This document shows positions 1 to 64,000 of a DNA stretch of 64,000 nt, one piece after another. Position 1 is the first letter of the stretch; the number at the start of each line of letters is the position of its first letter. Source of the DNA: Mizuhopecten yessoensis (lineage: Eukaryota); NCBI RefSeq assembly GCF_002113885.1, contig NW_018480040.1, positions 186,001 through 250,000 of the forward strand, given 5' to 3'. A model generated the notes under the pieces. That model was not told the origin of the DNA, searched no databases, and worked only from the letters and a program-made list of their open reading frames with translations. The position numbers were made by a program, and so were the translations under genes.

Positions 1-819
1 GTCTCTGTGGGGTATAACATGTAGATAGATAGATAAAATTGTAATGAGTTAAAGTAAAGGATACAACACTGCATAAGATATAATGGCGAAGTAGATTCCG
101 CACATATTTTTTTCTACTTAGAGTAATCTCCCTTTTACATAGATTATGAAGCAATCAAAAGGATTGCTTATTGTTTATTTCGCAGGGTTTGGCGTCCATA
201 ATTTGGACAGACATCTTGATGTTCGATACATTTGTATGTATATTCCTGAATGGCTCCATTGTTAAAGAGTAGTCTTTGTAATGAAGAGGTTCTTAGATTG
301 ACTCCTGAATTTTTTTTTGTTTTTAATATAATCAAAATTTTGAACAAATATAATTCTGTAAAATGCATTCTAACATGTCATTTTTATGAAAGAATTCTTT
401 GGAAACAGCTTCAACAAACATCTAACAACAGTGCGATAAAGCTATCTGGTTATGGTATAGCTTAACTTGCTGGTCAGTGAGAGATATTATATTTATATAA
501 CAATCTTGGTACGTCCATGGGTTAAATGTTTGATATCTGACAAGGAGAGAGATAGTATATCAAACTACCACAGTGATTACCTTCAGGAACAAAATTCTAT
601 TATTCTATTAGGACAAATAAAGTGTCAACAAATATCTTAAATATGGAAACCAAGTAAACACCAAAACAAGATGGAGGACAGCAAGAACATCTACAACACC
701 AATAAAAAAGCCGACGCCAGATATTCCAAAAGAATACATTCACCCTGCAACACATGCAATTTCAGTCCAATGTCTTTAAAAGCAACTTACCTGTCCAATC
801 AGACACACGACGACAGCCA

Positions 820-942
820 AAGCACAGTACATCTTGCAAAGGTATGGTATGGGAAGGTACGGTTTTCTCTCAACAAGAATGACCTAGGTATATGCTCATG
901 TTATATACTAGTGGACAATGAGGCGCTTAAGGGTCAGTCGAC
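820..942 (+). repeat. Dispersed repeat fragment; inverted copy at 2533-2660
   Basis: ...gacaatgaggcgcttaagggtcagtcg matches the reverse complement of cgattgcccctaaggtgcctcattgtc... Confidence 0.6.
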
Positions 943-2719
943 TTAACAATATTCCTATTATTCAACAAAAGATGCAACTAATGTTACGTTCATGTAAAAT
1001 TCTATATATAATTATCGAATATGTCAATTCAACAAGGTCGGGTTTTTTAAACAAGCAGTCATGTAAGATTTTATCAGTTTTGTTAAACACCTCGCAATGT
1101 AGGGTAAATGTCTAATGAACGTATTCACATATCGCTGAATTGTGTAAGCAACAACATATGTTGGTTCCCGTTAGGAAATAGAAATCGTGACAAGATTGTA
1201 CTGCCCGATTAAATAAAGGTGTGTGCCTGGGTGTACTAACTTTGGACACAGGAGAACTGTGTAACCTCAAATTATAGTCATAGCAAATGTTTTCCCATTT
1301 TTGAGATTATTTAAAAACAATTTCAAATATGAAAAATTTAATTGGCTCGAGTTTTGACCGACATCATGATGAACGAAATTTTTAGAAAACAAATCACAAT
1401 GAAAAAATAACAATATAGGTTCCACTTATGTTTTGAAAATTCTATTGTACCAAAGAGTAATTGTATTCAGTAATATTTCAATTCCTACTCCAGTTGGACT
1501 CAATGCAACTACCAAATGTAGCCTGTTTTATATGGCGATGAATTTGACCAGATTAACATTTTCTGTGCGTATAATTTTGCGAAGGGTGATAACTATTGAC
1601 ATGTTTACGCAAAGAAGATTGCGTTTTCTTTTTATGCATGTCTTGGCTGTGTTGAACTACCAACGTACACTAAATTTGTATGATGGTCGTTCAATGACGG
1701 ATTATTTGTTTTACATTACGTCAATACGTAGACTTGAAGAACACGGGACAAACTATCAGAATGGACTTCAAAAGTTTCAAATATTGAAAAAACATGCAGT
1801 TCATTAAATTTGTTTCATAACCAACTCAATTCATCACCCCTGAAATCGACTAAAAAGCAAGATCCTTAATCCTTAATTGAAATGATACAAAAACAAACAA
1901 TAACGGCAATGAACAAAACACAATTTTAGCAAGAAATGGGTACCTTATTTTAACTCTTTTTAGTACTTAAAAAGGCAACGCTTATAAAACGATATTAGTA
2001 AATAAGAGTTTTACGCACCCGAAATACGAAGTAAGAAAACACTCCTTTAAGGAAAGAGATTGACATGAACGTATTGCCATTTCATTTAATTGGGACTCAT
2101 CATTGGTGCTAATGCACAGCGGATTGGAATTCCATGTCTACGGTGTTATGATTCATATGTTTAAATACATCCGTGAAAAAGTGCCTATAAAGTCCAGAAA
2201 ATTGTTACAAATTCTCATGTTTTGATACAGTTGATAGGTTTTTTTGAGTAAGTAGTTCATATAAACTGCCCAGGAACATACTGAAACTATATGTACAAGG
2301 TTGCGGCCAACATCGAGTACTGATAATGTCGACCAGCAGAGTCAGCGCCGAGGCAAATATTCACCGAAAATACGAAACAAAAGCGTGCCGATTTCAAATT
2401 TCAGCCAGTTTGCACCTGTATGACTTTGTTTACATCAGTACAAAAACAATTGAAGTCATTTTATGCGTTTTGAAATGTACGGATGACGAATGTCTTCACA
2501 ACATTTGACCCTTATTATTAGCGATTTTCAAACGATTGCCCCTAAGGTGCCTCATTGTCTACTGTTATATAACGTGTGCACAGAGCTAGGTCATTCCTGT
2601 TAAGAAAGGACCTTTGCTTCACGTATAACCTCCTCAGCAAGATGAACTGTGCGTTGGTTATCGCCGTGTGCCTGATTGGGCAGGTATGTTTTATTTTTTA
2701 TTTATTTATGTTGTTTTGG

Positions 2720-2900
2720 TTTTGTTTGTGTTTTACGTCCTATTAACAGCTGTGGTCATTTAAGGAAGTACAAGGTATTGGTGAAGGAGGAAAGCTGGAG
2801 TACCCAGAGAAAAACCACCAACCCGGGGACAGTACCTGACGACCGCCCCACTCTTTTAGTAGCAGAATGCCAGACGCCTTAACCACTCGACCACCGCCGC
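2720..2900 (-). mobile_element. tRNA-derived SINE
   Basis: A-box head GGTGGTCGAGTGGTTAAGGCG and tail ttaaatgacc...agctgtt shared with 8120-8300. Confidence 0.65.
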
Positions 2901-3669
2901 TCCCCGCCCCACTCTACCCCTCTCCCTTTTTTTAATTATCACTGCGACCAAAGTTGCATGTGATCAAGGTAATACTTACCTTTCAAGAGTATATGGGATT
3001 GCTTTTATTCTTGATATAGTACAGTTATAGGTATTACTCTCTTCTATTTTGATTTGGAGTCTGTTTAGTTTTCAATGTGTTCTTATGCATTAACCTTAAG
3101 TTTGATTCTTCAGTTATCAAATTTGTTAGTGTCTTGATGTAATTTATCATTCAATGTATATAATTGGAAAATTAATCGATTTTGTTTATATCGACGTGCA
3201 TATTGTTTATTTGTTTTCTCATAATGACATTTATTGGCATAAATTAAAACTTCTACAGAAGTTAAAATACACTTTAAATATATGTTCACAAACGCAAGTA
3301 AAATTGCGTTCCGAATGGCAATGAATTGTACGGTTTTGATGACCTATTGATTTATTTTAAAACCTTATCTATTTCCTATGAACTGATATGATTATTTGCT
3401 ATGACTTTAATATCTCACACAATTAAACTATTTTTGTCATCAACATTTCAATTTGTGTATAATGGAGAGAAAAACACATGTTATTAAACACAATACGGTG
3501 ACAATGCTATAAATTACGATTGGCTGAAATCTTGATAACGGATGATACATGTACGTGTTAGTTGACCAAAACAATGATCACAGTCTTTTGTAAAGGGAGC
3601 TCTTACTGCGTGTCAATGAATGCATTCATTCGTTCACTTTGTATACCTTTTTTTTCTTTCTTTTTTCAG

Positions 3670-6064
3670 ATTTTGGGTATGACTACGATACCGTCACCCA
3701 CACATCATCATCATGCGCACGAATCCAATGAATTCGACTCAGCTATGTTTTATTATGATGCTCATTCGGTTAGTACTCTCGTTGACAAATAGTGATGTTA
3801 TTTAATATCAAAGTTTTATTAATGCACAAACCATGCACGTATTAAACGTGTCGCAACGCTTCAAGACAAAGGAACCTGTTCGTCTTCAAACGTTGCGACA
3901 CGTTTAGAGCGTACATTGATTGTGTATAAAGTAAAACTTTGATATTATGTATTTCCAAAGTGATAAATCTTACTGAAATAATGCTATTAGTATAGAATAT
4001 CGAGGTCAAACGAAGAAGTGGCGTATGTGTATTTATCACATTATACTCCAGGACACACGCAGGCATACACACATAGGGAGATATTAGCCAGGTGGCATAG
4101 GACTAGTTGTTAGCACCTGATAAGGCAGCTCCTGCGACTTCCTTAAAAATGTATTGATCAATGTATATATGCTAATTGTATTAATTGTATATATACATTG
4201 TCTGTACTACAAAGCGCTTTATAGTGGCTTATGTTAGCTAGATAGGGCGCTAAATCAAATGTTGTATATCATTTTTATTATTATTATTATCAATATTGTG
4301 ATGACTGATCGATATTTGTGTGTTTCACTGTTTCCTGTCTGGCGGTATAGGGACCGCGGAACCAAATGATTTTCCATAGACGATAGTGTTAACGTTTACC
4401 ACTGTCCTGGTTAAATGGGGTTATCCACACTGGTTTACCTGACCTCATTTTGAAGAATAGCATCTCACACAACTGTAAAAAAAATATTTCAAAATTCTGC
4501 CAATTTGAACTTTTTTTATATGGGGGCTGCCATCTTGTATTGAATTCGGCACCAAAAATCGAACAAAATTTACAACAAATTACACACTTAATAAACCCAC
4601 CCAGACAAAACCAGACTTGAAAATTTTTTTATTTTTTTTTTATACATATTACATCTATATATATTGCTCAACCCACACATAAAACTTTTGAAACTTCTGC
4701 CACCTTAATATCCAACCAGCAGGCCCCGAGGCATTCACCTTTCTATTAAATCTTCTGCCCAAAAGGGAAAAACCCACAATCTATTTTTGAATTGGTTCCG
4801 TGGTCCCTATATGAGGCTACCAAGTTTAAATAGCATATAAAACAAACTTTACTGAGCTCTTTTGGAAGGGTTCTTGTGTGGTACAGTCGACAGTACACTC
4901 ACATTTCACCAAGACGTCGGGGTATGATTTCCTAATCGGACGTGAACAGGTTTGGGTCACCTGTCAGACAACCTTAGTTTGTGTAATCCGGTTTCCTCAC
5001 ACGTTTAGACCCTTTACGTGCTTTTACCGGGCCAAAAAGAATGATTAACAGAAATAAGCATAATGTGTTTTATAATTGTTGTAAAATAAGTAAAATAACC
5101 ATATAAAGCATATATCACATAATATAGTTATTTCGCCCTTTTACTAGGAAACCACTTCGGAATATCTTGCTAATACATCTGTTCATGTTGTTGGTAGAGT
5201 TTCATGTAAATGATCTAAAACATTTCCGATCAAAATAGCACGCTAAGTAGCATTTTCTACCGTGACAAAACGGTACTATGACGAAATATTCTGCAAAATA
5301 TTCTGCGATTGCTCAATGTCTGTATCAGTCTTATACTAAATATACACTGATTTCTCAACAGCATGAAATGGTTATGAAGCTTGGACAAAACTGTTACATC
5401 GAGAAGCTGAAAACTTCAGTAAGACCGCAGGTACACACACCAGAAGGACTTTTGAGTATGGAGGTAGGTTAAGCCATGTATATTTTCAGTCATCCTCGGT
5501 TACGCTCACTTTCGCTCTCTACACCCCTGGAAATTGAAGGCACGAAGATAGCTGTTTGATTGGTCTTAGGTCTTAGGTAAAAAAAACTAACCAAACGCTA
5601 GGCTGATACCTGTCCTTTGACGATTACAAAGGAGAGACGCCTGACTTCAAAGCCTTTCAATTTTTACCGTTACGTGACCGCGAGATTCTTTTGATGTACA
5701 GCAAAGGATCGAACTAGTCTTCTTGTTTCATCTACAAGATGGCGCTGTGTTAGGCTTTAAGTTTCTATTCGAGGGGTTCAGAGAGCGAATGTGAGCGTAA
5801 CCCCTGGATATCGAGGATGATTATCAGTATTCAGTTACATTTCTTAACAAGTTATCGTTAATCAGGTTTTAATAAATGTACCTATTGTTTTATTTTTAGA
5901 ATAACTTGATGTTTCTCGTAGCCAAGGGTGTCCATAAGCAGATGTCCCATGACGATGTTAACGGTTTAAGCATGCACGTGGAAAGCATGTGCGCAGGTCA
6001 GGACGTGTTCGTCGTGTCAAGACCACATCATCACCACAGTACGACCGTTGGCGTAATTGGTTGA
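3670..6064 (+). CDS. Small His/Met-rich BRICHOS-like protein; exons 3670-3768, 5362-5463, 5900-6064 (5' signal-peptide exon not located)
   Basis: Three phase-0 exons with canonical AG/GT sites join in frame: ILGMTTIPSPTHHHHAHESNEFDSAMFYYDAHS|HEMVMKLGQNCYIEKLKTSVRPQVHTPEGLLSME|NNLMFLVAKG...SMCAGQDVFVVSRPHHHHSTTVGVIG*. AATAAA at 6071. The YD...CY...C spacing resembles BRICHOS (inference). Confidence 0.75.
4346..4811. mobile_element. MITE with ~20-bp TIRs
   Basis: TATAGGGACCGCGGAACCAA ... TTGGTTCCGTGGTCCCTATA. Confidence 0.8.
4872..5096 (+). mobile_element. Degenerate V-domain tRNA SINE
   Basis: Homologous to the 58947-59140 and 59325-59560 copies; contains tccggtttcc and the tail ttataattgttgtaaaataa. 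Confidence 0.65.
5491..5819. mobile_element. MITE (CATCCTCG...CGAGGATG termini); relatives at 24492-24790 and 39460-40005
   Basis: Long imperfect TIRs and a near-perfect 9-bp flanking repeat (attttcagt/attatcagt). Confidence 0.7.
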
Positions 6065-6567
6065 TTGATGAATAAATTAAAAACATGTTATTAAGTTTAT
6101 TTTATATTATCTGTTGTTTTTGTGCACGGAACATAGTAATATAGGTTGGTAAATTGAATTGATATGAAATATTGTATCACTTTTCTTTATATGGATTGAA
6201 CGGCGTTTATCTAATTTTTATACCGGTATGAAAAATACAAAAAGAAAACGCGGTTTTATCCATATATTTACATTTTTACTATAGAACATTTGTTTAATTT
6301 AATTTATTTGTTCTTTAATAATTAATTCATTACTGCGTTCTGTATATGCGTCGTCCTTTAAACGATATTGGCGGAACAGCCCTATTTAAATAAAATTGGC
6401 GCCAAACATTGACCGTAGCCATTTGAGCGTTTGACGTAGAGGCATTCTTATCTACATGTTATCCGAAGCGAAGCGACAAGACTTTCATTAAACAAAGCTA
6501 ATATATGACGTCACGAGAGATTTTGCTTTCATACTCAAATAAAATGCATTTCTGCTGGTAACTTTCA

Positions 6568-6759
6568 TATTCCGTCTTTGCGTATTGCAGAGTTATCTTC
6601 TTTTGAGAGCAGGTATTGATTGTAAGGTCATTTGTTTGTGAGAGTAACGTCATCAATTTTTGAGAGAAAACGACGTAATTTTCTCACACAAACCAATGAC
6701 GTAACAATCAATACCTGCTCCTAAGAGAAGATAACTCTGCAATACGCAAAGACGGAATA
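6568..6759. repeat. ~190-bp palindromic fold-back MITE
   Basis: TATTCCGTCTTTGCGTATTGCAGAGTTATCTTC ... GAAGATAACTCTGCAATACGCAAAGACGGAATA. Confidence 0.8.
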
Positions 6760-7597
6760 GTGGATTGCAGCGCAAATGTAAATATGTCCTGCAGTGTTGT
6801 ATAATCACATTAAGATGATAACAGTACAGTAGGAGCTGAGTATATATGCCCGTTCGTTACCTAACAGATAGACATAAAAACAACTTCTGATATTTTCCGG
6901 TATGTAAACGTGTGAAAAAACCCACTATTTTTTGTACTGTATTGGTCTAAACAATATGTATTACTTAAATTAATTTATAATACAATACAATCACATCAAT
7001 TGAAAGGATCTGACGACAAGATATGAAATCTTATGTTAGGCCATCTCCTTACTGCATTATTCAGTAGAGTATTTCTGGGATGTGATGAAAGAAAAAATAT
7101 AGGATCTTACATAAGTTTCCATTTCATATTAGATTTATGAAACGAGTCTTAGAATTTTTCAATTAAGCGAGCCTCTGGCATATGAGAATACGATATTTCT
7201 GAGGACTTATAACTTACTGGCAGACTTCTCTAATCCTGTAAGTGTTGAAAAAGTTTGAAAAAAATCCAGTCATATTTGACTAGGTTATATATCAAATAGA
7301 ATCAGTATAAATTATTTTGCGCAGATTTTGATTAACTTTGAAGACCGCATTAGCCTTTACATATAAGCTACATTGTAAGAAAGTTTCATTAGCATCCAGC
7401 AAAAGATATTTAAGCAATTTAGCTTGCAGAAACCAAAGTATGGACAGACGGACTCTCCCCTACTCTGGAATATTATTTGCATGCGTCAATGCCACCCGTC
7501 GACAGTTTTGATGGGCTCAAAAATAGATGATATTCTCAAAACTATTTATATGTACACTTCTAATACATCATGAAGAAACTAGAGGTTTCCCAACGAA

Positions 7598-7741
7598 TGA
7601 TGGTTGGTTATCATGCTTATCTAACTCGAGTTAGTTAATTTTCAAATTGTATAGAGACACGAGGTTTACCGAGTACCGAGTGTCTTTTACAATTTGAAAA
7701 TTAACTAACGAGAGTAAGATAAACATGATAATCTACCATCG
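7598..7741. repeat. Long imperfect palindrome
   Basis: gttagttaattttcaaattgta / tacaatttgaaaattaactaac arms around a CCGAGT-A-CCGAGT core. Confidence 0.7.
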
Positions 7742-8119
7742 CGAGTTAGGGGGCCATTTTATCCCATAACGTTCATATTTTATCTGAAAAGCCATATGTT
7801 TCCCTTGAAAATACACTATGTCGGCTTCCGATTGGGGCAAACAATTGCTGTGAATCATGACGTCACAATGGAAGATGACGTCGCAAAGCATTCTTACGTG
7901 ACGTCATAAGTAAAAACAAATTGACCAATGAAATCACGTCCAGTGTGTTACCCAACCAAAATTGTTTACCAACTCCTAGCAGGTTTATCCAATGAATCAG
8001 AAATCAAAGTTCATCAAACGCTCATGCTACACGTCAGTGTTTGCATTAAAACACTCCTTGCAAAAACTAATAAAATAAAATAAAATGAAAAGTTGGAGAA
8101 AATCAATAATGATGTAAAG

Positions 8120-8298
8120 GGTTTGGTTTGAACAGCTATGGTCATTTAAGGACGTGCCAGGTGGTGGTGGTGATGGTGGTGGGTGGTGGTGGTGGTGGAA
8201 GAAAGCCGGAGTTACCGGCCTCGAACCCGCGACCCAGTGATAGATGGCTAGTGGTAGCAGAATTTTGTCAGACGCCTTTTCCACTACGGCCACCGCGA
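8120..8298 (-). mobile_element. tRNA-derived SINE with an internal (CCA)n tract
   Basis: A box GGTGGCCGTAGTGG and B box GGTTCGAGGCC on the minus strand; tail shared with 2720-2900. Confidence 0.65.
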
Positions 8299-10473
8299 TA
8301 TAAAGTGAAATAGAACGTCTAATCACATGTAATGCTGCAGAATCACACTCCTTTTTATTACAGTTAGAGCTATCATATATATTTACGATTTATTTTGTTA
8401 AAATGACTTGAAAAAGTACAAGGAGAATAAGACCAGGTGTTCTAGAAGGTTAAAACTAAATGACGACACCTGCTATGTAAATCTATGTCAAGTCACACCT
8501 CACCTGTTGACAGACATGATAAGCTCATCAATAAATTTAACTTCGTGTGAAAAAATCAATCGGCAAGAAGTCTAATATAATGTATTGTAAAACAAAGCAC
8601 ACAGAAACCATGATTATGTCAACAACATTTTATTTTAAAACATTGTACAAATAAATCATGACGTTAAGTCTATATATGCCATGTACTTAACGCACAGAAC
8701 CAATGCCTTTGTCTGCATACACACTGTCACAACACATAGCGAACAGATCCCGAGACTAAGATGTACATGTAGTACACAGGAAGAAAGACAAATTATCTAC
8801 CGTGAACTTTCATGACCAATGAAGTACATGTGTTATCTTTAAATGTGATTGTGTGACACCTTATTCACAACACACACAAATATACAGACATATGAAAAGT
8901 ACATATATAATGTTATAATAAATTCCATCTAATATATGTTTGATAGGTTTTTTGAGTTTTAAGGGGAGACTACTTCTTGTTAAACTTTCCAAATACGTTA
9001 TTTGTCACAAATTGCACAACTTTGTGTCATAATAATAATTTGCCAAAAAACAAACAATTTATAATATTCATGAATAATTACGATGCAAACTTAAATCTTT
9101 TCTCCGACGTTGCTGTCTTTGCTACACAGTAGCCTCACGTGCAATCTGTATGTGATGCAAGACAGAGAAAATCAAGTGACACCATGTAGGTACTTAATTG
9201 GTGGTTATCATCGGAAGAATAAAGTTTTCCCGCAGGGAAAAGCCTAGATTCAAAATGACATCACAAGTTGTAAATAATGAACTGACGCCATGTCAACAAG
9301 ATGTCACATGATACAATTTTATAATTTCTTTCGTACAAAAGTTCAAATTTACAATTTCTACACTTTGATCTTTTGACCGGTAGAAAACAATTTCTAATCG
9401 TTCCATATTTTCGACGTATTGGCCAACACCTCAAACTTTCCCTTTTTTTACCTAAAAGCATTTCTCAACACAAATTTATCGTTTCCTTCTCACCATTTAC
9501 AGATGACTAGTTCATTTCTAAGGTTAACCCGTGATTGGTTGAAAATTACTCTTACGGACTCCCTTTTTGACCAATCACGTTTGTCTTTTTTTCCCCCTAT
9601 AATGATATATTACACCTTGTCTCCTCTTTATTTAAGTCCTTTCCAAACTTATTTACAAACATAACATGTTATATAAATGCTGTCATGACAATCCAAATTA
9701 ACAGTGTAGGGGAGATAACTCCAATTTAGCATATACATATTTTTTTTAATGATATCTGGTTATGTTTTTGGCAATTAACTACATTCGAACCTCGTTATCT
9801 CGAAGTCGACGGGGTCGTGGAAAATCTTCGAGTTATCCGAGTATTCGAGTTATGCGGGTTCATAAATTTGGTTTGAAATTTGCTGTTTGGACATAGCACT
9901 AGCAGTTGTTTATTTTATTAATGTATTAATCATCTTCCATTGAAAATGAACAACACTTTAACAAATCCGGCTAAGGCCAAACAAATATGTATGTTTCAGG
10001 AACCCCGACTTACCCTAGTTTTTGTCTTCGACCCTTTCCATTTTATCTCACTGATATGCTCTTCGTCCAGTGTTGAGAAAAACATGTCCATCGGATGCAA
10101 ACAAATTTATGAACGAATAAAAAAGGCAACTATATGTATATATATAAACCCTCTTTATCTCATAGGCAGGTATCCAAACAAAATATAAATCCGTTATTAA
10201 AAGATCCATATGTTTAATGTTTTTGTAATTTCTTACATTAGACCCTCGTAAAAATTCAAAATGAATTCAAATTATACCCCACCATCTGCCCTATTTTTTC
10301 CATCATGTTACCTGATACACACACAATTTTGGGTGCATAAATTACGCTCTTGAGATATTTGTGATTGTTTTTAAACAAAACTATTCACAGCAAGGTGTGT
10401 CCAAGGTTGATGTTTGTATTTAGTTCCAACATTATATCACAATGTGGCGGAATGCAGATAATCCAGGCGTGCA

Positions 10474-12557
10474 TCAAAGTTTTGAAACACTCTCTATGGG
10501 CGATTTCTCCTTACTGTAAAGAAAAGAAGCTTGAAAGATTCTGTTGTTTTTCAGGTAAATTGCAAAATAGATTCTTTGCACATGAACAGTGTCTTGCCAA
10601 CTGTACACGTCAAGATTTACATTGGCCGGTGATTCACCAAGAAACGTGACTTCGGTCTCCAGAACCGGAAACCAGCACATGTCGTCTTCATAGTAACGAT
10701 AGTGTCCGTTTAAGGACGCTTCTGAGGCGCAGTCGGTACAGAATCGGTAAAATTCTGCAAAGTGAACATGAAAGTTGCTATCCATGTCACTAGGTCGAGT
10801 GCGGATCAATGTTTTGAAGGCATTGCTTGGTGGGACGATGTCCTCTTGTTTTGTTAACATTGAAGAACTGTCACGTTTACAAAAATTCAAAAACCGTTCT
10901 GTAACCCATACGGGCAGTTTCGAGGGACGCCGGGTTTCCGGATTTACATTTACAATTTTCGCTTCGAGATGCAAAAGTTGTTCCATTGAAGACGGATCTA
11001 ACAGGTCTTGAGCAATAGTGTACGATGTTTCCCCTATCGACGCAAACGAGATGCGATGCAGCAGAACGCCGTCTCGCTCTGAAGCCTTTCGGTGGAGTCT
11101 TGGAGAACAAACGATATTCTCTTGAACAGTAAATCCTCTCATATTTTCCTGTCTGAATCTCCCAGTGAAAAATCCCTTCGATTCTGACTCAACATAATAA
11201 TCGGATAAAACACGGATAATTCCCACAAGTGACAGATGTTCTGGAAAAAAACACACAATTCAATGTTATTTGTTGTTCAGCTGTTGTACTTTAATGTAGC
11301 ATTTCTTTTATTTGTGTCCTTGACAGATTACTTTTAAAGATAAAACGTGAGTGCGGTAATCGCGAAAAAACTCTGTTGCTTCTAAAATGCGACAAAACAT
11401 TTGCCGTTTATTGCTTATTACTGAAGAGCTAATGAATAATATTATACAAAAACAACCTATAACAATTGTGGATAAATTGTATCTACATTTGTAATTAAAT
11501 AATATGTACATGTGCATATCACAAACATATAGATACTTATATAGATAGGATCTTACATGAGTTTCCATTTCATATGAGATTTATGAAACGAGTATAAGAA
11601 TTTTTCAAATTAGCGAGCCTCTGGCGAGCTAAAATGAAAATTTCGTGACGAGTTTCATAAATTTCATATGAAATGAAAACGAGTTTAAGATCATGGTTAT
11701 CACATAATCAAGATTTGTGGCATTTATTCGTGTAAAACAACAATCTTGAAATGTAAAAAGACGGCATTTTGACTCCAGTGGGGAAGTCTATGACGTCATG
11801 TACTTGTCCTAGACGTGACGTCAAATTAAAACAATTGAAACTTTCAACCAATCACAGGGCTGATAGGTCATACTACACGGGTTAATACTCAAAACAGTAT
11901 GACATGGGTATATTCACTGGATAACACAGTACATCATGTGATAAAATGGAACATTACTCCTTACGTATAGAGATTAGTATATTGACTTGGAGCGCGTGAT
12001 TTTTGTTGAAGGACTGGGTGTTTCTAAAAATAGAATTATGACGCGACTCCAAACAAACGCATCGTCCCGCTTTCGCAGAGTTTTGCTGTGATTTATTTCA
12101 GATTGCTAACATTACTTGTTTAGAAAATAATAAAACAATTGTAGCCTTTAACTTCGGTTAATACCTGAATGCAGTTTCTCGGGTTGATAAATCCAGGTAT
12201 CGATCTCAGCCAAAGGCTATACTTGAATATTAATATAAAAGTTATGAATAATATTTTTGTCAATTTTATAATGAAAGAAAATTTTACAATAACAGAAAGG
12301 GATAAATGTGTCCATGATTTATCTTGTTAGAGTTAGTTAAATATCAAAGGTATGTATGTATATTTATTAGTGATATCGTTGCATGGTTATCAGTGATACA
12401 CATAAATGGTCCCAATACTTCACAGAAAAAAGAGATCCGCGAAGGGAAGCTACTGCGTCCAGCTTACGATATCATTACCTGTTCGGTCATGATAGGATGT
12501 AGGTACGCGTGGCACCAACAGGTCAACCTGGTGGTCGGAAACAAACTTTGACTGCAT
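10474..12557 (-). CDS. Double-hotdog acyl-ACP/acyl-CoA thioesterase-like protein, paralog A (281 aa, C-terminal SKL); coding exons 12557-12479 and 11240-10474
   Basis: Exon 1 MQSKFVSDHQVDLLVPRVPTSYHDRT joins by a phase-1 GT-AG intron to (E)HLSLVGIIR. Carries RPSDMDSNFHVHF and FLGES motifs and ends VSKL*. Probable non-coding 5' exon has its donor at 14687. Confidence 0.85.
11545..11945. mobile_element. ~400-bp hairpin-headed repeat element; copies at 7098-7180 (truncated) and 37598-38011
   Basis: Shared start ataggatcttacat, a ~150-bp hairpin with a GCGAGC-CTCTG-GCGAGC core, then TATCACAT...ATGTGATA inverted repeats. Confidence 0.75.
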
Positions 12558-12865
12558 GTTGTTCAATCTGAAATAAATCGAAAATGATTGATTCATTATG
12601 CCAAAGAAGACCGTTCATCCAGATTATAACCGCTGTATGATAGTCTTATAATAATAATAATAATTCGAGGTTCTTATATACCGCTTTATCACAACCTAGT
12701 TCGTAGGTCGTCTCAAAGCAGTTCACAAATTATTACCCGTGGTAATACATTTTGTAACCATTTAGACTGGAAAATTCAAAGGAAGTCACTAAGAGATATC
12801 TGTGATATTTGACATGTAATGAAAAATCATGTGATGATCATATTTGATTTCATAACCAGTTGAGT

Positions 12866-13427
12866 AGATTATGGTGTTATTACACTGTATAGTAGCCTGG
12901 ACATACAAAGGTGTAATTACACTGTATAACAGCCTGAGTACAATATATGATGGTGTAATTACACTGTATAGTAGCCTGGACATACAAAGGTGCAATTACA
13001 CTGTATAACAGCCTAAGTACAATATATGATGGTGTTATTACACTGTATAACAGCCTGTGTACAATATATGATGGTGTTATTACACTGTATAACAGCCTGA
13101 GTGCAATATATGATGGTGTTATTACACTTTATAACAGTCTAAGTATATTATGGTGCTATTACACTGTATAACAGCCGGAGTGTATGGTGGTATCACACTG
13201 TATAGCAGCCTGAGTATATTATGGTATTATTACACTGTATAACAGCCTGAGTTTTTGAGTGTGATATTACACTGTATAACAGCCTGAGTATACGATGGTG
13301 GTATCACACTGTAGAGCAGTCCGAGTACATGATTGTGTTATTACACAGTATTGTAGGCCGAGTATATGGCGGAGTTATTCACTGAATGGCAGCCCGAGTA
13401 TATAATGGTGTTATTATTACACTGTAT
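12866..13427. repeat. Minisatellite, ~38-42-bp unit, about 14 copies
   Basis: Unit gatggtgttattacactgtataacagcctgagt(acaa)tatat. Confidence 0.9.
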
Positions 13428-14766
13428 ACATGTATATATCTCTGCCTACAACGTAAGAGTCACATTCCCTTAACGACAATTAATTGATAAACTATTTTAA
13501 TAATAATAGCAAATCAAAGTTTGCAACATGTCAGTTTACATGACCCTTGAGTGGAAATAGCGGAAAATCATAACAGTAAGCTGCTACATAGTTACCGGAC
13601 GTACATTGTGTTATGTATAATAGGGTTCGAAAAAGAAATATTTATCCGGATACGATAATTACAGTTTTTAGCTTAGACAATGTTGTGTTACATGCCATTA
13701 CCATATGTACAAAAATCATAAAAAAATCAGTCACACAAAAGTATACAACATATTTACTGGAAACATATAAATCAGCACGAAATTGTACATTTTAAAGGTT
13801 TTATAATGTCGTCACAAAATTCCTCATGATAATATAGTTTGATACCCCTTATGAACAATTCATGTCGAGAAATTTACAAGAGACAATGTTTTGGCGTTTT
13901 TATTCAGTAACGGAGAAATCCGTAACTGTACTGTCGTGCAGTACGTTTTAGCGGCAGCGATATAAGATGTCTGTCCAGCCGATGAGAGAAGGTAACTCCT
14001 CGCTTTATTCACCTAGCCTGTCTGAAATACACTGCAAATACATGTATTTATTTTGAATCAAAACTCATCTTCCAACATCATCTTAATCTCAAACATTGAT
14101 ATAAATGATCAAGTGAGCTATTGATACATGTATCGTACATTCTGCGGTTTGCAATTCTCTCTGCGGCACCCTCTCATGATCAGTGCGTGCATGTTCTAAT
14201 CAAACCTGTTCGTTTTTATTCAAATCCAATATCTGATTAGAAGTATATATCATGATACTTATATTTTTTTTTACTTGCGATTTATTATGTAAATTCAGGA
14301 ATGCGTTGTGTGTAAACTCACACTCGTAACGGGCACTGTGCTGTCGGTCAACAGCGTAGTGCTGTACCAATCTCCAAGCAGAGTTAAGCTACTTTCCCAC
14401 ATATTCTTGGTCACTCCCTTTAAGCGTGATTGAAAAGGAACGACAACTCTAGGTAGAGATTGGTACTGTACATGTTTACTTCTCATTGAAAGGCCCGGAT
14501 ATTCCGCTATTTCTGTCTTATCTATTTTTATCACAGGCTTTCCCAAAAGATGAAACTGGCCACACTGGACGTTGGCGTCAGGCAAAACCATTAGCAACTA
14601 CGAAAGCGTTCGTTGGCGTAATTTAATGTTATAAATGTACTGGCTCTAGCCATGTCCTTATCATACCATACCACACACTTTGCTTACCTGTAAAGTTCCT
14701 GGTAAGATACACTCAGAACGATAAATGGTCGAGTCAAATCACGTGTCTCTTGCTGTCGTGGATAAC

Positions 14767-14786
14767 AGGTGAAAGGTCAGGGGTCA
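14767..14786 (+). promoter_or_regulatory. Three tandem nuclear-receptor half-sites forming overlapping DR1 elements, upstream of the putative 5' exon of paralog A
   Basis: AGGTGA-A-AGGTCA-G-GGGTCA, about 80 bp upstream (minus strand) of a strong donor CAG|GTAAGC at 14687. Confidence 0.45.
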
Positions 14787-15121
14787 AAATTTAGATCGAG
14801 CTATAACTCTGAACCGTACAATATGATAACACACGCTGGCGTGTAATTGATAATGTGACACTACATAAGTATATTTATGACGAGGAATATTATTTTATTT
14901 AGATAGCATGCATCAACTCACTGAAAAAGAATTTGTGCAATATCGCAGAATATTGATTATAATAGAGATATACATATATGTCGTCTGCTCATTAAGGATT
15001 TTTAAAAAAGAGACCAAAATCCTTCTTTTTGTATTTAACCCATTCTAGATCTATAGCTGTACTTTCTGATCTAAATCTCCCGATGCTCGTTGTAAAATTA
15101 CCAATACTGTATTATGACGTC

Positions 15122-15212
15122 TTAACCCTTTCACCACTGTAGACCATAATGGACTCATCCATATCCATGCATGGTAGAGTCTATTAAAACTACATAGGGG
15201 TGAAAGGGTTAA
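15122..15212. mobile_element. 83-bp piggyBac-type MITE with TTAA target duplication
   Basis: TTAA-CCCTTTCACC ... GGTGAAAGGG-TTAA. Confidence 0.8.
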
Positions 15213-15555
15213 AGTTGTTCAATGAATCAACAATGTACGTGTTCATCATGCATGGCATACACTCCATTTTGTCGTGAACAAGCAATTAATCAGTGAATAG
15301 TATTCATCCTTTTTAAAGCTATGCTAACAATGTAATTGAACTCAACTCGTTCTCATTCAATCAAATTTGAAAACATTTCTCTAATAAAATTTATTTCCAA
15401 AACTCACCAAAATCTCCTTGTCTTTACATACTGATTTTTTCACATGAAACGAGATTGGAGATTGTCACGGTACGACTCGGTGGGGAGGAAATGTATGATG
15501 ATGAGGCGATGCGGCGTTATTTGTATTATTTGTGATTGTCTGACTATGATATTAC

Positions 15556-15637
15556 TTGTTTATTTAAATGTTGATAGGAGATGTCTTCATAAGTTGCAAT
15601 TTATGAAGACATCTCCTATCAACATTTAAATAAACAA
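15556..15637. repeat. Near-perfect 82-bp palindrome
   Basis: Perfect 37-bp arms around GTTGCAAT. Confidence 0.9.
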
Positions 15638-15715
15638 TTGTGCCAAATCCATTTTACCCGATTGGACAATAAACATGTTTAAAGTCAAAAGTGCGGCGTT
15701 TGAAGTTATTTAAAC

Positions 15716-15866
15716 AATAACTGGTTGTCTGGATGTAATTATTGTTGATATACTTACAAGTGGCCTCTGGCAAATCCCATAAAACCCGCTAGGGTTTTAT
15801 GGCAGATTTGCCAGAGGTCACTTGTAATTATATCAACAATATTTACATCCAGACAACCAGGTATTT
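15716..15866. repeat. ~150-bp palindrome
   Basis: ctggttgtctggatgtaa...ttacatccagacaaccag arms. Confidence 0.8.
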
Positions 15867-17117
15867 TTTATATTTACATATTTTTCTTTTTTAAGACATA
15901 TTCCTACAAAAACCATTTGCCCTGCCTCAAAATACATTTCAGGCGGCCATTTTGTTTGTTTACATATTCCTACACCTGAAACAGGCAGTTGTAATTATAG
16001 TCGAGCAGTTGTAATTATAGCCTATATAATTACACTTGCCCTCTAACACTGTTGTAATGGGACGGCGCGGGGCAAATGTAAATATATTGTAATATCATCG
16101 AGTTCAATAGGATGAATTGAACAAAGATTACGTTACGTACAAATGTATACATTTCATGCATGTACAATCTATTTCAAAAACTCAGTGAAATAGTTGGTTA
16201 TTATAATTATTCTTGAGAACATTTGATTGTTTTAAAATTCACACTTTCCGATGTGATTTTCACAAATCATTTTACTTTTTCAAAACTAAACTAATGTGTC
16301 CAACATAGTAATCATTTGTGTGATCTTGAGTAAATCACATCACGAAAGTATGATCTATATATGAACATTGGTGTAGACTTTTCCTACCAACTGATAGGTA
16401 ACACTTCAAAAGTACTTGTGTTGTCAAGAGTCAAAGACCCTGGACGCGTATTCATGGAACTGTTATCATGCTCAAACAGTCTGGCACGGGTGTTGTGCTT
16501 AAAGTAACACTTTTTCGTAACTCGCCTGTATCATGTAACACGAACAAAAGTAAAGTAAAGTGTTTACATTGAAAACGGCATTCGGCTTCGCATATTAGTC
16601 TCTTAAAAATTCTTCCAAATTATGGAAAATTGTGATTTTTTAAAAATCAATTTATTACCAAAATAGAAATATGGGCTTGAGCACAGAATATGAGTATGAG
16701 CATGAGAACGGTTTTATGAATACGGCCCAAGGAGACACATTTTTGACACACAATATCAGAATACAGAGTGAAAGTGTACTGTCCGCATTAACAATACACT
16801 TGATTAAGAGTGCAAATATTTTACATTGTGAAAGGAACGTATTTCTCCGAATAAGACATGTAGCTTTGAAAACATTTTGTTCAGTTTTTGTTTATTTTGA
16901 AGGCACAAAAAAACATAAGTTACATACTATTTGTTTTTAATTAGTGTTAGCTTTAAGTAGTCTATATGTATGGATCCATCAGTTTCCACAGAAAGACTTG
17001 TATCACCTCTCTTCCGCCATTGACCAAGAAGATTCGCCCACACCTGGCGAGTCCACTCAACTTTGACATCGACAAAGCTACTGCACATACCAGAGTCCAT
17101 GTTCCTTTCATGCTGAA

Positions 17118-18663
17118 TCATAATTTTGAGACGAAAACTTTGTCGTTTTTTTCATCACCGTACAAATAGTCTGCTTGGAATATTCTGTGAGATTTCAGAT
17201 AAATTGCAAAATAGATTCTCTGTATGTTCTTGCCAAGTATACACATCCAGATTTGAACACGGTCCAGCTTCTCCTATAAATGTGGCATCGGCCTCGAGCA
17301 CGGGAAACTTGCACATGTCGTCGTCATAGTGACGATAGTACCCGGATTGCGACGCTTCTGAAGCACACTCTGCGCAGAATCCGTAATATTCTACAAAATG
17401 GACGTGCAGGTTTACATCTGTGTCACTATATCTTGTGCGACTCATTGTTTTGAAGGCGTTCTTTGGTGGAATGATTTCGTTTTGTATTTCTGTTATCAAT
17501 ACACGATCGTCACTTGAAAATCTGGAACTTTCTTCAATAAACACTGTTGGAAGTTTCCACGGTCTCCTTGTTTCATAATCAATGTTCACCATCTTTGTTT
17601 CAATACGGAACAGTCGTTCCTTTGTAGAGGAATCCAGGATATCATGGAAAACTGTATACGAGGTTGTTCCAACTCTAGGAATCGACACATGTAACAAAAA
17701 ATCATGGTTCTTGACAAAACTTCTTTTATGCAATTTCGGTGAACCAACTGCTTTTTCTCGTACACAAAATGCCTGTTGAAGATGTTTTGTAGGGAATCCA
17801 AGCCGCATCATCTCCGCACTGCCTTCCGCAAGAAATTTTATGGTTCGATCAAAGGAAAGATGTCCTGAAAAAAACATAAATTTATAAAATGTTCATAACA
17901 TATTCCACTACATCGGTGAATGAATGCCTGATGTTATTGGTTAATAGTTATGTGTTATTATTTAAGAAATTATCAACATACGTACGTGTGTTATGGTGGA
18001 CTAAATAACGAGGGTGAGCAAATTTAGGGAAAATGACATGTCATCTGGATAATGTGCGCACAATTTATTTTTCTAGTTCTTAACAATTTGTTATTATCTA
18101 GTTTTCATTATATGATCATGTGACACATAGATGCGACTGATAATTTAACCAGAACAGATGAATTTAAATACATATAAATGATGTTTTGGTGGCATTGCTC
18201 ATATGATTTTAACGAGCTTAATGGTCTCTCTGGGAACAAAATGCTGAAATATATCTCCCTAATTTCCGAGTGGCTAAGATAAAGACAATAATGAATGGCA
18301 GGCTATTCTATCGTTACTGTTTGGAATAACTTAGCTTTTATCGTTACTGTTCGGAATGATTTAGCCTGTATCGTTACTATTCGGAATAACTTAGCCTTTA
18401 TCGTTACTGTTCGGAATAACTTAGCCTGTATCTTTACTGTGCCTTTATCGGTAGTGACTGGTGTGTTCTATAGTTTTCCTTCCATGTAAAGTATTGTTTG
18501 CTGTCCATGAATCAGAACATGTTATGGTTTGTTTACAGGAGAACAGTTATGTTTCACTATAAGGGCAATACATATATAATTTACACCTACCAAACCTTCC
18601 ATAGAGCGCCTGAGGTGGGCGTGGTAATGACACAAGTGGGCGTAATTCGGACTTCGTCTCCAT
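17118..18663 (-). CDS. Thioesterase paralog B with an 8-bp deletion frameshift near the 3' end (current stop 17155, ancestral SKL stop 17118); exons 18663-18591 and 17864-17155; possibly a young pseudogene
   Basis: METKSELRPLVSLPRPPQALYGRF|GHLSFDRT. Carries RYSDTDVNLHV and FIGEA. After WQ the frame shifts; the ancestral frame still reads NIQRIYFAIYLKSHRIFQADYLYGDEKNDKVFVSKL*. Confidence 0.8.
18305..18440. repeat. 30-bp tandem repeat, ~4.5 copies, in the paralog B intron
   Basis: Unit ttagcctttatcgttactgttcggaataac. Confidence 0.9.
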
Positions 18664-20234
18664 TCTGAAACAGTTTTGCTTGGCATCATAAAATGTTCCA
18701 CATCAAGTTGAATTAAAAAAATCCTTTTGTCCCCTAAAATATGAAAATTTCGTTGAGCATATTGCTTATACTCTGTATCTATGCCTCAGCCTTGTAATAT
18801 CCATTAGCTGATTGAGTGTGGTGACGCACCAAAACACACAAAAAAAGTGCTCAAAACATTATATCAAGTCGAAAAAAGCTGTTTTTTTGGCCCAAAAAGT
18901 ATAGTTCCAAATGAATGCCTCTGCTCGCTAGTCAGCAGCATATAGGGTGTGGTGATATACGTATACCATCACACAATCCACTTGCTCAAAATCTTAAACC
19001 TGAAGCTTGCCCAAAACCTTTACAATTTGACCCAAATCCATATTTAATATAGTAGAGATGACGCCTTATAAATGCCTTAAACGTGATTGCCACGTGACTG
19101 CACGTGGCGCAGGTTTTATTCGAGTGTCAAGAGTAGTAATGGGAAAATAAAGTGATATAGTGGCGGTATTTTTTTTTACAATTAAGCAATTGGACCGCCG
19201 AAGGCCAAGCCCAAACAATGGTGATGAGTCTATATGACAAGCGTTTTGTGTTCGTTTGAACGAAGAGAATACAAATATTAACGAAGTCTTGTTTCATGGA
19301 AAGGTGATCTTACGTGTGTAATATCGAGTTATCTATACATTACAATGGTACGCTTACGTCACCTGTCCTCTTCACAGGTGCTCGACACACTTATAAAATG
19401 TGTATGTATACATCATATTAATGTGTATAGCACATGTGTTCCTCTTATTTAACAACCACACACGTACACGTATAAAAAAAATAGCCACATAAGAACTTTT
19501 TAGTCAAAAAACGCATGCATACCTGTAGCTTGTTGAATATTTGTCTTCCCCCTTTTCTATGGTGGCTGTAGCGGTGCTGTTAGTTCTGTGGTTTCAATGA
19601 TATCGGGTTTTTTCTAACGTTTTTTGATCGACAAAGGTTGAAGGATTGGTTTCGTGATTGTGCATACATGTATGACGAATGACGTAATTTTAGTTTAGAC
19701 TGTTCGAATCGGGATTAATATTATCGGTAGCGTATCACTAGATAAATATAAACTTTATTTATTTAACAACAATTATGAAACGAGTATATCAACTTATATT
19801 TATCTATCTTGTTGGCATGTTTGTTTAATAAGCGCTACGCCACCCGGCCACTCTTCACTAGATAAAGGGGAAAACAGACTCCAGTACATATAACGTAAAT
19901 AACAATGCTATGACTGTGATGATTATTGCAATACACATTGATACACACCGCTGCAATGCAATTCGTCAGCTCACTATAAGTGATGAAAGAATGAAAGATT
20001 TACATAAATATATGTCATGGTCCCATCAATGTGAATATATTAGCTGATTGTTTAAGAAAAATAAGAATGAAGAAAAAACACAAAAAGAAAAACCAAGCCC
20101 ATATTTTAATATTAAATATTGAATACTTGTCTGTTTATAAATCATCATATACTCTAACTGTTGCCTTTAATCATTTCTTAAAAAAAAAAAAAACGAAAAA
20201 AAATAAATAGATCTTAGACGATTTCTCCGATGGA

Positions 20235-21682
20235 TTATTCAAGGCCATATCGATAGCGTGCTTGAAATATTCTGGCAGACTTCAGATAAATTGCAAAATA
20301 AATGTCCTGTACGTTCTTTGTATCTTGCCAGGTATACACATCCAAATTTGAACATGGCGCAGATTCTCCGATAAATGTAGCATCAGTCTCTAGAACCGGA
20401 AATTGGCTTATGTCGTCGTCATAGTGACGATAGTACCCGGATTGCGACGCTTCTGAAGCACAGTCTGCGCAGAATCCGTAATACGCTCCAAAGTTTATAT
20501 GAAAATTCACATCTGTATCGCTATATCTTGTGCGAATTGTTGTTTTGAAGGCGTTCTGCGGAGGAATGATATCGCCTTGTACTTCTGTTATTAAAACAGA
20601 ATCGTTACATTTAAAACTGGAGCATCTATCTAAAAACTCTGCAGGGAGTTTCGATGGCTTTCTTGTTTCAGGATCAATGTTCACCATTTTAGATTCAGTT
20701 CGTGTTAAACGCTCCATTGTAGTGGATTCAAATAGATCATGGGAAACGGAATATGACGTAGTTCCAACCGAAGCGATCGACACATGATACAAAAAATCAT
20801 GGTTCTGGGGAAAATCCTTCTCGTGAAGTTTAGGAGAACATACGGCTTTCTCTCGTACAAGGAATGTCATTTTGATGAGATTTGTGGGAAATTCACACTG
20901 TTTAATCTTATCATAGCCTGCCCAGATATATTTCATGGTCCCATCAATGGGTAGATGACCTGAAATCAGACGCGCATTTAATCCACCTTAGTTTATATAT
21001 AATAATAACATTAATTTCAATAGCAAAATGTTACATGAACTTGTTATCGTGACCGAATATAAAATGAAATATATATTTTTTTTCGTTGAAATAAAAGAAT
21101 ACATATTCTAGGTAATAAGCATTGAACCAGATAAGAAGTCTTTAAAAAGATTGTTAACTGTCTGGGAAATTATATGAACTGCGCTATGCGGAACTCACTA
21201 ATTGTTAATGAGATTGTTAATCAAACAGACACAATGGATCATTTTCATCCGATCAATTGTATTTACCATCTTCATTTTCCCTTATCTGTATAATTATAAC
21301 ATTGTGTTTTGATTGGATTATCTTTTTAACAAACATTTAAAGGTAGCGTCATGTTTCCTCCTCCCAAAGGAATGTCTCCGATCATATTTCAAACATTCCA
21401 GGTCTCTCTAGAAAAAAGGATTGCAAATCAATCAACCATGATTTCCAAACCACTGACAGAGAAACACTCATTAATTTATCTAGCAGGATAAAGAACCTTA
21501 ACCGCTATATGATTTTTCAATTTAATAAAAAAAAAATAATAATTAAACATCGCCCCTGTAATAGAAAAAATATGAATATTTCACTAAATAAGTAATAATA
21601 TATACTTACCAAACCTGTCGTAGAGGGCACGAGGTGGGCGTGGTAACGAAAAAAGTGGGCGTACTTCAGATTTAGTCTCCAT
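20235..21682 (-). CDS. Thioesterase paralog C (265 aa, SKL tail lost by a nonsense codon); exons 21682-21610 and 20959-20235
   Basis: METKSEVRPLFSLPRPPRALYDRF|GHLPIDGTMKY. Carries RYSDTDVNFHINF and FIGES. Ends YGLE* where paralogs have E-K-S. Confidence 0.85.
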
Positions 21683-24200
21683 ACTGAAACAGTATAACAC
21701 GACATTAATATAGAAACATTTCGATTTACTATCGCCATTTGTACAGTCCGGTTTAGATGTTAATATTGCCGATGTAATGAAGATACCTTCACAAATGGTC
21801 GTAAATGAAACAATTAACATGGTTTTTGACCATATTAAAAAAAACATCATCGTCAAATGTATTTCTATTCATTAATGCTTTGTACTGAAAATCCTATATA
21901 ATCGTTATCAGTCAGTAAATATTTCGTTTTCAGCAAAAAACATATTTTCTGCGTTTTTCTGAAATTTTGCAAAAACAACACGGAGAATTACATAATAAAA
22001 CATATTGAATGTCAATAGCAGTTAAGAAGGAATGTATACGTAAGTTAGCCTAACCCTACAGTCAGACGATCTTACGTAAGATTATACATTGACAACGTTA
22101 GAATATGACATACATGTAGTTAGACTTGTACCTATTACAAATGTTTCAAACCACATACTCACAACATCATCTTTCTCGCAAATACGCACTCTATGAGAAT
22201 AAGCAGTCAAAAAATCAAAATGCATACACATACCTATCGTTGCCCTCGTTATACAGTTGGAAGATAGAAGTGATTTTGTAACAGCTTAAGGATGTTCTTG
22301 CGTTAACCCCAACGCTTAAATTTTGTCAATGGATAAGAACAAGGTAAAGGGGTTATCGGACATGATGAGATCATGAATCGGTATGGTGATTGTGTATGAA
22401 TGAACTAGTGATATATTTAATGTTTGAACAGTCAGAGTCAAGGTTTATAGCAATAGTAATGTTTCACTACATACAAGCAAAGAACAGATCCAAATACATG
22501 GACAGTTATCGCTGATAACGATTGTAGCCATACATGTTGAAAATAGTAATATACACGGCTACAACTAGTGTTGACAGCTAAGAAATGCCATGGTCGAACA
22601 GAAACTGACCAGGCTCCAATTCTCACTGACAAGTCATCTTCCCGTACATTTTGCGATCATGTTGATCTCATTCTACACTGTCATGTATTAAGATCATCTT
22701 CAGACTAAACTATAGACGACTGTTAACGTCTGTAACTTCAATCAATCGGCTGACCCGAAAAATATTTTTCAACCTTATAATTTTTGTACTTAATGTGTTC
22801 CTTCTCCTATCATACTTTAAAAATGAATATGTCGTTTCTGCAATATCTCGCGTTACATGCTTGGCTGCATAGAGTTGAATGAACTTGACCCTCTACTCCA
22901 TGTCTCATAGGGCAATTATATCTTAGTTGTTCTTTACCGCTATGAATCTTTTACAATTTCAGTCTAACTATGCCGTAGTCACAAGTCTCTACATAGGACG
23001 AATAAAATCCAACATCAACAGGAAAGCTCAAAGCGTAAATAAAGTACGTTTCAGCTATTAAGTTATTGCGCTAGTTTTAAATCCTAGATTTCAATACTTA
23101 AGTATAAGTATATGTGTTCAGACCAATAATGCGTTAATATATATTTCGTTTCTCATACTATACTCGCACTTTTGCTAAGTGAATCTTCAGTGACTCAATC
23201 AAAATATAAATTTTTGTTGTACAATAAAAATTGAAAATGAATAAAACCATGCCTCTTTTCAACCAGTCAAAATTTAAAAAAAAAACATCAAAAATATTTC
23301 AGGACAGAAATACGGTCTATGTTTATCTCGTGTCATTTGCATAATAAATAACTATGACTTGTGAAATAAAATAAGTCTAGGCAAATTATTCAATTTCTGT
23401 AACATTTCACCAACGTATTTTTGCTATTATTTCCCTTTTGCATTCATACATGTCATGTTCTGTTATATACTGTACGTAAGCGTATTGCATGTAATTAATG
23501 AAATCGATAGGTAACTTCCAGCGGTTGTCAGTTGCCAGTAGAATGCGATCATCCGCATAACAAAAATGTTCAAGCTGTTGAATATTTATGAAATTAAAAA
23601 CAATATGCTTAGGACAATCACGCAATATGTCATTTTTACCCTCCGACATTCATATAATTGATGCTTTGCAGCATTGTACGTATTTGTAAAGAAGCTGTCA
23701 GTTGAAAAAGTAGACTTCGGCCTGCCATGCCGTGCCTGAACAATTAGATACACGTTTAATGTATGTGGAGAGACAATAGGTGTCACCTGCCAAACTCATG
23801 TGATTCTGAATGTACATTGTGTAATCTGTTGTGATCTATTAGCCTTTCATGGATTTGTATTTCTCGCACCTCAGACAGAGATACCCCACGTCATATCCCA
23901 TGCTAGATTTGTCTATCTTGTCCGATCTGTCTTGTACCTTTACGTGACATAAATGTTCTGTTTTGTCGTTATATGTATAGTTTTAATGTTGTTAGATATT
24001 TGATGTTGTAGATAAAATATAATCTACACTGTGAAATACGTTGTCATCTTTGTAAGGACAGACTACATTTTTACCCGGAAGCGTTCACATGTAGCTTAAG
24101 TAGTGAAGAGGTCATTATCATTTGAGGCCCAAGGCGGGATACTTGTAGTTTAAAGCAAAATTGAATAGTTTTTTTCGAACTAAAAGGTGCGAGAAAAAAA

Positions 24201-24360
24201 AATCAATTACATGTAACTGAGCAAGATCGGGCTATCTCAGTCTCGGGCTAAGATTATGGAACATCTTAACCTCGGCTTACGCCTCGGTTGGGATTTTGTT
24301 ACAGAATCTTAACCCTCGACTGAGATAAGCCGATCTCGCTCAGTTACAGGTAATAGATTT
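24201..24360. repeat. ~160-bp imperfect palindrome
   Basis: tgtaactgagc...gctcagttaca arms with a CCTCGG-CTTACG-CCTCGG core. Confidence 0.75.
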
Positions 24361-26859
24361 TATAAATCAGATATAGGTATCTAACCCTACTTTTTTAGTA
24401 TATAGTCTATAAACAAGACAGGTGATAATAAATGTATACTTGCACTGAATAGATACATGAGGCAGCTATCGCATATACAGATACATTACACATCCTCGAT
24501 ACTTCAGGGGTTACGCTCAGGTTTGCTCTCTGACTCCTCAGATGTGTCAAAGCAAAATTAAAGGCACTCGGCTAGCTTTTTTATTGGTCTCGGGTAAAGA
24601 AACCTGACTAATCGCTAGTATTATACCCGCCTTTGCAGATTACAGGAGTGCGACACCCGTCTTTAAACCCAGTCAATTTTACCGTTTCGCAACCCCTTAA
24701 TGCTTTTGATGTACATCAAAGGATCAAAATCGTCTTCTTGTCACATCCACAAGGTGGCGCACACTGATCCTTCGATTTTGCTTTGACATATTCCAGTTAA
24801 AGCATCTCAAAAAGAAATAGAATCATCCAAGGTGTTCTATTCCATTTGTTTACGTCACAATCACAATAATAAAAAAAATATTAACAATCTGATATCTCCA
24901 GATGTTGTACACTCGCAATATCTTGTTTTGTTTCTAACTCCTTCAATAGAAAAGCTTTTCCATAATACAATTTCTTGACTTATTCTAACCTAATGATACT
25001 TCTCATTTTAGTTTTCATTGCTGTTTTACAGTCCGACAATGGCGGACACAGAGACCAGATTGCAACCGGGTGACCTTCCTAATGGTTCGCTCAAAGCTCA
25101 TTTGGTTTTCCAATTTACCATACCTCACCTACCTCAATTGTACATTAAATTGAATGTAAGTCTTTTTTAACAAACAACTGAATTTATGATACAGCATTTA
25201 CGAAGTAAATATTTATTCATTAAATGGCAATTCATTAAAATATCATTTTTCGTAAAATGATATTGTTTTTCATTTGTCATTGGTTATCAAGTATTGCTAA
25301 ACCGCCAAGTATCCCCACTTATTTATGCCCTGACATGTGACATATTCCTTATTTATCATTATGATTAATATATGTATTGGCATTTTCCCAGAACATTAAA
25401 TTTAATCAGTGGTTAAGATATAATTTTTTATATTTATAGGTATTGAAATTCAGATAATTGTTAATAAGGAATATGGCAATCTTACAGAAACATAAAAGCA
25501 AGGTTGAAGGTGACGTTATGTAATATTTATATATATATGACACACCGGACCTAGTGATGCCACTTTCGTTTCAGTAACATCCTGAACGCTAATGATACGT
25601 TAAACATCACCTATCTGAAAGGTTTCCGATATAGTTTACATAGGATAACACACCTCACTGATCAACTCGACCTCGTCAGATCACATCTAATCTGATATTC
25701 ATATGACTTTGCTCTTGCTGAAGCTGATATCGTTTTGAGAGTCAAGGGTCGAAAAGTTTGTTAAACTATTACTGTTATCTAGACCCGATGCCCCAACACT
25801 AGCTTTAACACAACACAACAACACAAGCTAATGTAATCATCGACGACGCTACCTATTTTAACATATGATTAGGTACTATATTATATATATATTGTTTTAA
25901 TATTACTTCATTAGACATAAAATTAGCTCGATCAGACTTACAGTTTACTATAACATGGAATCCCAGTGGAATTCATGAGTTTTCGTTGTTTGCTCATAAA
26001 ATAGTACAAAAACAAGAATAATAATATATTTTTTAATTATTTTTTTTCATTAACAAAGGCGTGGTACGTATATTTGCAGTGATGACTGCTTTATTTGGAT
26101 GGAGATATGCTATTTCTTTACTTCATTTGAAGGTCGACATGTTTACATGCTAACTTACCTGCCCTGTTATTTTTATTGTCACTACCGCAGTTCCTGGTAA
26201 GAGGACATGACATAACTTAGATTTGACCAAGATATACATGGCGGATGTGATGGCTGTAGCCAAAGACGCTCACCATTCCGGAACACAAACTCTTAAATCC
26301 TTGCACCTTTTCATTAGTCTCCGTGTAAATCTTTCTTTCCTTATATTTTGACCTTGTTTGATCGATTTCGTGTACAAATTATGGTGTTGTTGAAACTTCG
26401 TTTTTCATCTGCTCTTTTCTTAATTACTTTTTTCATGCAACGGCTAAGTAGCCAGCGCAATAAACGTCGAATTGATCGATGCAATTGTGATTAATTATTA
26501 TGAAATTGCTAAACAGTTTGCCTTGATGGAAGTAATAGTCACTCTCTGAACGACAAAAATAATGATAATTTATTAACACACCAGTCGTGTTTGAAGTACG
26601 TGATGAAAAGGCGTATCGTTAACTTGGTCATACACTGAACCGATGCAGATGCCAAATGTTACATGCAGTGCTATACTAACAAAGTAATGTTAATCCTCAG
26701 ATATAAATGTATGAAACATTGATTTAGCATCCAAATAACTATAACAGACTGTATTTTTAGAGGGGGGGGCGGGCGGGAAATGTCCCTTATTTAAATTGAT
26801 GCTATGCTATGATGAAGAGCTACAATTGAGGTTGATGTCATTGTGATATCGCTGAATTA

Positions 26860-29142
26860 TCAGAGTTTTGAGACAATAGCTTCGTCAGATTTTTCACAAC
26901 CATACAGATAGTCTGCTTGGAATATTCTGTCAGATTTTAGATAAATTGCAAAATAAATTCTCTGTTGGTTCTGTGTATCTTGCCAAGAGTACACGTCTAG
27001 ATTTGAGCACGGCGGTGACTCTCCAATAAACGAAACATCGGTTTTAAGAACCGGTAATCGACAAATGTCGTCGTCATAGTGACGATAGTACCCGGATTGC
27101 GACGCTTCTGAAGCACAGTCTGCGCAGAATTTGTAGTATTGTGCATAATTGACGTGTAAATTGATATCCAAATCACTATATCTAGTGCGAATTATTGATT
27201 TAAATGCGTTCTTTGGTGGAACAAATTCCTCTTGTACATCTGTTATCATTGCAGGATCAGAACTTGCAAACTTAGTGCATTCTTCAACAAACGCTGTTGG
27301 AAGTTTCGACGGTCTCCTTGTTTCTGGATCAATGTTCACCATTTTTGTTTCGATGCGAAATATTCGCCCCATTGTGGAGGAATCTATTAGATCGTGGAAA
27401 ATGGAATATGATGTTGTTCCAACATTAGGAACTGAAGCGTGTAAAAAGATATCGTTGTTCTCAGGGAAACCTTTTTCGTGAAGTTGAGGAGAACATACAG
27501 CCTTCTCCCGTACAGTGAATGCTTTTTGTATAAGCTTTGTTGGAAATCCCTGCTTTATCATCTCTGGATAGCCTTCCCAAAGAAACTTTATTGTTCCATC
27601 GAAAGGAAGATGGCCTGAAAACAGACACAAATCTATTTATTCTTTTCAAAAAAAGAAAGATTATTACAAATCATTTGTAATCTTGTGATTAAGTTATGGC
27701 ATCTAGAAAAAGTTAAATTGAAAATTCGAAATTATTTAACATCTGCAATAAATAATTTTGTTTGATTTAGATCTAAGATGTACAACGTAAAACAGAATTA
27801 TATTGAACACGTGAGTTGAAAATGTGGCTTAATATTTCCCCTCCTGCCTGAGTAACTTTGGCCAAGTTAAGCCTTCCCTGCAGTTTCAAGAAAAGTATAT
27901 ACGTGCCGTATCTCACTGCATGCCGTAAAAGGGGACTAATGTGGGGGCCTCTGCACAATCTTTAGTTTTATCTAATGTCTTGTGTATGGATACCTTGAAG
28001 AAACCAAATTAGATCTTGCAACATTTTGGATCTTTATATTTCTCTCTACTTCTTATCAGCCTTTTTGTTTCCTAGTGCCTTCTTCAGCAGTACCTCACGT
28101 TTGGCCCTGGTGTTGAATGTCGACCAAGTGGGATTGTAAAAGCATCATATCCTTGAAATGGCTGCTGTTAACATTCAGCATTTAGGATAATGGCAACGAC
28201 TGGTCTAACCGTTGTCAGTAGAATGTAACCGGATGGAATGGTATTTCAGTGAGGGGCTATTGCAAGGAGTGATTTACTCCACCATACCCTGCCACTCCAG
28301 TACACACATGCACGCATCCATAACATACATTGAGACATGTCCTTAGATAACCCTAGCTGTTCATATGACGTCACACAAATTAGAACCAATCATTAGCCTG
28401 TTTCTGTGTGCGACTTAAAATGGTGTATTTGAAATACTTATCACAATTAGAGATACGTGTATAGATACATAAAATCGACAAAATAATCAAATGAAATAAT
28501 ACATTTTCATGAATGTCTAAGTTTCTGAAGTAGGCCATTAAAATGGCGAATAGTCCTACCGTTGTCTTATTTCTATTTTGTTTATAATACATATATTTTG
28601 TAATAGAGAAACATCATCATTTTTGCCAGAGATTCACAAATACCTTGCCTTCGTTTAACACTAGTGATCTACGGGAAACAAAATATAATATTTCCCTAAT
28701 TCAAAGACTTATAAATGTATTTCAGCAATTAATGTTTTAGCAAATGTTGTTATGGTTCTATAACACACATTGCTATTGATTACAAACTTAATAAAGCCAG
28801 GCAGGGCTTAATGTAAGTGTGTCAGCAATCGAAATGTGTGTTATAGGACCATAAATATATATAGTTATGCTTTATTTAGATATTTTGAACAGTTCTTTTA
28901 ACAGCAAATTAAGTCTTGACAACAATGAAATTGATGACGTGACAATAGAGATCGAGCATGTTACAATAGCAAATGCTGTTAAAGTATCGTAATAACATTT
29001 GCCTTATCAATGCATTGCAAGGGAAGGATGCAGAGCAAATGATTATATAAATATATAATACAAACTTACCAAACCTGTCTAGTATCACCCAAGTTGGGCG
29101 TGGCAATGACACGAGTTGCAATAAGTTGGTCTTCGTCCCCAT
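26860..29142 (-). CDS. Thioesterase paralog D (275 aa, C-terminal SKL); exons 29142-29070 and 27614-26860
   Basis: MGTKTNLLQLVSLPRPTWVILDRF|GHLPFDGTIKF. Carries RYSDLDINLHVNY and FIGES and ends IVSKL*. Confidence 0.88.
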
Positions 29143-30694
29143 TCTGACGGAATACAACTCGGAATTAGTACAAAAACTCCTGCTACAATTTTTTATCCAG
29201 TTTCTGTGAAGTGATAAATGGATGGTACATAGAGAAAATCAAAAACGCAATTAAAAGAATAAAAATTAAAAAGAAAAGCATCCATAGCAAATGATATTCA
29301 GGTTTCACTTAAATATCAAAAATCCGCTATCGTCAAGCCAATTTATTTAGAGTAATACTTTGTACTTGTGAGAAAGATTTCGCTTCATAAAATCTACACT
29401 GAACAAAAGGCTAATTGGTATGATGAGGAGTAAGTTCATCCGAATCAATCCGTACCTGAAACTCTATTCGTTAGTGCCCTCTTCTTACGACAGGAAGATG
29501 TAGGTGATTCTATAGTTGTTCGATGGTGAACTCGCGTTGATCTAATTCTTGAACTTCGATGTATAAAGGTTGGCATGCTATTTGACTGGTTGACGTCATG
29601 ACCGAGTATTGTGATAGTGCATGTATAACCAGTGATACAATCTGTGTTTAAACAACCCGGGGTCAAATTAAACTATGCCATTTGAGCGAAGATTAAAGCG
29701 TAGTTCAACAGAAACCTACTACAGGTACAATGTACTTGCCGATAGCTTGTGTTTCCTTAAACCGCCAGATCTGCATTTAAAATTGCATCTGTAAAATACT
29801 CATCTTCTTCATGTTTGCAGCATAGCTCACCGAACTCGTAACTGAAAAATATTATGTTATTGCGTAAATTTTATCTGTTAATTTTTGCGATCGAATAAAA
29901 GATTCAGCAACATGCATGTTCTTAGCCTGTTAATATTTGTGCCACAGTGGCTTTTCAAAAAGATATTTTTCTGACTAGCGTAAAATTGGAAGGCCGATCA
30001 GATAAATACATAAATATTGTCAAATTGTTCATCAAATGGAAGATAAACATGCTATTTTGTGTTCTGTGCCTGTTATTGTGTTATGTTACGAGTCGATTAC
30101 CAGATATACCACATGTTTAAGGGAGTTGATGATTAGAAATGTGATTTTATGTAATGTAATTATGTGCAATGTTTTTGCTTAAAAAATATAAGAATACGTA
30201 TTCATGAGGATGGAGAGGTTAATAATATCAAGTATCTTCTTGTTATTGAGATAGACATATAATTCATGATTTTTAGACTGAGTATAGAAAGTCTTTAGGA
30301 TGAGTTTTGATTCAGATGATATTAAATGATCTGACATGAATTTATGTCAGTCAAAACATAGAAAGAATTAACAGAAATATATGATGATGTGTAAATAAAG
30401 GCATACTTTATCGTGAGACAGTTTCACAGTGATTTCTTGTTGGATGTTAAAAAGATTTTTTAGAGACATAAATCGGTGTATAAAACTCGTCAAACTGCTG
30501 AAGTAAAGGTACTCACGTAAGATAACCTTTGAATTTATTTATCTATAGAAAAGTACTCCAAATATTAGTATATAGTGTGCAAATGTGTCTTATATCACTC
30601 TATATCTGAACATAGTAATGATTTCAACAAAAACGAAAATATTTGTATTTGTTTTTTTATTAATTACTTTTGGCAAATAAATTTGTTGTTTACT

Positions 30695-33600
30695 TCATCG
30701 TTTCAAGATGTTACTTAGATCAGATTTTTCGTAGCCGTACAGAAAGTTCGCTTGAAATATCATCGCAGATTTCAGATAGATTGCACAATAAATTTTCTGT
30801 ACATTGATTTCATCTTATCAAGTATACACGTCCAGATTTGAACATGTGGCAGATTCTCCTTTAAATATGACATCGGTCTCTAGAACCGGAAACTGGCAAC
30901 TGTCGTCGTCAGAGTAACGATAGTACCCAGATTGCGACGCTTCTGAAGTACTGTTTGCGCAGAATTCGTAGTATTTAGATAAAATTGACGTGCATTTAAG
31001 GATTCATATCATTAAATCTTGTACTACGAATAAATTCTTTGAAGGCGTCCTTAGTTGGAACCATTTCCTTTCGTGTTTCTGTTATTAAACCACGACTGTG
31101 ACTTGGAAACTTGAAACATTTCTCAACAAACACTGTTGGGAGTTGCGATGGCCTCCTTGATTCAGGATCAATATTAATGTGCTTTGTTTCAATAAGAGAG
31201 TGTTGCTCCATTGTAGAGGGGACCTATAGCACATTGAAAATAGAATATGTCTTCTTTACAGCCGTGTTGACCGATGCATTGAATAAAACGTCGTGATTCA
31301 TCAGGAAATTTATTTGGTGAAGTTTAGGAGAAAATTTACCTTTCTCTCGTACCATGTATGTTTTTTTAAGAAGAGTCGTGGGAAGCTCCTGCCGTTTGTT
31401 TTTAAGACAGCCTTCCCAAAGAGGTTGTATTGTTCCATCGATGGGAAGATGGCCTAAAGCAAACATTAATGTATAATATTGTTATGACATTCGTAAATAC
31501 TGATATCAGTTACAAAATGTCATATTGATTTAATTGATTAATTATCTTTTCACAAAATTCTTTTATAAACTCTTCTTGAAATATAATTATAACAGATAGG
31601 TATTCGAAACTGAACAAACGTTATTGTTCTTCATGACTTGTTTACTATATTTCTAACTATATAGTAACAACGCTTTATGCTACATTCTATATTTTTCATC
31701 TATAATGTCACATGGAGACAACAGTTAATTTATCGTAAGAAGAAATATGATTGATTGTATTATTATATGTTACAGCGTGTATGATTGGGTTATATGGAAC
31801 ATGTATTATTTTTGCAATTTAGATTTTTCAATTCATATATTTTCTTCTAATAAGATCGCTGCCAAAACTGCCTAAAGTAGGGATGTTTTACTCCTTACTC
31901 ACACCAACTCACACCGGAGCACACACCTTGCTCACACCAACACCAACGCTGCTCACACCGACTCACACCGGAGCACACACCTTGCTCACACTAACACCAA
32001 CGCTGCTCACACCGACTCACACCGGAGCACGCACCTAAGCTTGCTCACACCAACACCAACGCTGCTCACACCGACCCAAACCGGAGCATACACCTTAAGC
32101 TTACTCACACCTTACTCACACCGGCACACACCAGAGCGCACAACACCGCTCCTCACACTGCTCACACCAACGCTCACTCCACAATGCCTAACCAGACTAT
32201 TTCAGAACAACAACTATTGTAACACAATTTAAAACATGGGCCAAAATGCAAATAAAATATACAGTTTCTTTAAATTACCTTCCGATATTTATCTAACTTT
32301 GACAAACTAGCGATATATGTACATATGACAGGTTTTAATGTATCATGTGGTTTTTTATTTATTATTTAATTGTGCGGGTCTTTTATGTGTCAGTTTTAAT
32401 AGTTTGCCATGTATACCCACGTAAACAAGACCAGCATGATATCTTGTCGACACAGGACAGCAAGAGAATGAATGCGAACTTTAAAGAGTGTATTTGATGG
32501 TAAAAGGTACAGCTGTCAATAGGAGTGAACAAATACAAGTAAAGTCGTTTGGGTCATGCGATTCTCTTTGACCTTGCGTCAAATTTCTGTAATACTTCAG
32601 ACCTTTATATCGAGATAACGTCAGCTACCCAATCTTTATGTACTGTTACAAAATGCACTCGGTCACCAGATTCCATTATTTACTATGTAATACCGACGTA
32701 CTTCAACTCTCAAACGAATTTAAAACATCATTATTCCATTTCTGTAGAAATTGATCATATACATTAAACCATGTTCGTTCAAAATATTTTGTATAAAACA
32801 ATAATATATAAGTTGCTAAAAGGTGGAGAATCGTCATACTTCAACAGACAACTGAAGGATAAAGATCTCCAGAACTAGTTCATACGAAAGTGTAATGTTA
32901 CCATGAAGCTCTACGATACCAACTTTATCGTCCAGATTGGACTCTGTGTATGACAGAAACCGCATACACATCACCCTACTGAAAATGAAGGGGGCGGTTT
33001 CACTTCTAGCAATGATGTGTATGTCACTGGCTATTACCGAGAGCTTGTCGACATAAATTGATTCAACAAATACTTCGGACTTTATTAGGATAGCGTCAGT
33101 GACACTACCAGATAACGTCAACACCACACTGTGTGGTTATCTGAAACAATACCCTTTGCAGTACGATATGTCGTTTCCGTGTGTCATTATCAAGGGCGAG
33201 TACGCATTGACTTTAGACAATTCATCAAAACAAAGTAACCATTAGAGGTGTTGCATTTAGTTATCTTAAACAATATCCTGCATAAACTCCTCTATCTATA
33301 TACTTTTATTAAAAACAACACCGACTCAAATACTTCATTTGCCGACTAGCCTGTCGCGTACAGTAGCCGGAGTTTATTAGTGCATTGTTGGGCAATGTAA
33401 TCAAACAAATGTTTGACAGTAATATATATACAACTCCTTCACTTCTCTCCAAACACACGCCATTGACTATGAAGAATGAATTAAATGATCCAGTCCTGGG
33501 CTTAAAACCAGATCTAAAAAACTATATTTTTCGATATAAAAAACTCTGGAAAACCTTGGGCTGATCTAGGATGGACAAAATATCGAAAAACTAATGTTTA

Positions 33601-34731
33601 TCAATAACCACTGTAGCATGATGTACAACATGAATGTAACTTATTCTTATGTTAATACTGGAACGAGCATAAAGCGAATACAAGTGCATTGCAAGTTGTT
33701 TTTAATTGTGATGTTGTCGGTACGGCTGGCAGCTAGATACTGATACGTGTCCCTATTACACTGCCCGATCCCACCTTATCACGTGACCTATATATATATG
33801 TCACGTACAGAGCGAGTAGCACGAGCCGTTTATACAACATTTTCCCGGCTTATACTACCGAAACGCGGGAAAATTTAATTACAGTATGATATGTCGTTTC
33901 CGTGTGTCGTTATCAAGGGCGAGCACGCATTGACTTTAGACAATTATCAAAACAAAGTAACCATTAGAGGTGTTGCATTTAACGTTCAACAGTGGAAATA
34001 TCTACAACACCTAACTGCTCATATCAACATGTCTATTAGAAATGCTGGTATGTAAATGTATTAGTATTAAATATGTATTAGTATTAAATAAAATATAAAT
34101 AATATGTTACGTGTTTTGTTGTTTCGTATAGGTACTTATGACATAAACCTATGGGAGGGATGAGCTGCTGCATACTGTCATATATTCAACGTAACATTCT
34201 CATACATGTGCGGCACTACCGCTAGTGATTCTTTTTTTGAAATTCTCATCAGATAAAGATGTATAAATATCTGTCGGTGTACTTATACAAAATACATTGC
34301 GGTTTTTGAGTGATTCGAATATCTGTGTTTTTGTGATGTCTATGCAAAACTTTTTTTTATATGTATATGCAATCATTATATTTTGCCAATGATTTTAACT
34401 ATGTACAATAAAGTAATAATGAGTTTTACTGTGAATAATAACGATACGACCCTGCTAGATCTGATGCTATAATTTGGATCATGTATGTTATCTTGTCATA
34501 ACAAACGTTTATATCGTATACTTGTCTTTTTTATTAACGTTATTGTTACACGATCTGGCGCTATAATTTTGAACATGTATTTATCTTGTCATTATAAATG
34601 TTAATAGTGTATAGTTGTAGAACTACTACATGGGAAAACGTGCATTTTATTCAATCACCAAACCTGGCATAGAGCGCCCGAGATGGACGTGGTGACGTCA
34701 CAAGTGGGCGTAACTCGGACTTTGTTCCAAA
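30695..34731 (-). pseudogene. Thioesterase paralog E pseudogene; exons 34731-34659 and 31453-30695
   Basis: Start ATG lost (cag|TTTGGAACA versus cag|tATGGAGAC in paralog C). Stops at 31224, 30996 and about 30816-30821 (WQ codons changed to TGA TAA). Tail SKL has drifted to LKR*. Aligns along its length with paralogs B-D. Confidence 0.85.
31890..32180. repeat. CA-rich (ctcacacc) minisatellite, ~54-bp higher-order unit
   Basis: Unit ttgctcacaccaacaccaacgctgctcacaccgactcacaccggagcacacacc. Confidence 0.85.
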
Positions 34732-35336
34732 CTGAAACAGTAATATAACGACACTAATACAGACACACTTCGGTAAACTGCCATGACTTTTCCATTGTGG
34801 AGATTTCTCTGTCACACCCTCAGGGTAGGGGAAGATTCTATTAATCTCCTTCATCTAATTTGTTCTTTAGAATGATGTTATACTATTCATTAGACCAATG
34901 AGTAAATATGATAATGTTCATTAGTTCATCAATTCTTGTTATATATTGGTTTGTCGTTATCTTGAGGCTAATTTAGCCTTTAGTTATACATCTTATCAAA
35001 GGATTGATCCTCTCAAACTTTTCCCGTTTTAAGATACATAATTTTGTATATACATTTCTATAGGAAGCCGTTTTACTATTAATCAAATATCTGATATCAA
35101 AAATCGATTTTCGGATATAAAAGATAGCATCTAATTAAAGGGTAAGGTACACGCGCACGTGTAAAGTGAATTAGAGGGTGTGCGTGTAAATTGCATGTTT
35201 ATTATGAGTGTACATTACTTTGACAGGAACATTATTTTGTTAATGAGTGTGGTAAGAATTATTATTGTGAGATAGAAATAGGGTACAAAAGGGCTTACTG
35301 AAGATATATTAAGTTGTAAGATATATTAGTGGTTAT

Positions 35337-35640
35337 GTACATTCGGTTGTTAAATACATTACGTGGTTAGGTATATTACGTGATAACGTACATGACGTGG
35401 TAAAGTACATTACGTGATAAAGTACATCACGTGGTTACGTACATTACGTGGTAGGGTACATTACGTGATAAAGTACATAACGTGGTAAAGTACATTACGT
35501 GGTAAAGTACATCACGTGGTTAGGTACATTACGTGATAAGGCACATAACGTGGTAAAGTACATTACGTCGTAAAATACATTACGAGGTAAAGTACATTAC
35601 ATGATAAAGTACATTACGTGGTAAGGTAAATAAAGTGGTA
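35337..35640. repeat. 17-bp minisatellite, about 17 copies
   Basis: Unit tacattacgtggtaaag. Confidence 0.9.
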
Positions 35641-38159
35641 ATGTAGGTAAATAATGTCATAAATAACTTCAGATTTAATTTCATATTTAGAGGAAAGGTA
35701 CATAAAGTGGTAAGGAACATTTAGTTGTACTGTACCTAAAGATGTTAAGATACATTTCCAGAAACAGGGTGAGGTCACGAGGTTCTGGTCAGTCGACTTT
35801 TATTTGGAGATACGTCTCTTTCGGAACAGGAAAATCGTTGATTTCTTCATTCTATTTTTACATTGATTTTTATTTTTGTATTACTTAGATTGAATAAATC
35901 ACCTGCAGTGAGTTACCGCAATATTTTTATTTATTAAGTAAAAGCGACGAAACCATGTTTTGTTTCTTTCTGAATTAAATACCCCTTATGGAACCCCATC
36001 TTTATAAGGGGGAATAACTCTTAATACAAAATGGAAATCAGACGATAAACACAGTCACGTGTGTTCCGACAATGATCTAGTCGAAAGGTAAGATACGACG
36101 TATCTCTATTATATGTTAAACTAGATGGAAACAAATATAAACTACATAAGTACATGTGTATTGTATAAATGTATAGCTTGTTCGTCGTATAATATATAAA
36201 ATAACAGCTGATCTTTCGTGTGTTTTAGACTTAAATAGGTCCTACTTCCATTTCCTATCTATAGTCAAGGTCTAACCCTTGTGACCAGTCACGTCACTCA
36301 AAGATACATCTATACTGGTGATACTGGTTTACAGTGAGTACATGGGGAAGATAATACACATTCCAGATAACATCCTACTTTCATTTAACCGGATGTTATT
36401 GAGTCCGGCGTGACAATATAAGGGGCGCCAAAGGGTATAAATCGAATGACGTGCGGTTTCAATTCATGAAGTTAGAACATACTAATAACAATTATTGTGT
36501 TCATAAATCTAGCTTAATGTTTTTACATTTAGTTTAACGTTCTTGCTTAAGGGAAACATACTACATGTACGTTTAACTATAGTGTAGCATTTTTCCAATG
36601 ATGTTCTCTAGAGAGGTTTATATATATATAGTTCTACTTGGTGTAATATTTAATGATACACATATTGTTAAAATTCACTTTTTATACATTTAATTAACAA
36701 ATTCATTTACATTTCTTTTAATATACCTCGCAAACAACAAACCAATAGTTATTTGTTTACCACTAATTTCCATCCCCTTTAGTCAGTCTTTCTTCCTTTG
36801 TAATCACGCATTACACATGCAAGAGGAGATGAAATGCAACAGCCAGACCGGGATTCGAACCCGGGACCCTCCGAACTCTATGCGGGCACTTTATCGACCC
36901 AGTCCAGTTGCTGTTCCACTACATACATATTACGGCGTAGCATCAACAGAACGAAAAGTTTGACAATTACACAAAAATAGCCCCATGCATTTAATTTGTT
37001 ACCACATCTAAATAGCTAAGAAAGTAGAAGAAAAAAACACAAACATAGTTTTTGTATGACCATTTCCTGAATACCATTTTCCTTTTGAAAAAAAACAAAT
37101 CTTGAACATTTGGAGTAGAATCTTTCCGGGGTGCGTCTTAACGTTTAATGAAACAAACATCTGCTTTTTTAATCATATTATTAGTGATAAGTGCTCGCCA
37201 TTTGTTTTGTCGGAGAGGGAAAACATTGAATTTGAGTTTGAACGTAAGGAAACACTTTCATCTCCCAGTCAAAGTTCAACTATGTCATTTACTGGTTTAA
37301 AGGTAACATCATTGCATTCAATACTCCATCGCAACACACAAGTTTGGTCAATCATTTCTATGTTCCTTCCACATTTTTCCAAGACATTCTAGGAAATATC
37401 TTTTTGAGACACTAATGTCTCTGCAACAAATGCTTAAAACGTGTTTCTAGTCCCAGAAATAAAAAAAAAAAAATTAACAGACATATTTCGTTATCTTGGT
37501 GTGAAAGCGTTTGGAGACATTACGTAAAACTGAATAAGTAACGAGTAAATTAGAATTGATGATTTCAAACATGTCTATCCTTCATGAATAATATATATAT
37601 AGGATCTTACATTCGTTTTAATTTCATTAAAATTTATGAAACAGGTCTAAGAATTGATCAATTTAGCAAGCCTCTGGCGAGCTAGAATGAAAAATTCGTG
37701 ACGAGTTTCATAAATTTCCCCTATGAAATGAAAACGAGTGTAAGATCCTTTTTATCACATAATCAAGATTTGTGGCGTTTATTCGTGAAAAACGACAATT
37801 TTCATGCAACCTTGAAATGTAAAAAGCCGCCATTTTGACTCAAGTGCGTACATTTGTGACGTCATGTACTTGTTCTAGGCGTGACCTAACAATTGAAGCA
37901 AATAAAACGTACAACCAATCACAGGGCTGTTAGGTCATATTACATGGGTTAATACGCAAAAAAAAATTTGACATAGATATATTCACTGGATAACAGAGTA
38001 CATTATGTGATACAGTTGTACATGTAAAAAAATTTAGTAGAAGCTGATGCAGGGTTAATAATACAAAATCCCTCTCCTACTGTACTGTGTTTTTAATTCT
38101 CTCCTACACAAGCTCCCCTTAACTTCCAGTTGGATAGAAATCAAGCATTGCTGGGCCAG

Positions 38160-38385
38160 AACACTTCCGTTGACCAGATCGCTCAATATGTTAGAGCGCT
38201 ACTGCAACATTATGAAAGACTCGGGGTTCGAATCATGGTCTAACCCTGCTGAAAGTTTTCACCCTGAACACTATTGTTGATTATATATTTTGTTTGAGTC
38301 CTGCAAAGTATGGTTTTCTTTTCTTAAATGGTTTATCAAAGCTATAGTCATGTCGGGGAAATCGATTTCCAGTACTTCGTTACAG
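38160..38385 (+). mobile_element. tRNA-headed SINE-like repeat; second copy at 50264-50505
   Basis: Both start acacttccgttg, have a GTTCGAATC B box and share gcaaagtatggttttctttt...aagctatagtcatg. Confidence 0.65.
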
Positions 38386-38476
38386 TTGTACATGTAACAA
38401 TGATTTCGTGTCACACTTAAAGTGTTGCGATATTACTGTACACATACATTCTATCTGAAACAGGAAAGATAATAGT

Positions 38477-38548
38477 GGGCTTCCACCTGGGATCGAACCC
38501 TCGATCTCCAGGTTCCTAGTCGGACGCCCTACCACTGAGCTAAAGGGA
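38477..38548 (-). mobile_element. tRNA-like SINE head
   Basis: A box TAGCTCAGTGGTAG and B box GGTTCGATCC, but no clean anticodon arm or acceptor stem. Confidence 0.55.
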
Positions 38549-38676
38549 AATTCCCTCTAGCTCGAATCTAGAAGGCGATCTTAATCCTTTGTACAAGTAA
38601 AACCTGCCACATATCTATTCGTTTTCAAAAGTATGGGTTTTTTTTTAAAGTAAATGCATTATTGTTTTTACAGAAG

Positions 38677-40876
38677 ATGGCTTTCTATGAAATTGTCCAC
38701 GACTCTCTGGCACGAGTAGATATCCATGTAAACGGATTACCGAGCCAGTTCTTCGACAGGACAAGTGAGTAATTATTGATATAAACGGGGCGGATAAGCG
38801 CACGACAGGGCGAAGGATAGTTGAATCGCACAATTGTAGGCATCATGTGCGGACGATGTGGACATGGTGTGTTAACGTTATTTTAGTGCATTGTGCGGTC
38901 ACAAAACTGTAATTGTAATGCAATGTTGTGATACATGTACTATAGAAATGAAAATATTGATTCATATGGATAACCTGTATATTTTTAATGAAGATTGGGC
39001 TAACATAAATATTCAACTTACTTCTTGGCCTTGTGCATTACTTGAAATCCTATTTAAGGCTGCATATACAAAACTGTTTAAAAGTGAGAATCAATTTGTA
39101 TTACTTTGTAGGTCAGATTTTGAAAAAGTTTAGCTTGTTTAAAGGAAAGTATCATGCATAAATCTTTGAACATCCTCAAAGAACCTATGTTCAACTGAAA
39201 ATACATTATGTACACCCAGTGTGCATTGTCGTAGTAGGGGTATATCGGCATTGTCATGAACAGGCATTGGGAAAACTCTCCAGCGGCGGATTCAGGATTT
39301 CTAAAGGGAGAGGGGCGTCTACAAAATACCGTATTCTTTTCTGGTTTTAATAATGTGGTTGCGGAATTTGCCTCATTTCCTGATCCTCGAAATTCCCTAA
39401 GTTACCCTCACTTACGTTCTCTGCAGCCCTTGGAAATATAATGGCGAAATCGACGGCTTTGTATGTGCCACCTTGTTGATAGTTTGAACCTGTGAGGTAC
39501 ATCAAAAGAAATCTGCGGCTGCGTAACAAGAAGATTAACCGGCTATGAGGACGGGTGTCGCCCCGCTGTATTCTTTATTGTGATTTAAATTGTAATAAGA
39601 TTTACTTGCTTTGTCAAAAATGCGAATGTTCAGTGTAAGTAATTATATAAGCAGTATATGGTTAAAACGGAGTAACATTAGAAAAAAATATTAACAACAA
39701 TGCACAATTGCATCAAAAATGCTATTGTTATTATTTTCTGTTTGATATAAATTTCCGTCACAGTTACTTGTGTGTGGCATGAAGTATGCTTGTAATGTAG
39801 CCTCTAGTAATTATCAGTACACGGAGGACAAGTGCCTAATTAGGGGGGCCACTGTCCTTCGAAAGGCAGTGATCACCTCAGCGTTTAGGCACTTGTTTTA
39901 ACCTTGAACAAAATGAAATAGCTTACCGCCTGTCTTCGATTTTGTCATGGGGTAATACAAAGGGCAGGGGAGGTTAGTGAGCGTAACCTCTAAAGCTTGA
40001 GTATGTACTTCCTGGATCTGTCACTGCTCTGATGAATTTTCTTTGTGTCATTTTTATCGTCTTTAATGCATAATCACTTAAATTATTGTTGCAGATAATT
40101 TATCGGTTTGGAGTATCGTCGAGCTTTTTTTGAATGCTGGAAGCCCTCCTAATGTTAAAGAGTTTACCAGAAGACAGGATCTGTATAGGACGCGCCAGAT
40201 AATGCAATTTGTTGTACAAATATCCTGTTCTGTAACACCGGAAATCCATTTGATTTCAAAATACAATAAATCAACCAACAGATTAGTCATGTCAACTGAT
40301 ATTCATGAATTTGGCACGAGTTCTTTCAGTTTGAAAAGCTCAATGTCTAATCGCGAGACAAAAGAGAAACTTGGTGATTTCTTTATTAAACTCGTCACAG
40401 TGAACATGAAAACCAGGAAATCATGTCCTTTGCCTAAATGGTATGTGGAAAAATTCAGAGATGTACCGGGTTTCAATACCAATCCTCCGTATCCAAAGCC
40501 AAAGATACCGGAAATGCCCGAAGTTATATATCACGTGACCGTTACGGCACGATTCAGTGATATGGATGGGAATAACCACGTGACCACACATCGTTATATG
40601 CAGTTTTTCACTGACTGCGCAACAGAAGCAGCCAATTGTGGATTTTACAAACATTTCACTAACGACATGTGCTGGTATCCTGTTGAAACGTTTGATGTCA
40701 CTTTACTAGGCGAAAGTAAAGTTGGTGACAAGTTACGTGTATGTACGTGGCAAGACGGTGCTGATATTCAAAGAGTATATTTCAACTGCTTCAATGACGG
40801 TAAATGTGTGATGAAAGCATCGTTTGTCTATGGGCTGAACACAATTACTCCAAAAATTCCCCCACACTATTTATAA
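38677..40876 (+). CDS. Divergent thioesterase paralog F (289 aa, no canonical PTS1); exons 38677-38764 and 40095-40876
   Basis: MAFYEIVHDSLARVDIHVNGLPSQFFDRT|(N)NLSVWSIVELF, with the same phase-1 intron position as A-E. Carries RFSDMDGNNHV, MCWYPV, LLGES and TWQD motifs. Confidence 0.85.
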
Positions 40877-42391
40877 TGAGTCAACCTAAACCTATGCCGT
40901 TCTACTTTCGGAATACGAAACAAAACAAAACTGAGAAATGCTAAAGAGAGCCATTGTGTGTCAATACATCCGTTGCTAGGAGACTGTCTCTAGGCCCTCA
41001 ACACGTACAGTTTAGACAGATAAAACAACCAAGAAACCCCATTGACCAAATGTACATATTTATAATTCAATCGGTTTTCAGTGGACAATGTTCCCGGTGG
41101 TAATGTTATTAAAGACATTAGTTAGTTCACTAATGTATTTTTTGTTTTTCTTTATGTTTCCATCCCCAGCTTTTCGGGGAAAATGGGGGATATTAATTTG
41201 GCTCCGTCCCTCTGTCTTGTTTTAGTGCGCTAATATGATCCGATTTCAACAAAATGTGGTGTGTATATACAAATTTACATGGTTGGGGTGTAGTTTGATC
41301 GTAAAAATCTACACTGTAAGTGAGATTTTTGCATAGTTATGCATACTGAATGAGATTATAAACTTGTGATTGGCTAATTGGTTTCCGTGCAATAACGTTC
41401 CTACTAATGGGTAGATTTCGACGGAATAGGTTTTGCACATACATGTTGACATGTCTCGGGTTAAGTTCGATCGCGAATATGATCCATGCATGTTTACGCC
41501 TAATTTATGACACCTATACATGAACTAATGAGGTTATAAATTACAATAGACTACATCTTGAACATGTCCTGCAGTAAGCGAATTGGCTTGTTTTTTCCTT
41601 ATTCAAATATAAACGATGGCGGACAATTTTTGTATTATTGATATAATATTACTTCCCTTGAGCTATAGGTAATGAACTCAATTTCATCCACAGCATTACG
41701 ACAACACTTGCTGAAGATGTATTAAGCTCTGCAATAAACCTCTACATATATACTGTATAGCACTTTAATTCGCGGGGTCAATATTTTGTAGTTTCGTATG
41801 CAGTACATATTCGCGGGGTTAAATTTCCCTGTGCACCCGAATTCCATGTGTCGTGCAAAGTATTTTGAGTGTCATCAACATACTGTTCCCGAGCGTCGTC
41901 ATCTGTCAGTGACATCACTTGTTTTTACATGGACTGCGAAGTTGTATGGTGATAATCTGATTTGAGTTCATTAAAGCTTGCATAACAGCGTGATCACGTG
42001 ATGGCCGAAGAGAGCTGACCAGGTGTGTGATGCGGGTGATTAAAATCGGAATATTCTTCTGAACAAGGACACTGGGAAATGTCTTTTAAAGACAAGTAAG
42101 TTGCCATTACATCATGGAATCATCTTAATCAGAAATTTGAAGTTTGGGTCCTATATAAAAGACATAATTGAGACTTTCTGTGGATTCTTTGTCACATACT
42201 GTTGCTATATTTAGACCGTGTTACCTTGACAGCTATATAATACACTGTGAGCACGGTTCATGCACGTACCTGTCAAACGTTTTGCTATTTGTACCCATCG
42301 AACTTGCTACATCAGTATACATTATGTCTAGTTCTAAATCCAATATTCTAGTTACTTGTGAGACACGACGATAACCCGAGACCAGGCTGAA

Positions 42392-43381
42392 ATGTTCTGT
42401 TCAGGGGTTACGAACAATACCAACATTACCGATCTCAAACGTAATGGGTTGTGTAGCCCTCTTTCCCCCGATGAACATTTGTCATTACCCAAAAGGTCTA
42501 CTAGTGAGAATACGCCGACTTCTAAAACGGATGACCTATCTGATGCCCCGATCCCCAGTCCCGGGCTGAGTCAAATTTTAGACACATTGTACTGTACAGA
42601 ATTCCTCAATAAACTTGTTGACATGTTAGCACCTGCCGTTGCTTCTATTGTAACATTATCGATCGAAAATATTCTAGTGGAACGCGCAAAGCCTCAGATT
42701 GAAGCAACCGTTAACGAACTCGTGTCCGAGCACCTAAACGACGTTGTCGAACGTAAAATTGACGCGGCTATTTCCCCCCTACACACTGAGATCCAACGAC
42801 AGGCCGATGAACTACAGCTCGTTAAAAGCAGACTCCATACGACGGAATGTGACCTTGAGGAACTACAACAGTACTCCCGTAGGACGGCATCGAAATTTCA
42901 TAACGTGCCCATCCCCCCGGGTGGGGTCCAAGAGCTCGATCCATACCGAGCAGTTGTAGCAATATCCAACGACATCGGGGTTCGCCTCGACGCTAATGAC
43001 ATCTCGAGAGCCCACGTGATAGGCACTCCGAGGAACCAGAGGATCACTGTTATCGCTCGGTTTATCCGATAAACGGACAGACAACGCGTCTACGACAACC
43101 GGTTTCAGCTAAAGAACCATAGACATCACATACTAATTACAGAGAGCCTCACCAGACCCAGACAGAAACTAGTATCGAGACTGAACATTCTTCGAAAAGA
43201 CGGCAAAATCAATTCATTTAGAACAGCAGATGGCCGTATTTATTGCAAGAAAACACAATCCGCGCGGAAAATCGAAATCTTTTCTCCCCAGTGCGTTGAC
43301 AAACTTGCAAATCCTGTGGTTGGACCAGATCCAGCATCTCTAAACCATCAGCCACAAAGTCCATCGGTAACCCATAGGTAA
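42392..43381 (+). pseudogene. LINE ORF1 (coiled-coil/RRM-type) with one in-frame stop at 43070-43072
   Basis: LEELQQYSRR and ISRAHVIG...IARF motifs. Reading through the stop gives ILITESLTRPRQKL...FRTADGRIY, typical ORF1 C-terminal motifs. Confidence 0.8.
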
Positions 43382-45311
43382 TTGACACAATCACTTGTAA
43401 ATATGTACATGTACATATTTGGACAAATCACCCAGTGAATACATTATGTATACATAAATACACAAAGATCAACTGTTTAATATATATTAGTGTGTATCCA
43501 TGTCGTACGCTGACTTGATACAGGTACCTGGCGCTCGGCCGGGAACTTTTAGTGGAGACTGGTTACACTTACCATATGTATAACGAACATGCGGGTATGT
43601 GCGTGTACGCGTACCCAATACATGCATATGAGCATCCGGTAAGATGCATATACATGTACTACACGTATTGGGTGTGTTCGAACATACTTATCTCCAGTCT
43701 CCTCATCAGTCTCCTGGTTCGTCGGGGCCCCCTTTTCAAAGAAAGTCGTGGTAATACTTGCCTGTATGTATTGACTTACCTGTGTGTTTGTGAACCATAT
43801 GTGTGTACCTTTACGCGTAGCAACATAATGTATACTACTATATATACCAAGATCATTGAGAATTCGCAAGACTAGTCCATTCACGTATCCACTTTATACT
43901 CCAGACACATTTTTACGGCTACTAATGGCGTTCACCGCCACCCCGGCCTCCCCCCCCNACACATACCCACCTACACATGGAGAAGGTAGCATCCTGGTAG
44001 GTGGCCATGGCTTTATTCCAATGTTGCTGAAGTAGAAAAAGAACTAGATGTATATATGTATATGTGTGTGTGTATACGAGTATAGGTGCAAGTGCCCTAG
44101 TGGTTAGGTGCACTATGTGTTTGCATGTGTGTGCACATATGTGCTTATGTTATGAATGTATATGGGATTGTTTTGTGCCAGCGTGCGTGCTTATATGTAA
44201 TTGTATATCTACACGTACATATGAAAACCACGACAAATTGTGTAAACATATGAAATATGTAAATATTTTACCTTCAAATTATGTGTTTACCCCAGCAATC
44301 CTTAAACAAGTGTTTTTCCCCCGCCATATGTTAGCATTGCATTCATACTTACATTCGTGTTTACATGGATGTCAATTGATGTGCATTCATGTTTTGATTC
44401 ATAGCTATATTGTGTCAATTTATGTGTATTTATGTTTTGATTCATGGCTATATTGTGTTTATATTTCATATTTCAAATAACTATGTTTCCACTCGATCTT
44501 ACCATAACGCCTATTCGTGTTGATTCATGTTTTCACTCACGCTCATTGATGTACTTTTATGTGTATTTATGTTTCGATTCAAGGCTATATTGTATATATA
44601 TTTCATATTTCATAGGCTGATTCACTATTGTACATATCATTTACATTAATATCTACATTCCTGTTCATACGTGTTAATTCGTGTTTTACATTCGTTCATC
44701 TTCATATTATAGCCGCATGTTGATATACATGTACTTACATTTTCTCAACTTGCTTATTACTACCCCTCCATCAATGAAAATCAGCGGTGAAAGTAATTCC
44801 AGTACAGCTCCGTCCATATTAAAAATAGTAATACATGAAAATATATTGTTTAGTAACCTGTGCGAGGGATAACGATAACAGTGTATTCGTGTCTGTATTA
44901 TTTTGAAATGCCTTTTTACCTGATTAGCCTCCAATAACGATTAGTAAGTTTCTCCCAGTGTTAAATTTGTATGTATTTAACGTTACCCGCAAGAACATTG
45001 TCTCAACGACAAACAGTGTTTGTTTATGTTGTGTTATTTTGTGTATATCGTTCTAAATCATATCGTTTCCTCTCCCAATACCCCGCCTCTGTCCTTACCG
45101 TCTTTAGCTCTAAATCATCCTTCTCTCCCTTTTCCTCCATTCTCTCTCTTTACTCCTATCTCTCCCTTTTCTTCCCTTCTCTACCTTTTCCTACCTTTAT
45201 ATGTATGCACCTATGACCCCACTGTTCCCGTCAATTCTGAGTACGTAGCCGTACACGTGTGTACATGTGTGGATTACAGACCCGATCGCCGTCCTGTAAC
45301 AGTGTTAATTT

Positions 45312-48300
45312 TTGATGATTGTGGGTAACGATATAGTGTCCTACAGAGCGGCGATCGGCTGTATCTACCTTCGTACACACAGTGGCCTATCTAAAAAACA
45401 GTATATTTTCTACATAAATCTCCGTAAATTACTAGGTGGATGCATGCTCGGTATAATATATGTTCTTACAAAACTGGTATATGCTATACATTTGATCTTA
45501 TCTAGCGTTATTGATAATTCGAACGTTCTGTTTATTCTCCAACTCCTTCTCTTATCTAGTAATGATGTACATCCAAATCCAGGACCTGATGATCTCCACA
45601 AAGACTATTCTATTTTCCACCTTAATATTCGCAGTCTTAGAAATAAGTTATCTTACCTAGAACATGTAGCGTCGGACTTTGATGTTGTCAGTATTACTGA
45701 GACCCATCTTGAAATATCCATAGCAGATGATGACGTACTCCTAGATGGTTATGATATGTACCGTAAAGACCGTGGAACACCGGGTGGGGGGATAAATGTT
45801 TACACTTCCAGCCTCATGTGCACACGTCGTCGAACTGACCTGGAATTCCAGGTAGGTGAAGTTGTATGGGTAGAGATCCAGTTTCCAAACAAGAAATTTC
45901 TTTTATGCACAGTATATAGACCTCCAAACTGTGTACAAGCTTTCTTGGATTTCTTCCGACTTTCTGTAGAAACAGCCATGAATGAGACACCGTATGTTGT
46001 TATAGTTGGTGATATTAATGTTGACCTTCTTACAGTAGATAATAATCACTCACTCGTTGATATAATGAACTTTTTTCACCTGACGAACGTTATCGACAGA
46101 CCGACACGAATTGGACGCACGCGCTGCACACTTCTTGACCCCATTCTTCTATCAGACACTTGTACTTTTACAATAGCCGACATAATAGAGATAGACCGTG
46201 AAATTTCGGACCATGAAGCGACATCTGTAGAACTAAATATAGGGACTAAAATTGTTAGAAAATATGAAAGAAAAATATTATGCTATAAAGACGCAGATTA
46301 CGAACGTTTTAACAGCTTACTTGTAGCAACGGACTGGACTGATCTATTTTTGAGAACCCATTCCCCGGACGACATGTGTGACACTTTACATCTAGATATT
46401 TAGAAATAGCTGATGAGTGTATTCCTTCTAAAGTAGTCACAATCAGACCTAATGACAAACCTTGGTTTAACTCTGACATGAGACGTGAAATTAGGAAAAG
46501 AGACAGACTTCTCCATAAATATAAATCCAATCGCACTCCACATAATTTGAACAACTTTAGGAAACAGCGAAATAGCGTTAACAATCTTAAAAAAGGACAA
46601 AAGAATTATTTTACGCGGACATTAACGGTCTTTTAGACACTTTTAGTGATACAAATCCCAGAAATGCTTGGAAACTTGTCCGCAGATTAATAAAATCATC
46701 TCAAACGTCTGGTAGTATACCGCCATTACGGAGTGCGACTGGAAACATAGAAATGGATGACGACATAAAGACTAACATACTTAATGACTACTTTGCTTCT
46801 ATTTCTACTATCGACGATACTGACACAGACGTACCTGTTATAGAATCCAGAACAGACTCGACTATCTCAGACATACCCTTTAATATTAATGACATTATTG
46901 ACATACTCAAAACTTTAAAAATTGGTAAAGCTGTAGGAAATGATACAATTAGTCATAATATGTTAAAGAACACTGCTAATTCAGTTGCTTATCCGCTATC
47001 TTTAATCTTTCGTTCTTTTTTAGAGACTGGATCTTTCCCCAGACAATGGAAGCTTGCTCTAGTGATGCCAATTTTTAAAAAAGGAGATAAACAAGACCCC
47101 TCAAATTATAGACCTATTGCATTGCTAAGTACTGTTGGTAAGGTTTTTGAAAGATTAGTTGCTAAACATTTACATAGCTATCTTTTAGAGAATTATCTTA
47201 TATATAAGTATCAGTCAGGTTTTCAACCAGGTCATTCTACCGTACACCAGCTTATAGAAATATACCACAACGTGTGCGACAATCTTGAAAAAAGCAACCC
47301 ACCTGTTAAGTCTTTTGTGATATTTCTAAGGCATTCGATCGAGTGTGGCACAGGGGGCTGGGGGTGAAAATAGCTAGCTATGGAATATCGGGTAAGTTAT
47401 TGGAATGGTTAATTGATTAAATTACAAATAGATCTCGACAAGTATTTTTTGGAAACAGTAAATCCTCTGTTAAGACAACTTATGCAGGAGTACCTCAGGG
47501 TTCAGTCTTAGGTCCGTTGTTGTTCATACTTTATATTAATGATATAACAGATAATTTAGAAAGCTTATCAAAACTTTTTGCAGATGATACTTCTCTATTA
47601 TGTTCAGATAAATCCCCACAAATATTAGAACAAAAAATTAATAACGATCTAAGAAATATTCAATTGTGGGCTGATAAATGGTTAGTTAGTTTTAATCCTG
47701 CAAAAACAGAGGCTTTACTTATTTCTAATATAGAACTAGATCACCTGATTGAAATAGATTTTAATAATATCAGTATAGACTTTGTTGATAACCATAAACA
47801 TCTGGGAGTATTCATCGATGCTAACTGTAAGTGGAGCTATCATATTGACAATATTTGTAAAAAAGTAGTCAAGCAGTTAGGTGTTCTCCGTAAATTGAAA
47901 TATAATCTAAACCGCCGTACATTAAATAAGATATATAGATCGTTTATACTTCCTATTCTAGAATATTGCTGTGAAGTTTGGGATGGTTGTACTCTTACTG
48001 ATACAGACAAGTTAGAAAAGTTACAATTAGAGGCAGGACGTATTGTCACCGGTTTACCTTCCTATGCTAGTAGACAATCTATATATACTGAAACGGGATG
48101 GGAATCCCTAGCCCACCGGAGGTCCCGTCGGAAACTGCAATTATTTTATAAAATTCATCATAATATTACTCCTAACTATCTAAACACTCTACTACCTCCT
48201 CTTGTCGAAAATGCTCGATATAATCTTAGAAACGCCGAAAACTACAACCTGCCTAACAACAGACTAGAGTTATCTAACATGTCTTACTTTCCTTCTACTA

Positions 48301-48728
48301 TTAGACTCTGGAATCAGTTAACTTTAAGTATTAGGCATAGCTCATCTTTTTCATCGTTTAAAAATGCCATTAGAGACAAACATTTGCCCCATGTACCCAA
48401 TTACTTTTTCTACGGTGATAGAAAAAATAACATCCTACATACAAAACTAAGAAACCGTTCTAGCACTTTGAAAAACGATCTATTCCGAGTTAACCTGGTT
48501 GATGACCAACGTTGTATGTGTGGTTACCCTATTGAAGACACCTTCCATTTCTTTTTTAACTGTGATAATTATGTTGAACAGAGAATTAAACTTTATCGTG
48601 AACTGAATGCATACATCCCCCTTACATTGAATCTACTTCTTTTTGGAGATATAACAATTTCGGAACAAGAAAACAAAATTATATTCATGAATACTCAGCA
48701 ATATATACAAGACTCGAACAGATTTTAA
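45312..48728 (+). pseudogene. LINE ORF2: 2A-like peptide, APE endonuclease and reverse transcriptase; frameshifted near 46385, 46590 and 47300
   Basis: Endonuclease motifs HLNIRSL, ITETHL, YRPP, GDINVD and SDH. RT motifs KPWF, NYRPIALLS, QSGF, GVPQGSVLGPLLF, LFADD and HKHLG, plus a C-terminal C-x-C...H...C motif. Confidence 0.92.
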
Positions 48729-51700
48729 CACCCTTCANGGAGAAGGAACAACCACGTGGTCTGATATATATTTTCTTAAATTTACAGTCTTGTTGCAGTA
48801 CTTATCTAGTAATCTCAAAACATCGGACCCTCTAACCCCTTCCTCCCTCTCCTCCCCTCTCACCATCCCCCTATCTCTCTCTCTTCCTTTATCTACATGT
48901 GCATGTTTATACTTGTGCGCATGTGTGTGGTTCGGTGCGTGAATGTGTGGGTGTATGTATGTCACTGATTAATTAATTTATAATACATAGCTTATTTACG
49001 TAGTTCTGCCATCATGAAATTTTGTTAAAAAAATATTATTGTACAGGGAAAGAGCTTGATATAAGTTGTAAAACTTGTGCCCTATTCCATTGCTATGTAA
49101 AAAAGGCAATAAAATATGTTTAAAACAAAACAAATATAACAGCGTTGGTTAAGGTCCGTAAAAGTGGTTCACATTTTCGATAAATTCGCTGGTGTTTAGA
49201 AGTCGCGGATTTTAGTCAAAGTGCATAACATGACCGCTATACAGTACATTAACTTACAAATTGATATGAGACTAATCAAATGAGTCAGAAATGATTTATT
49301 CTATCGAGGCTCCCAAGATGAGGTATGAAATTATCACATTGTGATACGAATTCAAGAATCTTTATATTTTTAACACGTAACCCAACTTTACACAAAAAAA
49401 TGATAAGAGTATTCTTACTATAATTATTTTGATATAATTAGCGTCTTTATCTAGATCTTCTTGATATTGCCTTCAGTACGACGTTATAATGTTTGATACA
49501 AAGATTCGGTGACAATGTTGGAAATTAACATGTTAGTTATACTGATGAGCCGCACAACTTAAAGCGAGTTAATGTAAAAAATAGTGTCAAATACTTCCTT
49601 AGTTGCTTCAAAATCAGTTCAAACGAATTTAGATGCCATTCAATGATCGTTTACGACAATAAATATGGGAGAATATTTTTTTGAATAGTTTAAAGGTTCA
49701 TTGTATTCCTCCGCGCAAAGCTTCTTTTTGTTTACGTTTATCACAGACCGAGGATTTGCGATCGTTTCTCATTGAGCTTAAGGTTTTTGGAAAACATGGT
49801 GTTAAGTTGACTTTTTTAAATGAAGAAATATATACGGTAGTACGTGGGGTGGCCTCTCGATCTTATCCATGTGCTCACGATGAGAAAATTGTTCTCCCGA
49901 CAAACCATGAAAATACGGTGTGATAACTATAAGTCTGTACTATGTAGCAGTTTTTCTACAATGACAATAAACGGTGTAGCGTTTGGTGAAAAAACACTTA
50001 CAGAGAAACTGGTTCTGATGTCTTTCCTATTGGATGTGTTGATGTCTTCTCCGTTCCACTTGTTTTAATGTTTTGAAAGAAACATGCCTTATGGGTGTTT
50101 TTTTTTCCTTTTGCTTTTTTTCATATATTCCACATATTGTACAATCATAGATTGTCATTTATTTGAACTTAAGTATCCATGTTCAATTACTGTTTTTCCT
50201 ATATATTCTGTAACCTCCTCGTCATTTTGTTTTAGATATAAACGTCAGTACAGTTGTGCAAGTACACTTCCGTTGCCCCTGTAGCTCAGTAGGTATGACC
50301 GATACTAGTAGTTCGAATCACGGTCTCGGCCGGCTTAAATTTTAAACTCTGAACACTGATGTTGATTGTATTCTGTTTATTTCATTTTTTTATTATAATT
50401 ATTATTATTATTATTCATACACGTTCCGCAAAGTATGGTTTTCTTTTCAGAAATGATCTACCTAAGCTATAGTCATGCTGGTAAACATAGTTTCGGTACG
50501 TAGTTGCAGTTTTTGGCAGTGGTACGAGTATCCTTAAATTCATTCCTACGTCACAAAAGGACGAAATATCCATGTGATAGCAGTAAATAGTTAATGACTT
50601 ATTTTATATTTCAATGGACTGACATATTTATTTCGATTGTTATATTTACTATGGTTCATAAATAATTTCTTATTATGTGTTTGTTGTTACCTGTAATTCA
50701 CATTCCGATGACGAAAAACATAACAAGAAATGTACACGATATCCATGAACTAAAGTTTTATTGGGTCTTATATTGCAGTACATAATCTGTATCGTGTTCA
50801 TTAAGGATCCCCGTAAATAATTATTTGCCGTCTAGCCCGCCGTGTAAATAGCGGTCGGCGTTTAATGTCAAACATGAAAAAACAGTGAATTTACAAGTGA
50901 TATACGGACTAACAATGTCACTGCTACCAAATGATTCTCAACCCAACGACAAAGGGGTAAAAAAAACTTTCACAGAGATCAACCTGCTCGCTCAGGAAAA
51001 ACCGGATAAGTTTCCGGAATTCTGCTTCCAATGGCAAGGGAGAGTTAAGATTAACTACTTCCCACTGCAAGTTATCCTCAGGGGTAACACTGGAACCTAT
51101 GCTAAATACTCGTGTACAATACGGACAATGACCGTAACTAAACTACAATAGAGAGAAACATTCGTATGACCACTCTGTACGGGACGACGGCTAGAAATGA
51201 CCACCAACTCGCATTCACTGCGCAACGTCATAGCACACCCAGCACGTGCTACACTAGCTGAACGTGTCGAACAAGACAAATTATTCCTGCTATACTAGCG
51301 AAACGCGGGAATATTTAAATATGAACAACAGTGTTACGATTGTAAAGATTCCGCATGGCTAGACCTTGATTTCGAACCCTGCTTTGCAACCGGATTTATC
51401 ATGGAAAATCATCCTAAGGTCACCTTCGAAAAACAGGTTTATAGAAATTGGGACTAAGAAGGAGCATTGTTATTGAGGAGGAAATTAAGGCCGATTTTAA
51501 AGCTTGATAACTCACCTGACATAATCGAGAAATATGTTCATTATATAATCATGATCATCATTCATTGATTAACTAGCAATAACAACTCCATTTTCTTTAC
51601 CTCCAGTTGCAATTTAGACGACTCGGTAAAAACAAACTTATGATGCAGACTGTGGTAACTTTTATCTAACATAGAGAACGACCTGGAATTTGCTCCCTCC

Positions 51701-51799
51701 TTAAACCGACCATTAACGAGAATGATGGTAATCGTGAAATTGTACATTGTCACCGAGTAAATTCGATACAAATTCGTGATTTATTTCACTTCCTTTTCT

Positions 51800-54700
51800 T
51801 CATTTCCGATTGTTACAATGGAGACATCTCTGTGCATACAGGACTAAACGGATGACATCAGGGACGACAACCACCACTGTCATTATGGCTAAGATGGCCG
51901 CCGCGACGTAACCCATTGTCATACTACTTGGCCGAGAGTCATACTCGCTGTTAAATTTTCGTTTATACGTTGACGTGGATTTTTTTGAGACTGTAAGCTG
52001 AGCTTGTAATTCAGACAGTATTTCCTGTTGTTGTGCCGTCGTCAGATTCGTTGAAAAGATCCAGCTGGTTTTATTACAATGACAGATACAGGAATTATTC
52101 ACAATTTCAACCGACTGTGTTGTGGCCAAGACCGTGCTTTCCGTAGTAGTCTGATAATCTGAAGTAAAAAACAAATGTTTCAAACCGTGACTCGATTTGT
52201 TTATGCATAGATGTAGATAAGCACAACATACCAATTCACAGCAACGTATTAATGCATCGAGCACTAATTAGTAATTAATCAATTCTCAAACGGATCGTCG
52301 TTCTCATGTGCCATGATTTTAATATCTGTCTAGGATTTTTGCGCCAATATGTAGTACACATAGTTGAAAATATACGATTTTTGCTCAAACTGTTTGTTGG
52401 CTTAACCTTGAATATAATCACTTTTTTTGCTTATTAAATAAACCGGAAAATAAGGTGCTTTTTTATAAAACTCTTTAAATTTTTAATTAAAAAAATAAAA
52501 AATAAAATCATTTTATCTGAGCGTGAAAGGAACATCTGATTCTTGCTGCTCGTTTCCAACAATTGCTCTATCGAGTGTTCTTTTTGTGTTTTCTATACAA
52601 TCTAGAAAACAGTTTGTTTTATGGGTGAAATTTGTAAAAAGAATTGAAGAAAATGTTATTTTCAATTTAGTTAAGATAAATACTGATGATTAAAAAAAAA
52701 ACATACAGTATGTAATATTTGACAGCCTTGTTGCAGTTCAATAATAAAACCTTTTTTTTTTTTTTTTGTAAAATATTAAGATGCCGCCAAACATCATAAC
52801 ACACAATACCGCTATTTAACATGGAAAAGAGGACATTAGAGAGGCCTATATTTTGTAAATCTGCCCTTGCAAAACATTATTTTTCCAAATCAAAAGCTTA
52901 CCTGTGCTGTAAACAGACATCTTCCAAGTTCCTCCACAAGTCTCGCTCTGGTTCCCACCACAGGCCCGGCTGCATGCGTCTTCTGTGGTTAACTGATTCA
53001 TATCAATGTCATTTCCACAAAAGCATTGCGTACTGTACTGCAACGAATAGAATATTCATAAACATTAAAAGAGTCGCAAGATTTTTTTATTTTTTTAATT
53101 CAATTTGTTCTTATCATATATATTCCTAACTCTTGATTAAATATACTGACAATTTACATACTTCAGTAAAATTAACTCCAAAGTTATCGATTGCTCCTAT
53201 CAGTCATTTTGAAGTGGATGGGCTGGGGGTCATTTAAAAGTGAATCTCATTAACGAAAGTTCCTGAAAACATATGAAAGTTCATTGGAACCTCGCTGTTA
53301 AACCCACAAAACAAATTAAAATTGATCGGTATTGTTTTCAATTGCGTATGTCTGTAAATAAAAGATATAAAAAAAATAGCAGGTTTCTTCAAGAATGATA
53401 CCTAGTTGTGGCATTTTCACAATAGATGGTATAACACTCACAGGGGTCCTAATGTGGGACGAAACTGTAGTATCCCTAGGAAAACCCAGTTAGTCTGAAA
53501 AGTGACGCCATACCTTAATGGCTTTCGTATGAGTGCCATTAATATTTCACAAGTATGGCAGAATACTGAGTATTGGTATAATTTGTCATACGATAGGATT
53601 TGTATGGTGTTCAAAGGAAAACCCTTAGAACGATTGGACTATTTTTTTTTATAATTTTGCAATGCATTATGCACGGACGACAAAATGACTGCATCGAAAA
53701 AGAGGAATAAATAGTAGCGTTATCTTTGGGACTATATTCTAACAACATCTAGCTTGACAATAAGGCTGTGCAATATTTCAATTGGTTGCTGAACGCAATC
53801 CTACATATACTTCTACCTAGACTACAGACTCAGAAGTTCAGCTAGAACAGGTCAGTGTTACAGTTAGATACAAACCTATGCTTTAGCGGTATACACACCA
53901 TCTCCTACCAGATAAAACATATGATTCTAATAAAAGATTTACTTTAAAAACCATTCGTTACCCTATAAACGGAAAGAAGTCGTTATTAATTTTTCAAGAA
54001 ACTATAACATGCTTACCTGTGTGCCGGCTAAAGTGTTGCCGTGCTGGAAACAATACTGAATGCACTTGTCTGTAGTAAGTTGAGAATCACTGTATTGGTT
54101 TTCTTTTAAAAGCCGTTCGGCAATGTCATTGAAGCAACCGATGTATGCTGAAAAAATGGCAGGAGAATCTCAATATACGTAATATATCGTAATATAAAAT
54201 TACAACAGCAGACACATCTAAATCCTTGTATAAAAGAAATGAACAGTCTACAACTTCTTCTACACTGTGCATTGGATAATAACCATTTATTTTTTTCAAA
54301 CAGGCTGTACACGCATAAAGCTGTTTCAAAATCTCTTCCGAAAATGAAATGTAAACAACCGAGCCAGGGACTTTTCGAGGGTACACGCATTTAATTGTGT
54401 TGGTATTTGAAGACTTGCTAGCAGTGTAACAAAAAAGTTGATCATTTATCTATAGATTTCCTTAAAGCAGTTACGTTCACGGTCAGAATGTTCCGCGGAA
54501 TTTACTACGAAGGTGACTTGTATAAGTGTTTTTTAAAACTGTCAAGTTCTGATTTCATGTGTTGACGAGCGATGTGAATAGATTGGCGGTTTAAATTGAA
54601 ATAGACATCGGGTATAAAGCGTGACGCCGGTGTTTAATTGTTTAATGTCTGAATGTCGAATAATGACGACCGAAGAAGTCTTTTCCAAATATATCCCGCT

Positions 54701-57700
54701 TGAATTAACAACATATAACAATTGCCGAAATAAAGACATATAGGCATCCGTGACAAATTTGGCACGCGCAGACGTGCAGTTAAATTAAATAATAACATTA
54801 TCAAGGTCACCTTGCTTATTATAAGAGTGTGGACACTGAGGTAAACGCGAAAAAGACTTTCGGTTTACCAGGTAGAATAGATATAATCAACATAAATATG
54901 TGTTTTTCCATTATGTGATCACCCTCGTTATATATTCCACCATAAAACTCGCACAAAAATGTTGATTTTTATGTTAGAAATTACGATTACTCGTGTGTCA
55001 TATACACAATTTTTAAGGATTCAAACGCATATTTTAAACTTCATTGAGGTATGCATCTAAGTTGATTATAAGCGCATGTTATAACACCTCACACGAGCGT
55101 GCCTTGATAAATATCTCTGCAGGGAAAATTAATGAATTTCTCCATTAAAGTTCCAAATATGCGCTTCAATACCCATATTTACATGTCACTAATAAATAAA
55201 AAGAAGAAAACTGGGAAATAAAAATTATCGTACATTTAGTATCTATTAAAAAAACGCACTGCAAAATCAACATTATGGAGCAAAAATTGAATGAAATTAA
55301 TATAAAATACCGTTAATTACATAAATTGAATGAAATTAATATAAAATACCATTGATTACAAAAATTAAATGAAATTAATATAAAATACCGTTAATTACAA
55401 AATTTGAATGAATTTAATATGAAAATACCGTTAATTACAAATATTGATTAAATTTCAGAAACACTCCTGCTAACTTCAATGCTTACTGAATAAAACAAAT
55501 AATTAATAAACTTTCAAAAAGTATGAATGCATACATGAAATAGCTCAATATCTGGTCATAAAGGTCTATATAGTACGATGATTTATCTCTAGAAATCATT
55601 ATGCTATTTAAACAAACGTCAAACATGAACATTTCAAGGGATGCGTTTCCAATAAAGCGAAATCAATAATAGGTACTGTATTAATAATTAAAATTCCATA
55701 GATATCAACCTGTTCCAAAAGTGGACCATTCTGGCTGAAATGAATGTAAATATTTTATAACACATTGATCATGAGCAGACAATTAACTGTAACAGGTTTA
55801 CAGAGACGTATTTGTTAAAAACAGGAGAAACTGTCACCAGGCCACAGTAGGATCTCTAATTATAGAATTTAGTAAAACTTTCTCGGTAGAACATAGAGTA
55901 AAATTATGCTGGTCTGAGGCCGGCCTGAACAGAACACACATTTTTGAGTTGGGTATTCCTTCAGAGATCTCAAAATAGAAATAACCTAGAAATATTTACA
56001 CGTAAATATAATTTACCTGTGTGTAATTGACTTTCAAGCAAGCGTAATGATTTTGCTAAAATTGGTGACACGCAACTCTTTCCTGGCCCACTGGACATGT
56101 TTTTGAACAGAATTATTGATTTTCGTGTTTGTTTCCTTTTCCTAACATACACGATAAAGGTTAATTCAGGCTCCTGTTTGTGGCTTTGTGCTATTGTTGA
56201 AGATAAGAAAATGTGCTCCGTAGTAAGATATCTTATTTTATTGTACAATTATCAAGTGTATACCCTATTTCTGCACATTAAAATAATAAATAGGTGCTGT
56301 AATCATCATAGTACATTTTGACGTATAGCATAAAATAACTGATTATGAAGCAGGTGAGGATATGGTTTGAGACAATTCGTCCCTCAATACTAATAGACTA
56401 ATGACATAGCATTTCTTTCTGGTTGTCGATTCTTGGCGAAATTTCAGAAACACTCCTGCTAACTACAATGCTTACTGAAATAAACAAAAAATTAATCAAC
56501 TTTCAAAAAGTATGAATGCATACATGAAATAGCTCAATATCTGGTCATAAAGGTCTATATAGTAAGATGATTTATCTCTAGAAATCATTATGCTATTTAA
56601 ACAAACGTCACACATGAACATTTCAATTGTAATGCTTTATGACTGAGCATGTAAACAATCAAACCTGAAGGAAATCATTTGCATGCACAAAATCACAAGG
56701 GACGCGTTTCCAATAAAGCGAAATTAATAATAGGTATTAATAATTAAAATTCGATAGATGTCAAAAAACCTGTTCCGAAAGTGAACCATCCTGGCTGAAA
56801 TGAATGTAAATAATTTATAACACATTGATCATGAGCAGACAATTAACTGTAACAGGTTTACAGAGAGGTATTTATTAAAAACAGGAGAAACTGTCACCAG
56901 GCCACAGTCGGATCTCGAATTATAGAATTTAGTAAAACTTTCTCGGTAGAACATAGAGTAAAATTATGCTGGTCTGAGGCCGGCCTGAACAGAACACACA
57001 TTTTTGAGTTGGGTATTCCTTCAGAGATCTCAAAATAGAAATAACCTAGAAATATTTACACGTAAATATAATTTACCTGTGTGTAATTGACTTTCAAGCA
57101 AGCGTAATGATTTTGCTAAAATTGGTGACACGCAACTCTGTCCTGGCCCACTAGACATGTTTTTGAACAGAATTATTGATTTTCGTGTTTGTTTCCTTTT
57201 CCCAACATATACGATAAAGGTTAATTCAGGCTCCTGTTTGTGGCTTTGTGCTATTGTTGAAGATAAGAAAATGTGCTCCGTAGTAAGATATCTTATTTTA
57301 TGATACAATTATCAAGTGTATACCCTATTTCTGCACATTAAAATAATAAATAGGTGCTGTAATCATCATAGTACATTTTGACGTATAGCATAAAATAACT
57401 GATTATGAAGCAGGTGAGGATATGGTTTGAGACAATTCGTCCGTCAATACTAATAGACTAATGACATAGCATTTCTTTCTGGTTGTCGATTCTTGGCGAA
57501 ATTTCAGAAACACTCCTGCTAACTACAATGCTTACTGAAATAAACAAATAATTAATCAACTTTCAAAAAGTATGAATGCATACATGAAATAGCTCAATAT
57601 TTGGTCATAAAGGTCTATATAGTAAGATGATTTATCTCTAGAAATCATTATACTATTTAAACAAACGTCACACATGAACATTTCAATTGTAATGCTTTAT

Positions 57701-60700
57701 GACTGAGCATGTAAACAATCAAACCTGAAGGAAATCATTTGCATGCACAAAATCACAACGGACGTGTTTCCAATAAAGCGAAATTAATAATAGGTATTAA
57801 TAATTAAAATTCGATAGATGTCAACCTGTTCCGAAAGTGAACCATCCAGGCTGAAATGAATGTAAATAATTTATAACACATTGATCATGAGCAGACAATT
57901 AATTGTAACAGGTTTACAGAGACGTATTTATTAAAAACAGGAGAAACTGTCACCAGTCCACAGTAGGATCTCTAATTATAGAATTTAGTAAAACTTTCTC
58001 GGTAGAACATAGAGTAAAATTATGCTGGTCTGAGGCCGGCCTGAACAGAACTCACATTTTTGAGTTAGGTATTCCTTCAGAGATCTCAAAATAGAAATAA
58101 CCTAGAAATATTTACACGTAAATATAATTTACCTGTGTGTAATTGACTTTCAAGCAAGCGTAATGATTTTGCTAAAATTGGTGACACGCAACTCTTTCCT
58201 GGCCCACTGGACATGTTTTTGAACAGATTTATTGATTTTCGTGTTTGTTTCCTTTTCCTAAGATACACGATAAAAGTTAATTCAGGCTCCTGTTTGTGGC
58301 TTTGTGCTTTTGTTGAAGATAAGAAAATGTGCTCCTTAGTAAGATATCTTATTTTATGGTATAATTATCAAGTGTATACCCTATTTCTGCACATTAAAAT
58401 AATAAATAGGTGCTGTAATCATCATAGTACATTTTGACGTTAGCATAAAATAACTGATTATAAAGCAGGTGAGAACATGGTTTAAGACAATTCGTCCCTC
58501 AATACTAATAGACTAAGGACATAGCATTTCTCTCTGGTTGTCGATTCTTGGCGAAAGTGAGACATGTCTTAACATATAAAATTGAACATCCTTGACATAT
58601 ATAAATTTCAATATTTTACAATTAATTATTGGAGTATATATTGTTACTTCATATTTATGAATTATTAGCTATTAAAACTATTTAAATGTATTTTTACGCA
58701 ATAGGACATCACGTATAGTTGTTTAATTTTGCATAGCTCATATTTAACGCGGTTTCGATTAGAACTATTTCAAAGGAATGAAATTTCGCGCTATCTTTTA
58801 TGACCGCGAATATAGCGAAATTAAATCAACTGCAAATATTACCATCTACACTTTAACATTTTATTTGAGATAAATTGAAATTTCCCTGATAATTACTAAA
58901 TATGAATGAAAAGGTGAAGGAAGTGAATCATTATAATATTTACTGGGTCCGAGGGTGGTCAGATGGTACAGTGGATATCGCACTCGCTTTTCATCAAGGC
59001 GAACGGAGTTCGATTCCCCGATAGGACGTTAAAAGGTTTATGGTCACCTGCCCGACCACGTGGGTTTTCACCAACAAGAGTGATTAATTTAAGTTGAAAT
59101 AACTTGTTTTATAATTGTTGTAAAATAAATAAAGTTTATAAAAAATAAAAAATAAATCTATTTCAACAATTCTATCAATTAAGTTAATCACCTTTGTAGC
59201 GAGCAGGGATCTACATGTGGGAGGGAAAAACACGTGGTGATCACATATCTTTTCACGTTCAATCGGGGAATCGAGCCCCGGTTGTCTTGGTGAAAGGCGG
59301 ATTAGCTATCCTATATAATATATATAAACTTTATTGATTTTACAACAATTATAAAACAGGTTATTTCATCTTATAATAATCACTCCTGTTGGCCCAGATG
59401 CTAGCGGGGGGTCTTAGTGTTGTAGGAAACCGGAGTACTCGGAGAAAACCCAAGTGCTCGAGCAGGTGACCCCATACCTGTTCACGTCCGATCGGGGAAT
59501 CGAACCCCGGCCGTCTCGGTGAAAGGCAAGTGTGCTTTCCACTGCGTCAACCGACCACCCAACTGAAATCATGTATGAGTAGAAACTATGTAAACCAAGT
59601 TATTGTTGCATATACCAGTACCGATTGTGCCTCGTTTAATCCTTTTAGGTTAATCTCCGCTAAAAAGTACCTTTAAAGACGAGCGTTTCAAAATGCAAAA
59701 AACAATTATCAGACAAGGCGATATCAAATAAAAAAAAATGGTCTGCTTAATGCAAATGTTTGTTATCAAGAAAAATATTCTTAATCAATTTTAATGCTCA
59801 CAGAACTACATATAAATAGCTATCATAATGAAATTATTTAAATCAATACTTAGTTTAAATGTAAGAATTTAGTAAACAATAAAACTACGGAGCACGTTTT
59901 CTAGTCCATACTAGAATCAAATTAATGGTTCCGGGTCGGTGTACACAAATGTAGTGCATTAAGGCTAGTTGTGAAACAAGTTTTCCTTTCTTTCATGTGA
60001 AAGAAATGAAACTATATGTTATACCGAAATGAAGCATGATCTTCTCTCCTTGAATTGAAGTGTTTGATTGTTTGTGGTGGATGTATTTTGGCGAAAAGAA
60101 AATGTATGCTGTTGGACCCTTAAACATAAATGTATCATAGGGTCGTATCATAGTTCAAACGGATTCTGTTTGCCGAATTAAATTATCTTGTGAAAATACC
60201 AATCAACAATAGTTATCGAATTCGCCACAAATGTGTTTGTATCTCCTATTCTATCACATCAGATCCGGAAATAGATGTATCCCCTTTCGTAGTGTATCGA
60301 GAATATTTCAATGGCCGCCCCTGCAGGACGGGGATTGAGGAAGGAGTAGAACTGTTGTTACCCACTGCATGATGTAAGAGAAAACTAAAGCAGAAACTCC
60401 AATTCAGGATTGGGAATTTCCATTTGCTCACTGTACTTTGGGGCACAAAATAGCCAAAATAAGTCAGTGGCACTGCAGACATTTTGAATGTTCTCTCTAC
60501 TTCCTACTAAACTTTTGTTTAGCACCGCCTGTCTTAGCAACGTCTCAATGTTGGCATTAGAGATTTATCCTTTTAATGTTACATAAGGGATATAAATCAG
60601 GTGTTAAGATTACTTTGCCTCTGAGGAGCTAATCTAAGGGAGGCTGGTGCGGGTTTTTCGATGCTGACAGTTAAATTAATATCTCGGGCAGGTAAATATT

Positions 60701-63190
60701 CACTATTTTCGAGGAAAAGGTGACAAATTCGCAACACGGCTCTCACGAGTAACAACAAAACAGAACATCCTTGGTTGCTATGATCACAGGAACCGGTCAC
60801 AATTCGTGGTTTTACCAATGTAATATATAAGATTATATAGCAATCAATAGGGAAAATAATAATTATGTTGTTGACCATACCACAATGAACTTTTACGCAT
60901 TTTACCTGTCTGTAAGTCACGAATATAGCAAACGCCTAGAAAGCCATTTCCGCCCAATGCGAATCCGTGTCCCAAGACTCGCTATGGAGATCAATACAAA
61001 ATACTGCCAAGCGTGCTTATATGTGGCCTGCTTAGCTGCCAGTATTACAATTATTTTTCTATTTTCTTGAAAATGTACTCAAATTTAATTAGTACTCTTG
61101 TATTTAACTAAAATGTGAATTTTGACTTGCTAAAGTTAGCACACACGCCAATTCACAGCGTGTGTAACATAGCTCGTAGAACCCACTACACTGTGTGGGT
61201 CCAGAGAGGTAGAGATACGGCCAAACAGCGAGCGGGGCATCGGTGTTTTACAGACACATTTCTTCAGTTTTGAAAAATATTGTTAAATTGTATAACAGTT
61301 TTGATGCAATGTCGCTTGTTTCCGAGACCAGACAACAGGATTCAGCAGTTTCCAGCACTTCAGTCATATGCCCAGAGAACTACGTGGCCATTGGCCTCTT
61401 GTTATAGATCCCTGAGGTATACGAGTGTATGTTCACGATATCGGTTCGACAAATTGACCCAGACATTTGGTACAAAAAAAGAACATTGCATGTATTGTTC
61501 TGCATTGAAAGTAGTGATATTCCCTGATTGTTATTTCTGTGTGTAAACGGTAGCGTAGCCGTATTTGCAAAACATTTGAAATAGGATAGATCTTTTTACT
61601 GTAAAATATGTTCAAGTACTCAAACTTTAAATGAATAAATAAGATAAAATAAATAGATACTCATTACATTTTGGTTTACCATACAATTTCATCTCAATCC
61701 CAGGTCGACTTTATTTATCTACTATACATAGTTGTGTATTCATTCTTAGCTCTGGAGTATTTGAGGAATTTCGGATAAACGGTCAATTTTACATAAAAAC
61801 ACATAGAAAAAACATACGCAAATGGAATACATTGTGCACAGCTACATGTATGATCAATCTTCAGGAAATTGGAGCTGGAAGTATTTATTAATGGGATAAA
61901 GATATATTAGTTGGTTATGCTTAATTACATAAAATATATATTGTTTAGTGATCCGATTTAAAAACGCATATTGTAGTGAGGATAAACCTTCAAATGCGGT
62001 CGCCCCCTTTTAAAATTATTTTTTTTACGCTTGGTATAAATATCATAATTGTGTGATATTATGAGATAGGTGTTGGTCTAGTTTTGACGACTAGATTGGT
62101 GGACGAATTTCATATACTTATCAAATACCATTAATACAATCATTTTAAAAACAGTTACATGATGTAATATTTTTGTTTTCAAAATGCTTTTTGCGCGCAA
62201 CCAAGTAATACGAAACAAGCGCATATGTGTTAAAACAAGGCTTTTTTTGTTTTTTGTTTTATATATTTGCACATGCATTTGAGTGGTTGAGGTATATCAT
62301 TGAGTAACAAAACGATTTGATACAACTTTATACATCGACCGTCCTCTTAGCAGTGACTTAATACGTCATTTGCACTTCGTCCGTATTACCTATACCGCAT
62401 TTGTGTTATTTTTAGTTCTGTTGTTTTCTCTCGACAAACAAAATTAATATTTAGTCTGACCATACGGAGATCAATACATCATTTACATATAGATCTGCCT
62501 CTTTATCATAAGTGTGATTGCCACATATTTACCGGTGGGTCATCTGTCTGAAAAGGCTACCAGATAATACTGGTGCAGTAAGCAGAACACAAATACTGTA
62601 CAAAAACAGTTTGCCAGTGGAAACGAAACATACGGGCAATATGAACAAAAATTACATTTAAACGTATACAACTTCGATTGGTAACGCCAACAGGAGGTGT
62701 TGATCTGAAAGAATTTGCAAACGTCATTTGGGAAGTCGATTTGGTAAGTTCTCTTGTCCACAGCATATCACTCGTGAGGTTTTTATTCCAATGCATATAC
62801 ACTATATAGTTTTATGAGCAAAAGCAATCTACTTTCGAACGAAAACATTTTTCATCCAATAATCGTACGAATTTTTTTAAATCATGCATCAAAATGTCTC
62901 TAGATTATTCGACTCCCTTTTAATTATTTACTGTAAAATATCAATTATAAGTCAAATAGAACAAGTAACTGGAACGTTTATTACTGACAAAAACGTATGA
63001 CCGTTCCTACCCCATACGTGATGTACATTGATCTAAACTTGTTCTCCGTATTTCAACGTATTTATTACAGAAACAAGGAGTACCGATTAAGACAATAAAT
63101 AATTTGTAATTTTATCAATAAAATAAACTCACCTCCTTCTACAAAATCCACAAGCACAAGTAAAACGAGTGGAGCATGTAATATCGCCAT
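51800..63190 (-). CDS. WSC-domain type I membrane protein (~227 aa); exons 63190-63133, 54147-54017, 53037-52902, 52158-51800
   Basis: Signal peptide MAILHAPLVLLVLVDFVEG, then WSC domain YIGCFND...CIQYC...AGTQ|YSTQCFCG...CSRACGG...CGG...YST, a Thr-rich stalk, CICHC and a TM helix. All splice phases are compatible. The link to exon 1 across the 9-kb intron is inferred. Confidence 0.8.
55284..55450. repeat. ~39-bp AT-rich minisatellite, ~4 copies
   Basis: Unit aaaattgaatgaaattaatataaaataccgttaattac. Confidence 0.85.
55450..58556. repeat. Tandem triplication of a ~1.06-kb unit (55450-56438, 56439-57498, 57499-58556)
   Basis: Each unit starts aaatttcagaaacactcctgctaac and ends gattcttggcg. Copies are nearly identical; copy 1 lacks about 70 bp. 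Confidence 0.95.
58947..59140 (+). mobile_element. V-domain tRNA SINE (internally deleted)
   Basis: tRNA head with AGTTCGATTCCC, then ggtcacctgcccgaccacgtgggttttc and an AT-rich tail. Confidence 0.7.
59325..59560 (-). mobile_element. V-domain tRNA SINE (full length)
   Basis: Minus strand shows a GGTTCGATTCCC B box and the V-SINE core GGGTTTTCTCCGAGTACTCCGGTTTCC. Confidence 0.78.
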
Positions 63191-63397
63191 TTCACACAGA
63201 CCGAACAGCACCGGATAGCTTACATTTGTACCACGTGGTGTTGGACATCTCATCTCTGTTATATGCCTGGAATCGATTAAAACTATCTGTTGTTGTTCTT
63301 TTCTTTCCGTTTAATATATTGTATATGTCTCACTAGCAGCACTATGACTATGCCAGTTATTATACTGTCTGCATGCAAAACCAGATTGGTGACTTTA

Positions 63398-63862
63398 ATC
63401 GATAATCAGATGTTAAGGACCACCAACAAGCTTTCCCAAAATAAAAATAAAATACACAGAGATACAACCTGGAAGATGGATCGTTGCCATATTTCTCCGT
63501 TTACAACTGTAAAGCCTATAACATTGATATTAGTAATTGTGCACAAGCTTGAATGATAAATTTAAACGATAATCACATGTTAAGGTCCATCAGCAAACTT
63601 TCTTAGAATGAAAAAAAACACAAAGATATCACCTGGTAAACAGGAAGAGGATCTCGCCGTATTTCTCCGTTTACAACTGTAAAGCCTATGATAATAATGA
63701 TTTACTGATATGGCTTTGTATACAAGCTTGAATTATTTATTTTATCGATAATCATATGTTACGGACCACCAGAAGGCTTTTCAAGAGAAACAAGACATGT
63801 TTTCTACACAATGATATCCCAGATTAACAGGAAATGGATCGTCGCCATATCTGTCTGTTATC
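63398..63862. repeat. Diverged tandem repeat, ~170-bp unit, ~3 copies, upstream of the WSC gene start
   Basis: cgataatca.atgtta.gg.cca recurs at about 63400, 63567 and 63745; atttctccgtttacaactgtaaagcctat occurs twice. Confidence 0.75.
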
Positions 63863-64000
63863 TAAAGAGTTGCCAACCATCTGATTAAAAGTAATTGTTT
63901 GTCAGCACACTAAATGGTGTAATATTGTAAAAATATCTTACACTAGCACTTAGTATGATACCTTGTTTAAATGACTGTGCGTTTAATGGTATTTGAATTA

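Follow-up and report, generated by a model that had tools for sequence, protein, structure and literature searches.

The TE14 thioesterases, represented here by plant FatA/FatB and bacterial acyl-ACP thioesterases (PDB 5X04, 9HRR, 9MQF, 2OWN, 2ESS and 4GAK; PF01643 and PF20791), have been described as a plant and bacterial family working in type II FAS (PMC3176148), and the roles of the catalytic residues have been described for FatA/FatB (PMC12713704; PMC5830452). Enzymes of the YbgC/FadM/4HBT type (PF13279, TIGR00051) are single hotdogs of about 130 aa, whereas ACOT7/11/12, ACOT8 (TesB type) and LnmK are double hotdogs. ACOT8 is a peroxisomal enzyme. In the present study, we analyzed a 64,000-nucleotide window of the Mizuhopecten yessoensis genome (contig NW_018480040.1, positions 186,001 to 250,000), in which six paralogous loci, designated A to F, lie within positions 10474-40876, A-E on the minus strand and F on the plus strand. 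The window contains two single N bases (43958 and 48738), both outside the array. Judging from sequence and structural model, we estimate a probability of about two in three that the products of A and D are thioesterases of the peroxisomal matrix which have TE14 (FatA/FatB) architecture and act on acyl-CoA.

Fold and catalytic residues

The AlphaFold model of gene A, whose product is identical to database protein P0006, had a pLDDT of 92 and showed two tandem hotdogs with a long linker between them. Each of its five best VIA matches was to an acyl-ACP thioesterase, with Z scores of 22.1-24.2 across 231-251 residues, ranks 1-44 in Foldseek were occupied by acyl-ACP thioesterases, and a sequence-profile search led to the same enzymes with E values of 1.5e-14 to 7e-12, at an identity to TE14 of just 10-16%. 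The structure ranking, Foldseek, the profile search and the motif alignment thus all agreed with the FatA/FatB-like double-hotdog assignment that a sequence-only reading of this DNA had proposed. The distinction from ACOT8/TesB, which the same reading had drawn, and that from ACOT7-type enzymes were borne out by weaker structural scores (ACOT7, Z 18.4; ACOT12, 16.7; TesB-like, 12-13) and by the lack of a sequence match in PDB profile searches, although the overall reaction is likely the same.

A non-hydrolytic hotdog, either an LnmK-like acyltransferase/decarboxylase or an MFE-2/MaoC-type hydratase, was considered in view of the scores of LnmK (Z 20.6) and of hydratase 2 (Z 16-17), itself a peroxisomal double hotdog. 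The low TE14 identity and the structural closeness of the non-hydrolytic LnmK were both counted against the acyl-CoA thioesterase reading. However, when the best structural match was checked for a non-thioesterase hotdog such as MaoC, TE14 came out ahead: five TE14 structures, at Z 22-24, all outscored LnmK and the hydratases (Z 15-17 overall). Moreover, no Pfam match to MaoC and no sequence match to the MaoC or LnmK families was obtained, and the TE14 motifs D-x-N-x-H and Y-x-x-E form the most conserved columns of the family. A non-hydrolytic function therefore appears highly improbable.

Domain profiles placed the family less sharply. No protein across the genome matched PF01643 above the curated cut-off (F reached 17.2 vs 23.7), and only D passed that of PF20791 (23.3; cut-off 21). 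PF13279 was the top Pfam match in 137 of 146 members, while TIGR00051 gave a score of 21 vs a cut-off of 68.7. Elongin_A matches (E ~0.006) lay below the cut-off and were taken as chance. Each scallop half matches the YbgC/FadM fold, but the scallop proteins are double, and in the alignment the single-domain enzymes lack the downstream Glu and carry a Pro one position past its column.

In gene A, the catalytic motif D178-x-D180-x-N182-x-H184 is encoded at 10768..10788 and F-L-G-E229-S at 10630..10644, both on the minus strand. By alignment, D180, N182, H184 and E229 match FatA Asp262, Asn264, His266 and Glu300 (PMC12713704 for the first three); E229 falls in the family motif Y-x-x-E-S/C, aligned to FatA Tyr297..Glu300 and to the Glu of YVAES in 2ESS. 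Among ~142 family representatives, D180 and H184 were conserved in 99% each, E229 in 94% and N182 in 54%. The family has in common with TE14 the tandem hotdogs with a long linker, the D-x-N-x-H loop and downstream Y-x-x-E-S/C of the C domain, and a degenerate, faster-evolving N domain. It differs from TE14 in a His-to-Glu spacing of 45 instead of 34, in the variability of the V-N-N following His, in the introns of these animal genes, and in a C-terminal PTS1 in place of a plastid transit peptide. Its predicted location is the peroxisome, whereas TE14 enzymes work where type II FAS resides, in the plastid or the bacterial cytosol.

Organization and state of the six copies

The phase-1 intron reported as common to the six paralogs was found in all six loci, with GT..AG ends and at an identical codon. 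On the minus strand, gene A consists of coding exon 1 (12479..12557; 26 codons plus 1 base up to the phase-1 donor, conserved in the Ylistrum orthologue) and an intact exon 2 (10474..11240), which encodes most of the N hotdog, the linker, the catalytic C hotdog and the SKL end. Gene D (exon 1, 29070..29142; exon 2, 26860..27614; minus strand) is likewise intact, ends in SKL and corresponds to database protein P0001. Gene F on the plus strand (exon 1, 38677..38764; exon 2, 40095..40876) is intact and ends in HYL, which is no canonical PTS1. A, D and F are the only complete copies, rather than the five non-pseudogene copies counted earlier, as gene B proved to be frameshifted and gene C to have lost its tail.

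Gene B (minus strand) has coding exon 1 at 18591..18663, preceded by an extra 5' non-coding exon ending at ~19523, and exon 2 at 17118..17864. Because of an 8-nt deletion at 17230, the frame changes immediately past a conserved W-Q and runs into a stop at 17157-17155. The product thereby lacks the two final beta-strands of its catalytic hotdog as well as the SKL tail, which lies out of frame at 17129-17118. The deletion was also present in other samples (one RNA-type run and two DNA runs), with contigs from three other samples crossing 17230 without a gap, and is therefore not an assembly slip. RNA was examined for B and C, and reads confirmed splicing of both; B is transcribed and spliced, but its product is probably non-functional. 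In gene C (minus strand; coding exon 1, 21610..21682; extra 5' non-coding exon ending at ~22234; exon 2, 20235..20959), both domains are complete. A stop at 20237-20235 cuts off the PTS1 tail, and a second stop lies within the old tail; since PTS1 is absent, the product is probably cytosolic. Pseudogene E (minus strand) has lost its start codon, with TTT replacing ATG in exon 1 (34659..34731), and its exon 2 (30695..31453) carries several stops, a frameshift near 30980 and no SKL, the catalytic motif being destroyed.

The motifs had been recorded with mixed accuracy. The C-terminal R-x-S-D-x-D-x-N-x-H was found in A, B, C, D and F as described. The same five copies carry F/L-I/L-G-E-S/A, which begins 42 residues past His, not about 37, with its Glu at +45. 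The N-terminal D-R-x-G/E/N-H/N-L, supposed to be in each copy, reads G-R-F-G-H-L in B and A-R-F-G-H-L in E.

Origin and divergence of the family

Searches with exon 2 alone, or with the full-length proteins returned by the database, revealed a family of 825 clusters at E<1e-10, distributed over no fewer than six phyla or subphyla of animals, with members in molluscs, annelids, brachiopods, echinoderms, hemichordates and amphioxus; a word-based homologue search recovered only 7-16 proteins. Clusters from Binatota, Myxococcota and Chloroflexota were also encountered in the searches. At least 24 family loci lie on 10 contigs of the Mizuhopecten genome, so the earlier idea of a local expansion does not describe the family. 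Nor did one local expansion yield all six genes: in the tree, A-E fall together with the C4195 cluster, and F joins an orthologue from Argopecten and a paralogue encoded on a different contig. F, which is 25-31% identical to A-D, is an old, separate paralogue adjoining A-E and did not arise from their duplications. The array is a birth-and-death cluster in which A is an old pectinid orthologue and B-E are younger duplicates. Almost every scallop paralogue examined, and likewise the annelid Owenia, has a predicted phase-1 acceptor at the identical codon, which makes a recent bacterial transfer unlikely. A literature search for an animal acyl-ACP thioesterase family found no paper, in line with the suggestion of an uncharacterised animal branch, and the databases label the domain automatically; the family is apparently large, invertebrate and undescribed.

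With dN/dS at 0.17-0.37, well below 1 in both domains, A and D are under purifying selection. The N-terminal half does diverge faster, as had been noticed, but the gap is equally present between orthologues, and it therefore provides no evidence for the substrate diversification read into it. This bears on the proposal that the enzymes are specialised for aromatic, branched, dicarboxylic, 3-hydroxy or 3-keto CoA esters instead of housekeeping beta-oxidation, and would give signalling or defence metabolites or detoxify algal compounds, with repeated duplication following such chemistry. Such a role would suit the large and volatile copy number with its many broken copies, the tandem arrays that arose independently in other animals, the loss in A-D of an N-domain Arg kept by 71% of the family, and the hydrolysis of 3-ketoacyl thioesters by some TE14 members (PMC3176148). 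Against the low dN/dS and an N-domain divergence that is alike in orthologues and paralogues, we regard it as unlikely.

Targeting signals and the probable substrate

A strict PTS1 ([SAC][KRH][LM]) stood at the C-terminus of 50 of 150 representatives, compared with an internal rate of 0.32%. The SKL ends seen on A and D were verified, and their orthologues carry SKM and SKL; B (as encoded), C, E and F have none. PTS1 was present in the A-E ancestor, as had been proposed for the minus-strand clade, but it is not special to that clade; being family-wide, the signal is much older. Several relatives, e.g. P0008, P0197 and P0133, have mitochondrial-looking N-terminal extensions rather than PTS1, so no single compartment accounts for the family as a whole. 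A PTS2 was considered for relatives with R-I-A-R-Q-L at the N-terminus but was not accepted, the first Arg not being conserved.

These presequences were counted in favour of true acyl-ACP thioesterases, which would free chains from an ACP domain of FAS/PKS or, in members with presequences, from mitochondrial ACP; chain length would then be set in these animals as in plant plastids. Acyl-ACP enzymes make up all of the closest structures and profiles, and a basic stretch, T-R-R-P-S-K-L, corresponds to the R-K-L-S-K-I patch proposed as the ACP binder of FatB (PMC5830452). However, a similar basic stretch aligns in single-domain acyl-CoA-type thioesterases, and no FAS or PKS gene was found within the window or the flanks examined. 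Furthermore, A and D bear SKL, and to our knowledge animal peroxisomes contain acyl-CoAs but neither type II FAS nor ACP. We consider activity on acyl-ACP unlikely, and family members with a peroxisome address probably trim fatty acyl-CoAs instead.

For A and D as peroxisomal acyl-CoA thioesterases, the following course is suggested. Proteins with SKL are imported by PEX5, and A and D would enter the matrix in this way. By analogy with FatA/FatB, the acyl chain would enter a cavity in the N-terminal domain, and the depth of this cavity would fix chain length. The thioester would be attacked by an acidic residue, which is Asp in the FatA model, and water would then free acid and thiol. Because of the SKL signal and the peroxisomal supply of acyl-CoAs, a job like that of vertebrate ACOT3-6/ACOT8 is likely, in which chain-shortened, branched or unusual acids, such as dietary algal or xenobiotic ones, would be released and CoA freed. 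The array enzymes may terminate beta-oxidation.

As a birth-and-death cluster, the scallop array is nothing out of the ordinary, and it is the wider family that carries interest. There is a small chance that it represents an old bilaterian TE14-scaffold family, whose PTS1 forms are peroxisomal and whose presequence forms are mitochondrial, and which includes genuine acyl-ACP or chain-length-selective thioesterases. If so, marine invertebrates would possess a plant-like means of setting fatty acid chain length, and the family, which is cheap to assay, would offer hundreds of diverged thioesterases as a natural library, perhaps selective for short or medium chains; TE14 enzymes are the main tool in fatty acid chain-length engineering. 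A large animal branch in peroxisomes with the catalytic set of TE14 would add one more structural class to the peroxisomal thioesterases of animals, and would show that a single scaffold has switched from ACP to CoA or in the opposite direction.

Layout and integrity of the array

TBLASTN revealed six family loci in the window. On the minus strand lie gene A (exon 1, 12557-12479; exon 2, 11240-10474), gene B (18663-18591; 17864-17118), gene C (21682-21610; 20959-20235), gene D (29142-29070; 27614-26860) and locus E (34731-34659; 31453-30695), and gene F is on the plus strand (38677-38764; 40095-40876). The array of six paralogues proposed in the sequence-only reading is real. A phase-1 GT..AG intron occupies an identical codon in all six loci. 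Reads, examined for B and C only, backed the splice junctions of both genes and added a 5′ non-coding exon to each. For the searches, exon 2 sequences or proteins as given by databases served as queries. A, B, C and D are each identical to a Mizuhopecten yessoensis database protein named as hypothetical or uncharacterised, and the name of the UniRef entry for D starts with 'Acyl-ACP thioesterase-like'. Minisatellites lie upstream of coding exon 1 of A (12824-13373, units of 37-42 nt) and of E (35278-35668, 17-nt units).

The array proved more decayed than the five non-pseudogene copies originally counted: A, D and F are complete, but B is frameshifted and C has lost its tail to a stop at 20237-20235, with both domains present. 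The 8-nt deletion of B at 17230 precedes the positions of strands 249-256 and 259-268 in the gene A model, so B lacks two strands of the catalytic hotdog; its SKL is out of frame at 17129-17118. Contigs of three runs from other samples, one RNA-type and two DNA, span the site without gaps, and the lesion is therefore real. Only one contig, that of the RNA-type run, has in addition an inserted base at 17377, upstream of the Glu. Locus E has no ATG, several stops, a frameshift near 30980 and a destroyed catalytic motif. In B the N-terminal D-R motif, once ascribed to every copy, reads G-R, and in E it reads A-R. Over the 3′ end of C (19898-20285), DNA run X6 gives scarcely any or no coverage, unlike run X5, which covers the stretch; this possibly reflects a structural polymorphism or a filter effect.

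Elsewhere in the window, a small plus-strand multi-exon gene at 2639-6060 (exons near 2639-2707, 3661-3777, 5362-5466 and 5918-6060) encodes a product whose N-terminus is hydrophobic and which has stretches rich in His; its sole domain match is a faint BRICHOS (E 0.16). In Ylistrum, two homologues of 134-135 aa flank the A orthologue. On the plus strand at 42392-48728 lies the remnant of a LINE retrotransposon, in which an ORF1-like frame precedes fragments of an endonuclease and a reverse transcriptase whose reading frames are disrupted. At 55450-58556 a unit of about 1.06 kb is repeated three times in tandem, the copies being 91-99% identical, and an inverted repeat pair comes next at 58953-59560.

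Fold and active site

The gene A protein was modelled by AlphaFold2 with 146 relatives, yielding two hotdog domains separated by a long linker (pLDDT 92.4). Foldseek ranks 1-44 were all acyl-ACP thioesterases (TM about 0.65-0.73), and a Foldseek-independent structure search was headed by the TE14 structures 4GAK, 2OWN, 5X04, 9MQF and 2ESS (Z 24.2-22.1). Sequence profile matches to 9MQF (1.5e-14), 5X04 (4.7e-14) and FatA (1.5e-12) were collinear over both domains; the proposed FatA/FatB-like double hotdog was thus right. LnmK, ACOT7 and hydratase 2 followed in the structure search with Z 20.6, 18.4 and 17.4; the score of LnmK, a non-hydrolytic double-hotdog enzyme, lies below the TE14 structures, and we consider a non-hydrolytic reaction very improbable.

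Conservation among about 142 representatives (gene A numbering) is 99% for D180 and for H184, 94% for E229, 89% for D178 and 54% for N182. The family Glu, which single-domain YbgC/FadM enzymes lack, lines up with YVAES of 2ESS. In Arabidopsis FatA, the catalytic residues are Asp262, Asn264, His266 and Glu300, and the N half makes the acyl cavity (PMC12713704, PMC5830452); the His-to-Glu spacing is 34 in FatA, whereas it is 45 in these scallop proteins.

Breadth and history of the family

The expansion, earlier taken as local, is broader: the Mizuhopecten genome holds at least 24 family loci on 10 contigs, several of them broken. In a profile search, 825 clusters (50% identity) passed E<1e-10 and 2875 passed E<0.001; plant and bacterial TE14 may be among the weaker ones. 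With the best 150 matches examined individually, the named members belong to bivalves, gastropods, Owenia, Lingula, Acanthaster, Ptychodera and Branchiostoma. In the ESM Atlas the eukaryotic clusters had 85-707 members, mainly from molluscs, and were followed by bacterial acyl-ACP thioesterase-like clusters. Tandem copies recur in other animals. A phase-1 acceptor was predicted at the identical codon in Owenia and in almost every scallop paralogue that was examined, indicating that the gene is old in animals. Within a large, old family of invertebrate FatA/FatB-like (TE14-type) thioesterases, the array is one cluster.

In an ML tree of family copies, whose bootstrap had not fully settled, B-E came together as a Mizuhopecten clade (96/95) whose sister group is two Pecten copies. 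A grouped with Pecten and Ylistrum orthologues (100/99), and F joined a paralogue from another contig and an Argopecten orthologue (100/99). In Ylistrum, too, degraded copies adjoin the A orthologue. Another five paralogues make up a second array (L005-L009, G000:C4195:685000-727000), the sister group of A-E; their tails include ASL and SSL, and at least two of them are broken. The copies are under purifying selection (dN/dS 0.17-0.37 throughout). N- and C-domain identities were 61% and 75% between paralogues C and D, and 55% and 73% (A) and 52% and 65% (F) between orthologues. Since the N domain outpaces the C domain equally between orthologues, this gap is a family baseline and gives no evidence for the substrate diversification that the divergent N halves had earlier suggested.

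Targeting signals and proposed function

A strict C-terminal peroxisomal signal (PTS1) ends 50 of 150 representatives, against an internal rate of 0.32%. Its bearers include amphioxus, starfish, brachiopod and annelid members, and most scallop paralogues in the same tree region end in the SKL-like variants ASL, SSL, SHL, FKL and SRM; in a second clade, only 4 of 50 carry PTS1. Several relatives have Arg/Ser/Leu-rich N-terminal extensions that, judged by eye, look mitochondrial. Several full-length relatives bear such presequences, and D-x-Y-x-H often replaces D-x-N-x-H in them; loci L028, L034 and L031 (G000 contigs C5589 and C5421) and database proteins P0008, P0197 and P0133 lack PTS1.

TE14 has been described as plant and bacterial (PMC3176148). 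Our literature search, mostly outside subscription journals, turned up no paper describing an animal branch, and automatic annotation already flags the acyl-ACP thioesterase domain. The family resembles a TE14 enzyme in its expected working, yet is not filed as a member because it mostly misses the Pfam cut-offs and differs in its compartment, the predicted peroxisome.

The family has the TE14 scaffold, the conserved catalytic residues and, in some members including A and D (both ending in SKL), PTS1. By analogy with FatA/FatB, the acyl group would be bound in the N-domain cavity and the thioester cut by the Asp/His/Glu set. True acyl-ACP hydrolysis would suit the closest structural matches, but animal peroxisomes hold acyl-CoA and, to our knowledge, no ACP, and we regard it as improbable. 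For the same reason acyl-CoA is the expected substrate of A and D, which would, with a probability of roughly two in three, play a role parallel to that of ACOT3-6 and ACOT8; specialised CoA esters are an unlikely substrate, if slightly less so than acyl-ACP. Peroxisomal acyl-CoA hydrolysis is, on this analogy, most likely the function of the complete SKL-bearing copies.
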